Assembly: GCF_022045235.1 (NCBI RefSeq)
Contig: NW_027266341.1
Location: 54,870,001 to 54,934,000 of the forward strand
Reading direction: 5' to 3'
Length of the DNA: 64,000 nt
Origin: Haliotis cracherodii
Taxonomy: Eukaryota
The notes below the pieces were generated by a model, which did not search any database, was not told where the DNA came from, and was given only the letters and a program-made list of their open reading frames with translations. The first letter of the stretch is position 1. Every line of letters begins with the position of its first letter. This document shows positions 1-64,000 of this stretch, one piece after another. The translations under genes and the position numbers were made by a program.

Positions 1-324
1 CATCTAGACGGAGTAAGTGGTTTTAAAATATTATCAACTAGGGAGACGAGTGGTATTACTATATGATCGCCAAAACTAAGAAAGTGGCCGAAATATATTA
101 TTAACTGGATAGAAAGAGTGGTGTTAATATATTATCATCTAGACGGAGACACTTGCTTCAGTGCATTTATTTAGCATCAAGCCGGGGATCTAAATACATT
201 ACAACCATGACGGAACCGAAGATCTTTATGACTTAGTCAACGATAATTGAAACAATTAATTGCTTCACTTAATTTTCGGTTTGGCTGCAAAATATGGTAA
301 CAGTATAACAACGCCACATAAAAG

Positions 325-1170
325 TCACAACGTACTCTTAGGACAACATCAACGTTCAGAAGTGCACAACGTGGTTTTAGGACAACATCAGCGTTCAGAA
401 GTGCACAACGTGGTTTTCGGACAACATCAGCGTTCAGAAGTGCACAACGTGGTTTTCGGACAACATCAGCGTTCAGAAGTGCACAACGTGGTTTTAGAGA
501 ACAACATCAGCGTTCAGAAGTGCACAACGTACTCTTAGGACAACATCAGCGTTCAGAAGTGCACAACGTGGTTTTAGGACAACATCAGCGTTCAGAAGTG
601 CACAACGTGGTTTTCGGACAACATCAGCGTTCAGAAATGCACAACGTGGTTTTAGGACAACATCAGCGTTCAGAAGTGCACAACGTGGTTTTAGGACAGC
701 ATCAGCGTTCAGAAGTGCACGACGTGGTTTTCGGACAACACCACCGAGGTACACATCGTAGTCTTACTTCGGAAAACATTAACGCTCGGAAGTACACAAC
801 GAGGTCTTTCTTACGACAACATTAGTGCTCAGAAATACACAACGAGGGCTTTCTTAGGACAACATTAGTGCTCAGATGTACACAACGAGGTCTTTCTTAC
901 GAGAACATTAGTGCTCAGAAATACACAACGAGGGCTTTCTTAGGACAACATTAGTGCTCAGAAGTACACAACGAGGTCTTTCTTAGGACAACATTAGTGT
1001 TCAGAAGGACACAACGAAGTCTTTCTTAGGACAGCAGTAGTGCTCAGAAGTACACAACGAGGTCTTTCTTAGGACAACATTAGTGTTCAGAAGTACAAAA
1101 CGAGGTCTTTCTTAGGACAGCATTAGTGCTCAGAAGTACACAACGAGGTCATTCTTAGGACAACATTAAC
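325..1170. repeat. Composite minisatellite: ~11 x 39-bp units followed by ~9 x related 43-bp units
   Basis: Unit gtgcacaacgtggttttaggacaacatcagcgttcagaa (39 bp) to ~745, then gtacacaacgaggtctttcttaggacaacattagtgctcagaa (43 bp; tacacaacga at 793, 836, 879). Explains the repetitive ORFs at 260-825. Confidence 0.93.
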
Positions 1171-1331
1171 ACCTGGACAAGCCACGCAGTGATCTTCGTA
1201 CAACATCAGCAATAGACAATAAGATGTTACAACAGCATCACACGCTAGACGTTTAATCGATGTACCTTGGCCATATGGACATCGCAATTAGTCAAGGCCG
1301 CGTTATTTGGGGAGAGACAATACATGCTCAC

Positions 1332-1465
1332 CTTGCTGCGCTTCGTGATTGCATCAACGTGCCGGTCTGATTCACAGATTATGTCCTCCCGCCAGACCTT
1401 CTCCTGGAAGCCGTTACAGTCGGTGATGATGTAGCTGAAGTCACCGCAGTCCAAGGACACTTTGC
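1332..1465 (-). CDS. Possible internal exon of an unidentified minus-strand gene or pseudogene (GKVSLDCGDFSYIITDCNGFQEKVWREDIICESDRHVDAITKRSK)
   Basis: GC-richer open frame, preceded by a pyrimidine tract ending ...tatactag and followed by AAG|gtgagc donor on the minus strand. No family recognised. Confidence 0.3.
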
Positions 1466-1839
1466 CTAGTATATAGGTAAAGGTTACATGTGGAAAAGGG
1501 GCAGGCGAATGAGGGAGGGTATACATGATAAATACCTGATCGTTTTATATATACATATCTTCGGTTTCTTTGTACACCAGCTAAACATCGTGCAAGATCA
1601 AGTAGTAATTTATCAAAGTAGTTCTTCCATGGGAATTTCGGGTAGAAACTGGTCCCCAGCACCCACCCGTCCATGTGGTATGATGAGACTTATGGATCTG
1701 GAGGTCAGACTGGATGACGTGTTTGATAGCGTGCCAACGTTCGCAGACCGCTTTGTGCCCATAAAATGAAACATATGCAGCGAGGTGAGATAAAGCTATC
1801 TTGTTCCCTTGTGGTTGCTGTAACATTGTAGCTACTGAT

Positions 1840-2063
1840 TTTTTTGTTTCTTGCTTGAAGCTGTACTCAGCAATATTCTTGAAAGCTTCGTGACGGCGGC
1901 CTGTAAATAATCGAGCCAGGGCTAGACAAACCAGTGATTGATATCATGAGCAACGTCCCACGCCGTCGGGACAAGTCACCGAGCCTAACCAACCGATCCA
2001 TTTAATCGCCTTTCACGTCCACCATCGAATGCTGGGTACCTATTCTATCCCAGGATCCCCACG
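1840..2063 (-). mobile_element. Degenerate SINE, Meta/MESC-like family
   Basis: Diverged reverse-strand match to the copy at 21727-21997. Confidence 0.65.
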
Positions 2064-2084
2064 TTAGGGAGATGGGTTGGGCGC

Positions 2085-2510
2085 TACTTGCTGTGAGATG
2101 GTAATATGTTAAGGTATCTGCTCTACCTGCGGTACGGTCGTAATATGTTCACGTACCTGCACTACCTGATGTAAGATGGCAAAATATTAACGCACCCATG
2201 TAATCTGCGGTAAGATGACAAAATGTTAACCTACCTGTGCTACCTGCTGTAAAGTGACAAAATGTTAACCTACCTGTGCTATTTTGTGTAATATTGTAAA
2301 ATCTTGACTTAACTACGATACCTGCTGTAAGATGGTAAACAGTTAACGTACCTGTGCGACCTCTATCAGATGATAAACATGTTAACGTACCTGCGATACC
2401 TGCTGTGAGATGGTAAAATGTTAAAGTGCCTGCTACCGACTGTCAGATGATAGCATGAAAAAAGTACCTGCGCTACCTGCTGAAGGATTGTGTGATTTTA
2501 ATGTACCTGA
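2085..2510. repeat. Degenerate ~39-bp tandem repeat
   Basis: Recurring tacctgtgctacctgctgtaagatggtaaaatgttaac (e.g. 2231 and 2270). Confidence 0.75.
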
Positions 2511-3639
2511 ATAGTACCATCCATCATCCAGGCTCTTGAATAGAACGTCCTCGCCAATCTTCGCGGTGGGTAACAGTCGCCTCAGCCGTATCAGGAGAAG
2601 TTCATCTTAAAAACGCGCAACGTCAAGTATACACAATGAGGGCTTGACTTTCATCAATACTTTGTACTTCGAACAGAACAATGGGACTCATACGTTCAAA
2701 TCCAAGGTTCGTTATAGACGATTACCTGTAGCGGAGATTCTCTCAGTTAGACAAAGTGAAAAGGAAGTGAAAAGAACAGCGTACGCTTTTTGTGCTATAA
2801 AGATTACGTCAGCGACAAAATATTATATATATTATAAGTAATGTCCTGTCAATTAAATGGGCAAGTTTCTTTTTATATGTTATTCGTTGTCAGTGTTGTC
2901 GTAGCGCAGTTTCAACATTTAACACATAAATATCCACATCAACATTACATAAGAACTGCTGTTTAAGACACATGTACCATTTGTACACGGGAGAGTGTTG
3001 GAGGTAAATTTCACTTTATGCACATGCATGTATATGTAACAATTATTGTGAATTAATAAAATGTATATTCCTAGGAAATATACAAACTATATATATCCCT
3101 ATATCTATTTTATATACAAAAAGCTGCTGGATATAGCAAATTATTATAACAGGCTCTGTTAAAAAGGATATATACCCATATCTTATGACAAACCGTAAAA
3201 TTTGTACAGTGGGCCTGTGGTCTACAAGTTCCACCAATACGCTTATTATCTACACTTATAGTCTATTTGAATGCACTGGGTGAATTATCTATGAAAAATA
3301 TTAAATTCACAAAGCCCATGTCCAAGACGAATTCGCAGGATGTTTAACGATCCTTTGCCACAGTCAGAATAATAAAGAACTTATTGTTGTAACTGACAAC
3401 CCTTGACATACCACCAGGGAGAATCTCTAATCTTCCTGGGTTATAGCTTATGGTCGAAGGAGTGACCTACCTTTTGAGATTTCGCCCTGCTTCTTCCTGA
3501 AATTAAGTTATTGTGAACTATAAATCTAAATATGCTTTCAATCACGACTACTTCACATGGATTTAAGTTGCAAGTCAAGGGCCCAGATAACTTTCAATGT
3601 ACAAAGGGATAACAAGGGGAAATAATTTATCTTATCTTA

Positions 3640-4019
3640 ATACACTGTATATTATAGTAAACGCCATGTCACCCTATCATTATACACTGTATAATATAGT
3701 AAACGCCATTTCACCCTATCATTATACACTGTATACTATAGTAAACGCCATGTCACACTATCATTATACACTGTATACTATAGTAAACGCCATGTCACAC
3801 TATCATTATACACTGTATACTATGGTAAACGCCATGTCACCCTATCATTATACACTGTATACTATAGTAAACGCCATGTCACACTATCATTATACACTGT
3901 ATACTATAGTAAACGCCATGTCACACTATCATTATACACTGTATACTATAGTAAACGCCATGTCACACTATCATTATACACTGTATACTATAGTAAACGC
4001 CATGTCACCCTATCATTAT
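3640..4019. repeat. 42-bp minisatellite, ~9 near-identical copies
   Basis: Unit tacactgtatactatagtaaacgccatgtcacactatcatta; gives the 14-aa repeat ORF at 3597-4058. Confidence 0.95.
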
Positions 4020-5045
4020 CCTAAACATTATACTGTTCAATGCTATACCATTCAGTGAATGTGCTTAATATTAGTTTGTTAAACTTCGTATCACATATGT
4101 CATTCCTAAACTTTTTAATTATAGATTTAATAAATCCCGTACCATTACATATGTGAAGTGGATAACCACGCGCCACAACACTACTATCTTAAACAGTATG
4201 TTGTTAAATCTCATGTCACTAAACCATTATTCTATTTTACTGTACACTGTAAAATCTCATGTCACTAAACTACTATTCTAAAATGAAAACTGTTAAACCC
4301 CTACGTCTCTTATTTCTATTCTAAACATTAAACTGTTTAATCTCATGTCACTAATCTAATTTATTGCGTTGGAGTCATCAATTTTTTAATAAACATACAG
4401 CTGTATTTTACATCGCATAATAACATCACGTGCACACTATCTGAAATCATCAGCTGGTTATTGCATCTGTACACAACGTTTACTCTGCTGTCAGGCGGAT
4501 AATCTTCTCCTGAGAGACACTACAAACTTTCACAAAACTCCTGAGAGGTATAGACAAAATAAGTATGCATCTTAAAACTCGCTGGAACATATTTGAGCTT
4601 TTGCAATACACTCGTTGAAATAAATACGATATCTAACATACTGTTAAGTCATCTATACATTCAAAACCATATACTGTTAATTTCCATGTCACTAAAATAC
4701 TATCCTAAACTGTAAACTGTTAAACTCTGCGCCAGTCAGTCATTATCCGAAACACTATACTGAAACATCCCATGCCACTACACTACTACCCTAAACTGTA
4801 TACTGTTAAACTGTGTACTAGTCAATCATTATCCCAAACACTATACTGAAACATCCCATACCACTACACAACTATCCTAAACTGTATACTGTTAAACTCT
4901 GTTCCAGTCAATCATTATCTGAAACATCCCATACAACTACACTACTATCCTAAACTGTATAATGTTAAACTCTGTTCCAGGAAATCATTATCCGAAACAT
5001 CCCATACCACTACACAACTATCCTAAACTGTATACTTTTAAACCT
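4020..5045. repeat. Older degenerate relatives of the 42-bp satellite, with dimer-like units at ~4690-5045
   Basis: Recurring actatcctaaactgtatactgttaaac and tcattatccgaaacatcccataccactacac; interrupted at ~4360-4620. Confidence 0.7.
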
Positions 5046-5694
5046 CAGCCCTCTCAATCCAAAGCATAGAAATGTTTAACATTTGTCTTCTTAATTCGAT
5101 CAATCATTCTACTAAAGAGAGACCGAATGTTTAATATTCTCGGGGAACTGGGGTTTCTTTCTAAAAAGACAACTCAGAAAGAGATAACCCAGAAAACTTG
5201 GGAATAATAGGTTGTTAAAAAAAATTAATTGGACATGCTGGATGTCTTAAAAAAAGGGGTTGTAAAAAACAGTTAACTTATTTGCATACGTTTCAAGCAA
5301 GGAACGAAAAGGCCAAAATCTCAGGTCCCAGTAGAATATTTAATGGTCGGTCCACAATAGATATCATCTATAAGTATATATGGAGAAACAACAGTTTGTG
5401 ATAAACAGTATTCAGTGTCTTGTCGGTATATTACCATATACATTCAGCAACCTGAATAAATGGCAGCCTCTGCACCAAGCAGCACGACAAAAGGGATCAT
5501 TTCGATTTTGTAATCGTAAATTTCCCTCATGTCGAGCAATATGTATAGCAGAAACTATTTCTACTAGGGATTACCAGCGATTGTAAACCCTGACATGAGG
5601 CGACATACCGCCGTCATGTACTGGAATGTTGCTGAGTGCAGCGTACGTAAAACAACAAACTGAACCCGAACTACAATATATAAGAACCGTTTAA

Positions 5695-6346
5695 AGGGCA
5701 AGTTCACACGGAAATGAACCTTTTTTTCTTGTACTTTTTCCACATTAAAAGTGTTAACATAGAAGTGTCATAGACAAAAATATAAAAACATCATATTTAA
5801 TTCACATATTTTTTGCACTAAAACAATTTATATTTTTCACATTTACAAAGTGTTCTATTTCCATAACAAAAACACCATGGCTTATGTCCCTTGCAATATG
5901 ACGTCATTGGTGCCAATTGATAAACATTATGACGTCATCATGCTTTGTTAGAGCCGCTTCACGTGGTGTAGGTACAGTTTTGTGATTCTAGCATCTCAGA
6001 TGCCATCCAGAATTGTGTTATGCTGAGTCACCACTGCGCCGGAGTGTGTCGTAGACCATGTTGTTTTACCGCAAACTGGTCCTTGATATCTTTTGCGTTG
6101 AGATTAGACAGGGACCCAGTTGAATTGGCACCAATTACGTCATAATCTAAGGGGGATAACTCAGGCCTATTTCGCTCGTAAAACGAAGGCCTCATAACGG
6201 CATATCACTTTCACACTGTTGTGAGCTTCCTACTTTCACTGTGAAAAAAATGAGTGTATATTTTCAAACACAGATACTAACTAATTCTAAAATTGCGTTT
6301 TGTTTAGAAAAAGAAAGAAAGTGATTTTTGCGTGTACACTTCCCCT
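5695..6346. mobile_element. Non-autonomous DNA transposon, Kolobok-like (TTAA TSD, AGG termini)
   Basis: TTAA at 5691-5694 and 6347-6350; imperfect TIR agggcaagttcacacg / cgtgtacacttcccct; internal inverted repeat 5878-5920 versus 6123-6167. Confidence 0.6.
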
Positions 6347-8059
6347 TTAACAACCGAAATTGTATAAATCTACGTACTCTTCATGCCCTGGCCATGGATA
6401 CAAGTCAATCCGTTTGACCTCTCTCTGAAATAAATAAAACAAAACATTGACTATAATTTAACCAATTTCTCCATATTTTACAAAAGAATATTTTTACGGG
6501 GAAAACGCAAACAAAATGTTTTTTTTATTTTTTTCTATCAGACGCTTTGACATTCGAATTCTGAATCTCAAATGTCTCATGCCACACAACAGACAAGATT
6601 CATTAAGATATACGCTGCTGTGAAAATTGACCACAAAAGGTCAATAAAGTTTATAACCCTCTTTTCATGGGGGATGAAGCTTCAAGCCACATGCTAATCA
6701 AGGGGGTGAATTCGAAATTTGAACCACTTAATAACCGTAGTAATAACTTGACGCAAATGAACCACGACATGCGTGGAGAAACCGGCTTTCTTCTCCCTAG
6801 GGTAAGGAGGGTCTAACGGTTTCATTAGTGCCCCGGGCACCTGTCGGGCACACGTATACAATACACACAGTAAACTGCAATAGGTCGTTTACATTTGCAA
6901 CAATAACGAGGAAATTATTTGAATATAATTCAACTATCTTACAGTCATGTATTCTGAATAAAGGACTTGAAGAGGTAATATCCCATGGTAGCAATGAGTA
7001 ATAAAAAAATTATGTTCAGTAAAAAAAAACATATATGCAGTACATAGAAAGAACATAGTTGTTGTAGCGCACGAACAGTTTTAATGAGATAAAAGTGACT
7101 GGTAGTAAGCTAGAGTGTGCGTGTATGTTTTTATCCAAATGATGTATTACATTATATGCAACCAAAAACTAAATAACGAAAAAAATCAAACACAGCGAAA
7201 CGAACACCATTGGTCCGGAGACTTTGTATTATAATTAACGGGACATTACCGTGTTCCCATGGTTCGTTATTCTGGTTTGCTTAGCTCGAATCGGAACAGT
7301 CCGAATTAACAGAGTGCATAAAATTAACATTATATGGACGATAGTCTTCAAAGTTCGCATTTTTACATCCGACACATGATCTTATTATATTCGGTTAATA
7401 TGTCATATATAGTTAATGAGACAAAAAAGACTGGCGATTTGTGTGTGATTTTAACCAAATGAAGAGTGGCGAGGAGCTAAAGTATTATTTATGTGTCTGA
7501 AAGTACGCAGCTTCTATCAAACAAAAAGTACCTCGATGGACGTATATTTTCAGAAAGAGGTTTGTTCTTTTCATCATGTCTATCAAAACGAAACATTGAC
7601 ATTAATCATAAATTGTTAATTTCAAATGCGCCATCAAGACATTTACGGGTGACGTAGAATCCAAAGTCCAAATAATATAAAGCAGCTTTATGTATAAAGT
7701 AGATCTTCAACCTTCTGTAATACCTACATTCACAATACTGTAACATGGAATTCAAGTGTCATATTCTGTACAGTTCGGATTAAAGAGGTTTATGTTTTCA
7801 TAGTCAGTCATGAGGTAACATTCAACATGTAGCATCCTTGTCTACCTCTGTTAATAATGTTTCTTGTTGTTGCACTATTTTGTGAGCATACTCGTGTGAA
7901 CATAGATGAATACTAAGCCATAACACCAACAAAAAAACAAATTGAAAAAGACTTTTTTTTGGTCTTCATCTTCAGCAATGGGCGATTGGTTACTTCATCA
8001 CAGTCTTTATGTAACAATGCATTGCCAACACATGCATATTTATGTCTTATATCGCCAAG

Positions 8060-8655
8060 CCTCTTCATTACAGTATTATTAATAATTTATGTCCATCGTA
8101 TTTATATGACACGTTACCACCCAAAGTATTAACTATAAGTAGATATGAGATACGTAATAAGAACAATATGAATAAGCCACATGCACGAACAGCTACATAC
8201 CAGCAATCATTTAACACCTTCTTCAATCTAACTATGGAATGAATTACCCCCTGAATACAGAAGTGCAACATCATTGTCAAATTTTAAACAGATGATTAAA
8301 ACAACTATTGCAGCTCCACCATACTTCTCATCTGGCAACCGAAGAGCTTACAGTTTACATACACGTCCAATACACTCTTGCTGTTCCCTAAACGTAGATC
8401 TCTACAAAGTAAATTTATCTGATACTTTGCCCGGCTCTTGTGGAAAACCATGTGAAAACAACATACACTTCTTTCTTGAATGTCCCAGTTACACTATTCC
8501 CAGAAATATCATGTTGGCTAACATTATAACAGCTGGAACTACATGTACAATACAAAATCTTTTTATACGGTGATGTATCTCTAGCGGAAGGTCACAATAA
8601 TCTCATTTTCAACAACGTTCCAAAATGAATACTGTCGACTAACCGATTCGAGTTA
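8060..8655 (+). mobile_element. Decayed 3' fragment of a CR1/L2-group LINE ORF2
   Basis: Frameshifted LCPSYL..RYEIRN..RTATYQQSF and LNVDLYKVNL..CGKPCENNIHFFLECPSY, typical of the post-RT C-terminal Cys/His region. Confidence 0.7.
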
Positions 8656-8769
8656 ATCGTTTTCATTAATATAGAATATCGCTCTGCGACCACTTATTAT
8701 TAATTACGACATTAGTGTATAAACTGCATGCATATATATGAATACAGGGGTATGTCGGCCTCTGTAAGC

Positions 8770-9070
8770 ATAATGCATATGGGTATGTATATGGCTGTAT
8801 GTTAATATATGTGTGTAAATTTGTTTATGTGTTATATGTATGTGTGAATATGTGGGTGTATGTATGTGCATGTGCTTGTGTATATGTGTGTGTGTGTTTA
8901 TATATATATGGATACATATGTATGTGTGTACATGTATGTATATGTGTAGGTATGTACTGTGTGTACAGCTGTATGTGTGCATGTTTTTAGATGTATATGT
9001 GTATGTATGTGTAATTATATATGTAGGCTTGCATGTGTGTTTGTGCTTATGTATTTTTGTATGTATGTAT
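8770..9070. repeat. (TG/TA)-rich low-complexity microsatellite
   Basis: Runs of tatgtgtgtatg. Confidence 0.9.
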
Positions 9071-9331
9071 ATATACAAGTAAAATGTGTTCATATGTTCG
9101 TGAATGTTCTTGTTGCAAACATTATGTTAAAAAAACATGTTTATGTTTTTCAGGTGAATATATTTCTCTTTGTAACTTTGTAATATAATAATAATTTATA
9201 ATAATATATTACAAAGTTACAAAGAGAAATATATTCACCTGAAGTAACATAAACATGTTTTTTTTAACATAATGTTTGCAAGGAGAACATTAACGAACAT
9301 ATGAACATATGAACACATTTTACTTGTATAT
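9071..9331. repeat. Long near-perfect palindrome (~115-bp arms, short AT spacer)
   Basis: tatacaagtaaaatgtgttc...gtaactttgtaatata mirrored by tatattacaaagttac...gaacacattttacttgtata. Confidence 0.9.
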
Positions 9332-10350
9332 CATCAGTGTCTGTACATATACATTAGGGAAAGGGCCACCTACATGTAAGTTGGATAACTTTTGCCCAAT
9401 CCCGTTGACCATATATGTCAATAAAATATGTTTAAAACAAACAAACAATTAATTATTCTGGAGACAACATTGTATTTTGTTGTAAAAGGATGGTTGTTTT
9501 GCTTTACATAACATCGTGTAACATATCATCATCAAGAAAAATAGGAATAATGCAAATTAGAAAGAGGCAACTAGAAGACCATTATTTGTTGTTGTAGTGA
9601 CTCTAAGTTACGAAATAGTTATTGCTTATACCATCTGGTCAGGGAAAAATATAACTAGTTTTGTATTCAAACACAGTTCCACCGCGCCATCACGATGCAT
9701 AGGCCGAATAGTTATTACATAAATTGCTGGTTAGATTAATAAGAACCGATACACCATGATGCGTCATAGTCAGAGAAGAAAACAACTTTCATCAAAATAC
9801 ATTTTAAAGAAAAATGATGTTGCCAGTTTTTTCCAAGAACGTTTGTGGCGGTCATCTTGGATTTCAATATCGGTCATATTTTAAAATATAACTGTCTTTG
9901 ATATTGTGACACATGGGCTTCATACATATCAAACGAAAGCTCCTTTTTGGCCGATATTTTCTTACATTAACTTCTTTCATATAATATAAGTATAACATTT
10001 ATCAACGACGGATGTCTACTTCAAAAAAAGCCTTACAAATATGACGACATTTACGACAAAATGTACGACATATACGAATCATATATAAAAATTATGCATA
10101 TGAAAACTTTCAAAGCAATATTTGTTATTTTACGGCATATACATATTATGTTTCTAATACTGCTATGAACACGTACACGAAATATATGTGTAAAAACGCG
10201 TTCAACGTTTATTAAGAGTGACATTGCGGGTATGTTGAGTTTTGATTGAGTGGTTTCAATGCCACGTCCTTCAGTAAAGCGTTGTTGCTTTAATCGTAAT
10301 TAAATATTTTCTCCTTAAAACTCAGTATAAAGAAATATACAGGCCTCCGA

Positions 10351-10570
10351 TCCCCTGCTAACGCCCATTCCCTGCTGGGTGTGAGGTAACTATATTATCA
10401 GACTCAACCACTTTCATGGAAGCTGATTTCATGACGGGGCAGCCATTGTCTCTTTAACGACACCGGTGATGGCATGGCGCCTCGTTAAGCTACAGTTAAA
10501 CTTTACGACATTAACTGGCCGGGTATATAAGCCTGGCAACACAGAGACCAGGCACATCATCTCAGACAAC
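10351..10570 (+). promoter_or_regulatory. Proximal promoter and 5' UTR of paralog 1 (TATATAA 10524-10530)
   Basis: ~220 bp closely matching 24700-24920 upstream of paralog 2 while surrounding DNA is unrelated; TATA ~45 bp before ATG. Confidence 0.8.
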
Positions 10571-10576
10571 ATGAAG
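10571..10576 (+). CDS. Paralog 1 coding exon 1 (Met-Lys)
   Basis: caacATGAAG|gtaaga consensus donor; same arrangement in all five paralogs. Confidence 0.88.
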
Positions 10577-11939
10577 GTAAGAGAAACATGCCTAAATCAC
10601 TTTTATCAATATCCTCTCTTTGCTTAGTATATGCTCAGGTGATTCTGGTGATATACATTGGTGATTCACGAATATTTGTCAGAAGAATATAGTCTTATAC
10701 CGTGGTTTTTAGCAATATACAGTTGTATTACGTTCACACTTTCCTTATTATTTCACCAATGTTGAGAAAGGAAAGAAAATATTTCTGGTTCCAGTCTCGT
10801 ATGCCTCATTTCCAGGTTTTAATACTCAAGGTGGGTAACTTTAGAAAGACTACTATGTAACGGCCATCATGATTGATGAAACTATAAATCATAATATGCA
10901 TTTTTCTTTAACTTGTCATGTAAGGGATAGTCACGATCCGATAAATAAGTCATAAGCATGTAAGTGCCAGGCGAATTCTGCAAATCCGCGATCGCTGAAA
11001 GTTTTGCAGAAAATGTAACTTCCCGTAGAATTGCAGTACAATCGCGGAATTTGCCTTTTTTATCGATCAATACTCTGTTTCATTATTTTCAAGCTTTTGA
11101 ATAGAATTTGGCAATCGAATGATGCCCAAACATTTAATATGCGATTCAAACATACACAATCTGAATCCTACAATAAAACAAAATTTGAAATAAATAATTC
11201 TCACTTTTAACGTTCTTGCGGTATTGTGACAACATAAACTATGATTATATGTAGCAATAACTATCAGCGGCACTATTCATATCTATTTGCATAATTATAT
11301 GTGTAAATCCTGTATAAATGTTTAACCTAGTAATTACCAACCAATTTACCCGATTGTTACATTGGAAGGTGTTTACATACACTACTCAAAGAAGTCAAAG
11401 AAGACCCGATTCTTCCATATGCATAGCATGACAGATTAACTATAGCACTATGAACGAATCACGTGTTCTATAACAGTCTCTTCTTTGAAGTAGAATAGAT
11501 ACACCTGGAAAGCACCACTAACTACATACTTCAATATAAAACTGACGACATACATGTTTATGCTTACATAATTATCTAACGATATGTTTTGTTAGTGTTC
11601 CGTTACAATAGATGTTTGACAACCCTTTTATTTGCTGCTTGTGTCGCTTTGCATCATTTGACTGAACTAAAGTCTTAGAAATTGCACTTGAGAAACTGGC
11701 GACATATTTGTCTTCTTTCGCTAATGTTTCAGTATAAGTGATATGAGACATTTATCTTGTGAGACATGAAGATATTCCCAATGATAAATGGCAGTGTCGG
11801 AATTTATGATAATAGAGAAGGGCTGGTGATTTGTAGGTGTATAATAATTGTATATAATGATATGCTATTTCTCAGTGAAACTTTCATTAAGTCACGCTTA
11901 AAGAGAATGATCTCACAACTCTCTATCTTAACAACCTCG

Positions 11940-12570
11940 GTAAGAGATCTACAAACATATTGCACACTAGATTGAGACACAATAGTAGCACACTAAATTC
12001 CGACCTGTTTCGTGTTAATTTATCTGATACTATTTCCTGTAAATCCGAAGCTCCTTGTGAAAATTCATTCCAATTCTTCTTCGAATGTACCTTATATGAT
12101 GATTTTAGGGAGACATTACTGACAGCTATCATTAATCTTTGAGGACAAAAAACTCTACATAGTATTCTTTTGGTGATCCAAACTTAGATGTATTCCTGAA
12201 TACAAAAATATTCTTGTCTGTACACAAATTTATGGAAACGACAAACAGATTCATTAGCTAGCATATTATTGTTTCCAAACTGTTAATCATTAATATTGTT
12301 AAATCTATATTCAACACTAAAATGTAGAATATTAGCATTTGTATGAGATACACACTGTCATCACTTTCCAGCACATTGTACATATCCTTCATATGAGCAC
12401 TGTGTATATATATTGCACTCTATGTTTCCACAATGTGAAGCTTCAACTGTAAATTGTTCATTTTCATTATGCAATATTGTGTATAACTGTATATAGGGAG
12501 AAGGCGATAATAAGTGCTGCACTTGTGCCCAATCCCTTTGTCTTTTTGGACAATAAAATATGTTTAATAA
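11940..12570 (+). mobile_element. 3' fragment of a CR1/L2-group LINE in the paralog 1 intron
   Basis: HTRLRHNSSTLNSDLFRVNL..C..PCENSFQFFFECTLY; ends caataaaatatgtttaa like the tails at ~9420 and ~41385. Confidence 0.7.
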
Positions 12571-12721
12571 TAATAAAACCTCGAATTAGTTATATCGCAT
12601 AAAGTCTCCACATCAGAGACAAATATTAAACATGTAAGCTCATGCTATGGAAAAAACACTTTTTAGCATTTAACACTGAGCGTTTAAGTAACACGAAAAA
12701 CAATGGAGCTATAAGAATATG

Positions 12722-12993
12722 GGCGAAACCGCATTATCAGTGGTTCATATTGGGAAAGGGAGGTCACTCTAATTTCAAACGGGAGCTATCTCCGTTGTTT
12801 TCGTATTTGCGAGTAATGGCGTCACCCACGCTGTACGTTGTTGGTCCAGCTATTAGAATGCCCATCATTTGTTTACGTAGTATATATTCTCAACAACAAG
12901 TGCGTTTAGTTTCGAATGTGGGCCCACCTCGAACTTTCGATTAGGCAAACGGAGTTAGCTTCCTTCTCGAACCACCGATAATGCGGTTTCGCC
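12722..12993. mobile_element. MITE with ~25-bp TIRs and 8-bp TSD (Merlin-like)
   Basis: TIR ggcgaaaccgcattatc(a/g)gtggttc at both ends; TSD agaatatg at 12714-12721 and 12994-13001. Confidence 0.8.
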
Positions 12994-13120
12994 AGAATAT
13001 GAACCATGTTAGGCTGCACTGATGATTTCCAAACAGTTTTCCAAATTTCCGTGTATGAGTAAATTCTTAACAACATGCTTTAAACGACGTCAGCTTCATT
13101 ATCCTTTTTGTATTTTTCAG

Positions 13121-15526
13121 TGTCTCCCCGTCGCCGTCGTCGCTCTGTGCGTCGTTGCTGTCTCCAGCATGTCCTACAACAACAACTTTGGCTCTGTCGG
13201 ACAGGTCGGCCATGTTGCCTCGGGTCTCAACGACTACGGCAAGGGGCAATATGGAGGCGCCGAGGGTCTTCGTCGTTACGGAAGCAAAAACAGCGCTGCC
13301 AATGCCAACAACAAAGCCGCCAACAACTACGCCGCCCACGGTAACAACTACCACAAGGCTGCTGATCAGGCCAGCGCTAAGGGGGACACCGCCTCCAACT
13401 ACTACGGCCACAAGAACGCTGCTCACGCTGACAAAGCCTCCGGTGCTGCCGCTCAGGCCAACAAAGCCAATTATCACGATGCTGCCGCCGCAAACTACGC
13501 CAGGAAGGACGACGCCTCCAAAGCTTCTGCCAACAACGACTACGCCAACAAAAACTACTACCGAAAGGGGAACGTCTACAACACCGGAGTCCACTACGGC
13601 TTCGACAAGAAGTACAACAAGAACGCCGATGAGGACGGTGACTACGAAATTCTTGATGACAGCAGTGCCCACAACCTCGACGAATACCGTGATAAGAACA
13701 AGGCTTACAGCACCGCCAACAGTGACCACGCCGCCAAAAAATATGCTGCTGATCGCTCCCGTGCTCTGAAAGACAGCAAGTACAGTAAAGACGCTTACAA
13801 GGCCAAATACGGTAACGGTAAATACGGCTCTGCTGCTAGTCAAGCTGCCAAGAACGGTGCTGCCAACCACGGTTATGACAGTAAACTGAACGAGGCAGCC
13901 GGAAGCAACAAGTACTATACCGACGCCCACGATGCTGCCATCAACAAACATGACGACTTCACCGGCAAGAACGCCTACTACGATAGAAAGAACGCCGCTA
14001 ATGCCGCTGCACAGGCTGCCCACAACGTTGCCGGATATGGAGGACTCGCTCATGGTGTCGCTGGTGTCGCTGGTTCTCTGGGTGTATCTGGAGTAGGATA
14101 CGGCAAGGGCTACGGTAAGCAGTACGGTCAAGGATACAACAATGGCTACCTCGGACATGACGCACACAACAACAAATACTACGATGCTGGCGCCCACGGT
14201 AAACACGCAAACTACTATGACGGTGCCTCCAATGCCGCTCTCGCCAAAACCGGAGGATACGGATCCAAACTGGGTGAATCCAGCCGAAACAAGGACGACG
14301 CTGCCTATAAGAGAACCGGCTACAACAACGCACAAGCCAACGACTACTACAAGTCTGGAGCTGCTGTTGCCAACAACAACGCCTACAGAGTCAACAAGGA
14401 TGGTGCCGCTGCCAACAACCACGGTTTCAGTCACGCCGGTGCCGACGCTGCCAGTCTCTATGACAACAAAGCCGCAGCTCACGACAATGCCAACTCTGCT
14501 TACGCCAAGGACAACTTCAGACGTAAGTACAACGAGGGTGCCAAGAAACACCATCTGGTCAAGAAGTTCCACCACCATTCTAAAGCCGACGGCAATAACT
14601 ACGAGCGTCTCAACTACGACAAGAAGGACTACAAAGACAACTTCGGCCAGAACGCCGATGCCGCTCATGCCAACGCAAAGAAATACACTCAAAAACTGTA
14701 CAAGAACGCCGCCAATGCTGCCGCCTCTAACAATGATAAGTATGCTGCCAACCACGCCAACAAAGCCTCCAACTACTACGATGCTGCTAATGCTGCCAAC
14801 GGCAACGCCGCTAAGAAATCCAACTACTACAACAAAAACTCCGCTGCCTCTGCTGGTGCTGCCAACGCTGCTGCCAAGTCTTATTATGACAACCACAACA
14901 ACGCTGCTGCTTCTAATGCCAAGAGTCTCAACGACTACTCACACAACCAGTACGGTAACAACGGCCACGCCTTCAACGCCGCCCACGGTGGTGCTGCTCA
15001 CCATGCCGGTGCCGCCCACCACGACGCTCCCAGCTACGGTTACGGCGTCGGACAAGGAATTGGAGGAGCTGGAGTTGTCGGCCTTGGTCACGGTGTTGGA
15101 AGCTTCGGTAACGGCAATGGCGTCGGCGTCGGTAGAGGAGTTGTTGGCCTTGGTCACGGTGTTGGTGGATACGGTAATGGGATCGGCGTCGGTAGAGGAG
15201 TTGTCGGCCTTGGTCACGGTGTTGGTGGATACGGTAATGGAGTCGGACACGGAATAGGAGGAGCTGGACATGGAGTTGTCGGCCTTGGTCACGGTGTTGG
15301 TGGATACGGTAATGGGATCGGCGTCGGTAGAGGAGTTGCCGGCCTTGGAAACAGTGTTGGTGGATACGGCAATGGAGTCGGACACGGAATTGGAGCAGCT
15401 GGACATGGAGTTGTCGGCCTTGGACATGGCGTTGGTGGATTCGGTAACGGAGGTGTCGGCCTTGGGAGAGGCTTTGGTGTTGGTCAAGGTTACGGAGGTT
15501 ACAACAAGTACCCATACTACGGGTAA
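13121..15526 (+). CDS. Paralog 1 exon 2: secreted Ala/Asn/Gly/Tyr/His-rich structural-type protein (803 aa spliced)
   Basis: Acceptor tatttttcag|TGT in frame with ORF 13022-15526; MK+CLPVAVVALCVVAVSS is a signal peptide; strong C-ending codon bias; four paralogs in the window. Confidence 0.93.
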   Translation, partial: CLPVAVVALCVVAVSSMSYNNNFGSVGQVGHVASGLNDYGKGQYGGAEGLRRYGSKNSAANANNKAANNYAAHGNNYHKAADQASAKGDTASNYYGHKNAAHADKASGAAAQANKANYHDAAAANYARKDDASKASANNDYANKNYYRKGNVYNTGVHYGFDKKYNKNADEDGDYEILDDSSAHNLDEYRDKNKAYSTANSDHAAKKYAADRSRALKDSKYSKDAYKAKYGNGKYGSAASQAAKNGAANHGYDSKLNEAAGSNKYYTDAHDAAINKHDDFTGKNAYYDRKNAANAAAQAAHNVAGYGGLAHGVAGVAGSLGVSGVGYGKGYGKQYGQGYNNGYLGHDAHNNKYYDAGAHGKHANYYDGASNAALAKTGGYGSKLGESSRNKDDAAYKRTGYNNAQANDYYKSGAAVANNNAYRVNKDGAAANNHGFSHAGADAASLYDNKAAAHDNANSAYAKDNFRRKYNEGAKKHHLVKKFHHHSKADGNNYERLNYDKKDYKDNFGQNADAAHANAKKYTQKLYKNAANAAASNNDKYAANHANKASNYYDAANAANGNAAKKSNYYNKNSAASAGAANAAAKSYYDNHNNAAASNAKSLNDYSHNQYGNNGHAFNAAHGGAAHHAGAAHHDAPSYGYGVGQGIGGAGVVGLGHGVGSFGNGNGVGVGRGVVGLGHGVGGYGNGIGVGRGVVGLGHGVGGYGNGVGHGIGGAGHGVVGLGHGVGGYGNGIGVGRGVAGLGNSVGGYGNGVGHGIGAAGHGVVGLGHGVGGFGNGGVGLGRGFGVGQGYGGYNKYPYYG

Positions 15527-15971
15527 ACGGTCACATGTGGTTGACTATATTGAACACCATCCTCACCTCACAAATCATGTGGCCAGTGTGCTTGATATGA
15601 ATGAAGAAGTTTGAATGCTTTTTTACCTCAAGTTTTATGTGTGTGTACCGTGTGTTTAATTGTTTTTTGTAACCAGAAAGGTACTACCACCAGATCTGAT
15701 CAGAAAAAAAGAACCAATTAGATTTTCAAAACAAAATTACATTATATTGATATGAATAAGGGTCATTCGGAACCTGTTAAGTTTTTTTCTATATTGATTG
15801 CCGAAATAATTGTTCAAACAAGGCGGTATTTAAACACATTTCAGAAGACGTAAGCCATTTCCATGTATACATGTACAATGCCTTTCGAATAGGTTGTTTT
15901 GTTACTTTGTACTTTGTACCTCGTTTTTCTGTTGTATTGTGATTTATGTCTTACTTTTACCCAATCGTAAG

Positions 15972-15977
15972 AATAAA
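15972..15977 (+). terminator. Probable polyadenylation signal of paralog 1
   Basis: AATAAA in ccaatcgtaagAATAAAt, a context conserved behind paralog 2 (28389). Confidence 0.65.
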
Positions 15978-16103
15978 TGTTGTCTGATAAATATGCTCTT
16001 CGTGTATTATATACAAATCATGAGAAACGGAGATACAATGCCGTGACTGAATGGAGTCTTACACCGCGGTCAGCACATGTCAGGGTGCTCTCAATCAGTT
16101 CCT

Positions 16104-16455
16104 GACCACCTTCGTGGTCTAGTGGTAGAGCGTCCACCCGGAGAGCGGAAAGTCCGGGGTTCGATACCCGGCCTCGTCATTCCAAAAGACGTTAAAAGAT
16201 GGTACTTGTTGCTACCCTGTCTGGCGCTCGCCATTATGGGGCTTAAACATGGACTGGCCTGGTCGGCTCGGAGTCAGTATACTGTGTCAGAGTGGGGTAT
16301 TCAAGTTAAACTGCGGCATGTCATCTCAGTAGGCTGGCACTAAAAATCGGTATTAGTCCGGATAGTACAAGCCGACACACACACATGCATGCACGTCGCA
16401 ATATAAGTACAACAATCTTGGACGCGATGTTAAACCCCATTTCACCGCACCTCAC
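16104..16455 (+). mobile_element. tRNA-derived SINE (family C)
   Basis: A box gtggtctagtgg, B box ggttcgatacc; TSD ctcaatcagt(t/c)cct at 16090-16103 and 16456-16469; relatives at 63360-63547, ~30560-30790(-), ~50255-50320(-). Confidence 0.85.
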
Positions 16456-16826
16456 CTCAATCAGTCCCTGAACAGACATCCGTTAAGAAGTTTGCGTGCG
16501 ACACATTGTGTAAGCCAGGATATACCTCAGCATGTTCTTAAGTGAACATCCTGTCCGGGCCATTTTGGTCACCTGGTTCCCTTCGAGATCGTCTTTTGCG
16601 TCTAACGGGGTATTAGGAACTCGCTCTGTCTCTCCATTTATCACGGCATCAGAAACTAGTGTCTGTCACAAAGACAGGGACTACATGTTACTGCTCATCT
16701 GTTAGATCAGAGCAAAATTATTATTTCGGATTCTCCGTATTGTCGTTTCTGATCAGGAACAGACTACTTCATTGCAATTATATGTCTGCCAAATACATAT
16801 GTATCCCTAGGATCAACTCTGCTAAA

Positions 16827-17111
16827 GGGGGACACGGGTGGCCCAGTCGTCTAAGGCGCCGCGATTCGATGTGCAGAGTTGCGTCCCTTGGGCACGCCGG
16901 AAACCTATGATTGTTGGTTCGAATCCCGGTTCTCCCCGATTATGTTTCTAGGTTTGTCAGCACGATACTGGTGTCAGCTCATGGGTTTCACCGAAGTGGT
17001 AAATGTCTAAGACCTGCATCACTTCGGGCTTTCCTCCCACATTAAGCTGACACGCCGTGATATAACTGGAATACTGTTAAAAGCGGCGTTAAGCCCAACT
17101 CACACTCACTC
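16827..17111 (+). mobile_element. tRNA-derived SINE (family B)
   Basis: B box ggttcgaatccc, gctttcctcccaca core, (ACTC)n tail; TSD actctgctaaag at 16816-16827 and 17112-17123. Confidence 0.87.
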
Positions 17112-17306
17112 ACTCTGCTAAAGACCATTAATATGTGACAATTATTCACTTTGATTTGAACACCCGGTGTCTAATCGACTAGGTGCAAGGATCCTATGCC
17201 ATCAATCGCACGTGACACGTGTTCCCTGAGCCAGTCGTGCATACACTTTATTCCTTGGACCAATTCTGGTATGTTTGTCAATCATCGAAATATCACTAGT
17301 CATCAG

Positions 17307-17462
17307 AGTGAGTGAGTGAGTGAGTATGGTTTGACGCCCTTTTATCAATATTCAAGCAATATCACTGCGGGGAACAGCAGAAATGGGCTTCACACATTGT
17401 ACCCATGTCGGGAATCGAACCCGGGGCTTTGGCGTGACGACCGAACGCTTTAACCGCAAGGC
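17307..17462 (-). mobile_element. tRNA-Asp-like SINE (family A)
   Basis: Reverse match to 28752-28915; (GAGT)n tail. Confidence 0.82.
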
Positions 17463-19299
17463 TCCAGGCCCACTAGGTCATAAGACCTATTGTGAGCTAA
17501 CATGGTCCTAGTCTAGGAATAATACCTGTTCCTTTCATTCACTTTTTGCCAAATTATTCAAAACGCTAACAGGTCACGTAAATGTGTGTAATATAATAAT
17601 CTAAACGTGTTTAGAATTTAAATTTTAAACCTGTTTCAATAAAGTGCATATGAGTGGACATTAAGTCAAATATTGATCAGAAGTATGCCACACAGTAAAC
17701 TGCGTTTTTAACGAACATGCTTAAAACATCTTAACGGACATAACGAACCTTTTTTGGGTCTCGTCCATTTGCTGAATATATGCATATAACGAACTACGGT
17801 TATAACGAACTAAATTTAGAGGTCCCTTTGTGTTCGTTATGACCGTAGTTTATTGAAATTAGATGTGCAAATCAGATTCACAGGCACTTGTATAACGCAT
17901 GCACCACCAGCACAGGAAATTGGTACATTAACATAAAAATGTACAAATACACTAAGCTAACTTAATGGTCTCTAGGAAAAATTGACATTTGTAGCACAGG
18001 TGGTAGGGTGACGAACTACAAACCAAGAGGTTACAAGTTATTATCCGGCTGAGTTTTTAAAATTGACGTGTTTATAAATATGTTTTTGCTGTATGACTAA
18101 ACGTATTTCTGTTTTACAAGAAACGGAAGCTGACAATGAAAGTATATCTGAGTACTATATATGATAGACCCATAACTTGTTTTCAGTTACCCTTATACAT
18201 ATATCTCCATAAAACGCTAAAACACATACAAAGAGCAAGTCTTTTTTCAAATTAGCTACAATGAATTTCAAGAAGGGAATAGGGGTCTTTCCCACTTTTA
18301 GACCCTAAACATGTTCATATCCTTGAAAATGTTTGGACCTAAAAAAGGCTTGTTCAGGTTTGTTTTTTACAGAATGGTTTAAAAAAATAGAAATTAAGAC
18401 AGAAAAAAAGTTGATACAACATTGCCAAGCGTACATTTAGTGAAGTAAATAAAAAGATCCAGGGTATATGAGATATTAACGCCTGCCAACTTTCTTTTAA
18501 TTACATTTCTTTTTTAAATCGACAGAGCGATGCAGCATGTGTTAGATCAAAAATGACTCTGTTTCTTATCCACATTATTCAGGATACGAGGCCTATTAAA
18601 CAATCCGGTATAATTAACTGAAGGGATGGACATGCTTCTTATTGTACAGATTAAGTCCATGGCAAATGTACAAAAAAGTTTCTCAGCATCATAGATAGCA
18701 TACAAATATTTCAGCGCGATCAGTTATAATTTTGTCCTAATTAGTTTTCTGCCTACTGAGATATAAGGAGGGAAAATGAGACTAGTAACTTGTACTTTGG
18801 AAATTGACTCATGATGAGAATATTTTATGCCCACTAACTATTTTTGTGTAAATATATTGCCGTTATGGTTACACTATATCAAGCGATCCAAAATTTATTC
18901 TGCATCGTCCTGTTCAGTACCTGATCGGTCTGTTCCTGTTTGATACCAAATTTCATAAAAGCTTATAATAAACATACATTCAGGCCGGCGGGAGATAGTA
19001 TTATATATTTCAAAAACAAAAAAATTAATCTAATCTTTGTGTCAGTCTATATGTAGTAGTTCATTATCAATGAGTATAGATATGTATTATACGTTGTACT
19101 ATAGTCTTCAGTGTAGGCATTGTCCTCAGGGGATTTAGTTTTGGGATAAATGGTGCAAAGTCTGTCGTATAATTAAATCATTTATACAAGAATGGTAACC
19201 ATGTTATCATAGTTTACAAAAAGATTATACCATCTTGATAAAAAAAAGAAACATTTAAGATTTAATAGAAACATTTAAGTAGAAGCAGTTGATGTACAG

Positions 19300-19713
19300 T
19301 GAGCGAGTGAGTTTGGTTTAACGCTGCTTTGAACAGTATTCCAGTTACATCACGGCATATCAGCTTAATATGGGAAGAAAACCCGAAGTGATGCAGGTCT
19401 CAAACGTTTACCACTTTAGTGAAACCCACGGTGCTGATAAAAAAGAAACAGCCGGGACGAACCGGGATTCGAACCCACAATCATAGGGTTCCAGCTTATC
19501 CAAGGGACGCAACTCTGCTTAATATGGGAAGAAAGCCTGAAGTGATGCAGGTCTCAGACGTTTACCACTTTGGTGAAACTAACGGTGCTCACACACCTGA
19601 AACATTCGGGGCGAACCGGGATTCGAACCCCCAATCATAGGATTCCAGCCTATCCAAGTTACGAAACTCTGCACAGAGAATTGCGCGACTTACACAACTG
19701 TGCCACCCGTGCC
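19300..19713 (-). mobile_element. SINE family B with internal tandem duplication
   Basis: Two successive copies of aatatgggaagaaa..gaagtgatgcaggtctc..ccgggattcgaaccc. Confidence 0.78.
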
Positions 19714-21726
19714 TCCGATGATGTATAACATAAATAGTCAGCACAATATTACTGAACACAAGGACAAAAACAGATACTAGTACATAAGTATATGACATAC
19801 ATGAAGCACCGAAGAAAATACTTATATCTGAAGTAATCCTATCATAACTTTCATCAATATTTTCATTTCTGTAAACATGGTAAAGGCTTAAAGTTACTCA
19901 GAAGCAAAAATAACTACAAGGTAATACTAGACGAAATAACGAATGCCGGGAAACCCATCCTTCCAGATAAAGACTATGAGGAACATCTATACACAAATGG
20001 TCAGGGGTCAGGGGTCAGGGGTCCGTTGCATAAAGCACTTACGATGCTTCGCAAGGCTTCGACGTGGCTTTCTTTTTGATGTGTGGTATCTGCAACGGTC
20101 GCATCCTAACTTAGATTAGAGCTGCCAGGCATTCCAAAACAACATCGCACACGCCAATTCCCGTGTTGTTTATTCAATAAATATAAGCTATAAAACCAGT
20201 TCCATATTCATAAGAAATCTCTGAGACCATCTATGACAATATCATGAGCATGTGTCAAATAGTGATAATACCCGGTTTTTCTGATATTTCACGTAAATAT
20301 GAGTACTCCATTAAAAAAACCGTGTGGTTGTTCTCTGAGTACTGGCTAAGTGACAGTACGATTCAATATTTGGATATTTAAGATATTTTCAACTGGAAAT
20401 CACACATACAATATAATCAACTGAGAGATACAATTTTATATGATGCAATGTGAGCTTTAACGATGTTTATGTTAACGTAATACAATTTCTTTTAATGAGA
20501 ACTAAGAAACAGATGGCCATTGTTATGTGTCGATTCCAAAATTGAAGCACTATGTTAACCCAGAAATATGTGAATTTAGTGTAAAACCAACAGACAAGCA
20601 AACACACGCTATGTATACATTGGTATATACAATTGTATTACAAATGTAATTAGGTTTACAAATAAATAATACTGCACAGGAATCCCAATGGCAGTACATA
20701 ATAGAGTGGTAATACGCTATCCAGTGGCAGTATAGAATGTGAGAGCAGTGGAAATTACAATGGCAAGAATAATAATCACCTCGACGCAACAGTGGTCAAG
20801 CTTCCCAGATAGGCCAAGTCTAGGAATCCAGGGTGAAATGTGATCTTCACACGAAAGCTGGCCTTGATGTAATGTGAGATGAAATGTGAGGTAAGACAGG
20901 GACGCGCCCACTCCACTTATACAGTTTTACCAGCTTTTAGCACTTGTTTCAGTGTCACCTTAACATCACAGAATACTCCACATGTTTCTATAATGCTTGA
21001 CATCCCCCCATGCTATTCCTGACGTTTACCGATATTTCCAGCATCTAAATATAACTAACTTACCATTACTTACATTAAATAGTACTACATTCCTGACAAC
21101 TAGTCATTGTCCATATACAATCCAATGAACTTCTACTGAATCTCATCAGAAACAGTGTAAAACAGTAACTGTTACAATCATTATTTAACAAAAAATACAC
21201 TGCAATATACACCATATATATCAGTACCCGGCCAGCACAGCGTTGTGGATAAGTTGTTGGGATGTTACGTTGTGTCATAACTTTCAGTAACGTCATGAAA
21301 ACGTTGCAGTACAACTACGAGTATCATATACTAGAACATGGTGGTTTGAAGACATGTTCTTTAACATGAACAAGTTGCTCAAACACAAAGTGCTTCGCGG
21401 AATAAACGACGACAAGACATGATACGTGCTGTCCAAGCCGAGCAAACCAGACCAATCTCACATTTTAGCTTTGAAATCCAGTCCGAGGTATGAAATTATA
21501 CTTTTCAAACCTAAAACATATCTATGAATGAAAAAAAAGAGAAATTAATTGGGATATTCGAAAAAGAGGTCAGCGACATGTTGTCTCTATTCTTAAAGGA
21601 CAGAGTGAGTGGGTATTGTTTTACGCCTCTTTTAGCAACATTCCAGCAATATCGTCGCGGAGGACACCAGAAATGGGCTTCACACATTGTACCAAGCGCA
21701 ATCCCCAACTTAACGCCTTCGTGACA

Positions 21727-21997
21727 CGTGAAGATCCGGGGTAGAATAGGTCTTCAGCAACCCATGCTTAACGTAAAAGGCGACTATGCTTGTGGTAAGA
21801 GGAAACTAACGGGATCGGGTGGTCAGGCTCGCTGACTTGGTTGAAGCATGTCACCGATCCCAATTGCGTGGATCAATGCTCATAATGTCAATCATTGGAA
21901 TGTCTGGCCCAGACTCGATTATTTACAGACCGCCGTCATATAGCTGGAATATTGCTGAGTGCGACGTTAAACAACAAATAAATAAACAAACAAACAA
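21727..21997 (+). mobile_element. SINE with Meta/MESC-like core (gtaa(a/g)aggcgact) and (AAAC)n tail
   Basis: Multiple dispersed copies (25021-25205, 37370-37623, 52509-52768, 61686-61832); directly preceded by a family A fragment at 21604-21693. Confidence 0.8.
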
Positions 21998-23102
21998 ACT
22001 TAACGTCTTTGCGCTATACAGTGACATCTCTGATAGATATCTTCTTACAGATGCATCTTTTCGTACCAATGTAGATGCACATTCCCGACTTACATAGAAT
22101 CATCGTTATATCTGTCTGACAGTAAGAAAACCGTCATCAATTACATCATACGAAAACAGCTAGGTATTATATAAAACTGTTCAGAAATACGCGTCACAAT
22201 ATTTGCACTGGTTGGCTGATGTGCCTGATCGGACCTTAATGGCTCAACTTTTCATTGAGTCATTCAATACGTCTAACTAAATAAACGTTATTTAGATGGA
22301 TTCACTATATGAAACGGGACGTGCATTTATCTTTCTATAAATATCACAAATGCCGTATTATCTAAAGCTCAGTTGATATATATTTTGCATATATTAAAGG
22401 TTGTATATGGGAGATCTCTTCAACAAAAGATACACAACCTGCATGGTTCGTTTGTCAAACGTCCAATTCGCTGCATATACAGCTGTATAGAGGGTATTAA
22501 ATTTAAGATTGTTAGAAATTCTAACTGAAAATCTCCTCTTTAAAAGTCAGTGTGATGGACTATACTTGAATTGAAAGGCCGTTCACTGAACCATGGTATA
22601 GGCGAGATTGTAGCATCAGAGGAAAGAGGCCTCAGGCTAAAATCTTTATTCATCAAACAAAACATCACAGAAACTGAGATTGATAGACAAATTAAACAAA
22701 GACTATGAAAATGCATTAGCATTTCCATATTCTAATTACAGAATATGTTGTCACCATTAAAATGTATTAAGTCCTTTTAGAACGAAGTATGATAATGTGG
22801 TTCCAATAAGTACTGACAGTCTTTTTAAAATTATTTCAAAACGCTTAATAATTTGAAAACATCTTCTCTTATGTTTCACCTTTAGAAACCAGTAAATAAA
22901 TTATTCATTGTTTTTTGTGATGAAATAGAACCAGTCATATACTCTCTTGAAAATAAAAAGACAAATAACGGTACATACATGTTGCATGTGCGTAGTTTAT
23001 TACAGGATTTTAAACAAATAAAGTTACAGAAAATAGCGCCTTTTCTGTGATTAAGATGTGCCAGTAAACTGTCGGATAAAAGATATTTTCGGTGGTGATG
23101 TA

Positions 23103-23277
23103 CAGTAAACTACGGTTATAACGAACTCAAAGGGACCACTTATTTTAGTCCGTTATAACCGTAGTTCGTTATAAGCTTATATACAGCATATAGACAACAA
23201 ATGGCCGGGACTAATAAGCAAGTTCGTTATATCAGTCAGTTCGATATGAGTGTGTTCGTTATAACCGTAGTTTACTG
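23103..23277. mobile_element. Tc1/mariner-type MITE (TA TSD)
   Basis: TA|cagtaaactacggttataacgaac ... gttcgttataaccgtagtttactg|TA; other copies at ~17695-17856, ~40940-41080, 41153-41327 and 51457 onward. Confidence 0.88.
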
Positions 23278-24699
23278 TATTTGATACGGGTTCAATAGGC
23301 GTGTTATGGACATTAAGTTTGCAGTGTTTCGGCGATTTTTTCAGCCTAGTAACATTTTCATATCGTTTGTAATTTTTGGGTCAAATACAAGTTTCAAGTG
23401 TATACTTTATTTTGCTCGGCAGTTAATAATATAAGTTTATATTTGATATTTTGCTAAAACATTTGATAAGATCTGAAGGTAGGATTAAGGAGCAAGCAGA
23501 TGATGAAATAGATTTAAGAGTCATACCTCAATAAATAAAGGCTCTTGTTCATCCGATGTTTAAACCTATCCCGAGTGAGTGAGTGAGTGAGTTTGGTTTA
23601 ACGCTGCTTTACATACTTTTAGTATTTCATTTATATTACTGTTTATCAGCTTCATGCGCGAACACCCTAAATATATTAATTTCTATTTTTTCATATGTTC
23701 CCCTTTTTATAGATGAACAGTTGACTTGCCTTAGCATGTGTTTGTGACGGGTACCACAGGTGGGGTAGGATACGCTCACCTCTTCGCGAAGACCCGGTAT
23801 AATCTTTATTTGAGAATCATTAACAAATGCTCACGCAACTGTGAACATCTAATTATGGCGCTTTAGATGATAGGGCCACCCGTCTTACAAATATACTGAC
23901 ATATGTGATATACCTGAATAAGGCATAAGGTTTCGAAAAATGGTAAGGAGAAATTAAACAAATCCATATATAATTCCTGAGACAGTGTCTATACATCATG
24001 TTCTTCCACTTTTCTGTTATAAGATCAGATACTTCATGGTGTCACCCACAAATCGTATAATTATCATTGTCCAATTTAATCGTTGAAAAATAATTGAACC
24101 ATTTGTTTTCTGTATATATATATCTTCGTCCTGAATAAGTTTTATTGTTTCCATATGGAAATGGTATTCTCAGGGGAACTAGCATATTGTATAGATGACT
24201 CTTGACAGTTTTCAACTTTCTGGCACTGGAATACCATTGTTTGTAATTAAATTATACATGTCTCCATATTTCATTTCAATCACTGGCATTAAAATCTCAC
24301 TAACATAAAGCAAAACTGATACATATATACTGGAAAATTGATTGAAATATTTTCGTTAGTTTGTCATCGTTTACCGATTAAGATACGGAAATGTGAACAG
24401 AATAAAGATTATGTACACAATGCTGTAATAATGATTGAAGATGGACTATTAAAATCATATATCCATGTGTCCAATATTTTACTACTGACAGAAAAAATGT
24501 TCATATCACAACATTTCTATAATTTTAGAACGTTTTAAAAGTTTTGTTTTAATAAGAGTAGCATCTTACATAGGAGACTCTTAATACAGATATTTTCCAC
24601 TTGAATCCAGCCATCCTATAATATATTCACTTCTTTTGTGCTTTACAATCACATGCCGACGTTCTCGACCTGACGGAACTAAAGTTATGTTAAGTTCTG

Positions 24700-24920
24700 T
24701 CCCCGCTAACGCCCTCCCCTGCTGGGTATGAGGTAACGCTATTATCTGACTCAACCACTTTCATGGAAGCTGATTTCATGACGGGGCAGCCATTGTCTCT
24801 TTGAAGACACCGGTGATGGCGTGACCCCTCGTTAAGCTACAGTTAAACTTTACGACGTTGACTACGGAGGGATATAAGCCTGGCGACACAGAGCCAAGGC
24901 ACAACACCCTCTCAGTCAAC
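24700..24920 (+). promoter_or_regulatory. Proximal promoter and 5' UTR of paralog 2 (TATAA 24873-24877)
   Basis: Homologous to 10351-10570. Confidence 0.8.
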
Positions 24921-24926
24921 ATGAAG
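24921..24926 (+). CDS. Paralog 2 coding exon 1 (Met-Lys)
   Basis: caacATGAAG|gtaaga. Confidence 0.88.
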
Positions 24927-25020
24927 GTAAGAGTGAACCGACTTCCATCACTTGTCTCTATTTCCTCTCTTCATTTCAGCTTCTGGTTGCAAGTTATTCC
25001 AGAGTCTCATGATCATGTGT

Positions 25021-25205
25021 CTGATCCGTATTAGAATTCGCCTTCAGCAACCCATGGTTGTTGTAAAAGGCGACTAACGGTATGGGGTGGTCAGGCTAGC
25101 TGACTTGGTTAATGCATGTCATCGTATCACAATTTCGTAGATCAATGCTCATGATGTCAATCACTAGATTGTTTGGGCCAGATTCGTTAAACAACAAACA
25201 AAACA
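25021..25205 (+). mobile_element. Partial Meta/MESC-like SINE in the paralog 2 intron
   Basis: cttcagcaacccatg..gtaaaaggcgactaacgg..ggtggtcaggc. Confidence 0.75.
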
Positions 25206-25476
25206 AATTATTGTTGTTGTTGTTTTGTTTTGTTGTTGTTGTTGTCATCATTATTATTATTATTATTATTATTCAGTTAAAGACTTTGTATAACCTAAGG
25301 CATTGTTTTATCATCTCTCCTTTGTGAGGAAAGAATTCACCTAGGATTACTTTCAAGGGTCACCTGTGTCTTAACTCGTTTAGTGAACGACAAGGGCGAG
25401 TAACTCAAACGCTATTCTTTATCGGCTTCGTTTTTAATGAAATAGAGCCTTTCTTTCTGTTTATGATTTATTCAAT

Positions 25477-25541
25477 GCTTATCTAGGTCGTGGAGTCAAG
25501 GCTTATCTAGGTCGGGGAGTCAAGGCTTATCTAGGTCGGGG
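25477..25541. repeat. 24-bp tandem repeat (~2.7 copies)
   Basis: gcttatctaggtcg(t/g)ggagtcaag. Confidence 0.85.
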
Positions 25542-25684
25542 ATGCCAATAAGGGGACTCGATTTCGTCTTTTCATGACGACACTGTACCTCTACCCCATC
25601 ACCCTCAGATTAAAACATTGAAATGATGATTTTGTATTGGTGCTTATGAACTAGGCAACTATTCCCATGTTGTATGTTTTTCAG

Positions 25685-27850
25685 TGTCTCCCCGTCGCCG
25701 TCGTCGCTTTGTGCGTCGTTGTCGTCTCCAGCATGACCTACAACGACAACTTTGGCTCTGTCGGACAGGTCGGATACGTTGCCTCGGGTCTCAACGACTA
25801 CGGCAAAGGACAATATGAAGGTGCCGATGGTCTTCGTCGTTACGGAAGCAAAAACAGCGCCGCCAATGCCAACAACAAAGCCGCCAACAACTACGCCGCC
25901 CACGGTAACAACTACCACAAGGCTGCTGATCAGGCCAGCGCAAAGGGGGACACCGCCTCCAACTACTACGGCCACAAGAACGCTGCTCACGCTGACAAAG
26001 CCTCCGGTGCTGCCGCTCAGGCCAACAAAGCCAACTATCACGATGCTGCCGCCACAAAGTACGCCAGGAAGGACGACGCCTCCAAAGCTGCTGCCAATAA
26101 CGACTACGCCAACAACAACTACTACCGAAAGGGGAACGTCTACAACACCGGAGTCCACTACGGCTTCGACAAGAAGTACAACAAGAACGCCGATGAGGGC
26201 GGTGACTACGAAATTCTTGATGACAGCAGTGCCCACAACCTCGACGAATACCGTGATAAGAACAAGGCTTACAGCACCGCCAACAGTGACCACGCCGCCA
26301 ACAAATATGCTGCTGATCGCTCCCATGCTCTGAAAGACAGCAAGTACGGTAAAGATGCTAACAAGGCACAATACGGTAACGGTAAATACGGCTCTGCTGC
26401 TAGTCACGCTGCCAAGAACGGTGCTGCCAACAATGGGTATGCCAGTAAACTGAACGAAGCTGCTGGAAGTAACAAATACGACGACAACGCTCACAATGCC
26501 GCTATCAACAAATATGACGAGTTCACCGGCAAGAACGCCCACTACGACAGAAGGAACGCCGCTAATGCCGCTGCACAGGCTGCCCACAACGTTGCCGGAT
26601 ATGGAGGTCTCGCTCATGGTGTCGCTGGTTTCGCTGGCTCTCAAGGTCTTCTTGGCAAGGGAGTAGGATACGGCAAGGGCTACGGTAAGCAGTACGGTCA
26701 GGGATACAACAATGGTTACCTCGGACATGACGCACACAACAATAAATACTACGATGCTGGCGCCCACGGTCAACACGCAAACTACTATGACGGTGCTTCC
26801 AATGCCGCTCTCGCCAAAACCGGAGGATACGGATCCAAACTGGCTGACTCTGGCAAAAGCAAGGCCGGTGCTGCCTATAAGAGAAACGGCTACAACAACG
26901 CTCAAGCCAACGACTACTACAAGTCTGGAGCTGCTGCTGCCAACAACAACGCCTACAGAGTCAACAAGGATGGTGCCGCTGCCAACAACCACGGCTTCAG
27001 TCACGCCGGTGCCGACGCTGCCAGTCTCTATGACAACAAAGCCGCAGCTCACGACAATGCCAACTCTGCTTACGCCAAGGACAACTTCAGACGTAAGTAC
27101 AACGATGCTGCCAAGAAACACCATCTGGTCAAGAAGTTCCACCACCATTCCAACGCCGGCGGCAACAACTACGAGCGTCTCAACTACGACAAGAAGGACT
27201 ACCAGGACAACTTCGGCCAGAACGCCAATGCCGCTAATGCCAACGCAAAGAAATACACTCAAAAACTGTACAAGAACGCCGCCAATGCAGCCGCCTCTAA
27301 CAATGATAAGTCTGCTGCCAACCACGCCAACAAAGCCTCCAACTACTACGATGCTGCCAATGCTGCCAACGGCAACGGTGCTAAGAAATCAAACTACTAC
27401 AACAAAAACGCCGCTGCCTCTACTGGTGCTGCCAACGCTGCTGCCAAATCGAATTATGGTAACTACAACAACGCTGCTGCTGCCAACTTCAAGAGTCTCA
27501 ACAACTACGCCCACAGCCAGTACGGTAACAACGGCCACGCCTACAACGCCGCTCACGGTGGTGCTGCTCATCATGCCGGTGCCGCCCACCACGACGCTCC
27601 CAGCTACGGTTACGGCGTCGGACACGGAATTGGAGGAGCTGGACATGGAGTTGTCGGCCTTGGTCACGGTGTTGGTGGATACGGTAATGGGATCGGCGTC
27701 GGTAAAGGAGTTGTCGGCCTTGGAAAAGGCGTTGGTAGCTTCGGTAATGCTGCAGGCGTTATAAAGGGAGTTTCTAACCTAGGAAATGGATTTGGTGTTG
27801 TGGGAGGGTTCGGCGTCAACACCGGTATGGGGCACTATCCCTACTACTAG
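25685..27850 (+). CDS. Paralog 2 exon 2: secreted Ala/Asn/Gly/Tyr/His-rich protein (723 aa spliced)
   Basis: Acceptor gtttttcag|TGT in frame with ORF 25667-27850; signal peptide; highly similar to paralog 1 with a distinct linker and C-terminus. Confidence 0.93.
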   Translation, partial: CLPVAVVALCVVVVSSMTYNDNFGSVGQVGYVASGLNDYGKGQYEGADGLRRYGSKNSAANANNKAANNYAAHGNNYHKAADQASAKGDTASNYYGHKNAAHADKASGAAAQANKANYHDAAATKYARKDDASKAAANNDYANNNYYRKGNVYNTGVHYGFDKKYNKNADEGGDYEILDDSSAHNLDEYRDKNKAYSTANSDHAANKYAADRSHALKDSKYGKDANKAQYGNGKYGSAASHAAKNGAANNGYASKLNEAAGSNKYDDNAHNAAINKYDEFTGKNAHYDRRNAANAAAQAAHNVAGYGGLAHGVAGFAGSQGLLGKGVGYGKGYGKQYGQGYNNGYLGHDAHNNKYYDAGAHGQHANYYDGASNAALAKTGGYGSKLADSGKSKAGAAYKRNGYNNAQANDYYKSGAAAANNNAYRVNKDGAAANNHGFSHAGADAASLYDNKAAAHDNANSAYAKDNFRRKYNDAAKKHHLVKKFHHHSNAGGNNYERLNYDKKDYQDNFGQNANAANANAKKYTQKLYKNAANAAASNNDKSAANHANKASNYYDAANAANGNGAKKSNYYNKNAAASTGAANAAAKSNYGNYNNAAAANFKSLNNYAHSQYGNNGHAYNAAHGGAAHHAGAAHHDAPSYGYGVGHGIGGAGHGVVGLGHGVGGYGNGIGVGKGVVGLGKGVGSFGNAAGVIKGVSNLGNGFGVVGGFGVNTGMGHYPYY

Positions 27851-28068
27851 AGGCATATAGCCAGTGTGAATGGTTGAAGTTTGAATGATTTTTACCTGAT
27901 TTATTATTTGTTGTGTGTTCCGTGTCTTATACGTATAATGTGTTTTTACGAGCACAATTAACCTTGACAAGTGGGTATTTTGTAATGTGCGTCACGGTTA
28001 CACGCCCTCTATCTACTTCATGTAATAAAAGGCGTAATTTGAGTATAAACCAAATGCATAATTGATAA

Positions 28069-28219
28069 CGGGGTGGTTGGGTAGCCTAGTGGTTAAAGCA
28101 TTCGCTAGTCACGCCGAAGACCCAGGTTCGATTCCCCACATGGGTACAATGTGTAAAGCCCATTTCTGTTGTCCCAAGCCGTTATATTGCTGGTAAACGG
28201 CGTAAAACCATACTCACTA
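28069..28219 (+). mobile_element. SINE family A in the probable 3' UTR of paralog 2
   Basis: gggtagcctagtggttaaagc..ggttcgattccc..actcact; lies between AATAAA at 28024 and the conserved AATAAA at 28389. Confidence 0.82.
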
Positions 28220-28388
28220 TATTAATAACGATTAAAAAAGATATTATTAAGAGTCACCAAGCTGCTTTTGCATTTAAATTCACGAAATTATGTCGACAGT
28301 CCCATGTGTACCTTTCCTTTCTACTAGAATACAGTGTTGTCTTGTTTGTTGCATTGTGATTCATGTCTCACCCTATTCCAATCGTAAG

Positions 28389-28394
28389 AATAAA
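28389..28394 (+). terminator. Probable polyadenylation signal of paralog 2
   Basis: Same ccaatcgtaagAATAAAt context as paralog 1; an alternative AATAAA lies at 28024-28029. Confidence 0.55.
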
Positions 28395-28454
28395 TATTGT
28401 TTCAAAAACATTTTCGTGTGTATTATTCAATTTCACGGATTTACACTGCCACAT

Positions 28455-28635
28455 GGGGGCACGGGTGGCCCAGTCGTCTAAGGCGCCGCGATTCGCTGTG
28501 CAGAGTTTCGTCCCTTGGGCATGCCAGGAACCTATTATTGTGGGTTCGAATCCCGGTTCGCCCCGACTGTGTTTTTAGGTTTGTCAGCACCATACCCGTG
28601 CCGAAGGGTTTCACCGAAGTGGTAAACGTCTGGGA
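28455..28635 (+). mobile_element. SINE family B, 5' part
   Basis: Matches 16827-17010. Confidence 0.8.
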
Positions 28636-28751
28636 GTTAGGATCACCTTAGCGCTTTATGGAGCGTGATCCAGGTGCCAAGTTTTACAGTCAGTGAATGG
28701 GCGGAGCTTTGTCTGATACATCAATAAATCATGGCTATCAAACATTAATCA

Positions 28752-28915
28752 GGGGCGGTCCGGTAGCCGAGTGCTAAAAGTGTTCGCTCGTCACGCCGAC
28801 GACCCTGGTTCAATTCCCGACATGGGTACAATGTGTGAAGCCCATTTCTGGTGTCCCCCGCCGTGATATTGCTAGAATATTGCTAGCGGCGTAAAACCAA
28901 ACTTACTCACTCACT
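28752..28915 (+). mobile_element. Full-length tRNA-Asp-like SINE (family A)
   Basis: tRNA-like head (ctcgtcacgcc..ggttcaattccc), (ACTC)n tail, TSD ttaatcag at 28745-28752 and 28916-28923. Confidence 0.88.
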
Positions 28916-29524
28916 TTAATCAGTTTCTGTGTGCTAGTCCTTCAATATGACTGCGGAATATCTCGATATAAATTAGTCAAATCCAGTATAGATAAGATGA
29001 ATATGCAACTGTATATCAAGCTGAATCCCATATACATGTATGAAATAATGAGAATTATTTTATATAAATAAGAAAAAAATATTAATATCATAGATTACAT
29101 GTATATGTTAGTCTCCAGGTAAGCAGTCAGCATACAATGATATGTGTGTTGTCTAATGGCACAAATAGATACAAGGTTACCATTGAGTACGTCATGATCG
29201 TTGGCATATCGACTACGGGCAAGATGTCAAGCTCATCTTGTGGTACCAAGAAGTAATTAACGTCGACATCAGAGATTTTTAAAACTTTGTTAGACGTCAT
29301 TTCTTTCTAATAATCCGGGCGAAAGTAGAAGTTGGACCCAATAAAAGTCGATACTGCCCTACTTAGGTATATGCCATATGCGGGGAAAAAGACAAAATCT
29401 TTTGTCGACTCACTTATTAGAAATATGTTAAGGCCACGATAAATTAAATCTTGCATCCTCACCGGCTCTCAACTAAAGACACCGCTCACATCATGTCCAC
29501 CAATGTTTTCTTCTAGAATTATTA

Positions 29525-29745
29525 CGTCCCTTGGGCATGCCAGGAACTGATAAATGTGGGATCGAATCCCGGTTCGCCCCGATCATGTTTCTAGGTTTGT
29601 CAGCACCATACCCGTGCCCTAGGGTTTCACCGAAGTGGTAAACGTCTGAGACCTGCATCACTTCAAGCTTTCCTCCCACATTAAGCTCACACGCCGTGAG
29701 ATTACTGGAATACCGCTCAAGCGGCTTTAAACCCAACTCACTCAC
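29525..29745 (+). mobile_element. SINE family B, 5'-truncated
   Basis: Matches 16880-17111. Confidence 0.8.
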
Positions 29746-31065
29746 GTACTTCTGTACTGTAAATGGGTGAAAATCTAATCATTTATTTATTGTGGCCGTA
29801 GGTGTTGAACCGTACTGAGTCTTATCATATGCATTTTTTAATGGGCGGCGTGCAATATTTATGTTTTACATAGTCATATTGCAGGTAGTTTAAGAAGTTG
29901 ACAAATTGATAATGTTTCGATAAGAGCTGCAATTACACGTCACGAGATAAGGTCCGGATTGACACGAATAATCTGAATAATCAGTCCTAAAAAGGTGCAT
30001 TTAACGTATAAAAGTAAACTACCGGGCAAAAGAAAGTTTACACCCATGTTTGATGGTGGCTTAAAATGTTAAAATGAAACAAACAAGAAATTTGATGATA
30101 CATTAATAATATATTTGATACGGGTATCATGGTTGTGTTTTGGAAGGAAAGTTTGCAACTTTTCGGCGACTGTTTTCAGCATAGTAACGTTTTGTTAACG
30201 TTTGAAATGTTTTGGGAAAATCCATTTTTCAAGTGTTTACTTTCTGAAAGCCATTATCCACACAGGTAGAATGTGAATTTAACAATGTATCAGTTTAATT
30301 CTTTAAACATTAAACAAATGTACACTCTTCAGGATGCTGCATATAATGACATCAACACGCTGTAAATTTTTAAAGATAAAACATCACAAAATGATGATTA
30401 TAGCAAGAACCGAACTTGTTTTCGCTGGCAAGTGAGTGAGTGAGTGAGTATGTTTTACTCCGCTCTTAGCAATATTCCAGCAATATGGCGGCGAGGGCAA
30501 AAGAGGTGGGGAAACGTGAAATGGGATTTAACGTCAAAATACGTGAAATGGGATTTAACGTCAAATCAATGTTACTGCACTTCTACATCTTTCTACAGAT
30601 GAGTGTCGCTATTGAGTGACTAGTCCAGAATAATGCTAGTTTTATAGTGCTAACCCCCGAGATACCATGCCGCAGTTTAACATGGATACCCCATTCACAC
30701 ACACATTATGCTGTTTCCGAGCAGGCTCTACCTTGTTTTCTCACCTTAATGGCGAACGTTAGGCAGGGTAACAACAAGTACCATCTTGGACATCGTATAC
30801 TGTACCAAATGTGGTGAATCTACTTTGGTCCTTGGTGTCAGTTAACGGCGTTAACCACAAGACCACCCCAACGCTATGTTTCCGGTCTTAAGTTGCAGGA
30901 CATATTAAGCTCAAACTCTTTCATTTTGTCTTTCATATATCATTTATAATTTTTCACTAAATGACTCGAATTGTTTTCAACGTATTGTTTACTGTTTTGG
31001 TTATTAATGCGTTTTTGTGTGCGGGTGTATTTAGGAAAAGTGGATTCGCAATAAAAACAGTGAAC

Positions 31066-31500
31066 CATTATCATTATTATTATCATCATCATCATCATCA
31101 TTATTATAATTATAGACCATTTATATTGTGCACATTTCAACACAGGGGCATATGCTCAAAGCGCTATTATTACCCCGGTCACTGAATTAGCCTGCACTCA
31201 AGAATCGTTATCAGCTCCCTGGGAAAATAGAGGATAGAAAGTTAACAACCACATTGCAATCTCATCCTACCGGGTACCCATTCACTGCTAGGTGAACAGA
31301 GGCACATTTCGAACACAGACGCTTGCCCAAGGAGACGCCAAATGTGTTACACTTGCTTCAGTGCTGGGCAGGACCGAAGCCCTAGAAACTTTCAGGCGCC
31401 AAGCTGCCGAAATGCGGTCACCCATCCAAGGTCTGGACCGATGTTGTTTAACTTCACCTGATTTTGTGACCTGTGCGCTGTGCACAGGACCGCGTGTCAC
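31066..31500 (-). mobile_element. 5S rRNA-derived SINE (SINE3) with Deu/Nin-like core and L2-type tail
   Basis: Minus strand reads gaagttaaacaacatcg..ttggatgggtgaccgc (5S A and C boxes), ctctgttcacctagcagtgaatgggtacc (Deu/Nin-like), agcgctttgag..aatataaat, then a (TAA/TGA)n tail. Confidence 0.72.
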
Positions 31501-32290
31501 CACATATGAAAACAGTGTGCTCAGTAAAGTTCACATATCTCACTGCAATTGTATACCACTTCACGTAAGGGTTGGGACTCAAATGTGTGGAACCAAGAAA
31601 AGACTAGATATATCTGATCTGAGGTACAGCATTCAAGGCCTTCCAACAGCTTTCAAAAAGTGGTATGGTAGAGACATGTGGGCGACATTTCCAAATTTGA
31701 CGCATCGGTGACCAAATTGATGTGCGATACTATTCCCTATTCCATATATCAAAATGTTATTTTAAAGGTACACGCTTAACTTGCCCTTGCATGTGTTTGT
31801 GACTGGTGACACTATTTGATAATGTTCCATAAAACACATGCTCATGATATAGTCGAAATTGTACAGTGGAGATTTTTTATGCTAATGGAAATGTTGATTT
31901 TAGTAACTTTAATGAAACTTTATACGAACATTTCGAGGCCAGTGCATGTTGTTTGGGACATGTGCCCACGGCGGGGCAGGATACGCTGACTTTTACGCGA
32001 AAGATTTGGTATCGTCACTATTGATAATAATTAATAAAAACATGCTCAAGATATATAGTCGGATTTACGATCATGCAAATGTTTTTTTCGCTTTAATATA
32101 TGTCCATGTTTGAATCGTAACTGTGTACTCCAGCACTGTGCAAGGTAAACAGGCATATAACGATCGGTAACATGTCTCAATGACACTTCGCAATCTGAGA
32201 ACGTGAAGTGCATTTATATTTCGAGGAATGTGTTCTTTTCGTGAAAATGCGATTCTAAGCTATCCGTTAACTCCTCTTAGTCTGAGGAAA

Positions 32291-32447
32291 TGAGTGTGTG
32301 AGTATGGTATATACGCCTTTTTTTATTAATAATCCAACTTTAGGACACAAGAAATGGGCTTCAGGCAGTGTACCCATGTGGGGAATCGAACCTGGACCTT
32401 AGGCGTGATGAGTGAATAGTTTAACCACTAGGCTACCCACCGCCCCC
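32291..32447 (-). mobile_element. SINE family A
   Basis: Reverse match; equivalent position to the 41827-42141 copy in the duplicated block. Confidence 0.78.
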
Positions 32448-32925
32448 TAAGGCTCGGTTCCCTATCCTATTGCAAATAGCTCATGAATCATCCTTCAATT
32501 GGCCATCTGTAGTCCCTTTGTATGCTCAAAATATAAACGATTCTTTGACAAATTTACGGACGGGTGAAACCATAATGAAAGACGGTTGTTATATGAAAAG
32601 TAAGAAGGTTACTTTTTCTCTATTCCAATGGACTTTGAAGAACCCGGGAAGAAAATCTGTTTTCAAAATCTGAATTGGGCAGGCGGATCCGTGAATCAAT
32701 TAAGCACAAAGAACGATTTTTCACATTCGGGTGAACATGTTGACACGATCATACAATCAGCTACGGACGTATTTGAGTCTTCAACAGATTGTTCCAATTG
32801 GTAATTATGGATGTATTGGTTTCCAGTATTCAACCAAACTACTGTTCACAAAACAATTAAATTTATATATTAACTTGGTTTCTTTGAAAATAGAACAATA
32901 CATTCATCCTTCTGTTAAGAAAGTA

Positions 32926-32931
32926 TTTATT
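32926..32931 (-). terminator. Candidate polyadenylation signal of paralog 3
   Basis: AATAAA on the minus strand ~510 bp after the stop, conserved in paralog 4 (42642-42647). Confidence 0.5.
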
Positions 32932-33442
32932 GGAAATAGTAAAAAAGGACACTTCTACACAAAGAAATGCACAAGGATCTGGAGTTGTCATGAAGTAAGC
33001 AGAGTTGGTTATGTATGTTAACATCATGCGATTTAGTCGATTATCAATACATATAAATGGACATCTAGTAAACGGATTGATAAAAAATCAAGACTCTTTT
33101 CATGTTATCGTTAAGACATTATTCATCATGACGTTTCTATGGTCAAATACCAGCTAGGAGACCATCAATTTTACATGCCCTAAAAACAATTTTCAAAAGA
33201 AATAATTTTCATCATTACAAGAAAACAGCAATTTACTTTGTTGGATCAGTATGCAATCGCTACAAATACATTTTTGTGAAATGAAATCTTCTTATCGACT
33301 ATAAAAAATAAAAAGAGCACATATTTCAGTTATTTTTACTTCATGACATCTTCAGGTTCAAACACATATCTTTACACACAACGTTGATCATTTACACTTT
33401 CAATATCAAAGTCTCTCTCACACAGTAACCCATTTATAACCT

Positions 33443-35605
33443 TTACCCGTAGTAAGAGTACTGGTTATAACCTCCAAAGCCTTGACCAACACCAAAGCCT
33501 CTTCCAAGGCCGACAACTCCTCTACCGACGCCGACGCCATTACCGTTACCGAAGCCGCCAACACCGTGACCAAGACCGACAACTCCTTTACCGACGCCAT
33601 TACCGTATCCACCAACACCGTGACCAAGACCGACAACTCCATGTCCAACTCCTCCAATTCCGTGTCCGACGCCGTAACCGTAGCTAGGAGCGCCGTGGTG
33701 GGCGGCACCGGCATGGTGAGCAGCACCACCGTGAGCGGCGTTGTAGGCGTGGCCGGTGTTACCGTACTGTTTGTTGGAGTAGTCGTTGAGACTCTTGGCA
33801 TTTGTAGCAGCAGCGTTGTTGTGGTTGTCATAATAAGATTTGGCAGCAGCGTTGGCAGCACCAGCAGAGGCAGCGGCGTTTTTGTTGTAGTAGTTGGATT
33901 TCTTAGCACCGTTGCCGTTGGCAGCATTAGCAGCATCGTAGTAGTTGGAGGCTTTGTTGGCGTGGTTGGCAGCATATTTGTCATTGTCATGGGCAGCAGC
34001 ATTGGCGGCGTTCTGGTAGAGATTCTGGGTTGTTTTCTTGGTGTTGGCATGAGCGGCATTGGCGTTCTGTCCGAAGTTGTCCTGGTAGTCCTTCTTGTCG
34101 TAGTTGAGACGCTCGTAGTTGTTGCCGCCGGCGTTGGAATGATGGTGGAACTTCTTGACCAGATGGTGTTTCTTGGCAGCATCGTTGTACTTACGTCTGA
34201 AGTTGTCCTTGGCGAAAGCAGAGTTGGCATTGTCGTGAGCTGCGGCTTTGTTGTCATAGAGACTGGCAGCGTCAGCACCGGCGTGACTGAAGCCGTGGTT
34301 GTTGGCAGCGGCACCGTCCTTGTTGACTCTGTAGGCGTTGTTGTTGGCAGCAGCAGCTCCAGACTTGTAGTAGTCGTTGGCATGAGCGTTGTTGTAGCCG
34401 TTTCTCTTATAGGCAGCGTCGGCCTTGTTTCTGCTAGACTCACCCAGTTTGGATCCGTATCCTCCGGTTTTGGCGAGAGCGGCATTGGCAGCACCGTCAT
34501 AGTAGTTTGCATGTTGACCTTGGGCGCCAGCATCGTAGTATTTGTTGTTGTGTGCGTCATGTCCGAGGTAACCATTGTTGTATCCCTGGCCATACTGCTT
34601 ACCGTAGCCCTTACCGTATCCTACTCCAGATACACCCAGAGAACCAGCGACACCACCGACACCGTGGCCACCATGAGCGAGACCTCCATATCCGGCAACG
34701 TTGTGGGCAGCCTGTGCAGCGGCATTAGCAGCGTTCCTGCTGTCGTAGTAGGCGTTCCTGCCGGCGAACTCATCATGTTTGTTGATGGCAGCATCGTGAG
34801 CGTTGGCGGAGTATTTGTTGCTTCCGGCTGCTTCGTTCAGTTTGCTGTCGTAGCCGTGGTTGGCAGCACCGTTCTTGGCAGCTTGACTAACAGCAGAGCC
34901 GTATTTACCGTTACCGTATTGAGCCTTGTAAGCGCCTTTACCGTACTTGCTGTCTTTCAGAGCATGGGAGCGATCAGCAGCATACTTGTTGGCGGCGTGG
35001 TCACTGTTGGCGGTGCTGTAAGCCTTGTTCTTATCTTCATATTCGTCGAGGTTGTGGGCGCTGCTGTCATCAAGAATTTCGTAGTCCCCGCCCTCATCGG
35101 CGTTCTTGTTGTACTTCTTGTCGAAGCCGTAGTGGACTCCGGTGTTGAAGACGTTCCCCTTTCGGTAGTAGTTGTTGTTGGCGTAGTCGTTGTTGGCAGC
35201 AGCTTTGGAGGCGGCGTCCTTTCTGGCGTAGTTTGCGGCGGCAGCATCGTGGTAGTTGGCTTTGTTGGCCTGAGCGGCTGCACCGGTAGCTTTGTCAGCG
35301 TGAGCAGCGTTCTTGTGGCCGTAGTAGTTGGAGGCGGTGTCCCCCTTAGCGCTGGCCTGATCAGCAGCTTTGTGGTAGTTGTTACCGTGGGCGGCGTAGT
35401 TGTTGGCGGCTTTGTTGTTGGCATTGGCGGCGCTGTTTTTGCTGCCGTAACGACGAAGACCCTCGGCGCCTTCATATTGCCCTTTGCCGTAGTCGTTGAG
35501 ACCCGAGGCAACGTGGCCGACCTGTCCGACAGAGCCAAAGTTGTTGTTGAAGGACATGCTGGAGACGACAACGACGCACAAAGCGACGACGGCGACGGGG
35601 AGACA
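33443..35605 (-). CDS. Paralog 3 exon 2: secreted Ala/Asn/Gly/Tyr/His-rich protein (722 aa spliced)
   Basis: Acceptor gtgttttttcag|TGT in frame with ORF 33443-35749; the ORF's poly-Leu start is an intronic (CTA)n run. Confidence 0.93.
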   Translation of the reverse strand, partial: CLPVAVVALCVVVVSSMSFNNNFGSVGQVGHVASGLNDYGKGQYEGAEGLRRYGSKNSAANANNKAANNYAAHGNNYHKAADQASAKGDTASNYYGHKNAAHADKATGAAAQANKANYHDAAAANYARKDAASKAAANNDYANNNYYRKGNVFNTGVHYGFDKKYNKNADEGGDYEILDDSSAHNLDEYEDKNKAYSTANSDHAANKYAADRSHALKDSKYGKGAYKAQYGNGKYGSAVSQAAKNGAANHGYDSKLNEAAGSNKYSANAHDAAINKHDEFAGRNAYYDSRNAANAAAQAAHNVAGYGGLAHGGHGVGGVAGSLGVSGVGYGKGYGKQYGQGYNNGYLGHDAHNNKYYDAGAQGQHANYYDGAANAALAKTGGYGSKLGESSRNKADAAYKRNGYNNAHANDYYKSGAAAANNNAYRVNKDGAAANNHGFSHAGADAASLYDNKAAAHDNANSAFAKDNFRRKYNDAAKKHHLVKKFHHHSNAGGNNYERLNYDKKDYQDNFGQNANAAHANTKKTTQNLYQNAANAAAHDNDKYAANHANKASNYYDAANAANGNGAKKSNYYNKNAAASAGAANAAAKSYYDNHNNAAATNAKSLNDYSNKQYGNTGHAYNAAHGGAAHHAGAAHHGAPSYGYGVGHGIGGVGHGVVGLGHGVGGYGNGVGKGVVGLGHGVGGFGNGNGVGVGRGVVGLGRGFGVGQGFGGYNQYSYYG

Positions 35606-35631
35606 CTGAAAAAACACAGATTGTTTATGTT

Positions 35632-35639
35632 GTAGTAGC

Positions 35640-35715
<76 letters not shown>
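35632..35715. repeat. (TAG/CTA)n microsatellite next to the paralog 3 splice acceptor
   Basis: Roughly 27 triplets; only ~6 at the equivalent site in paralog 4 (45467-45486). Confidence 0.95.
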
Positions 35716-36306
35716 ATATTTTTTTAATTGATGTTTTACTCGACCCCACCTCAAAATAACTGCAAACATATGTCTATTGACTTTCTAATGCTTGCTTTTA
35801 TTTCATAACATTAATTTCGTCAACTTTTTATTTCATAAATGTCCCTTAATTCACTTAAATATTGTTATCGTTAACACCTTAAAGCTATATATATATATAT
35901 ACATACACAAAGTTACGCTTCAGTCGCCACGGACATTGCACTGATGACATAAACGTCCTATTTTAATTCTATAACATTATTCCAACATATTTTCCTTTAC
36001 TTATTACATGTAACTTGATACGGGTTTTATTTATCCACTTCATGAAGAATTGCATTGCTAAATCGTTCAACATTTCGTTAACTGTTTTTCATGTTCATCA
36101 AACGCATTTTTGTCAAATTTGTCAGAGTTTCTTCAATATATCAACTTTAAACAAGCTCATTCGTGTCAAATTATTTTCCGTTTCTAACTTAAACATACAA
36201 AGCAAATGCAAAAACTCTTTCGTTTCTTACTTAAAACCACAAATCATGCAATCACGCAAAATCCTATTTCGCTTCTTACTTCAAGACAGATGTAAAAGTG
36301 TCTTAC

Positions 36307-36312
36307 CTGCAT
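36307..36312 (-). CDS. Paralog 3 coding exon 1 (Met-Gln)
   Basis: Minus strand cagtATGCAG|gtaaga; TATAAG at 36386-36391. Confidence 0.85.
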
Positions 36313-36560
36313 ACTGACTGTTGCCTGTCTGTGTCCGTGTCTGATGAAGAGCCGACTGTTCTGCTGTCTCGCTGTATCAACCCTGCTTATAAACCATCGT
36401 CTTCATCGCCATAAAATTTAACTGGGTCATAACAAGGGATCACACCGCGACCAGCTTCTTTAATCAAACAGTGGCGGCTCCGTCGTTAAACCTAGACCGT
36501 GTGGGGACGGTGGGGGTAGATAGTCGCGTTACCTCACTCTCCCCGGGGGTAGGGACACTA
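36313..36560 (-). promoter_or_regulatory. 5' UTR and proximal promoter of paralog 3
   Basis: TATAAG, GTTAAATTTTATGG and TGAGGTAAC motifs positionally shared with paralogs 1 and 2; near-identical to paralog 4. Confidence 0.75.
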
Positions 36561-36847
36561 AGAGGGACATGGTATACATATTCATACACATTGGCTTTTA
36601 ATGACAGATTAGTAATAACCATTAACTGTTTCAATATATATCCGTATATCGGATTCGATTTACGATTCCGACTATAAAAGTTTATTCCACAATTATAGCC
36701 TTTTTTAATCAACCAATATCCACGTACTCCATCAGTTATGGTATTGCAGTAACTATTATTTTGTATATGTATACTATATGTACTATATATATATACATAC
36801 ATATATATCATTATATGCTCTACTTTGTATTGAGCACTCTCTTCTGC

Positions 36848-37317
36848 NNNNNNNNNNNNNNNNNNNNNNNNNNNNNNNNNNNNNNNNNNNNNNNNNNNNN
36901 NNNNNNNNNNNNNNNNNNNNNNNNNNNNNNNNNNNNNNNNNNNNNNNNNNNNNNNNNNNNNNNNNNNNNNNNNNNNNNNNNNNNNNNNNNNNNNNNNNNN
37001 NNNNNNNNNNNNNNNNNNNNNNNNNNNNNNNNNNNNNNNNNNNNNNNNNNNNNNNNNNNNNNNNNNNNNNNNNNNNNNNNNNNNNNNNNNNNNNNNNNNN
37101 NNNNNNNNNNNNNNNNNNNNNNNNNNNNNNNNNNNNNNNNNNNNNNNNNNNNNNNNNNNNNNNNNNNNNNNNNNNNNNNNNNNNNNNNNNNNNNNNNNNN
37201 NNNNNNNNNNNNNNNNNNNNNNNNNNNNNNNNNNNNNNNNNNNNNNNNNNNNNNNNNNNNNNNNNNNNNNNNNNNNNNNNNNNNNNNNNNNNNNNNNNNN
37301 NNNNNNNNNNNNNNNNN
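36848..37317. other. Assembly gap
   Basis: Run of N. Confidence 1.
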
Positions 37318-37369
37318 GTTTCCTGACAAGTAGTTTGTTCAAGTCGATGTGGGTTATCAGTATTTTGAT

Positions 37370-37623
37370 TGTTTGTTGTTTAACGCCGCATTTAGCAATA
37401 TTGCAGCTATATGAAGGCGGTCTGTAAAAAAATCGAATCTGGACCAGACAATCCAAGGACTGACATCATGATCCACGCAATTGGGATACGATGACATGCA
37501 TCAATCAAGTCAGCAAGCCTGACCACCCGATCCCGTTAGTAACCTTTTTCGACAAGCATAGTCGTCTTTTACGTTAAGTAAGGGTTGCTGAAGACCTATT
37601 CTACCCCGGAATCTTCACGGGTC
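37370..37623 (-). mobile_element. Meta/MESC-like SINE
   Basis: Reverse match to 21727-21997; absent from the paralogous site at ~46960. Confidence 0.83.
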
Positions 37624-37914
37624 GGGGTTCTCAATAACTTTCAGTCGAAGATTACATGCTGAAATGACATTTTGTCTGTACGAAAATGAATATGTGCCTT
37701 GTGGAATGTCTGTAGCACGGAGTGTGGAAGTCTAGGTTATAACAGGACCTGGTTAGCGGTATAACCGGACACCTTGTGCCCATGTACCCAATGTAACACT
37801 GGTATATTACACTTGGTCAGGCTTATATAAAATACTATATATTACTAATCATGGTGATATTAGCCGAAGAGACGCTCTTCCTATTTAAATCATCCGTGTA
37901 AATAATAAAGAATT

Positions 37915-39938
37915 TATTAAAGAATTAAAGGAAAAATGATGGGTTAAATCAGTCCCACTATGAAATGAGGGTGGCCAGACGAGAACGGATAGGGGATAAT
38001 AGACCACGGGGAGGAAACTCTAGATTATACAAATCCTATAAAAATGCAAAAAGCGAATTTAGACGTTTACACCAAAAATCAAAACGTAAACAGCGCAAAG
38101 AAATAAGTACAGAAGTAGAAAAGACATGTGAAACCGATATAAATACATTCTATAAACATGTTCGTAAGTTGAGACCGGTTATTGATAAATTAGTTTACAA
38201 TGGACGTAGTGCTCTTTCTTCAGCTGATATATGTAAACTGTGGGGTGACTATTATTCAGACTTGGCAAAACCTCACCAGTCTGATGATTTTGACGAAAGC
38301 TATAAACTCACCATTGCATCAAAACTTCATTATATCATGGAACAAAATCGTCATAATCATGATCCACTAGATGATATCCTGTATACAGAAATCCCAGTCC
38401 CAGAAATCAGATCACATATACACAACCTTAAAAGAAACAAATCTCCAGGACCTGATGGTATCACAAATGAACACCTGATATTTGGAGGAGAGATGCGTGT
38501 AGTAACCCTCAAACACCTATTCAATCAAATACTTGCAACCAGTATTATCCATGTGCCTTCAGAAAAGGTATGATAATACTTATTTATAAAGACAAAAACG
38601 ACAAACATGATCCACGTAACTATAGGGGCATAACTCTTACATCGTGTCTATCTAAACTCCTAGAGAAAATCATTATAAGTAGAATAGAAAAATATACACC
38701 CAGTAATCTCCAATCATTCCCCGATGCTTTACAATTTGGTTTCTGAAAGGAACATGGAGCAATCATGTCTGTATTCGCCGTTTTAGAATGTGTTAATTTT
38801 TACCTAGAAAGAGAATCACAAGTGTTTGCTGCATTTTTAGATCATGAAGAAGCTTTCGATCGTATTTGGCACGACGGTCTGTTTGTTAAATTACATGACT
38901 TTGGTGTGAAGGGTAAATTATGGAACTTGCTTCACCACAGCTACACAGACAGTTGTGCTTTTATATCCTACAACGGAGAAAGATCTGATGAGTTTCACAT
39001 TAAACAAGGTGTTGGGCAAGGTCGAGTTATGCCAGCATGGTTCTTTCTCGTTTTCATGAATGACCTTATATGTGAACTAAGGAAAGCAAACGATGGCCTC
39101 CATGTTTATGGCATCTACATACCCTGTGTGTTATTGGCCGATGACACAACGCTCTTGTCTACAACCCCACGGGGCTTACAGTCTTCCCTTGATTCAGTTC
39201 GTTTATATGCCAACAAATGGAGACTCACCTATAATGCCTCCAAGAGTAAATCACTTGTATTCTGCAAAACACGTCAGCGTCATAATAAAGTAACCTACAC
39301 GTTTGACGATGCAATAATTGACACCTCCGACTCCGTCAAATATGGCGGAACAAACATAAACAGTAATTCATCCTGTATAGAAAGAATCATGACATGTTGC
39401 TCGAAAGCAAGAAAATGTGTTAATTCACTACGATCACTCGGCCTCAACGATTCCGACCTCCACCCAGTTACATGTGTCAATATATGGAAAAGAATGATTT
39501 TATCTACAAGCTTTTATGGATGTGAATTGTTACCAGCCTTATACGGTTAAGAACTTGAAATGATTGAATGTACACAACGTTACTTTGCTCGTCATATACA
39601 AGGATTTGGTAAAAGACATCCAACCGATTCGTCTATTTCTAACTTGGGAATGTGGTCAATGAATGGCTACATTGATAAATGTAGACTACAATTATTAGGA
39701 AGGCTCTGCAATAACGATTGTAACTAAATAACAAAAGACCTATTTTGTGCTCACATTGCTACCAACGCGATTGTCAATATTAGTCGCCCAGTAAGCATAT
39801 GCAACATCCTTCTATATACTGCTAAAATACCATTTAGATAACTTTATAAAGGAATATACTGATAGCGGTTCATTCCCAACTAAATCGGTTTGGCGAGCTC
39901 TTGTAATCAGACGTCTATCAGAGAATGAACATTACATC

Positions 39939-40007
<69 letters not shown>

Positions 40008-40637
40008 AGAGAGAGACTAGCATTTAAGACACCCCCTGCAACTTTGTATTAAAATCGGATCAAGAGCAAAAGTGTCGAAAGAATGTAACCATAATTGTAA
40101 TAGACATTGCTATGACTATGACTGCCTTATTATTTTGCACTGTGAAATGTTTATGCCTGACAGAAATGATTTCTTCTCATGCCTGATTGATAAACTTGAT
40201 GCAGATGTATACGTGAAAATAGATATGCTTGACGATGATGATATGTTTTCATTCTTTCTCGGTGCAGACTCATGACTTGATTAACGAACTTGATTACGAT
40301 ACTTGGCAAAGCATCATAATGTCTTTCTGCCACTTCATATGGAATTTAAAGAAACACCTTATGTATATCTACTAGATACCTTACTGCTTTCAAAATGAAA
40401 ATTGTAAATTATTTATTCATAGCAGTGTATAACATGATGTCATTGTATATAGTCATGTAATTTCATTGATGTATTGTAAATAATGTATTTGCCCATGTAA
40501 AATCAGTGTATAACATGATTTCATTGTATATAGTCAAGTAATTTCATTGATGTATTGTAAATAATGTATTTGCCCATGTAAAATCTTCGGATTCAACTCT
40601 GGAGGAAATAAAGAAATTCATTCATTCATTCATCATT
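37915..40637 (+). mobile_element. 5'-truncated, decayed non-LTR retrotransposon (CR1/L2-group RT)
   Basis: KSPGPDGITNEHL, NYRGITL, AFDRIWHDGL, GVGQG and LLADD motifs broken by stops and frameshifts; ends gaggaaataaagaa(ATTC)n; contains (GA)n at 39940-40017 and an 81-bp tandem duplication at 40423-40584. Confidence 0.92.
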
Positions 40638-41152
40638 CGAAACAAATGAGAAATAATATAGCGTCATACTGACTTGTATTCAAATACACACATATTAAAT
40701 ACAGACACTAAATATTGGCACTAGTACCAACACATGCCCATTATAAATACTAGTACGAGGGTAGACAGATATAAAGCCACACAAACACATATATACCCAT
40801 GCAGATATATATCTCTCTCTCTATCTCGTTAGTTATATGTTTGTGGGAATATATGTGGGTATGTATGTGTGTATATTAAAAAAACATGTTTATGTATTGC
40901 ATGTTAATATATTTCTCCTTGTTACTTTGAAATGTAATATACAGTTAACCACGTTTAATACGAACACGCTTGTAACGAACTGACGGATATGACGAACTTT
41001 TTTTGTCGCGGACACTGCTGTATCTATGCTGTGCTTATGCTTATAACGTACTGCGGTTATAACAAACTAAACTTAGTGGCTCTTATACACACATATAAAT
41101 AAAATATATGTAATATACACACATATATATATATAATCAATGTATAATCATA

Positions 41153-41327
41153 CAGTAAACTACGGTTATAACGAACACGCTTATAACGAACTGACGGATA
41201 TAACGAACGTACTTTTAGGTCCCGACTATTTGCTGTAGTTATGCTGTATATATGCTTATAACGAACTACGGTTATAACGAGCTAAAATTAGTAGTCCCTT
41301 TGAGTTCGTTATAACCGTAGTTTACTG
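41153..41327. mobile_element. Tc1/mariner-type MITE, same family as 23103-23277, opposite orientation
   Basis: Intact TIRs and TA TSD. Confidence 0.88.
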
Positions 41328-41413
41328 TACATACATAAGGGTCAGGGCCACCAAAGAGGGATAGCCTCGTTGACCATATACGTCAATAAAATACGTTTAA
41401 AACAAACCAAAAC

Positions 41414-41418
41414 ACACA

Positions 41419-41459
<41 letters not shown>

Positions 41460-41468
41460 GCACGCACG
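41414..41468. repeat. (CACG)n microsatellite
   Basis: Direct. Confidence 0.92.
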
Positions 41469-41969
41469 TATACACACATGGATATATCTGAGTAGAAACG
41501 AAAATGATTATGAAGCAGCACGTACAAACGTATACATTCGGGTCTGTAAAAGCAAGCAATATATGGTGTGTGTAATGTACATGTTTAGTATGCTGTTTAA
41601 ATTAAAGGTTCCAATATGATTCACTTATCAATTAAGTTGGTAACGATGCTAAACCACACTTTATAGTGAGCTTCAAGACAATACATCTCTTAAACGTAGT
41701 GGGATTTACACTGTCAATGTTTCCTATTTGAATCAGTACGTCAGTACATTTCGAGGAATGTATTCTTCACGTTCTCATGTGAAAAACGCGATTCTTACTT
41801 TCACTTAACCCTTCATTGTCTAAGAAAGTGAGTGTGTGAGTATGTTATATACGCCGTTTTCAGCAATATTCCAACAATAGGACACCATCGACGTCATATA
41901 ATTTCGTGAATTTAAATACAAAAGCTGCTTGGTGACGCTTAATTATATTTTTTAGAATCGTTATCAATA

Positions 41970-42141
41970 TGAGTGTGTGAGTGGTCGAGTATTGTTTTAC
42001 ACTGTTTTTAGCAATATTCCAGCGATATCAATGCGGGGGACACCAGAAATGGGCTTCACACATTGTATCCATGTGGGAAATCGAACCTGGGCCTTAGGCG
42101 TGATGTGTGAGCGCTTTAACCACTTGGCTACCCCCACCGTC
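41970..42141 (-). mobile_element. SINE family A
   Basis: Reverse match with B box aatcgaacc; a second tail fragment at 41827-41887. Confidence 0.8.
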
Positions 42142-43198
42142 CAATGTCTTGGAAAGTGCTACCTCTATTACTCAATAAGGCTCTGTTCCCTTTCCGTTAC
42201 AATGACTTGCAAATAGCTCAAGAATCTTCCTTCAATTATCCATCTGAAGTCCCTTTGTTGTTTTATGCTCAAAACAAAAACGATTCTTTGACAGATTTAC
42301 GGGCGGGTGAAGCATTATGAAAGACGGTTGTTATATGAAAAGTAAGTTGATTATTTGTGCTCTATTCCAATGGACTTTGAAATAGCCGGGAAGAAAAAGT
42401 GTTCTCAAAATTTATCTTTGGGTAGGCGGATCCATGAATCAATTTAGTGCAAAAAAACCGCTTTTACACATTCGGTTGAACATTTTGAACATTTTGACAC
42501 GTCATGTCACAATTTGTAATTGTAGATGTATTGGGTTCCAGAATTCAACCAAACTGCTGTACACAAAACGATTAAATTATATATAATAACTTGGTTTCTT
42601 TGAAAATATAACAATACGTTCATCTTTCTGTGAAGAAAGTATTTATTGGAGATAGTAAAAAAGGACACCTTTACACAAAGAAATGCACAAGGACCAGAAG
42701 TTGTCATGAAGTAAACACAGTTGGTTATGTGGTTAAGATCATGCGATCTAGTAGATTATCATTACACATAAATGTCGCTCTAGTAAACAGATTGACAAAG
42801 AAAAATGTTGCAGCACAAAAATCAGCAATTCAAGACAACTCTTTAAGACATTATTCATCATGACGTTTCTATGGTCAAATACCAGCTGGGAGACAATCAA
42901 TTTTACATGTCATATTATAGTTTTTAAAAGAAATAATTTCCATCACTACGAGAAAACAACTTTTTACTTTGTTGGACCAATATGCAATCGCTACAAATAC
43001 ATTTTTGTGAAATTAAATCTGGTTATCGACTATAAAAGATAAAACGTGTTTAAACAATTGCCCAAAGAGCACATATTTCAGTTATTTTTACTTCATGACA
43101 TCCTCAGGTTCAAACACATAATATCTTGTCACACAACGCTGATCATTTACACTTTCAATATCAAAGTCTCTCTCACACAGTAACACATTTATAACCGT

Positions 43199-45442
43199 TT
43201 ACCCGTAGTAAGAGTACTGGTTATAACCTCCAAAGCCTTGACCAACACCAAAGCCTCTACCAAGGCCGACAACTCCGTTACCGACGCCGACGCCATTGCC
43301 GTTACCGAAGCCACCAACACCGTGACCAAGACCGACAACTCCATGTCCAGCTCCTCCAATTCCGTGTCCGACTCCATTACCGTATCCACCAACACCGTTT
43401 CCAAGGCCGACAACTCCTTTACCGACGCCGATCCCATTACCGTATCCACCAACACCGTGACCAAGACCGACAACTCCACGTCCAACTCCTCCAATTCCGT
43501 GTCCGACGCCGTAACCGTAGCTGGGAGCGTCGTGGTGGGCGGCACCGGCATGGTGAGCAGCACCACCGAGAGCGGCGTTGTAGGCGTGGCCGTTGTTACC
43601 GTACTGGTTGTGTGAGTAGTCGTTGAGACTCTTGGCATTAGAAGCAGCAGCGTTGTTGTGGTTGTCATAATAAGACTTGGCAGCAGCGTTGGCAGCACCA
43701 GCAGAGGCAGCGGCGTTTTTGTTGTAGTAGTTGGATTTCTTAGCGGCGTTGCCGTTGGCAGCATTAGCAGCATCGTAGTAGTTGGAGGCTTTGTTGGCGT
43801 GGTTGGCAGCATATTTGTCGTTGTCATGGGCGGCAGCATTGGCGGCGTTCTGGTAGAGGTTCTGGGTTATTTTCTTAGTGTTGGCATGAGCGGCATTGGC
43901 GTTCTGTCCGAAGTTGTCCTTGTAGTCCTTCTTGTCGTAGTTGAGACGCTCGTAGTTGTTGCCGCCGGCGTTGGAATGATGGTGGAACTTCTTGACCAGA
44001 TGGTGTTTCTTGGCAGCATCGTTGTACTTACGTCTGAAGTTGTCCTTGGCGTAAGCAGAGTTGGCATTGTCGTGAGCTGCGGCTTTGTTGTCATAGAGAC
44101 TGGCGGCGTCAGCACCGGCGTGACTGAAGCCGTGGTTGTTGGCAGCGGCACCATCCTTGTTGTATCTGTAGGCGTTGTTGTTGGCAGCAGCAGCTCCAGA
44201 CTTGTAGTAGTCGTTGGCATGTGCGTTGTTGTAGCCGTTTCTCTTATAGGTAGCGTCGGCCTTGTTTCTGCTAGACTCACCCAGTTTGGATCCGTATCCT
44301 CCGGTTTTGGCGAGAGCGGCATTGGCAGCACCGTCATAGTAGTTTGCATGTTGACCTTGGGCGCCAGCATCGTAGTATTTGTTGTTGTGTGCGTCATGTC
44401 CGAGGTAGCCATTGTTGTATCCCTGGCCATACTGCTTACCGTAGCCCTTGCCGTATCCTACTCCAGATACACCCAGAGAACCAGCGACACCACCGACACC
44501 GTGGCCACCATGAGCGAGACCTCCATATCCGGCAACGTTGTGGGCAGCCTGTGCAGCGGCATTAGCGGCGTTCCTTCTGTCGTAGTAGGCGTTCCTGCCG
44601 GTGAAGTCGTCATGTTTGTTGATGGCAGCATCGTGAGCGTTGGCGGAGTATTTGTTGCTTCCGGCTGCTTCGTTCAGTTTACTGTCGTAGCCGTGGTTGG
44701 CAGCACCGTTCTTGGCAGCTTGACTAGCAGCAGAGCCGTATTTCCCGTTACCGTATTGAGCCTTGTAAGCGCCTTTACCGTACTTGCTGTCTTTCAGAGC
44801 ATGGGAGCGATCAGCAGCATACTTGTTGGCGGCGTGGTCACTGTTGGCGGTGCTGTAAGCCTTGTTCTTATCTTCATATTCGTCGAGGTTGTGGGCACTG
44901 CTGTCATCAAGAATTTCGTAGTCCCCGTCCTCATCGGCGTTCTTGTTGTACTTCTTATCGAAGCCGTAGTGGACTCCGGTGTTGAAGACGTTCCCCTTTC
45001 GGTAGTAGTTGTTGTTGGCGTAGTCGTTGTTGGCAGCAGATTTGGAGGCGGCGTCCTTTCTGGCGTAGTTTGCGGCGGCAGCATCGTGGTAGTTGGCTTT
45101 ATTGGCCTGAGCGGCAGCACCAGAAGCTTTGTCAGCGTGAGCAGCGTTCTTGTGGCCGTAGGAGTTGGAGGCAGTGTCCCCCTTAGCGCTGGCCTGATCA
45201 GCAGCTTTGTGGTAGTTGTTACCGTGGGCGGCGTAGTTGTTGGCGGCTTTGTTGTAGGCATTGACAGCGCTGTTTTTGCTGCCGTAACGACGAAGACCCT
45301 CTGCGCCTCCATATTGCCCTTTGCCGTAGTCGTTGAGACCCGAGGCAACGTGGCCGACCTGTCCGACAGAGCCAAAGTTGTTGTTGTAGGTCATGCTGGA
45401 GACGACAACGACGCACAAAGCGACGACGGCGACGGGGAGACA
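43199..45442 (-). CDS. Paralog 4 exon 2: secreted Ala/Asn/Gly/Tyr/His-rich protein (749 aa spliced)
   Basis: Acceptor gtgttttttcag|TGT in frame with ORF 43199-45454; signal peptide; tandem duplicate of paralog 3. Confidence 0.93.
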   Translation of the reverse strand, partial: CLPVAVVALCVVVVSSMTYNNNFGSVGQVGHVASGLNDYGKGQYGGAEGLRRYGSKNSAVNAYNKAANNYAAHGNNYHKAADQASAKGDTASNSYGHKNAAHADKASGAAAQANKANYHDAAAANYARKDAASKSAANNDYANNNYYRKGNVFNTGVHYGFDKKYNKNADEDGDYEILDDSSAHNLDEYEDKNKAYSTANSDHAANKYAADRSHALKDSKYGKGAYKAQYGNGKYGSAASQAAKNGAANHGYDSKLNEAAGSNKYSANAHDAAINKHDDFTGRNAYYDRRNAANAAAQAAHNVAGYGGLAHGGHGVGGVAGSLGVSGVGYGKGYGKQYGQGYNNGYLGHDAHNNKYYDAGAQGQHANYYDGAANAALAKTGGYGSKLGESSRNKADATYKRNGYNNAHANDYYKSGAAAANNNAYRYNKDGAAANNHGFSHAGADAASLYDNKAAAHDNANSAYAKDNFRRKYNDAAKKHHLVKKFHHHSNAGGNNYERLNYDKKDYKDNFGQNANAAHANTKKITQNLYQNAANAAAHDNDKYAANHANKASNYYDAANAANGNAAKKSNYYNKNAAASAGAANAAAKSYYDNHNNAAASNAKSLNDYSHNQYGNNGHAYNAALGGAAHHAGAAHHDAPSYGYGVGHGIGGVGRGVVGLGHGVGGYGNGIGVGKGVVGLGNGVGGYGNGVGHGIGGAGHGVVGLGHGVGGFGNGNGVGVGNGVVGLGRGFGVGQGFGGYNQYSYYG

Positions 45443-46120
45443 CTGAAAAAACACAGATTGTTTATGTAGTAGCAGTAGTAGTAGTATTTATTAGTTAATA
45501 TTTTACTCGACTCCAACTCAAAATAACTGTAAACATATACTCGATGATCTCAAACTCTTGTCTGTTGACTGTCTGATGCTTGCTTTTGTTTCATGACATT
45601 AATTTCTTCAACTTTCTATTTCATAAATGTCCCTTAATTCACTTAAATATTGTTATCGTTAACACCTTAAAGCTATATATATACGTACACAAAGTTACGC
45701 TTCAGTCGCCACGGACATTGCACTGATGACATAAACGAACTATTTTAATTCTATTACAAAACCCCTTTAAATACAAGTATACATGTACATAATTATTGGT
45801 TTATTCCAACATATTTTCCTTTACTTATTACATGTAGCTTGATACGGGTTTTATTTATCTTTTGCATAAAGAATTGCATTGTTGTTAAATATTTCATTAA
45901 CTGTTTTTCATGTTCATCAAACGCATTTTTTGTCAAATTTCTCAGAATTACTTCAATATATCAAGCAGGCCCATTCATGTCAAATTATTTTCCGTTTCGA
46001 ACTTAAACAGACAAAGCAAATGCAAAAACTCTTTCGTTTCTTACTTAAAACCACAAATCATGCAATCACGCAACATCCTATTTCGCTTCTTACTTCAAGA
46101 CAGATGTAAAAGTGTCTTAC

Positions 46121-46126
46121 CTGCAT
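46121..46126 (-). CDS. Paralog 4 coding exon 1 (Met-Gln)
   Basis: Minus strand cagtATGCAG|gtaaga; TATAAG at 46200-46205. Confidence 0.85.
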
Positions 46127-46375
46127 ACTGACTGTTGCCTGTCTGTGTCCGTGTCTGATGAAGAGCCGACTGTTCTGCTGTCTCGCTGTATCGACCCTGC
46201 TTATAAACCATCGTCTTCATCGCCATAAAATTTAACGGGATCATAACGAGGGATCACACCGCGACCAGCTTCTTTAATCAAACAGTGGCAGCTCCGTCGT
46301 TAAACCAAGACCGTCTAGAGACGGTGGGGGTAGACAGACGCGTTACCTCACCCTCCCCGGGGGTAAGGGACACTT
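46127..46375 (-). promoter_or_regulatory. 5' UTR and proximal promoter of paralog 4
   Basis: Near-identical to 36313-36560. Confidence 0.75.
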
Positions 46376-47159
46376 AGAGGGACAGTGCATACATATTCAT
46401 ACACATTGGCCTTTAATGACAGGTTAGTAATAACCATTAACTGTTTCAGTATATCGCCGTATGTCATTAGAGTCGATAAGGTAGAGTTGATGGCGTTATC
46501 CACACAGGTACAAATTACGTTATAACATTATTCTGATTCTTGTGTGAAATCATTTTCTTTTTTTGATAGGTATTCGACGAAATATGCACTGTAACATTAA
46601 GAAACTATATAACATGTTCAATTTTTATTGCACGGTAGGTTTGCTTTCTTTGAATTGGTATTTTTTCTTCAAAATAGAGAGTGAATAAATACAATACTCT
46701 TTTCATATTCAAAAACATCTGCTAAAAGCAGATTTTATTGTACCATTCCGACCATTTTATGAGCTAGCTCTTTGTCGATATAAAAGTTATTTCACAGTTA
46801 TGACATTTTTGTAATAACTGAAACCCACCAATATCAATGTATTATATCAGTTTAAACAATTTCGGTAACAATCTATTTATATACGTGCATTATATCGATT
46901 GTGTAGTATCGCCTTATTTCCTGTCAAATAGTTTGTTCAAATCGATATCGGTTATCAGTAACTATCAGTAGAACTTTACACGTTGAAATGACATTTTGTC
47001 TGAAATGAATATGTGCCTTGTGGAATGGGTGTACCATGGAGTGTCATAACAGGAGTTGGTTTTACACCGATATTGACGAACACGTTGGGAAGTATCGGCA
47101 CACGACATTTACCCCATGTAACACTGGTATGTTACCCTTAGTCAGGTTTATATACTCAT

Positions 47160-47549
47160 TACTCACCGACAAAAGAAACGCGAATTACAAAAACATATAT
47201 AATATGTATACATATAAGTATGTACGTTGAGAAGAGATGTTTCCAATGCGTACCAATTAATGACAAAACAAACGACTAGTAAAGTGTAACCACAGTGTCT
47301 TCATTCTTATCACGATATGCTGCACGTGATTTCCAAAGTCTACATGCTAATCATGCATGAGACAAATGGTGCATCTCGAGTCATAGATCTATGACGTCAC
47401 ATGTGATGCGTTCATGAGCGTCGGTTCACACAACATAACAATATGTTCGTTTGTGTATCGAACCAATCTAATATCTCTTGAAAATGAGTAATTCTTCATA
47501 TGTTAACCAACATGTAAGGTATTCGTCAAATAGTATTTGTCGGTGAGTA
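47160..47549. mobile_element. MITE (TA-flanked, short TIR) specific to the paralog 4 block
   Basis: tactcaccgacaaa ... tttgtcggtgagta; the paralogous site at ~37830-37850 is empty. Confidence 0.7.
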
Positions 47550-47899
47550 TTTAAAATAGTAAAAATTACTAATCAGGGTGATATTAGCCGAAGAGACGCT
47601 CTTCCTACTTACATCATTCACGTAAATAATATAGAATAATATAAAAGACTTATATATGTAAATATATATATGATTTCTTCTGCTTATTTTCACAGTTTGA
47701 AACGTTTTACATAATTAGAAACAAATGTGAAAAACATAGAGTCATACTGACTTGTTTTCAAGTACACACATATTGAATACTGATACTAAATATTGGCACT
47801 AGTACCAACACATGCCCATTATAAATACTAGTACGAGGGTAGATAGACACAAAGCCTCACTAATACACATATATGTACCCACGCATATATCATTTTCTC

Positions 47900-48065
47900 N
47901 NNNNNNNNNNNNNNNNNNNNNNNNNNNNNNNNNNNNNNNNNNNNNNNNNNNNNNNNNNNNNNNNNNNNNNNNNNNNNNNNNNNNNNNNNNNNNNNNNNNN
48001 NNNNNNNNNNNNNNNNNNNNNNNNNNNNNNNNNNNNNNNNNNNNNNNNNNNNNNNNNNNNNNNNN
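47900..48065. other. Assembly gap
   Basis: Run of N. Confidence 1.
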
Positions 48066-51000
48066 AAAAACATGTTTATGGTTTTCATGTAAATATATTT
48101 CTCCTTGTTACTTTGGAATGAATATATATATAAGTAACAAGGAGAAATATATATACATGAAAAACACACATATACATAAAACAAATATATACTATACGTA
48201 GAGTCCATTGTACAATTCCGACAATATAAGCATGTGTAAATGAAGCACTATCAAATAATAATGATGCCAGGTGTTCGCGAAAAGATGAGCATATCCTAGC
48301 ACCCTCACAAACACATGCAAAGGCAAGACAAATTTTCACCCGACAAAACACGAGAACTCATTGTTCCAGTCAAAAGAAATTGCATCGGACATATCTTTAT
48401 CAATGAAGCATCAAATTTTGAAATTTCCTCCACATATCTACTATAAAACCTTTTGGAAGCTTATGAGGCATTGTGGTGTAAAACTAAACTCACTCATTCA
48501 CTGTAACCCTGATCAAACAACTTTAGAGAAAGTCATATTACACTCTTTGAAATCTTCGTAGAAAGATTGTACCAGCATTTGTGAAATGTAGACACTAAAG
48601 GCTGGATACGCCGGAATATGTTTCTTCATAAAGCGATATCAGATCATGGCTATACCTGAAGATGAATAAGTTAAACTTTTTGGCCAATTGCAAATTCCCG
48701 AGTTTTGATTTTTCCAATGCGAGCAGAAACTCCTATGTAAATACATAAAGAAACAAATCAGCAAGAAGTGGAGCACAACTGGTGCGCATTGGGATACCTA
48801 CTTCCTTCTGTTTTACCCTAAATGTTACATGGATGTCATCATTTTTGTAGAAAGTCCAGCTTTTGAAATAGTGTTCGCTCAGTAAACTTCAGATGACAGT
48901 TGCGTTCATTATTGACAAATTGTACAGAATCTTTAACGATAGAGATGTAACTGTACAGTATATGTAGTCACCACGGTTAGAGACAAATTCCCTAGGGATC
49001 AAGGAATGATGCTTTTTTCTCAAGTGTTTTGTTAGGAACAGTGGTGTACAAAGGTGAAAAACAATTGTTTTGACATTCTGGTAATTTGTAGTAATTCAAT
49101 CAAATCGTTTGAGTTTTTAAGAAACCCCTTTGTTTTAATTCCACTTCTCTCAAATACTTTCTGTGAAATATTGTAATGTACTGTATTGTATTGTATTGTA
49201 TTTACCCATAAATTTTTCATTTATGCAAATGTATTAGTAAGTAGGTTAGTTTAAGCTTAGCGTTTTGATTGGTATTTTAGACGTGTTTAATGGCGAATGA
49301 AATCCCAAAGTGAATCAGGTCATAGACCTTTGGTTGGCAAGGGCATGACGATGAAACCAAGGAACATTATCAGGGATTCGAACACACGATAAGCGGTTCC
49401 TAGCCCGGATAAGGGCCGCAAGTCTGCATAGTGAATAACGACAACTTCTATATTGATGCCCTTTTTAATCAATTACATCAAACGGATGTGTCAGCCAGTA
49501 GGAGTAGCGAAAGAAATGCGCATCTGGGTTTACTTACAACCCGACACAAAATATATCTATGGGAAATATATCCAACTAGTGACATATTTGTTTTATTGTG
49601 TACAGTGAAACCTTGTTAATCCGGACGGCACCGTTCCCAGTGAAATCCTCCTTAGGATACACAATTTACGTATTAACAAATCATGGCTACGAAATACTGC
49701 TTTTATATGTAGACATTCAAAACAGGATTTCTCTGGAAGTCGGGGTTTCCGGATTAAAAGGGTCCCAACTATTGGGGTTTCACCCAAAAGAAGGTAATTA
49801 AAATTTCAACTTAACCAAAACTGTTCCTAGTTGCTTAAATGTGTCTCATTCTGATACAAACTCAGTTAAATTATATACAGCCTACATACTTACTCATAAA
49901 CGTAAATATGCATACAAAGCATCATGAAATACTTTATTTTAGTAGTATTCAAGTCAGTTTGATCTTACACATTTATACCTACAGAAAATGGCGTAATCAT
50001 TTTTTTTTTAAATATAACATATTGTCCTTGTCAAATAAAGTATAAACCGTCTGTATCTGTAAATGTCTTGACCATGTGTATAATACAATTAGTCAAATTA
50101 ATTAGTGTCTAATTATTCTATTTGCGTTATTCCTGTAAATGCTGCCATTTTTTACATACTGAAAATTGTATAATATCATTGTATCCCATGTGCCACTGTG
50201 CATGGTTTTTCGAAACATTAATGAATTGAGTTGATATTGCAGTACTTATTCACAAAACGAACACAGACCCTTTGTTCTCCGGGCGGACGCTCTATCCACT
50301 ACACCACGGAGGCGACCAAGGGCATGTTTCCCTGCCCTGAGGGGCTTGGCCGTGTCATGGTTGAAGAGTTTAGGCAGCTGGGGGCCTTTAAACCTTGTAA
50401 ATTAAACACTAAACCTAAGACATGCTTAACACATCTCACCACGCAACACACAAAGATTGATAAGAAACAGCAGTGTCATCCCGATCGGTCGAATATATAG
50501 TTAAGAATAAGAAAATAATGGTTGACCGATCAGCACTGAATATTCAAGCACATTCGAAGTATCAGTACCTGGAGATTAACAATCTCAAAACAGAGCAATC
50601 CAATATTTATCAAGTAGTGGCGAAAAGTTAAAAAATGATAATGTATGGATGTCATAACTGTTTTATTTAAGTCACAACGTGCTTTGCTGGGCTATAGGTA
50701 TTTCGTCAAACTGAGTCTTCGTTATGAAAGACAATTGTGAATATATTAACTTGGTCTTGTCGCTCTATGGCTGAAATCATGCCGACGCGACGTTCAAATT
50801 TAACTCACTCACTCGTTATGAAAGAAAGAAACATTCAATGGCAGTTGTTTCGTGTTTGACCAACAATGGTTGTTCCGACTTGAATCCCTAACGACACAAT
50901 CGAGCCTATTTCAATTGTTTATTCGTTCGAATTTGTTTGCCGAAAGTTTTTCTTTTATCACCACTAACTTATAGATTTGATCTACGACAAATAAACATCT

Positions 51001-51456
51001 GATATCAAATGATTACAAAAAGGTAAATCAAAATACGTAGTAGATGTCACCGTGACCTACATGAAACACACAACAAGACAAATATATTTTGAAAATTCAC
51101 TTTTTCTCAACAGAAAACTTCACGACTTTGGAAATTCCCATATGCGTGAAAAATTAATGCAATTCTCATAATCCAGCGTAGAAACACCGCTTGTATTTTT
51201 CGATTTACGATTTTTAATCTTAAGAAGGTATAAGCAATCTTTAAAAACAGCGTAATAGATAGCGTGTGGAGTTTTCATTATCGTATAAACGGTCAGGCAT
51301 ACCAAGCAGGTTTGTTTATTGCAGTTAACCCATAAACGTCACTGTCAGAGATTTAGGGAGCTATACTTTAATAGAGAGGTACGTGTTTTCATAAGCTCAA
51401 CGTCGACTGTTACGCGAAATCTGTCAAAAACGAAATAGTGACATATTAAATATATA

Positions 51457-52085
51457 CAGTAAACTACGGTTATAACGAACTCAAAGGGAGCACTAATTCT
51501 AGTTCGTTATAGGCATGCATACCGCATGTATACAGCAATTCCCGGGACCAAATAAAAACAGTTCGTTAAAACCGTTAGATCGTTATAAACGTAGTTTCAT
51601 TTTAGTTCGTTATAAGCATGCGTACCGCATATATACAGCAATTCCCAGGAACAAATAAAAACAGTTCGTTAAAACCGTCAGTTCGTTATAACCGTCAGAT
51701 CGTTATAAACGTAGTTTAATTTTAGTTCGTTATAAGCATGAGTACCGCATATATACAGCAATTCCCGGGACCAAATAAAAACAGTTCGTTATAACCGTCA
51801 GTTCGTTATAACCGTCAGATCGTTATAAACGTAGTTTAATTTTTGTTCGTTATAAGCATGCATACCGCATATATACAGCAATTCCCGGGACCAAATAAAA
51901 ACAGTTCGTTATAACCGTCAGTTCGTTATAACCGTCAGATCGTTATAAACGTAGTTTAATTTTTGTTCGTTATAAGCATGCATACCGCATATATACAGCT
52001 ATTCCCGGGACCAAATAAAAACAGTTCGTTATAACCGTCAGTTCGTTATTACCGTCAGATCGTTATAAACGTAGTTTAATTTTAG
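51457..52085. repeat. MITE-derived 120-bp tandem array (~5 units)
   Basis: Begins with the intact left TIR cagtaaactacggttataacgaac, then 120-bp periodicity (51601/51721/51841/51961) of MITE internal sequence. Confidence 0.9.
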
Positions 52086-52508
52086 TGATACCTCGTTTAT
52101 TAGGACCCCGTTAGTCTGAAAACCTCTCCTTCCGCAAGGTCTGTTTGAGAACGCAATGTAGCATTAAAGAGGTACTGCTCGAAAGCAATATTCGTTCATA
52201 CCGTATGCAACATCATTCTTTTATATGTACTGGAATTGTTATGCAAACACATGAGTTTGAATGTGGACTTGATCACACATATGAAATAAATATTACTTCA
52301 GTTTAATCAGCGTTACATGTATGCATGTGTCTGACTTGACTTCAAAACGACAAGCACTCAGCTTGCAAAATCGATGTATATCCACAAGAAAACAGCGACA
52401 AAACAATATGAAACGTTGATACCTCTACTATACTACTATATCGTTACTTCAATTCTTCTTCTGTTACTGTTACTGCTATGCTACTGCTACTATTGTTCAT
52501 TTGACTGT

Positions 52509-52768
52509 GTTTGTTTGTTTGTTTGTTTGTTTGTTAGTTTGTTTAACGCCGCACTCAGCAAAATGCCAGCTATATGACGGCGGTCTGTAAATAATCGCGT
52601 CTGGACCACACAATCAATTGATTGACATCGTGAGCATCGATCCAAGCAATTGGGATACGATCACATGCATCAACCAAGTCAGCGAGCCTGACCACCCGAT
52701 CCTGTTAGTCGCCTCTTACGACAAGCATAGTCGCCTTTTACCTCTTATACCCCGGATCTTCACGGGTC
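52509..52768 (-). mobile_element. Meta/MESC-like SINE
   Basis: Reverse match with (GTTT)n tail and ttagtcgcctcttacgac core. Confidence 0.85.
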
Positions 52769-54270
52769 TCATGTTGCTAATCTAGACCTTTCATTTTTCA
52801 GTGATTTAGTTACGGATTTCTCTAAACACAGGATGGGTGATCGATATAAAAGTGAAAATGACCAGTTTTTCAACCACTGGGACTTTCAGGAACCTGTAGG
52901 CCAAGGCAGTAACAATGACAGACATACTTTGTTTTGTAATCAGTTCCGTCCATGCCTCGAAAATGGGCCTATGCACCCGATACTACAAATTCTCTAAGCA
53001 AAATATTTTTACAGACTCGGAGAGAATATAATAAATACATATTTCATTTTATTTCATATTTAAGAAATGTAGGCTAAAATAGAACACAAACGCCATAAGG
53101 CCTGCTCCTAATACTACCTCTACCGGTCATCTGCTAGTTGTTCGAATCCCAAATACGCCCTGATATGGATTCTTTGTTTGGCAAGACCACACCCGAGCTC
53201 TTGCTTTTCACAAAAGTGGTTAAAGTCGTCATCAATTTGGACTTTTCTCCCCAAAGCTGGTATGTAGTGATACGGCTGGAATAAAGTTCAAACTGTCCAA
53301 AATCCAACACACTAACTCACTCACTTACTCGTACAGTTTGGTCACCTGCGTGCTGACATGTAATATTTACAATCTGTAACCGGTTTGCATAAAACTAATT
53401 TGCAAATAAGTTTTGTCTGTTTGTTTAATAAATCAATCTGCTTTATATCACAACTAGGTATTTTCCGAGGTACGACTTGTACTTATTTGATATTTTAAAG
53501 TGGAAACCTGAATCTTTATATGGACACTTTCGTCCACGTTACATTAATTACTTAATAAATATATATATTTATCCTCTCCCAGTCTGCAAATACATTTCGC
53601 TTAAATACAAAATAATGTCGCCTGCACAGGCCTCTTTTCGAAAAATGGACATAACTGGTATAAATAATATTGAAAACGTTTGTTGGCGGTTGCCAACTGG
53701 TTCCGTAATGTTTTGCATCAGTACTTTCAAAACTAGTAATTTATAGTTTTATTTCGATCACCGACCAAAAGTTTGAAGAAATCCGTAAATAAATCGCTAT
53801 AAATTGGAAGGTATAGAGAAGCAACATGAAAATAGTGGCATTGGCATTAACACGAGCAGCAGTAACATTAGCGTTAGCAGCAGTAACAATCATGGCAGTC
53901 GTGATACTAGAAGTATCGGCTTTTCTTCTTGTTTTCTCGTGGGCACACATCAACTGTCAAACTGAGTGTTTTTCGTTTTAAAGTCTGGTTCTATACATGC
54001 ATACATTAAATGCTGGCAAAAGCGAGTTAATATTAATTTAATATTTGTGACCAAGACCACATTCAGAGGCAGGTGTATGCTGTTGATGAATAATTATAAG
54101 TTTAAAGAGACCGGCCATGAATGTCCAGTGTAGCGGATCGCTCAGTAACCGTGTAATTAGCGGCTCGTGAAGTTTAACGGGAATCAGTTTGGGCTTTAAA
54201 AGACGGACACTGCCGATGAGTCTTCACATTCGGATCTCATCTCCAGACAGAAACACTTGTGGGAGTCAAG

Positions 54271-54276
54271 ATGAAG
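54271..54276 (+). CDS. Paralog 5 coding exon 1 (Met-Lys)
   Basis: caagATGAAG|gtaaga; TATA-like TTTAAAA at 54195-54201. Confidence 0.82.
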
Positions 54277-55358
54277 GTAAGATGCAGTTGAACTGTCTTG
54301 CTTCTTATTTCAGTTGTTCGTGTAGTGTCTAGGTTATCAGGACTCAATTGTAACTATTTCCAATACATACTTTAGGAAACTGCCGTAGTATGAAGTTGGC
54401 TTCTGCTGTTTAATGTCGCAGATTCATTGTATCAAGGTTTTCCTATTCTAAACATAGAGCCGTTACGCTACATACATGTAAAAAGGCTAAATTAACTCGT
54501 TCGTTCATATGTTCAACTACCTTCGTTTTTCCGTAAAAAAAAAACTACAACCCCTTTTCCACAAATCCATCTTGTGAGTTAAGTGTGTTTGTTTAAACAA
54601 TGTACTCTCTCTTAACCAGTATTTGTGTCATCCGATGATTTGTTAATTCTAAAACCTTTCTTCCTTTGTAAGCATACACCTTCACTACTTCGGATTAAAC
54701 CAACTTCAATACTGACAATCATTATATAATATCGTATTTTATTATATACTTCAGTGTGAAATACTGACTTTTCCGAAGTTGAGAAAAGTGATATTTTCAT
54801 TGTAGTGAACATAATACTTGATATTTCACTGCTGTTAACAAAGCACTTTGACGAAACCATTGTCATACAAAAGTTACCTCCCCTCAAATTGTATCCCTTT
54901 AGCGTGAGGGCGGTGAACCGTCCCTGTGTGTTAGGTAGGGAGAATTAACGTTTCAAGGTTATACATTCGTAATGAAAAAATAATAATTATCCGATAGATA
55001 ACTACAAAAAAGCATATTATAAATAGGATATTCCATGTGTCTCGTGAAATATCATATTTCCTCTCATCTCGTGACGGGGAAAAAGGAGAAATTTTAACTC
55101 GCTGAAATATCCTCATTTTATTTAACCAAAACTTTCGAATTTTTAAAACGTTTATTTCAATATCGGACGCTGTTCCCATATGTTCTAGCCTTGTCAACGT
55201 TCTCTTGATGTAAGTGATGACGAAATAGGCATAGGCATGTTTTGTGAACGTTATACCTGAATGTCAAAATTGTAGTTTAACGTTTTGAACCTTTGAGAAG
55301 CCGCTTAACAGATATCCAGAGTTGTCGTGTGTGTATCCTCATTATTTACTGTTTTCAG

Positions 55359-57485
55359 TGTCTCTCTCTTGCCGTCATCGCCATCTGTGTGGCTGCTGCC
55401 ACATGCGACTACTTCGACAACTATGGCGCCGCCGCCAACAACGGCCACCTGTCAGCCGGCGTGAACAACTACGGGAAGGGACAGTACGCCAACCAGAACA
55501 CTGACCACAAATACAACAGATACGACAACGCCGCTAACACCTACAACAAAGCCGCCAACAACTACGCCAACCACGGCAACCACTACTACAAAGCAGCTGA
55601 TCAGGCCGGCGTCAAGGGAGACGCTGCCTCCAACTACTACGGCAACAAGGCTGCCGCCCACGCCAATAACGCTTACGGCGATGCCGCCCACAACAACAAA
55701 GCCAACTACCACGACGCCGCCGCCAAACACTACGCCAGGAAAGACAACGCCGCCAGAGCTGCTGCTAACAACAACCACGCCAATAACAACTACTACAACA
55801 AGGGTGACGTCTTCAACACCGGCGTCAACTACGGCTTCGACAAGAAATACAACAAGAACTCAAACGAGGATGGCGACTATGAAGTCCTTGACACAAGCAG
55901 CGCTCACAACCTCGCCGACTACCGTGACCACAGTGGAGCCGCCAACTACGCCAACCGCGAGCACGCCAACAAGAAATACGCCGCCGATGCCGCACACGCT
56001 CTGAAGGACAGTAAGTACGGACATGGCGCTGCCGCAAATCAATACGGAAACGGTAAATATGGCGCCGCCACCAGCCACGCTGCCAACAACGGTGCTGCCA
56101 ACCACGCCACCGCTGCCAAATTAAACGAAGCTGCTGGAAGCAACAAATACTATGACAACGCTCATGACGCTTCTAAAGATCAGTACGACAACTTCGCTAA
56201 CAAGAATGCCTTCTACGACAGAAAAAACGCTGCTAACGCCGCCGCACAGGCCGCTCACAACCTCGCCGGCCACGGCACCCACGGAGTCTACGGAACTCAC
56301 GGATTCTCAGGAGTCGGAGGCGTCGGAGGCGTCGGTAAAGGAAACGGCTACGGTAACGGCTACGGTCATGGTAACGGCTACGGTCAGCAATACGGTCAGC
56401 AATATGGTCAGCATGGTCAACAATACGGTCAGCAGGGACATGGTCTGTACGATAACGCCGCTCAAGGTCAGCACTCCAACCATTATGATTCAGCCGCCAA
56501 TGCTGCCAATGTTAGAAATGGTAAATATGGATCTCACCTGAATGACTACCAGAGAAACAATGCCGGAGCTGCCTACCACAAGAACGGCTACAACAACGCC
56601 CAGGCCAACGACTACTACAAATCCGGTGCTGCTGCTGACAAGAACAACGCCTACAGGTCCAACACCGACGCTGCAGCTTCCGACAGACACGGATACGACC
56701 ACGCCGGTGCCGATGCTGCCAGCCTTTATAATGCCAAAGCTGCTGCAACCGACAGTGTCAACTCTGCCTACGCCAAGGACAACTTCAGACGTAATTACAA
56801 CGATGCTGCCAAGAAACACCATCTGGTCAAGAAGTTCCACCACCACAACAACGCCGGCGGCAACAACTACGAACGCCTCAACTACAACAGAAAGGACTAC
56901 AAGGATAACTTCGCCCAGAACGCCAACGCTGCACACTCTAATGCCAACAAGTACTCTCAGAACTATTACAACGACGCTGCCAACGCAGCAGCCCACAACA
57001 ACGACAAATATGCCGCCAACAACGCTGACAACGCCTACAAATACAATGACGTCGCTCAGGCCGCCAACGGCAACGCTGCTAAGAAATCGAACTACTACAA
57101 CCAGAATGCTGCCAATGCTGCCGGAGCTAACAATAATGCCGCTGCTTCTAAATACAACGACTACAACAATGCTGCTGCTGCTCGCGCCAACGTCCTCAAC
57201 GACTATGCCCACAACAATTACGGATCCAATGCCCGTGCCCACAGTAACTCTCACGGCGCTGCTACCAACAACGCCGCCGCCGCTCAACACGGTACCCCCT
57301 ATAGCAACGGCTACGGTGTCGGACATGGAGTTGGTGTCGGTCACGGAGTTGGTGTCGGACATGGAGTTGGTGTCGGAAACGGTGTCGGAGGGTTCGGAGT
57401 TGGAAATGGCGTCGTGGGCGTTGGATTCGGCCGTGGCCTTGCTGGTGGTTTCGGAGGCGCCAAGGGCGGCTACCAGTACTATTAG
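55359..57485 (+). CDS. Paralog 5 exon 2: most divergent secreted Ala/Asn/Gly/Tyr/His-rich protein (710 aa spliced)
   Basis: Acceptor gttttcag|TGT in frame with ORF 55293-57485; MKCLSLAVIAICVAAATC signal peptide; same core motifs; QQYG linker and GVGH tail. Confidence 0.93.
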   Translation, partial: CLSLAVIAICVAAATCDYFDNYGAAANNGHLSAGVNNYGKGQYANQNTDHKYNRYDNAANTYNKAANNYANHGNHYYKAADQAGVKGDAASNYYGNKAAAHANNAYGDAAHNNKANYHDAAAKHYARKDNAARAAANNNHANNNYYNKGDVFNTGVNYGFDKKYNKNSNEDGDYEVLDTSSAHNLADYRDHSGAANYANREHANKKYAADAAHALKDSKYGHGAAANQYGNGKYGAATSHAANNGAANHATAAKLNEAAGSNKYYDNAHDASKDQYDNFANKNAFYDRKNAANAAAQAAHNLAGHGTHGVYGTHGFSGVGGVGGVGKGNGYGNGYGHGNGYGQQYGQQYGQHGQQYGQQGHGLYDNAAQGQHSNHYDSAANAANVRNGKYGSHLNDYQRNNAGAAYHKNGYNNAQANDYYKSGAAADKNNAYRSNTDAAASDRHGYDHAGADAASLYNAKAAATDSVNSAYAKDNFRRNYNDAAKKHHLVKKFHHHNNAGGNNYERLNYNRKDYKDNFAQNANAAHSNANKYSQNYYNDAANAAAHNNDKYAANNADNAYKYNDVAQAANGNAAKKSNYYNQNAANAAGANNNAAASKYNDYNNAAAARANVLNDYAHNNYGSNARAHSNSHGAATNNAAAAQHGTPYSNGYGVGHGVGVGHGVGVGHGVGVGNGVGGFGVGNGVVGVGFGRGLAGGFGGAKGGYQYY

Positions 57486-57835
57486 ACACTATCATAAGCC
57501 ACAGGTTTATGGGATTCGTTGGGTTTATAGCTTTTTTACTATTTTATACTGTTTGACACCGAAACTTGCATATCCAGAAAACTGTGTGTTGTCTATCTAT
57601 TTCTTTGTAAATATACTTTCACAAAAATTGGATTTATGTTTCAAGAATTAGAAATTCGAGCTGAGCAAATCCATTAATATTGTTTCATCACCGTATCTCC
57701 TACAGTTTGCCAATCAGATATTTCGACCCTTTAGACAAAGCGACTGCCACGTTGCATCTTTCGTGTATTTGTTGAGATTGGCTTATTTCAAGGAGTGCTG
57801 CTGATCACTCTGCCAGGTGTCGTCTTGTTTGTCCG

Positions 57836-57841
57836 AATAAA
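57836..57841 (+). terminator. Probable polyadenylation signal of paralog 5
   Basis: AATAAA ~350 bp after the stop, followed by a T-rich tract. Confidence 0.6.
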
Positions 57842-58867
57842 TGATTCTTGAATATACTCATATTTTTCTGTTTTATGTCACTTTATTTACAATCCCATAG
57901 ATTTTTGTTGGTGGAACTTCGATCAAAACCGGCTTATCTATGATAAGTAATTTCTTGGATTTTCGTCACCACCAGGGGGCGCCGCAGAATGGATTTAAAG
58001 CATATACATCACTGTTGCAATTAACTCTGAATTGATGTCTGAATTTGATCAAAACCGGCTATATCTAAAATAAGTAATTTGGGCGGCCATCTTGGATTTT
58101 CGTCACCACCAGGGGGCGCCGCAGAATGGATTTGAATCATATACAGCACTGTTGCAATTTACCCTGAATTGATTTCTGAATTTGACCAGATATTTATCAT
58201 TTACTGAGCAAAGATTGACACCAGTAGAGACTTCAGCCAAATTGACGGCCATCTTGGATTTTCTGCCACCGGGGGCCTCTGGTGCGCTAGATCCATATCC
58301 AGAAATGTTCCGATGTTTGGTGCTTTCTCAATATTCTCATACTTTTCTGTTTTATGTCACTTTACTTACAAGCCAATTGCTTTTTGTTGCTTGATCTTCA
58401 ATAACAACAATCTATTAATATTTAGCCGAGATTCTACAGTTGATTCGGCGAGTTAAGAAATGCTGATCATACGATCTTCTTTCGCCCTGAGCCAGGATGT
58501 ATTTTCGATACTATTTTACTGGATCAAAAACTCAAAGGCAAAAATAATTGTCAGTATATGAATCCTATAAATATATTAACAATTGGATATTGATAATAAG
58601 AAATATTTTAGGGGTAGGTTTCTCGGCAGGATAAAGCCAAAGGATGAAAACGGTATCCGTTGGGGTTGGAATGTGATGAATATTCAAATTAAAAAGGTCA
58701 GGTAGGTAATACTTTCATTGTTTACAAACAAACATGGCGTTGCCCTTGTATTCCGGCGACTGAGTAAGAATTGATTCGGAAATATTAAACAAATTACTTG
58801 AATAACAGATCACATTTCAATTAAGAAATATTTTGTGTAAAACAAGTTTCAGATGGAACTGTATTGA

Positions 58868-59027
58868 GTGAATGAGTGAGTGAGTATGATTTTACGCCGC
58901 TTGTTGCAATATTCCAGCAATATCACGGCGGGGGACACCAGAAATGGGCTTCACACATTGTACCCATGTCGGGAATCGAACGAGCGAACGCTTTAACCAC
59001 TAGGCCACTAGGCTACCCGACCGCCCC
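58868..59027 (-). mobile_element. SINE family A with TSD
   Basis: TSD tggaactgtattga at 58854-58867 and 59028-59041. Confidence 0.85.
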
Positions 59028-59524
59028 TGGAACTGTATTGAAGTGATATATTTATGCGCACATTCCAGGTGAATGTACCGTTTGTGTACCGTTTATGTAC
59101 CATTTTTGTATCCTTTTGTACCGTTGTTTCGTCGATAGACTTTACGAATGACATTATATAACAAAGAGGTTATCATGCATGTAAATTTCAAAGTATCTTT
59201 TATTAGGAATAAACACCATGCAATGGTTAATGGCTAATGGAGACTCGTCGTCGATAAATACAACGTATATCCTGAATACAGGCTGTGTTCCATCCCCTTG
59301 TTTTAACGTCATTATTATCAACGCTTTTAACGAGATTTTGATCACACTCTTAAAGATCACCGGTCACTACAACTGACATTAGAACTGGACGAATGTAGAT
59401 TTCATTAGACATCGGTCAACGTTCAAAGGTGGAATTCTCATATAAGTGGCAACGGCCATGCAATATTACGTGCATGTAAGTTTCAAGGGTGAAAGGTCTG
59501 GTGTTTGAGTGGTTGCTGGAGACG

Positions 59525-60001
59525 AGTTTGCCAATCAGATATTTCAACCCTTTAGACAAAGCGACTGCCACTTTGCATCTTTCGTGTATTTGTTGAGATT
59601 GGCTTATTTCAAGGAGTTGTTCAGATCACTCTGTCAGGCGTTGTCCTGCTTGTCCAAATAAATAATTCTTGAATATTCTCATATTTTTCTGTTTTATGTC
59701 ACTTTACTTACAAGCCCATTGATTTTTTGTTGGTTAAATTTCGCCCAACACCGACTATCTAAAATAAGTAATTTTGGCGGCCATCTTGGATTTTCGTCAC
59801 CACCAGGGGGCGCCGCATACAAGACTTGAAACATATACAGCATTGTTGCAATTAACCCTGAATAGATTACTGAATTTGACCAGATATTTATCACATACTG
59901 AGCACAGGTTGACATCTGTTGAGACTTCAGCCAAAGTGACGGCCATCTTGGATTCTCTGCCACCAGGTGCCACTGGTGAGTTAGATCCATATCCAGAAAT
60001 G
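59525..60001 (+). repeat. Direct duplicate of 57704-58308 (paralog 5 3' UTR end and flank)
   Basis: agtttgccaatcagatattt...gatccatatccagaaatgt in both. Confidence 0.88.
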
Positions 60002-60609
60002 TCCGGAATGGTTCATTGTATAAGAGTTTCAATTAAGCGTACATAATTTTGACGAATTCCAGCCTTAACCGCCCCACTATAAATACATACTAACGCAATA
60101 ATTAGCCGAGATTCCACAGATGTAATATTCCATTAGTTAGACAGACATTAGTGAAACCGTCAGTTATCAGACAGTGAGTTTGGGGTTTAATTAGAATAAT
60201 ACCCACAGCTGCAATGGTACAGTCCTAACTACTCAGATGTACTGTGATTAAGGTTTATGTGTAGATATCCAATCACATTACGGTTTCAAGCACAATTGGA
60301 GTGCTACAAAACTGGGGGTGTTTATGTACTACGCTAGCTGTTCTGATTACCGCATATGTAGACAAAACCTAGTGCCTGTGATTATGTAGCCGATAGGGGA
60401 AAATAGCGTTCGGAGAGACTCGTGTAGCGCATTCTTCATATCGAATCTCATTTTCGAACTTTGGGTTTGGAAAAAAATGTTTGAACCGTTCCTTGCCTTT
60501 CCGCCATCGACCTATCTATCAAACTCATTATGCTGACACGTCGCGATATAACTGAAATACTGTTAAAAGCGGCGTTAAACCCAACTCACTCACTCTAATT
60601 CAAGTGATT

Positions 60610-60850
60610 AAAAAACCGAATCGTTGAAAGTGCCAGCCTTGTGCAGCTGAACTTTGGAGCTGCACCACCAAAACGCAAAGTAATGTACAGAGAAATTGAA
60701 AACGGCCTTGCTCGACTAAAGAACCAACTTCAACAGGCAAAGAAGAAACCACTCGAGTACATGGATGCTGTTGGCCACCTACTTAGCCTTGTTACTAGAC
60801 TCACATGTAGAATGTTTGCATCCATGTTTATAAATCATGCAACTTTGTAA
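60610..60850 (+). mobile_element. Probable C-terminal fragment of a MULE-type transposase
   Basis: GAAPPKRKVMYREIENGLARLKNQLQQ..PLEYMDAVGHL resembles C-termini of animal FLYWCH-MULE transposases; recognition only, no search run. Confidence 0.5.
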
Positions 60851-61227
60851 AATCCAATTTATAAAATCCTTTACAGAAAAGGTGCATAGCATTAAAATAA
60901 ATAACGTTAATATTCAACCCTGTCTTTGTTTATCATCAACTTGAATATCCCATTATCATCCTGAGGTAACAGTATGTTGAGTTGCTGTTCACTCAACCAT
61001 AAATTGTGTTGTTTAAGCTGCCTAACTATTACGGGTGTCTAACCGATGAGAGGTTACCTCTCAGGCGAGTGTATATTGTTAGCCTTCAATAGTATATATA
61101 AAAAACTATATCTGTCTATATTTCCATACTGCCTACCCGTTTAGTACACACTTACTTCTGATCCAGTGATTTCACCACATATTCCCCCTAATATGTAATT
61201 GGTAGGATGCGGTGGGCAGTATAAGTA

Positions 61228-61452
61228 GTGAGTTGAGTCTAACCGCATTTAGAACTATTCCAGTTATATCACGGCGTGTTAGTTTATTGTGGGAGGAAAG
61301 CCCGTCTTATGCATGTCTCGGAAGTATACCACTTTGTTGAAGCCAACGAACACGGTTTATGATGCTGACAAACCTAGAAACATAATCGGGGCGAACCGGG
61401 ATTCCAACCCACAATTAAAGGTTTCTGGCGTGGCCAAGGGACGCAACTCTGC
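61228..61452 (-). mobile_element. SINE family B
   Basis: Reverse match (tgtgggaggaaagccc, gctgacaaacctagaaacataatcggggcgaaccggg). Confidence 0.78.
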
Positions 61453-62146
61453 CCCCTCAGTGTAAATTGAAAGAAGAAATGTTTTATATTACCGAAGTAC
61501 AAAACAAGATGGGTACAATGTGTGAAGCCCATTTCTGGTGTTCCCCGCCGTGATATTGCTGGAATATTACTAAATGCGGCGTAAAATCATATTCACTTAC
61601 CCACATTACTATAAAAAACACATAACGTTTATGTATGCTTCATATGTCCTTCATATGAACCTCACTCTATTAATATCAGGCACAATGACTTGGTTGATGC
61701 ATGTTATCGTAGATCGATGCTCATGATATCAATCACTGGATTGTCTTGTCCAGACTCGATTAATTACATACAGCCGCCATATAGCTGGAATATTGCTGAG
61801 TGCAAAGATAAACAACAGATACAAACAAACAAAAATAAAACATTGTGACTGATAAAACTGACAAACATTCTTTATGTGTTTCATCATTCGTTCTCGTTCA
61901 ATCTGCTATACCCATAATTAAAATAACTGTTAAAGACCTAGTTATGAAATGCAAACAGGAACGTTGTGGCATTAATGATAGAGTCAAAATACATTTTATG
62001 AATAGCGAAACACATTCAATACTTAATCATATATCATGATCGATTTTACTGACGTCCAGGGACCGGGAAACTTATTAGCCGAATGAAAGGAAGTATTTGT
62101 TGCGCAAATATCCGCGGATAATCCTTAGTAGTTCCGTGTAGTCCTT

Positions 62147-62658
62147 GCGTAGATACGCAGACCATTTACAAAAATGTGTACGTAGTCACCGCATAGATAC
62201 GCAGACCACATGCAAAAATGTGTGCGTAGTCACCGCATAGATACGCAGACCATTTACAAAAATGTGTGCGTATTTCCCGCATAGATACGAAGAACACTTA
62301 CAGACATGTGTGCGTAGTCACCGCATAGATACGCAGACCACATGCAAAAATGTGTGCGTAGTCACCGCATAGATACGCAGACCATTTACAAAAATGTGTG
62401 CGTATTTCCCGCATAGATACGAAGAACACTTACAGACATGTGTGCGTAGTCACCGCATAGATACGCAGACCATTTACAAAAATGTGTGCGTAGTCAGCAC
62501 ATAGATACGCAGAACATTTACAGACATGTGTGCGTAGTTACCGCATAGATACGCAGACCATTTACAAAAATGTGTGCGTAGTCACCGCATAGATACGCAG
62601 AACATTTACAAAAATGTGTGCATAGTCACCGCATAGATACGCCGAATTTTACAAAATG
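62147..62658. repeat. 44-bp minisatellite (~11.5 copies)
   Basis: Unit gcatagatacgcagaccatttacaaaaatgtgtgcgtagtcacc; variant units recur every three monomers in 62190-62460. Confidence 0.93.
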
Positions 62659-63359
62659 TCCGCGGAGTTTCTGCGCGGGATACACAGTATTATTTTGCGA
62701 AATAAAGTAAAAGATGTTTGCGCTGTAGTCACTTTGTATTTATCAACAGATCGAAGGTTCGAATCCCAGATACGCCATGATGACAATCCTTGCCAGCACC
62801 GTTTCCGAGCTCTTGGGGTTCACCACAGATATGTATCAATTCAAGCATTCCTCCCACAAGCTGGTATGTCGTGACGTAACTGGGATAGTGTTCAAGGCGG
62901 CGTAAAACCCTTACTCACTCACTAAATCACATTATTTTTCACGTAGTTACGGCTTTGAAATACTATTACTAGTATGTTGTTTGCGGACACACACGTGTAG
63001 ACATTATGTGTGTAGGTTCTACAGGTCATGATCCTGGTGTCTCCAGCAACCACTCAAACACCAGACCTTTCACCCTTGAAATTTACATGTACGTAATATT
63101 GCAAGGCCGTTGTCACAAGGCCGTTATATGAGAATTCCACCTTTGAACGTTGACCGATGTCTAATGCAATCTACATTCGTCCAGTTCTAATGTCAGTTGT
63201 AGTGACCGGTGATCTTTAAGAGTGTGATCAAAATCTCATTAAAAGCATTTAATGACGGTAAAACTTACACGGGGGTGGAACATAGCCTGTATTCAGGATA
63301 TATGATGTATTTATCGAGTTTCCATTAGCTAAATGCATGGTGTTTCTTCCTAATAAAAG

Positions 63360-63547
63360 GACTGCCTCCGTGGTCTAGTGGTAAAGCGTCCGCCCGGCGA
63401 GCGGAAAGTCCGGGGTTCGATCCCGGCCGCGTCATACCAAAAGACGTTAAAAGATCATGGTTCTTGTTGTTACCCTGTCTGGCGCTCGGTACATGCACGT
63501 TGCTATATAAGTGCAATAATCTTGAAACCCCATTTCACCTCAACTCA
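63360..63547 (+). mobile_element. SINE family C, internally deleted, with TSD
   Basis: TSD cctaataaaag at 63349-63359 and 63548-63558. Confidence 0.85.
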
Positions 63548-63691
63548 CCTAATAAAAGAAATTTTGAAATGTGCATGCATGATAGCCTCTTTATTATATA
63601 ATGTCATTCTTAAAGTTTATCGACGAAAAAAGGTACAAAACGGTACGAAAATGGAACATAAACGGTACACAAACGGTACATTCACCTTGAA

Positions 63692-63857
63692 GTGAGTGAG
63701 TGAGTATGGTTTTACGCCGCTTTTAGCAATATTCCAGCAATATCACGGCGGGGGACACCAGAAATGGGCTTCACACATTGTACCATGTCGGGAATCGAAC
63801 CCGGGTCTTCGGCGTGACGAGCGAACGCTTAAACCACTAGGCTACCCGACCGCCCCC
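63692..63857 (-). mobile_element. Intact young SINE family A with TSD
   Basis: TSD ttcaccttgaa at 63681-63691 and 63858-63868. Confidence 0.9.
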
Positions 63858-64000
63858 TTCACCTTGAATGTACGGCTAAATATTTCACTTCAATACAGTT
63901 CCAGGGGCGGTCGGGTAGTCTAGTCGCCTAGTGGTTAAAGCGTTCGCTCGTCACGCGTTCGATTCCCGACATTGGTACAATGTGTGAAGCCCATTTCTGG

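What the first reader, a model, noticed from the sequence alone, without database searches (positions are those of the whole stretch)
10571..57485. Five-gene cluster of an unrecognised secreted Ala/Asn/Gly/Tyr/His-rich protein family (candidate biomaterial system)
Seen: five intact paralogs with identical gene structure, signal peptides, no Cys or Trp in the mature chain, Pro confined to the ends, abundant Tyr and His, and Tyr-rich C-termini (KYPYYG, HYPYY, QYSYYG, YQYY). Codon usage is strongly C-ending in an AT-rich genome. Established: Tyr/His/Gly-rich secreted proteins in molluscs build sclerotised or adhesive materials through DOPA, dityrosine and His-catechol cross-links. Inference: a dosage-amplified structural family for a secreted material (radula, jaw, periostracum/operculum, mucus or egg coat). 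The tissue cannot be read from sequence.
Basis: partly seen in the sequence, partly recalled or inferred. Interest (0 to 1): 0.8.

Follow-up and report, generated by a model that had tools for sequence, protein, structure and literature searches.

The report
Gastropod-only secreted helical structural protein genes
This stretch of the black abalone genome carries five (six counting one just outside) intact, transcribed copies of a gene for a large secreted alanine/asparagine/glycine/tyrosine/histidine-rich protein that belongs to an undescribed family found only in snails, probably a building block of a hardened extracellular material whose identity (my best guess: the operculum) is still untested.

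Summary
Five intact exon-2 reading frames of 708-801 codons lie at the stated places. They have no Trp, Cys only in the leader, 1-2 Pro, Tyr 9-10%, His 5-6%, Tyr-rich ends and C-ending codons. A 2-codon first exon (ATGAAG|gt) is readable for g1, g2 and g5 but not for g3 and g4. Both assembly gaps lie upstream of g3 and g4, outside every reading frame. A sixth copy sits 1.3 kb past the window, and two distant paralogs lie 1.3 Mb away.

The genome is Haliotis cracherodii. The paralogs are under purifying selection (dN/dS 0.2-0.36). RNA-type runs of two related species cover exon 2 heavily but not the intron.

A profile search of 1.84 billion proteins found 44 clusters. Every credibly named one is a gastropod and none is characterised. 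No pulmonate, bivalve or cephalopod was seen.

The family shares two length-conserved helix/beta-hairpin/helix modules (YGFDKKF..EDGxY; KKF..GGNNYERLNYD) joined and flanked by Gly/Tyr segments. The Tyr/His richness and GHGVGGYGNG tail are lineage-specific.

It is not GAAP, not a major shell-matrix protein, and does not fit radular-tooth composition. A structural, cross-linked role is likely. The tissue is inferred only. This scan had noted related abalone gene complexes elsewhere on this chromosome.

The parts
10524..10531 (+). TATA box (TATATAAG) of g1
   Evidence: lies in a 275-nt promoter/exon-1 block that is 86% identical to g2 (24700-24971)
10571..10576 (+). g1 exon 1 coding part: ATG AAG (Met-Lys), followed by gtaag donor
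   Evidence: an 871-nt contig of run X17 ends at 13119 with 29 further letters that do not lie on the intron, as expected of a spliced first exon (inferred)
13121..15526 (+). g1 exon 2 with stop: 801 codons; rest of signal peptide, two helical modules, long GHGVGGYGNG tail, ends KYPYYG
   Evidence: RNA-type contigs cover it
24921..24926 (+). g2 exon 1 coding part (ATGAAG|gtaag)
25685..27850 (+). g2 exon 2 with stop: 721 codons, ends HYPYY
33443..35605 (-). g3 exon 2 with stop: 720 codons, ends QYSYYG; first exon not found in readable sequence
   Evidence: its 3'UTR equals 30/30 a loose end of an RNA-type contig in run X16; a public record of this protein starts at Met17, i.e. without a first exon
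36848..37317 (.). assembly gap 1.2 kb upstream of g3 exon 2 (intron or promoter side); not inside any reading frame
   Evidence: the stretch of g4 that corresponds to it (46464-46915) holds no first exon
43199..45442 (-). g4 exon 2 with stop: 747 codons, ends QYSYYG; first exon not found in readable sequence
   Evidence: dS 0.07 and dN/dS 0.26 against g3
47900..48065 (.). assembly gap 2.5 kb upstream of g4 exon 2, at a distance like the g1 intron (2544 nt); may hide g4 exon 1
   Evidence: inference only
54271..54276 (+). g5 exon 1 coding part (ATGAAG|gtaag)
   Evidence: the same exon is 1023 nt upstream of g6 exon 2 in L001
55359..57485 (+). g5 exon 2 with stop: 708 codons, ends YQYY; older subtype (63% identical to g1)
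13574..13663 (+). g1 conserved motif 1 (about residues 152-181 of exon 2: ..VHYGFDKKYNKNADEDGDYEILD..), predicted beta-hairpin at the tip of module 1
   Evidence: invariant columns Y159 G160 F161 D162 K163 K164 E171 G173 across ten diverse members; strands E152-165 and E171-180 in the g3 model; coordinates approximate
14552..14638 (+). g1 conserved motif 2 (..HLVKKFHHHS.A.GNNYERLNYDKKDY..), predicted beta-hairpin at the tip of module 2
   Evidence: invariant K484 G494 N496 E498 R499 L500; strands E481-490 and E496-509 in the g3 model; coordinates approximate

Best explanation
The locus is a tandem array of six two-exon genes in Haliotis cracherodii, five in the window and one just outside.

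Gene product. Exon 1 gives Met-Lys. Exon 2 gives the rest of a signal peptide and a 70-80 kDa mature chain.

Family. The genes are the abalone expansion of the 'A-type' branch of an undescribed protein family restricted to gastropods. Every member has the same plan:
1. A signal peptide.
2. A short Gly/aromatic stretch.
3. Module 1: a helix of about 100 residues, a beta-hairpin carrying YGFDKKF..EDGxY, then a helix of about 120 residues.
4. A Gly/Tyr linker.
5. Module 2: helix, a beta-hairpin carrying KKF..GGNNYERLNYD, helix.
6. A Gly/Tyr tail ending in an aromatic residue.
There is no Cys and almost no Pro.

Inferred mechanism. The two Ala-rich helical hairpins form rigid rods of fixed length that pack side by side in an extracellular sheet or fibre. 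The flexible Gly/Tyr (in abalone Gly/Tyr/His) ends and linker are the sites where oxidative cross-linking makes the material insoluble. The six copies and the C-ending codons serve burst synthesis.

Which material (least certain step). About 35-40% for the operculum, which in abalone is larval, or a similar larval tanned sheet. This rests on the family's distribution, which matches lineages that have an operculum at some stage, and on its abundance in plankton metatranscriptomes.

Shown: gene models for g1, g2 and g5; intact frames; purifying selection; transcription in related abalones; family limits; conserved architecture.
Inferred: secretion, rod assembly, cross-linking, tissue.
For: Gene models and selection
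- Intact frames and shared acceptor.
- The Met-Lys first exon with a TATA box.
- The same 2-codon exon in g6 and in paralog d2. The RefSeq model XP_071088974.1 of d2 starts MKAVYATL, which is exactly that splice.
- dN/dS 0.20-0.36 for all pairs; C3 0.50-0.58.

Transcription
- RNA-type runs X15 and X16 (one related species) and X17 (another) cover exon 2 at summed contig depths from tens to tens of thousands. The intron is covered only at repeats.
- A run of the same species (X22) has none, which points to expression limited to some tissue or stage.
- A g3-type 3'UTR is present in X16.

Family limits
- 44 clusters among 1.84 billion representatives.
- Named members are Haliotis, Lottia (two adjacent genes), Patella, Gigantopelta, Elysia, Plakobranchus, Nucella (five, three of them adjacent), Batillaria, Pomacea, Babylonia and Littorina.
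- One 993-nt contig filed under Enterococcus faecium is taken as contamination.
- Several mRNA-length contigs come from Tara and JGI environmental assemblies.
- No pulmonate and no non-gastropod mollusc was seen.

Architecture
- Alignments run without indels through both helical regions at 25% identity, with invariant motif columns.
- AlphaFold2 with 42 sequences gives four long helices at pLDDT 60-72 and both motifs as beta-hairpins.
- The best structural neighbours are long antiparallel helical hairpins.

Material
- The Buccinum operculum is a tyrosine-cross-linked scleroprotein (cited in PMC10305591).
- No Ala/Asn/Gly-rich entry is among the 77 major adult abalone shell-matrix proteins (PMC6003135).
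- Mature radular teeth of a related vetigastropod are Gly 82%, His 10%, Pro 5% (PMC4658332).
Against:
- Adult abalone and limpets have no operculum, yet abalone keeps eight intact genes.
- The absence from pulmonates rests on database names. 12 short hits were not looked up, and unannotated genes would be missed.
- The structure model is of low to middling confidence (mean pLDDT 52).
- No clean heptad or hendecad periodicity was found, so coiled-coil packing is not shown.
- The first exon of g3 and g4 is not in the readable sequence.
- Cross-linking chemistry is untested. His richness is not a family trait.
Confidence: 0.62

Rival explanations
1. Feeding-apparatus protein. The family builds part of the radula (membrane, tooth bases or the early scaffold), the jaws or the buccal cuticle, working together with the Gly/His-rich proteins encoded 1.3-1.4 Mb away on the same chromosome.
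For: The abalone copies carry a GHGVGGYGNG tail and 5-6% His. That is the chemistry of the neighbouring Gly/His/Tyr gene arrays, which share the 2-codon first exon (earlier notes s1-826215 and s1-826216; the d2 exon was confirmed). Those arrays fit the Gly 82%, His 10% composition of vetigastropod radular teeth (PMC4658332). The radula is made throughout life, which would explain amplification and codon bias better than a transient larval organ. Sea slugs without an adult shell or operculum keep the family.
Against: Ala, Asx, Tyr and Lys together make up under 3% of maturing and mature Megathura teeth, so this family cannot be their bulk. Pulmonates, chitons, cephalopods and other radula-bearing molluscs show no member. 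The His-rich tail is lineage-specific, not a family trait.
Confidence: 0.22
2. Periostracum or larval-shell framework protein secreted by the mantle edge or shell field, like the Gly/Tyr-rich, Tyr-terminated shematrin-type proteins.
For: The chain ends in Tyr, as shematrins and Has-tsfgr1 do (PMC2034539). Shell proteomes are made after bleaching, which removes the periostracum, so absence there does not exclude it. Plankton metatranscriptomes hold many members, and veligers grow shell. The family is kept by sacoglossans, which have larval shells.
Against: Shelled pulmonates show no member. Bivalves and other shelled molluscs have none. No Ala/Asn/Gly-rich protein is among the major abalone shell proteins. 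There are no acidic or chitin-binding domains.
Confidence: 0.12
3. A soluble, largely disordered secreted protein, not a load-bearing solid. Examples would be a mucus, adhesive or protective hydrophilic protein that becomes helical only on surfaces or on drying, like LEA-type proteins or the Ala-rich flounder antifreeze.
For: AlphaFold confidence is low. The composition is hydrophilic and Ala/Asn/Lys/Asp-rich. The top structural neighbour is the Ala-rich helical-hairpin antifreeze Maxi, 4ke2, with Z 10.7 and 195 of its 196 residues aligned.
Against: That Z value lies within the range the tool gives for unrelated helical models. There is no LEA or other Pfam match. Helix lengths and the two motifs are strictly conserved across gastropods, which speaks for a defined fold and assembly. 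The family occurs in tropical, freshwater and deep-sea vent snails, so antifreeze is not plausible.
Confidence: 0.08

Closest known systems
Histidine-rich sclerotised proteins (squid beak HBPs, Nereis jaw Nvjp-1, suckerins); named from my own knowledge of the field, not from a tool
   Same: Secreted and Cys-poor, with Gly/His/Tyr repeats (GHGVGGYGNG in the abalone tail). A presumed role in a hardened, cross-linked extracellular material.
   Different: Only the last 80-160 residues resemble them, and only in composition. About 85% of the chain is Ala/Asn-rich predicted helix with two conserved beta-hairpin motifs. No cephalopod or annelid relative was found. His richness is absent from most family members.
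Shematrin / KRMP / Has-tsfgr1 type Gly/Tyr-rich shell-framework proteins (PMC2034539)
   Same: Signal peptide, Gly/Tyr-rich low-complexity segments, a chain ending in Tyr, and multi-copy gene families.
   Different: Those are small or wholly Gly-rich proteins without long helical modules. No sequence relation was detected, and no bivalve hit appears.
GAAP_HALAI (glycine-, alanine- and asparagine-rich shell protein of Haliotis)
   Same: An abalone protein, secreted, rich in Gly, Ala and Asn.
   Different: GAAP is built of [GN]n and GGSGGSGFG repeats and is expressed for nacre (PMC4944945). The present proteins have neither repeat and were not seen among the major shell proteins.
Ala-rich helical structural proteins (hymenopteran coiled-coil silks, whelk egg-capsule proteins) and the Ala-rich helical hairpin antifreeze Maxi (PDB 4ke2)
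   Same: Long Ala-rich helices predicted to pair antiparallel, flanked by flexible ends. Maxi is the top structural neighbour (Z 10.7, rmsd 4.5, 195 of its 196 residues aligned).
   Different: No significant heptad or 11-residue periodicity. No sequence relation. Beta-hairpin tips and the two-module plan are not features of those proteins. Abalone and limpets spawn freely and lay no egg capsules.

Membership tests
The undescribed gastropod family itself (Lottia LOTGIDRAFT_238000 / Elysia RRG08_037751 type) | Motif 1 [YFW]GFDKK[FY]..E.G and motif 2 KKF..GG.N.ERLNY at fixed positions, full-length colinear alignment | tested here: met
   Invariant columns in alignments A1-A3. Profile E-values run from 1e-245 to 1e-30 for full-length members.
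The undescribed gastropod family itself | Met-Lys first exon followed by one large exon | tested here: met
   Found for g1, g2, g5, g6 and d2. Many members from other snails start MK plus a hydrophobic leader. Not verifiable for g3 and g4.
Squid-beak HBP / Nvjp-1 type His-rich proteins | Chain dominated by Gly/His repeats (GHGxY and the like) over most of its length | tested here: not met
   Gly 13-18% and His 5-6% overall. The repeats are confined to the C-terminal tail.
Squid-beak HBP / Nvjp-1 type His-rich proteins | Sequence relatives in cephalopods or annelids | tested here: not met
   Every credibly named hit of the exhaustive profile search is a gastropod; the one exception is a contaminant contig.
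GAAP_HALAI | [GN]n and GGSGGSGFG repeats (PMC4944945) | tested here: not met
   Neither repeat occurs in the five translations.
Coiled-coil silk / egg-capsule proteins | Heptad (3.5-residue) apolar periodicity along the helices | tested here: inconclusive
   In the family profile, power at 3.5 is raised in helices 1 and 2 but does not exceed shuffles (31-116 of 500 shuffles reach the observed maximum). It is absent in helices 3 and 4.
LEA group 3 / other known low-complexity Pfam families | Match to the curated profile | tested here: not met
   No Pfam family at E <= 1 except a chance P67 hit far below its cut-off.
Abalone adult shell matrix proteins | Listed among proteins extracted from nacre or the prismatic layer | tested here: inconclusive
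   No Ala/Asn/Gly-flagged entry is among the 77 major H. laevigata proteins. Minor proteins and the supplementary lists were not checked by sequence.
Operculum scleroprotein (functional class) | Expression in the opercular disc and presence in the operculum | not testable with these tools
   Only indirect evidence: the taxon distribution and a tyrosine cross-linked Buccinum operculum cited in PMC10305591.

The most novel reading that the evidence does not exclude
The family is the main structural protein of the gastropod operculum. It would be a gastropod-only invention as old as the class, kept for the larval operculum even in abalone, limpets and sea slugs, lost in pulmonates, and amplified in abalone for a burst of synthesis in a few larval cells. 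It would be the first molecular handle on the operculum, and a new type of fibrous protein: two fixed-length Ala-rich helical hairpins tipped by beta-hairpins, with cross-linkable Gly/Tyr ends.
Probability: 0.33. Interest if true: 0.75.

Novelty: new variant of a known kind. Interest (0 to 1): 0.6.

Why it matters
Secreted low-complexity structural proteins of molluscs usually evolve too fast to be traced beyond a genus. That is why the makers of non-shell hard parts (operculum, jaws, radular membrane, periostracum) are almost unknown.

This family can be aligned end to end, without indels in its helical parts, from limpets and abalone to whelks, apple snails and sea slugs. It occurs in no other animal searched. 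It is transcribed very heavily in some samples.

That makes it a clade-defining structural gene with a testable tissue assignment, and a candidate biomaterial with a modular design of rigid Ala-rich rods plus cross-linkable ends.

It also ties this window to the larger abalone 'structural-protein complex' 1.3 Mb away. At least one component of that complex is now shown to be ancient rather than abalone-only.

Tried and rejected
1. A profile-profile comparison gave E 0.13 and probability below 1%, close to a reversed control. Both modules are predicted as helix/beta-hairpin/helix, but common descent is not shown.
2. Coiled-coil or 11-residue periodicity. Not significant.
3. Fold search. Foldseek against PDB found nothing. 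VIA-align gave only generic long helical hairpins in the noise range for helical models.
4. The first AlphaFold run, with 10 sequences, was unusable at pLDDT 33.
5. The ESM Atlas gave no usable neighbour for g3 or for the Elysia member.
6. Looking for the first exon of g3 and g4. Pattern and BLAST searches with the g1, g2 and g5 promoters found none. The stretch of g4 that corresponds to the g3 gap holds none.
7. Literature. Accession and motif searches found no paper on any member. Searches on the radula, the scaly-foot scleritome and the limpet tooth gave nothing on this family.
9. Run and organism names from the look-up of sequencing runs are coded, so tissue and stage could not be read.
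10. The careful tree search did not finish. The quick tree (SH-aLRT only) is reported.
11. The spliced protein (Met-Lys joined to exon 2) was never typed or searched. All searches used exon 2 alone.

Full report
**What is in the window**

Each starts, after an intronic read-through, at the same acceptor ttttcag|TGTCTC. Exon 2 spans:
- g1 13121-15526 (+)
- g2 25685-27850 (+)
- g3 35605-33443 (-)
- g4 45442-43199 (-)
- g5 55359-57485 (+)

The same 2-codon exon stands at 24921 (g2) and 54271 (g5). The protein therefore begins Met-Lys and continues CLPVAVVALCVVVVSS, a plain signal peptide. I read this from the sequence, as no predictor was available.

The composition claims all hold:
- Ala 18-21%, Gly 13-18%, Asn 12-17%, Tyr 9-10%, His 5-6%.
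- No Trp.
- Cys only in the leader.
- One or two Pro, at the start of the Gly-rich tail and in the YPYY end.
- Third-position C is 0.50-0.58, in a window whose non-coding parts are 32-40% GC.

**The gaps**

The N runs are at 36848-37317 and 47900-48065. Neither lies inside a reading frame. They sit 1.2 kb upstream of g3 exon 2 and 2.5 kb upstream of g4 exon 2.

For these two genes I could not find the first exon or a g1/g2-like promoter in any readable part of the window. The stretch of g4 that corresponds to the g3 gap has no such exon. The g4 gap lies at a distance like the g1 intron, so it may hide the g4 exon.

Three observations suggest g3 and g4 are live genes:
- dN/dS between g3 and g4 is 0.26 at dS 0.07.
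- The g3 3'UTR matches 30 of 30 letters of a loose end of an RNA-type contig in run X16.
- A public record holds the g3 protein from Met17 on, which is what an annotator produces when exon 1 is missing from the assembly.

**More copies**

A search of the window's own genome finds a sixth intact copy 1.3 kb past the window end (C78:54935356-54937476, minus strand, g5-like). It has its own ATGAAG|gt exon 1023 nt upstream of its exon 2.

Two distant paralogs, d1 and d2, lie at 56.24 Mb on the same chromosome. They are 30-34% identical over the full length. They sit inside the 'secreted structural-protein gene complex' that this scan had noted before (s1-826215).

d2 is RefSeq XP_071088974.1, 'sericin 1-like [Haliotis cracherodii]'. 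It lies on a contig of 61,937,186 nt, the length of the window's contig. This fixes the species. Its annotated N-terminus MKAVYATL is exactly the Met-Lys splice that I infer.

**Real genes, transcribed**

All paralog pairs have dN/dS of 0.20-0.36 over dS from 0.04 to 1.2.

I laid four RNA-type runs on 10400-15700:
- Runs from two related species (X15 and X16; X17) cover exon 2 in many contigs, at summed depths from tens to tens of thousands.
- The intron is touched only at repeats.
- One 871-nt contig stops at the acceptor with 29 further letters that do not lie on the intron, as a spliced first exon would. This is an inference, because the letters were not shown.
- A run labelled with the window's own species (X22) has nothing on exon 2.

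So expression is heavy but restricted. Run, organism and sample names are coded, so I could not read the tissue or stage.

**Relatives**

- Pfam gives nothing and PDB sequences give nothing.
- The word-based search found Lottia LOTGIDRAFT_238000 and an environmental protein. With a profile it also found Elysia crispata RRG08_037751.
- The exhaustive profile search of 1.84 billion representatives found only 44 clusters.
- Every credibly named member is a gastropod: Haliotis cracherodii and H. rufescens, Lottia (238000 and 238001, neighbours), Patella, Gigantopelta, Elysia, Plakobranchus, Nucella (five, with 028225-028227 adjacent), Batillaria, Pomacea, Babylonia and Littorina.
- The one exception, a 993-nt contig filed under Enterococcus faecium, I take to be contamination.
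- The names given by sources (sericin-1-like, filaggrin-2-like, fibroin heavy chain-like, PE-PGRS-like) reflect composition only.
- Several members are mRNA-length contigs from Tara Oceans and JGI environmental assemblies. I take these to be planktonic larvae or pteropods, which is an inference.
- I saw no pulmonate (Biomphalaria, Lymnaea, Physella, land snails) and no bivalve, cephalopod or chiton. Twelve short hits could not be looked up, so pulmonate absence is likely but not proven.
- No paper mentions any of the accessions or motifs.

**Family history**

A quick maximum-likelihood tree (SH-aLRT support only; the careful search did not finish; composition is heterogeneous) shows two old branches:
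- The B-type branch holds d1 and d2, Lottia 238001, Nucella 028225 and 028226, Pomacea and Plakobranchus_b.
- The A-type sequences hold g1-g6 with Gigantopelta and Lottia 238000. The Elysia, Littorina, Batillaria and Nucella 028227 types are their likely counterparts in the other large gastropod group.

A-type and B-type genes are neighbours in Lottia and Nucella. An ancestral tandem pair is therefore likely. The six-copy array is an abalone-lineage expansion.

**Architecture**

Sequences at 25% identity align without a single indel through two regions of about 270 residues each. Invariant columns are concentrated in two motifs:
- YGFDKK(F/Y)..E.G.Y
- KKF..GG(N/D)N.ERLNY

AlphaFold2 with 10 sequences was useless (pLDDT 33). 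With 42 sequences it gave mean pLDDT 52, with the helices at 60-72:
- four long helices (47-145, 186-305, 364-476, 513-625);
- each conserved motif as a beta-hairpin between two helices;
- a linker (306-363) and a tail (626-720) without structure.

Foldseek finds no PDB match. VIA-align returns long antiparallel helical hairpins, led by the Ala-rich flounder antifreeze Maxi (Z 10.7), SMC arms and chemoreceptors. The tool itself warns that such scores are common for helical models.

Two further tests were negative:
- Profile-profile comparison does not show that the two modules are homologous (E 0.13).
- Apolar periodicity is not significant.

The plan 'two helix/beta-hairpin/helix rods joined and flanked by Gly/Tyr segments' is thus supported at the secondary-structure level. 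Its packing is inferred.

**What is lineage-specific**

In the helical parts, abalone Tyr/Phe columns are aromatic in 32-38% of other taxa, against 1-7% for other residue types. Eight positions are aromatic in at least 60% of other taxa, often as Trp in sea slugs.

However, 17 of 39 Tyr positions and nearly all His positions are not shared. Tyr 7-10% with His 5-10% is seen only in abalone A-type copies, Lottia 238000 and Gigantopelta. The GHGVGGYGNG tail is abalone-specific.

It is not the family's defining property.

**Which material**

Three lines narrow the field:
1. Not GAAP, which has [GN]n and GGSGGSGFG repeats (PMC4944945).
2. Not among the 77 major nacre and prismatic-layer proteins of H. 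laevigata, judged by the paper's composition flags (PMC6003135).
3. Not the bulk of radular teeth. In the vetigastropod Megathura, maturing and mature teeth are Gly 81-82%, His 10%, Pro 5%, with all other residues together about 2% (PMC4658332). That composition fits the neighbouring Gly/His gene arrays better than this family.

The family's distribution covers all major gastropod groups that have an operculum at least as larvae, including freshwater Pomacea. It does not include pulmonates or other molluscs. This matches the operculum, a gastropod-only tanned protein plate. The Buccinum operculum is cited as a bromotyrosine cross-linked scleroprotein (PMC10305591).

The environmental transcripts, and the all-or-nothing pattern among abalone RNA runs, fit a larval product.

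Against this reading, abalone keeps eight intact genes for an organ it sheds at settlement, whereas a radula-associated role would explain lifelong heavy demand.

My estimates are:
- operculum or a similar larval tanned sheet: 35-40%
- radula, jaw or buccal cuticle: about 22%
- periostracum or larval shell: about 12%
- a soluble or other role: the rest

**Verdict**

The genes encode a secreted, probably structural protein of an undescribed, gastropod-restricted family with a distinctive conserved plan. The tissue and the cross-linking chemistry remain to be tested.

- One call each of the reads tools was available, and their labels were coded.
- The spliced Met-Lys plus exon 2 sequence was never joined or searched. 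All searches used exon 2 alone.

Noticed in passing
L001 1353-3527 (-), = C78:54935356-54937476, 1.3 kb beyond the window end: A sixth intact copy (g6, 708 codons, dS 0.04 to g5) lies tail-to-tail with g5. Its ATGAAG|gt first exon is 1023 nt upstream of its exon 2. The array is therefore six genes, not five.
   Followed up: yes
L002 3425-5827 (+) and L003 3254-5851 (+), C78 at 56.24 Mb: Two older paralogs (d1, d2; 30-34% identical; Phe-rich rather than Tyr-rich; long Gly/Ser/His tails) have the same two motifs and the same 2-codon first exon. They link this window to the structural-protein gene complex 1.3 Mb away.
   Followed up: partly
window 37965-39550 (+): Two ORFs (202 and 261 aa) look like the reverse transcriptase of a LINE-type retroelement, by eye only. 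They are inserted upstream of g3, next to the first gap.
   Followed up: no
window 35606-35740 (-): A long (TAC/CTG-type) microsatellite lies in the intron immediately upstream of the g3 acceptor and reads as poly-Leu or poly-Tyr in the ORF list. A shorter version precedes g4. It explains the spurious N-terminal extension of the g3 ORF.
   Followed up: no
window 9087-9310, with copies at 40872-40939 and 48066-48137: A palindromic short repeat (91% self-complementary over 228 nt), possibly MITE-like. One copy abuts the second assembly gap.
   Followed up: no
window 520-825 and 3597-4058 (+): Tandem repeats read as ORFs (HNVVLGQHQRSEV units; YHYTLYTIVNAMS units). These are probably satellites, not genes.
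   Followed up: no
protein P0016 (WP_334412533.1): A 318-aa partial 'Enterococcus faecium' hypothetical protein on a 993-nt contig belongs to this gastropod family (E 2e-57). It is almost certainly snail DNA contaminating a bacterial assembly.
   Followed up: partly
C78 56.2-56.4 Mb (earlier notes s1-826216, s1-841701): Mature radular teeth of the vetigastropod Megathura are Gly 82%, His 10%, Pro 5% (PMC4658332). That matches the small Gly/His(/Tyr) proteins encoded by the neighbouring arrays far better than it matches this family. It is a lead for those findings.
   Followed up: no
Lottia LOTGIDRAFT_238000/238001; Nucella ACOMHN_028225-028227: A-type and B-type members are adjacent genes in a limpet and a whelk. 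This suggests an ancestral tandem pair that has been pulled 1.3 Mb apart in abalone.
   Followed up: partly

What the first reader, a model, noticed from the sequence alone, without database searches (positions are those of the whole stretch)
13121..45442. Coding variants group inner pair (2+3) versus outer pair (1+4), against flank ancestry: conversion across an inverted array
Seen: promoters and 3' flanks group 1+2 and 3+4 (3+4 also share introns), yet many coding sites group 2+3 versus 1+4. Examples: QYEG/QYGG, DEGG/DEDG, DEF/DDF, DYQD/DYKD, NGNG/NGNA, and silent sites ggt/ggc in NGY, gct/gca in NNA, aaa/aag in AKS. Paralog 5 has the 1+4 state at EDG, DYKD and NGNA, so the 2+3 states look derived. 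Other sites (VYN/VFN, YRD/YED, KKYTQKLY) follow the flanks. Paralog 1's linker and C-terminus resemble 3/4 more than 2. Inference: patchy concerted evolution, with pairing favoured by fold-back of the >> << arrangement.
Basis: partly seen in the sequence, partly recalled or inferred. Interest (0 to 1): 0.7.

Follow-up and report, generated by a model that had tools for sequence, protein, structure and literature searches.

The report
Gene conversion across inverted abalone paralogs
Four neighbouring copies of a gene for a likely secreted snail structural protein, two facing the other two, carry patchwork coding sequences that no single family tree explains; they likely copy patches onto each other by gene conversion, a known process, and may favour inner-with-inner and outer-with-outer partners.

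Summary
The mosaic is real. Of 51 informative coding sites, 39 group 1+2/3+4 like the flanks, 11 group 1+4/2+3 and 1 groups 1+3/2+4. One tree is rejected (0 of 1000 simulations reach 11). Short-read contigs from two studies carry all four haplotypes at the one segment I could phase, so it is not consensus mixing there. Cross-orientation coding dS is 0.14-0.17, while promoters differ by 34-38% and introns and UTRs do not align. The neighbouring inverted pair p5/p6 shows the same pattern more clearly. Best reading: ectopic gene conversion confined to the long exon, with one clear 1-4 tract (about 230 bp) and several short, likely 2-3 patches. 'Many' and 'the 2+3 states are derived' are overstated: p5 matches 1+4 at 4 sites, 2+3 at 4, neither at 3. 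A fold-back preference is moderately supported: simulations favour it 3- to 12-fold over uniform or proximity models, on a statistic chosen afterwards. There are no palindrome arms outside the exons. The scan noted conversion between inverted paralogs before, in a bacterium. Known process, new instance.

The parts
10571..10576 (+). p1 exon 1 (ATG + one codon, then GT donor; splicing inferred), with TATA box at 10524
13121..15526 (+). p1 exon 2: signal-peptide-like start, Asn/Ala/Tyr/Lys/His-rich body, Gly/Val repeat tail
24921..24926 (+). p2 exon 1; promoter 84-86% identical to p1's
25685..27850 (+). p2 exon 2; divergent linker and C-terminus
33443..35605 (-). p3 exon 2, tail-to-tail with p2 (5.6 kb between stops)
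36307..36312 (-). p3 exon 1
43199..45442 (-). p4 exon 2
46121..46126 (-). p4 exon 1; intron and promoter 93% identical to p3's
14741..14972 (+). 1-4 conversion tract in p1 (partner p4 43813-43582). From here to the end of the core, p1/p4 differ at 4 of 294 sites against 14 (p1/p3), 25 (p1/p2) and 12 (p3/p4); holds 4 of the 11 sites
43582..43813 (-). partner of the 1-4 tract in p4
14666..14740 (+). divergence island in p1 (KKYTQKLY region; p2 27236-27310, p3 34051-33977, p4 43888-43814): 15 fixed 1+2 vs 3+4 differences in 75 bp against 26 in the other 1808; p1 and p2 differ at only 2 sites here
13254..13297 (+). two 1+4/2+3 sites (13254, 13297) flanking a 1+2/3+4 site (13282); segment phased in independent contigs
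13635..14633 (+). five isolated 1+4/2+3 sites in p1 coordinates: 13635, 13957, 14146, 14332, 14633
26870..27235 (+). stretch where p2 has no private sites and is closest to p3 (6 differences in 366 bp against 13 to p1 and 10 to p4); not significant as a tract by itself
55359..57485 (+). p5 exon 2 (exon 1 at 54271); outgroup, dS about 1.0 to p1-p4
55105..59073 (+). left arm of the inverted pair p5/p6; the right arm runs from 63858 beyond the window end, with p6 exon 2 at G000:C78:54937476-54935350

Best explanation
The four genes are two older lineages (1+2 and 3+4) facing each other, each likely duplicated in tandem, whose long second exons have likely been overwritten in patches by ectopic gene conversion between opposite-facing copies. 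Shown: the flanks give the 1+2/3+4 ancestry; the exons are much closer across orientations than the flanks; one tree fails; there is a 1-4 tract. Inferred: a break in one copy is repaired from another copy on the same chromosome folded back on itself. Homology ends at the splice site and just after the stop, so tracts stay inside the exon. A private change copied from 2 to 3 (or back), or from 4 to 1 (or back), gives a 1+4/2+3 site. Most isolated sites look like short 2-3 patches (nearest inverted neighbours). The 3' cluster is one 1-4 tract, more likely 4 into 1, because p2-private sites are dense there. I put the further step, that nested partners (2-3 and 1-4) are favoured beyond what proximity and chance give, at about 0.45. 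A 75-bp island has escaped cross-orientation homogenisation, possibly through divergent selection (untested).
For: Site patterns 39/11/1. One-tree bootstrap: 0 of 1000 reach 11; without the 3' tract 7 sites remain against a mean of 1.5, 0 of 2000. Permutation test for shared fragments: 1-4 tract p<0.001 after correction for 6 pairs; 1-2 tract significant with mismatches allowed (p<=0.004; 0.07 without); MaxChi breakpoints at alignment positions 1579 and 1655. AU test: the tract prefers 1+4/2+3 (p=0.023 for the flank tree), the rest prefers the flank tree. dS 0.144-0.167 across orientations against promoter mismatch 0.34-0.38 and unalignable introns/UTRs; within pairs dS matches the flanks (1-2: 0.133 vs 0.144; 3-4: 0.067 vs 0.069 5' and 0.124 3'). 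p5/p6: intron 16-28% diverged, exon 2 0-2.5% in 10 of 11 windows of 200 bp (one at 6%), 3' flank 0-6.5%. Contigs of runs X1 and X5 (two studies) match the p1, p2, p3 and p4 haplotypes across 13254/13282. The p1 C-terminus is joined to the p1 3' flank in X1, X7 and X10. Asp in EDG and Ala in NGNA are shared with p5, p6 and Lottia P0001 (by-eye comparison), so Gly in 2+3 is likely derived there.
Against: No 2-3 tract is significant by itself (p 0.22-0.27). The runs test on the order of informative sites is not significant (p=0.10; longest run p=0.058), although the neighbour-incompatibility test is at windows 2-5 (p 0.007-0.019). Some 1+4/2+3 sites lie 3-4 bp from a flank-type site (13635/13639, 14332/14335), which needs tract ends or patchy repair exactly there. 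Direction and non-reciprocity are not shown. Only 2 of 11 sites were phased in independent data, from counts and depths rather than printed letters. The full p4 haplotype was seen in 1 of 3 same-label runs, and that run may be the assembly's own sample; X1 and X6 lack the p4 markers. No GC bias among polarised shared variants (2-copy derived: 17 W>S, 20 S>W).
Confidence: 0.88

Rival explanations
1. Conversion is real but partner choice follows only proximity and chance: 2-3 exchange most because they are adjacent, and the 1-4 tract is one chance event. This rivals the fold-back step, not the conversion.
For: The 1-4 signal rests mainly on one tract. Proximity models give a scattered 1+4/2+3 excess in 42 of 791 (1/distance) and 97 of 743 (2-3 five-fold) matched simulations, against 207 of 441 for strong nesting; equal numbers were simulated per model. 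There are no non-coding arms and the register is off by 2.7 kb.
Against: Adding a dominant 1-4 tract to the criteria leaves 5 (uniform), 8 (1/distance) and 6 (adjacent) against 23 (3:1 nested) and 58 (19:1 nested) of 33,425 simulations each. No 1-3 or 2-4 tract was found although both pairs are closer than 1-4.
Confidence: 0.45
2. Reciprocal exchange: two crossovers between inverted copies 1 and 3, or 2 and 4 (inversion, then re-inversion at a shifted point), swap a segment and turn 1+2/3+4 sites into 1+4/2+3 sites with no 1-4 or 2-3 pairing at all.
For: Follows from the pattern logic. Codon 14807-14809 has derived letters on both sides relative to p5 (GCC in 1+4, GGT in 2+3, GCT in p5), as expected for a swapped old difference. 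Branch counts in the 3' tract fit a 1-3 swap about as well as a 4-to-1 conversion. Flip-flop inversion at homogenised inverted repeats is described in yeast (PMC9731477, abstract only).
Against: The seven isolated sites would each need a double crossover less than about 75 bp wide. Each gene keeps the 3' flank that matches its promoter lineage, so no single uncompensated inversion is seen.
Confidence: 0.1
3. Relict ancestry: an inverted duplication of a tandem pair first made 1=4 and 2=3, and later 1-2 and 3-4 homogenisation overwrote most of it.
For: It would explain scattered 1+4/2+3 sites and the lack of 1+3/2+4 sites, and inverted duplication has occurred here (p5/p6).
Against: No homology between the 1-2 and 4-3 intergenic regions beyond dispersed repeats; p3/p4 share about 1.1 kb of 3' flank and about 1 kb of intron and promoter. 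The 1-4 tract is too young (4 of 294 differences).
Confidence: 0.04
4. Recurrent mutation (homoplasy) on one tree in a codon-biased, low-complexity gene.
For: Strong codon bias; rate variation is poorly estimated from four sequences.
Against: Expected about 2.3 per class and symmetric; observed 11 and 1, with 5 nonsynonymous. It does not explain the tract or the exon-flank contrast.
Confidence: 0.02
5. Assembly or polishing artefact that mixed reads of paralogs.
For: No raw long reads were available; 9 of 11 sites were not phased independently.
Against: All four two-site haplotypes, with copy-specific marker letters for p1, p2 and p4, occur in short-read contigs of two studies within a span of 29 bp. 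The p1 tail joined to the p1 flank occurs in three organisms.
Confidence: 0.03

Closest known systems
Gene conversion between closely linked inverted paralogs (Capitella teleta Dlx pair; Drosophila Hsp70, amylase and trypsin as listed in PMC3199776; C. elegans hsp16 and hsp70 pairs in PMC3966223; passages read)
   Same: Linked copies in opposite orientation, mosaic homogenisation within the gene, short tracts. p5/p6 and p2/p3 fit this directly.
   Different: Here four copies offer a choice of four inverted partners, so partner preference can be read from site patterns; the passages read concern pairs, and PMC3966223 says the orientation effect was undetermined.
Arm-to-arm conversion in mammalian Y-chromosome palindromes (cited in the Discussion of 10.64898/2026.06.30.735624; details recalled)
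   Same: Fold-back pairing of inverted copies would match inner with inner and outer with outer.
   Different: p1-p4 have no shared non-coding arms, are 93-97% identical, are out of register by 2.7 kb and have no sign of lying in a non-recombining region (not tested).
Architecture-constrained concerted evolution in the Drosophila Su(Ste) array (10.64898/2026.06.30.735624; abstract and Discussion read)
   Same: Non-adjacent units more alike than neighbours; the authors weigh block duplication against preferential conversion in three dimensions, the same rivals as here.
   Different: Su(Ste) is a large Y-linked tandem array studied in three strains; this is a four-gene protein-coding cluster in one haplotype, with exchange limited to one exon.
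Saccharomyces flip/flop region with homogenised inverted repeats (PMC9731477, abstract only)
   Same: Inverted gene copies kept alike by recurrent homogenisation.
   Different: No inversion polymorphism was shown here; not testable with these tools.
Uncharacterised gastropod proteins: Lottia LOTGIDRAFT_238000/238001, Gigantopelta and Haliotis 'filaggrin-2-like'/'sericin 1-like' (source labels)
   Same: Signal-peptide-like start and two conserved blocks (around GFDKK and GGNN.ERL.Y) in a low-complexity chain; E down to 1e-46.
   Different: At most 38% identical to p4; labels are automatic. No Pfam family for p4, p5, P0001 or P0002. Function and tissue are not established.

Membership tests
Interlocus (ectopic) gene conversion / concerted evolution | Coding segments closer than the flanks predict | tested here: met
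   dS 0.14-0.17 vs promoter mismatch 0.34-0.38 across orientations; p5/p6 exon 0-2.5% vs intron 16-28%
Interlocus (ectopic) gene conversion / concerted evolution | Different segments support different trees beyond homoplasy | tested here: met
Interlocus (ectopic) gene conversion / concerted evolution | Mosaic exists in real molecules, not only in the assembly | tested here: met
   Met for one segment (2 of 11 sites) and for the p1 tail-flank junction
Interlocus (ectopic) gene conversion / concerted evolution | Transfer is non-reciprocal, with donor and recipient identifiable | tested here: inconclusive
   Polarity by p5 is split 4/4/3 and dS to p5 is about 1.0; a reciprocal swap is not excluded
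Interlocus (ectopic) gene conversion / concerted evolution | Variants shared between paralogs segregate in populations | tested here: inconclusive
   p4 markers seen in X5 but not X1 or X6; G at 13254 not listed in X6; contigs drop variants
Palindrome arm-to-arm conversion | Long inverted arms that include non-coding DNA | tested here: not met
   Not met for p1-p4; met for p5/p6, with arms of about 4 kb at 92-96%
Palindrome arm-to-arm conversion | Partners symmetric about one centre | tested here: not met
   p1 17.5 kb and p4 14.8 kb from the p2/p3 centre
Palindrome arm-to-arm conversion | Exchange restricted to mirror-image partners | tested here: inconclusive
   Favoured 3- to 12-fold in simulations on a post hoc statistic; 8 runs vs 1, p=0.039
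Flip-flop inversion at inverted repeats | Both orientations of the inner segment segregate | not testable with these tools
   Needs long reads or several assemblies
DUF4779 (PF16009) low-complexity arthropod proteins | Match to the Pfam profile | tested here: not met
   No Pfam hit at E<=0.1 for p4, p5, P0001, P0002; Atlas feature score for P0001 only 0.77, a lead

The most novel reading that the evidence does not exclude
A >> << gene cluster with no palindromic non-coding arms still pairs as a nested hairpin, so inner converts inner and outer converts outer, across 30 kb and in preference to closer inverted partners. Partner choice in ectopic repair would then be set by register in a folded chromosome loop, not by distance, and a 75-bp island kept apart by selection would mark what distinguishes the two protein lineages.
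Probability: 0.4. Interest if true: 0.6.

Novelty: new member of a known kind. Interest (0 to 1): 0.36.

Why it matters
How orientation and distance set the choice of partner in ectopic conversion is hard to separate with gene pairs (PMC3966223, section 4.3 passages). A four-copy >> << cluster with a fifth and sixth copy as a plain inverted pair gives a natural test, because 1-4 is the most distant inverted pair and should be the rarest under proximity. Population data for the species exist as sequencing runs, so the test is feasible. In practice, gene trees and short-read variant calls for these paralogs will mislead. The island that resists homogenisation points to residues that may matter in an uncharacterised gastropod protein family.

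Tried and rejected
Protein searches found no close relative of p1-p6: 3 hits at 27-32% among 7988 candidates, none among 646 for residues 125-300, 11 representatives at 23-38%. Sister-species orthologs were therefore not available for polarity. Pfam: no family for 4 of 5 proteins, one sub-threshold hit. Atlas: leads only, on the Lottia homologue. No RNA holder listed, so expression is open. The first read-laying over all of p1 showed 40 of 239 variant rows and 32 of 431 pieces and could not be phased. I first read the bases after the stop as a further 1+4/2+3 site and dropped it: p2 ends differently and p3 has a private one-base loss. The linker (alignment columns 930-1010) was left out because it aligns poorly; this removes 1 flank-type site and 14 p2-private sites. 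GC-biased conversion: no signal. An early simulation without the scatter condition gave a weak contrast (15 of 106 uniform vs 77 of 111 nested), and a wider tract prior gave 2 vs 16; results depend on priors. One simulation run timed out with no output and was rerun. Paper searches: none for LOTGIDRAFT_238000 (one search gave only unrelated listings), none on this family or cluster in the listings, none on nested partner choice in a four-gene inverted cluster in the 25 of 67 and 20 of 27 listings. These searches cover an open-access library only, and supplements were not read; shell, radula or mucus proteome tables may list these proteins. No tRNA genes.

Full report
Anatomy. The window holds five paralogs of a two-exon gene, arranged p1> p2> <p3 <p4 p5>, and a sixth, <p6, lies just past the window end. 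Exon 1 is a start codon plus one codon; exon 2 (2.1-2.4 kb) encodes a signal-peptide-like start, an Asn/Ala/Tyr/Lys/His-rich body and a Gly/Val repeat tail (splicing and secretion are inferred). Two distant paralogs lie 1.3 Mb away. One of them matches stored protein P0005 letter for letter after the first two residues, which a source labels Haliotis cracherodii 'sericin 1-like', so the genome is an abalone. Other relatives carry Gigantopelta, Lottia, Patella, Nucella and Batillaria labels, at 23-36% identity. No Pfam family fits. dN/dS is 0.21-0.33 in all pairs, so the genes look constrained.

The observation. In the non-repetitive core there are 51 informative sites: 39 group 1+2/3+4, 11 group 1+4/2+3 and 1 groups 1+3/2+4. 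Flanks group 1+2 and 3+4: promoter and exon 1 mismatch is 0.157 for 1-2, 0.025 for 3-4 and 0.34-0.38 across; 3+4 share intron and 1.1 kb of 3' flank; 1+2 share a short 3' UTR block. The claim that the 2+3 states are derived holds for 4 nonsynonymous sites where p5 sides with 1+4; for EDG and NGNA the Lottia protein agrees by eye. At 4 synonymous sites p5 sides with 2+3 and at 3 with neither, and synonymous sites are near saturation to p5 (dS about 1.0). At 13297 the sister-organism run X7 shows no C in 48.6 depth, which points the other way from p5. Polarity is therefore mixed.

More than chance. With the poorly aligned linker removed (38/11/1), simulation on the best single tree gives 2.3-2.5 sites of the 1+4/2+3 class and 0 of 1000 reach 11. 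A permutation test for shared fragments finds a 1-4 tract at alignment 1655-1874 (p<0.001 after correction) and a 1-2 tract at 1588-1653 (significant only with mismatches allowed); 1-3, 2-3, 2-4 and 3-4 have none. The 3' part prefers the 1+4/2+3 tree (AU p=0.023 for the flank tree; KH and SH p=0.068), the rest prefers the flank tree, and the 7 sites left outside the tract still exceed the one-tree null (0 of 2000). The runs test on site order was not significant (p=0.10).

Not an assembly artefact where tested. Short-read contigs were laid on 13195-13345 (32 of 55 pieces shown). From the number of differences and the depths, X1 pieces 5, 2 and 4 equal the p1, p2 and p3 haplotypes and X5 pieces 10 and 11 equal p4 and p2. 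Sites 13254 and 13282 span 29 bp, inside one 31-letter word, so all four two-site combinations exist in data from two studies. Limits: this is read from counts, covers 2 of 11 sites, and the p4 form was seen only in X5, which may be the assembly's own sample. X1 and X6 lack the p4 markers, so the mosaic may differ between animals. The 3/4-like tail of p1 is joined to the p1 3' flank in contigs of three organisms (X1, X7, X10), so that feature likely predates their split.

What the divergences say. Within pairs, dS matches flank divergence: 0.133 vs 0.144 for 1-2, and 0.067 vs 0.069 (5') and 0.124 (3') for 3-4. Across orientations dS is only 0.144-0.167 although promoters are about 65% identical and introns and UTRs do not align. 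One 75-bp island keeps 15 fixed differences between 1+2 and 3+4, against 26 in the other 1808 columns; random placement gave at most 10 in 5000 trials. I read the island as a remnant of the true depth of the split and the rest of the exon as homogenised. The inverted pair p5/p6 repeats the pattern: intron 16-28% diverged, exon 2 at 0-2.5% (one window 6%), 3' flank 0-6.5%, with the drop at the splice acceptor.

Mechanism. Most likely (0.88) ectopic gene conversion between opposite-facing copies, bounded by the exon where homology ends. The 3' cluster of 4 sites is one 1-4 event, more likely 4 into 1 since p2-private sites are dense there (16 in 294 bp). The isolated sites at 13635, 13957 and 14633 look like short 2-3 patches, and p2 is closest to p3 over 26870-27235. 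These assignments are inferences. A reciprocal swap between 1 and 3 or 2 and 4 gives the same site pattern and is not excluded for the 3' tract.

The fold-back step. The 11 sites are not independent: 8 runs against 1 gives p=0.039, and 7 against 1 gives p=0.07. I simulated mutation plus conversion under five partner models and kept runs matched to the observed divergences. In the last run (33,425 per model, p2 allowed a faster rate), uniform partner choice gave a scattered asymmetry this strong in 16 of 734 runs in this direction and 19 in the mirror direction. Requiring also a dominant 1-4 tract left 5 (uniform), 8 (1/distance), 6 (2-3 favoured), 23 (nested 3:1) and 58 (nested 19:1); one search gave the same order with a related statistic. 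That is 3- to 12-fold support, with small counts, chosen priors and statistics picked after seeing the data. Against a literal hairpin: no non-coding arms, and 1 and 4 are 2.7 kb out of register about the 2-3 centre. I put the nested preference at about 0.45.

Comparison with what is known. Conversion between linked inverted paralogs with a mosaic pattern is well described (PMC3199776 and PMC3966223, passages). Non-adjacent units being more alike through array architecture is argued for Su(Ste) (10.64898/2026.06.30.735624, abstract and Discussion). Homogenised inverted repeats drive flip-flop inversion in yeast (PMC9731477, abstract). This locus works like the first and is a member of that kind. 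It fails the membership test for palindrome arm-to-arm conversion in p1-p4, while p5/p6 come closer. I found no paper on this cluster or protein family in the listings, nor on nested partner choice; the library is partial.

Verdict. Observation partly confirmed (real, but 11 of 51 sites, and polarity overstated). Interpretation partly supported (conversion yes, fold-back preference open). New member of a known kind; interest 0.36.

Noticed in passing
window 55105-59073 and 63858 to G000:C78:54937699: p5/p6 form an inverted duplication with arms of about 4 kb and a 4.8 kb spacer. Identity jumps from 72-84% in the intron to 97-100% at the exon 2 acceptor and stays 93-100% for 1.6 kb of 3' flank: a cleaner case of conversion between facing copies than p1-p4.
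   Followed up: partly
window 14666-14740 (and 13687-13690): Divergence island with 15 fixed 1+2 vs 3+4 differences in 75 bp, and a whole-codon Arg/Glu difference at YRD/YED; candidates for divergent selection that resists conversion.
   Followed up: partly
window 15071-15450, 27605-27760, 33500-33680, 43260-43520: The Gly/Val tail is built from 54-75 bp modules whose number differs between copies (p1 longest); a 135-bp higher-order unit occurs in p1 and p4 only.
   Followed up: partly
G000:C78:56236424-56249850 (L011-L012): Two further tandem paralogs (p7, p8) of 801 and 870 aa open frames, about 33% identical to p1 over 200 aa and 72% alike to each other in DNA; the Lottia homologues also have consecutive gene numbers.
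   Followed up: partly
window 37929-39550: Open frames of 214 and 267 aa that look like a broken non-LTR retrotransposon reverse transcriptase (recalled motifs, not searched), between the p3 promoter and the p4 3' flank.
   Followed up: no
window 9071-9331: A 260-bp self-inverted element (87% arm match) with partial copies near 40872-40940 and 48066-48166; MITE-like.
   Followed up: no
window 17306-17463, 28070-28218, 28752-28919, 32287-32448, 41971-42138, 58866-58981, 63691-63856: A dispersed short repeat with tRNA-like boxes (SINE-like, by eye; ARAGORN finds no tRNA); copies sit in both orientations in the p2-p3 spacer and in p4's 3' flank.
   Followed up: no
window 35632-35715: A (GTA)28 microsatellite next to the exon 2 acceptor of p3, much shorter in p4; it extends the apparent open frame with a poly-Leu run.
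   Followed up: no
window 322-1168, 2083-2482, 3633-4019, 4684-5043, 51496-52086, 62150-62656: Minisatellites with periods of 39-43, 39, 42, 73-86, 103-120 and 44 bp.
   Followed up: no
P0009: A partial protein labelled Enterococcus faecium on a 993-base contig resembles the unnamed animal-type relatives P0002, P0003 and P0006; possibly contamination of that record.
   Followed up: no
p1-p6 proteins: No protein above 38% identity to p4 was returned from the library of cluster representatives, although p8 is there; these six genes may be missing from annotations.
   Followed up: partly

What the first reader, a model, noticed from the sequence alone, without database searches (positions are those of the whole stretch)
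13200..15030. Hidden architecture: two homologous, indel-free ~280-290 aa modules, each centred on a (D/G)G motif (possible giant hairpins)
Seen: module cores align as YANKNYYRKGNVYNTGVHYGFDKKYNKNADEDG-DYEIL versus YAKDNFRRKYNEGAKKHHL--VKKFHHHSKADGNNYERL. The DG codons (13634-13639 and 14588-14593) are 318 aa apart, and each lies near the midpoint of its module (~130-150 aa arms). By eye, divergent paralog 5 aligns to paralog 1 with no gap in either module, while the Gly-rich linker and tail vary freely. The modules have no Pro; part of module 2 has (S/K)xYY-type motifs every ~17-19 aa. Inference: strict register conservation in low-complexity sequence implies a real fold, such as two very long hairpins (beta-ribbon with a DG/GG turn, or Ala/Asn helical arms) forming a rod or fibre subunit.
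Basis: partly seen in the sequence, partly recalled or inferred. Interest (0 to 1): 0.88.

Follow-up and report, generated by a model that had tools for sequence, protein, structure and literature searches.

The report
Length-locked two-module secreted snail protein
The finding lies in one of six tandem abalone genes for a secreted, uncharacterised, apparently gastropod-only protein whose two ~250-residue low-complexity modules have kept their exact length across all major snail lineages, but the proposed "two duplicated giant hairpins" fold is not demonstrated.

Summary
The sequence observation holds. The gene (exon 1 ATGAAG at 10571, exon 2 at 13121-15526) encodes a signal peptide, two Ala/Asn/Lys/Tyr-rich, Pro-free modules, a Gly/Tyr linker and a Gly/Val/His/Tyr repeat tail. 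The DG codons sit where stated, 318 aa apart, and both Gly are invariant.

The genome is black abalone. The window holds five paralogs, a sixth lies just outside, and two 30%-identical paralogs lie 1.3 Mb away.

Homologs occur in Lottia, Gigantopelta, Nucella, Pomacea, Batillaria and Plakobranchus. There is no Pfam domain, no PDB relative and no paper. In 21 homologs at 17-35% identity, the modules carry 0.04-0.09 indel events per sequence per 100 residues; the linker and ends carry 6-9.

- **Duplication:** profile-profile comparison finds just the 11-residue KKF-x6-(D/G)G core (E 0.32), so it is unproven.
- **Fold:** AlphaFold predicts long helix, short hairpin or loop, long helix in each module, at pLDDT 45-50.
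- **Periodicity:** there is no beta periodicity. A heptad signal appears in module 1 only.
- **Hairpin:** no test supported antiparallel packing of the arms.

Best reading: a secreted fibrous or matrix protein with length-locked helical rods. Tissue and material are unknown.

The parts
10523..10532 (+). TATA-like box (gtatataagc) about 40 nt upstream of exon 1
   Evidence: read directly
10571..10576 (+). Coding part of exon 1 (ATGAAG = Met-Lys), followed by donor GTAAG
   Evidence: Same ATGAAG|GTAAG block upstream of three + strand paralogs. Annotated homolog P0003 starts MK followed by the exon-2 sequence.
10577..13120 (+). Intron (2.5 kb), ending in the acceptor tttttcag
   Evidence: paralog similarity starts exactly after the acceptor
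13121..15526 (+). Exon 2, 801 codons plus stop: the rest of the signal peptide and the mature protein
13121..13168 (+). Hydrophobic core of the signal peptide (CLPVAVVALCVVAVSS)
   Evidence: Read directly. Homologs begin MK + hydrophobic stretch. Assignment as a signal peptide is by inspection; no predictor was run.
13265..13993 (+). Module 1 (trimmed residues 32-274), indel-free; predicted helix, core, helix; heptad periodicity in both arms
13568..13699 (+). Core 1 (residues 133-176): G..V...YGFDKK(Y/F)-x6-(D/G)G-x-(Y/F)E...H.LD; invariant G156 at 13637-13639; conserved acidic stretch after the turn
13994..14194 (+). Gly/Tyr/Ala-rich linker (residues 275-341), an indel hotspot
14195..14956 (+). 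Module 2 (residues 342-595), indel-free; predicted helix, core, helix; no heptad signal
14507..14647 (+). Core 2 (residues 446-492): basic stretch, KKF(H/Y)H.K..GG.N.ERL.Y.R.....FG; invariant G474 at 14591-14593
15032..15523 (+). Gly (48%)/Val/Tyr/His tail built of 60-135 nt tandem repeats; copy number varies between paralogs
25685..27847 (+). Paralog 2, exon 2 (88-90% aa identity); its exon 1 ATGAAG is at 24921-24926
33446..35605 (-). Paralog 3, exon 2 (91%)
43202..45442 (-). Paralog 4, exon 2 (92-93%)
55359..57482 (+). Paralog 5, exon 2 (63%); its exon 1 ATGAAG is at 54271-54276

Best explanation
This is a tandemly amplified abalone gene of an uncharacterised secreted protein family found here only in gastropods. 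Shown: the gene has two exons. It encodes a hydrophobic N-terminus that I read as a signal peptide, two ~250-residue Ala/Asn/Lys/Tyr/His-rich modules, a flexible Gly/Tyr linker and a Gly/Val/His/Tyr repeat tail. Each module has a ~40-residue conserved aromatic and charged core around an invariant Gly. The stretch after the turn in core 1 is acidic, and the stretch before the turn in core 2 is basic. Module lengths have been frozen since before the major gastropod lineages split. Inferred: the module arms are long alpha-helices, with coiled-coil-type heptads in module 1, acting as rods whose exact length sets the axial register in a self-assembling extracellular fibre or matrix. The cores would act as kinks or docking knuckles. 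The Tyr/Lys/His-rich surfaces and the Gly-rich linker and tail would provide cross-linking and cohesion, as in tanned chitinous or proteinaceous snail hard parts. The material is not identified. The two modules may descend from an ancient duplication, but only the core motif and the overall layout still suggest this.
For: Gene model, TATA box, splice sites and hydrophobic N-terminus. Genome identity and family spread (Haliotis, Lottia, Gigantopelta, Nucella, Pomacea, Batillaria, Plakobranchus; all named hits are gastropods). Three well-supported subfamilies, each already carrying both modules. Indel density is 0.04-0.09 in the modules against 6-9 events per sequence per 100 residues elsewhere. 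Invariant G156 and G474 and the conserved cores. Conserved acidic and basic cores. AlphaFold secondary structure of helix (~100 aa), short strands or loop, helix (~115 aa) in both modules, in two independent jobs. Period-3.5 signal in both arms of module 1 (p<=0.01) and no period-2 signal. Purifying selection. Composition is 10% Tyr, 11% Lys and 5% His in the modules and 48% Gly in the tail.
Against: AlphaFold confidence is low throughout, including the conserved cores (pLDDT 45-50, pTM 0.17-0.19), so the helices may only reflect amphipathic low-complexity sequence. Module 2 lacks heptad periodicity. Asn and Gly are abundant and disfavour helices. No expression, tissue or proteomic evidence could be obtained. 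The two Lottia members were not found in the held Lottia shell-proteome supplements, some of which were truncated when stored. The acidic-basic core docking test gave no verdict.
Confidence: 0.55

Rival explanations
1. One reading: the two modules are homologous duplicates, and each folds as one giant intramolecular hairpin about its DG/GG turn (a beta-ribbon or an antiparallel helical pair), forming a rod subunit.
For: Both cores share KK(F/Y)-x6-(D/G)G-x(1-2)-aromatic-E. This is the top-scoring internal profile window and the top hhalign local hit, at near-equal distance from the module starts I chose. Both modules are about 250 aa and indel-free, with arms of similar length (~100-120 aa) and the same predicted helix, turn, helix layout. 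There is weak charge anti-correlation between the arms when folded about centres 152 and 470.
Against: hhalign E 0.32, Prob 0.2%, with nothing alignable outside 11 columns. No diagonal stands out at the G-G register. Shuffle z is only 0.7-3.2. Heptads occur in module 1 only. There is no period-2 signal, which argues against a beta-ribbon. The module-2 model matches extended single long helices, not helical hairpins, and pTM is 0.17. The anti-diagonal signal flips sign within 2-3 residues.
Confidence: 0.18
2. The modules are intrinsically disordered, low-complexity matrix sequence. Only the two ~40-residue cores are functional, as short binding motifs for chitin, mineral or a partner. Constant length would then reflect selection on spacer length or a lack of slippage-prone repeats, not a fold.
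For: pLDDT is below 50 over most of the modules. Composition is extreme and L/I/V/M are almost absent. Conservation is concentrated in the cores. There is no structural or Pfam relative. Mollusc matrix proteins are commonly disordered (PMC6003135).
Against: Disordered spacers normally accumulate indels quickly, as this protein's own linker and tail do, about 100-fold faster. Scattered conserved Ala, Asp, Gly and aromatic columns run along all four arms. Module 1 has heptad periodicity. Ka/Ks of 0.2-0.4 extends over whole modules.
Confidence: 0.25
3. The ORF is a chance or repeat-derived open frame, not a real gene.
For: Low-complexity DNA keeps several overlapping frames open.
Against: Eight paralogs show Ka/Ks below 0.4. 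Annotated homologs exist in at least seven gastropod genera. Conserved TATA box, exon 1, splice sites and hydrophobic N-terminus are present.
Confidence: 0.01

Closest known systems
Intermediate-filament / keratin architecture (length-conserved alpha-helical rod flanked by Gly/Tyr-rich end domains)
   Same: Rod-like segments of strictly conserved length, a variable Gly/Tyr-rich linker and tail, heptad signal in module 1, and multigene tandem clusters. Database names such as 'filaggrin-2-like' and 'sericin 1-like' reflect this composition.
   Different: It has a secretion signal and so is extracellular. There is no Pfam hit of any kind, so no Filament domain. Ala/Asn replace Leu/Ile/Val. A conserved Gly-turn core interrupts each rod. 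Module 2 has no heptads.
Aculeate (bee, ant, hornet) coiled-coil silk fibroins (comparison from my own knowledge, not tested here)
   Same: Secreted, Ala-rich, non-repetitive ~200+ residue helical segments whose length and character are conserved more than their sequence; small paralog sets; they form fibres.
   Different: No sequence relationship was found by HMM search of 1.84 billion proteins, where every named hit is a gastropod. Here there are two modules per chain, with conserved cores and a Gly-rich tail.
Whelk egg-capsule coiled-coil proteins
   Same: Gastropod, secreted, helical structural proteins. Nucella, a capsule-laying neogastropod, has four family members.
   Different: The family also occurs in the broadcast spawners Haliotis and Lottia and in a sea slug, so it cannot be capsule-specific. 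No direct comparison was possible.
Mollusc Gly-rich shell-matrix proteins (GAAP_HALAI, shematrin-like)
   Same: Gly/Ala/Asn-rich composition and a GYG-type tail.
   Different: GAAP is described as carrying a G/N-rich region and, in H. laevigata, an A/G/S-repeat disordered region, not this module architecture. Lottia 238000 and 238001 are absent from the held Lottia shell-proteome supplements.

Membership tests
Any curated protein family (Pfam-A) | Match above the gathering threshold | tested here: not met
   no family for the window protein. Paralog 5 gives only a sub-threshold hit (E 0.9).
Any protein of solved structure | Sequence-profile or fold match | tested here: not met
   only a low-complexity hit to MED12 (E 0.013); no Foldseek match; best Z 7.4, to generic long helices at meaningless rmsd.
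Internal tandem duplication (module 1 homologous to module 2) | Significant profile-profile similarity over the module length in one register | tested here: not met
   E 0.3-0.6, and only the 11 core columns align; no diagonal stands out; z 0.7-3.2.
Internal tandem duplication (module 1 homologous to module 2) | Shared layout: same length, conserved core with invariant Gly at the same relative position, same predicted secondary structure | tested here: met
   (core at 122-132 against 123-133 from the module starts I chose).
Coiled-coil fibrous proteins (intermediate-filament or silk type) | Heptad (3.5-residue) periodicity of apolar residues along the rods | tested here: inconclusive
   p<=0.01 in both arms of module 1, absent in both arms of module 2.
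Coiled-coil fibrous proteins (intermediate-filament or silk type) | Self-association into oligomers or filaments | not testable with these tools
   Only a core 1 against core 2 docking job was run, and it gave no verdict.
Beta-ribbon giant hairpin | Period-2 alternation and predicted strands along the arms | tested here: not met
   a period of about 2 reaches p 0.048 once, uncorrected, in 12 arm and residue-set tests and is otherwise not significant; the arms are predicted helical, and strands appear only as 5-residue pairs at the cores.
Secreted protein | N-terminal signal peptide | tested here: met
   MK + CLPVAVVALCVVAVSS, read from the sequence, with equivalent N-termini in homologs. No dedicated predictor was available.
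Mollusc shell-matrix proteome | Detected in shell extracts | tested here: inconclusive
   the Lottia IDs 238000 and 238001 were not found in the held supplements, some of which were truncated. Abalone proteomes were not searchable by sequence.

The most novel reading that the evidence does not exclude
This would be an undescribed class of extracellular fibrous protein found only in gastropods. It would be a 'double-rod' whose two helical modules have kept exact length since the gastropod ancestor, because acidic knuckle 1 and basic knuckle 2 dock molecules in a fixed stagger. That would make it a main structural protein of a gastropod-wide secreted hard part, such as the radula or jaw matrix.
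Probability: 0.25. Interest if true: 0.75.

Novelty: new variant of a known kind. Interest (0 to 1): 0.55.

Why it matters
Low-complexity secreted proteins are usually dismissed as disordered and fast-evolving. Here about 500 residues of such sequence tolerate substitutions down to 17% identity but almost no insertions or deletions across all major gastropod lineages, while the adjacent Gly-rich parts change length freely. That pattern marks a structural ruler. It defines a protein family with no Pfam domain, no solved relative and no literature. It gives materials biologists a concrete candidate for a snail fibre or matrix protein. It also offers a clean natural test of how length and register, rather than sequence, can be the selected trait.

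Tried and rejected
**Structure and docking**
- Core 1 against core 2 docking (residues 105-205 against 425-525) with complex prediction gave no verdict: score 0.00, and the alignment was not used. This is not evidence either way.
- Foldseek against the PDB found nothing. VIA wide search returned only generic long-helix chains at Z<=7.4.
- The ESM Atlas gave no usable hit.
- The PDB profile search gave only a low-complexity hit to MED12.

**Sequence tests of the hairpin idea**
- An anti-diagonal (fold-back) correlation of hydrophobicity and charge profiles was inconclusive and unstable.

**Literature**
- No paper mentions the Lottia, Pomacea or Haliotis accessions.
- GAAP_HALAI was considered as a match and rejected on its published description.

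**Tissue guesses**
- An operculum-specific or nacre-specific role is unlikely, because the family occurs in limpet, abalone and sea slug. Larval structures are not excluded.

**Tools unavailable**

- The joined spliced protein (MK + exon 2) was not searched; exon 2 was always used by reference.
- The N stretches at 36848-37317 and 47900-48065 were left untouched.

Full report
**What is at the coordinates**

The window comes from a 1.18 Gb eukaryotic assembly. One distant paralog (L008) is identical in sequence to XP_071088974.1 of Haliotis cracherodii, so the genome is black abalone.

The finding lies in ORF 13022-15526 (+). The first ~33 codons of that ORF are intron read-through. All paralogs become similar exactly after a polypyrimidine-CAG acceptor. 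A two-codon exon 1 (ATGAAG|GTAAG) with a TATA-like box lies at 10571, and equivalent blocks lie at 24921 and 54271 for two other + strand paralogs. The precursor therefore starts MK-CLPVAVVALCVVAVSS, which I read as a signal peptide. I did not search the joined spliced protein; exon 2 was always used by reference.

The cluster comprises:
- five paralogs in the window: 13121-15523 (+), 25685-27847 (+), 33446-35605 (-), 43202-45442 (-) and 55359-57482 (+);
- a sixth just beyond the window end;
- two 30%-identical paralogs 1.3 Mb away.

**Checking the observation**

The DG codons are at 13634-13639 and 14588-14593, 318 residues apart. The modules contain no Pro, Cys, Trp or Met, and YY motifs at 535, 552 and 571 give the 17 and 19 aa spacing. 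Paralog 5 differs in length from paralog 1 only inside the Gly-rich linker.

Module composition is Ala 24%, Asn 15%, Lys 11%, Tyr 10%, Asp 8%, Gly 8% and His 5%. The tail is 48% Gly and is built of 60-135 nt tandem repeats with variable copy number. Ka/Ks between paralogs is 0.18-0.39 in both modules, and 0.06 for module 1 of the distant pair, so these are real genes under purifying selection.

**The family**

Pfam gives nothing. A profile search of 1.84 billion representative proteins returned 40 hits. Every named hit is a gastropod:
- Lottia gigantea, two consecutively numbered loci (238000 and 238001) on one scaffold;
- Gigantopelta aegis;
- Nucella lapillus, four members;
- Pomacea canaliculata;
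- Batillaria attramentaria;
- Plakobranchus ocellatus;
- Haliotis rufescens and H. cracherodii.

The remaining hits are unnamed transcriptome or metagenome sequences. A maximum-likelihood tree resolves three strongly supported subfamilies. All of them already carry both modules, and one contains a limpet, abalone, caenogastropods and a sea slug. The two-module layout therefore predates the split of the major gastropod lineages.

**The indel map is the strongest result**

I aligned 21 full-length homologs at 17-35% identity to the window protein and counted indel events.

| Region (trimmed residues) | Events | Events per sequence per 100 residues | Sequences with no event |
|---|---|---|---|
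| Module 1 (32-274) | 2 | 0.04 | 20 of 21 |
| Module 2 (342-595) | 5 | 0.09 | 17 of 21 |
| Linker (275-341, 67 aa) | 126 | 9.0 | 0 of 21 |
| N-terminal end (1-31) | 41 | 6.3 | 3 of 21 |
| C-terminal end (596-620) | 43 | 8.2 | 3 of 21 |

- Two of the module-2 events sit in a record labelled partial (P0025) and in a Nucella record with a 68-residue deletion (P0023); I suspect annotation errors in both.
- The register is not arbitrary. Conserved Ala, Asp, Gly and aromatic columns are scattered along all four arms.
- The modules are therefore about 100-fold more resistant to length change than the neighbouring sequence.

**Are the two modules homologous?**

Homology is not demonstrable.
- hhalign of module 1 against module 2 gives E 0.61 with a shallow profile.
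It covers 11 columns at E 0.32 and probability 0.2%.
- Pairwise Smith-Waterman scores exceed composition-preserving shuffles by only z 0.7-3.2.
- A composition-corrected diagonal scan shows nothing at the G-G register.
- The core pair is nevertheless the best 12-column window in the whole protein (z 6.6, next 5.5). It lies at almost the same distance from the two module starts I defined.

An ancient duplication is plausible from the layout. Only the KK(F/Y)-x6-(D/G)G-x(1-2)-aromatic-Glu motif remains to suggest it, and convergence on a similar turn motif is equally possible.

**What fold?**

AlphaFold2 was run with a 36-sequence alignment on residues 1-620. It gave H30-132, E140-144, E158-162 and H169-287, then a coil linker, then H343-456, E462-466, E478-482 and H491-611. 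Mean pLDDT was 45.5 and pTM 0.19. Module 2 folded alone gave H7-115, a loop and H142-269, with pLDDT 49.7 and pTM 0.17.

Both modules therefore receive the same secondary-structure layout: a long helix, a conserved turn region and a long helix. The tertiary arrangement carries no confidence. Foldseek found nothing. An exhaustive structural search matched only extended single long helices, such as tropomyosin, at Z<=7.4 with meaningless rmsd. It did not match helical hairpins.

Family-profile Fourier analysis shows significant 3.5-residue periodicity of apolar and aromatic residues in both arms of module 1 (p<=0.01 against column shuffles) and none in module 2. There is no convincing period-2 signal. 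The beta-ribbon version of the hypothesis is therefore disfavoured. Helical arms are the best current reading. Coiled-coil packing is supported only for module 1. A profile-level fold-back test gave weak charge anti-correlation about centres 152 and 470 that flips sign within a few residues, so it is inconclusive.

**A conserved charge asymmetry**

Another note on this window (s1-834563) prompted me to compare the cores across the family. The stretch after the turn in core 1 carries -3 to -9 net charge in most of the 22 sequences. The stretch before the turn in core 2 carries +4 to +9 in most. This fits docking between the two cores, within or between molecules. The one complex-prediction job gave no verdict, so this remains an inference.

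**Function**

Shown:
- N-terminus with the features of a secretion signal;
- gastropod-restricted at the sensitivity used;
- amplified to six near-identical tandem copies in abalone;
- rich in Tyr, Lys and His, with Gly-rich ends;
- length-locked modules.

Inferred: a bulk extracellular structural protein. The helical rods would set a fixed assembly register, and the Tyr/Lys/His and Gly-rich parts would be cross-linked.

The material is unknown.
- The Lottia members were not found in the held Lottia shell-proteome supplements.
- GAAP_HALAI, a similarly named abalone shell protein, is described with a different architecture.
- Presence in limpet, abalone, caenogastropods and a sea slug argues against a nacre-specific, adult-operculum-specific or egg-capsule-specific role. 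It is compatible with radula or jaw, other cuticular linings, periostracum or larval structures. I rank these only as guesses.

**Verdict**

The object is an uncharacterised gastropod protein family that resembles length-locked fibrous proteins with Gly-rich end domains but belongs to no known family.

Noticed in passing
window 36848-37317 and 47900-48065: Two N stretches lie 1.2-2.5 kb upstream of the two minus-strand paralogs, on their own strand. That is where their exon 1 (ATGAAG|GTAAG) would be expected, and no such exon 1 was found for them in readable sequence.
   Followed up: partly
window 38765-39550 (+): A 261-aa ORF with a reverse-transcriptase domain (RVT_1, E 1.4e-20) lies between paralogs 3 and 4. 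It is a retroelement fragment inside the cluster. Neighbouring ORFs at 36464-37456 (-) and 37965-38573 (+) have no Pfam hit.
   Followed up: partly
window ~35606-35750 (L003 upstream of exon 2): A long CTA/CTG-type trinucleotide microsatellite, which reads as poly-Leu in frame, lies in the intron directly upstream of the exon-2 acceptor of paralog 3. A shorter version occurs in paralog 4.
   Followed up: no
G000:C78:56236400-56238763 and 56247274-56249301 (L007, L008): Two divergent paralogs (30% identity, subfamily B) lie 1.3 Mb downstream. L008 is annotated 'sericin 1-like' in H. cracherodii. The six subfamily-A genes of the window cluster did not appear in either protein database search, so they may be unannotated.
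   Followed up: partly
window 15071-15447: The tail repeat array (60, 75 and 135 nt units encoding GVGRGVVGLGHGVGGYGNGI-type peptides) differs in copy number between the near-identical paralogs. Tail length ranges from about 60 to 164 aa.
   Followed up: partly
A3 alignment, subfamily C (Batillaria, Nucella P0012, Plakobranchus P0022, P0006, P0007): Many positions that are Tyr or Phe in abalone are Trp in subfamily C (for example DNWERLN, NQWARNN). Aromatic character is conserved at those columns rather than residue identity.
   Followed up: no
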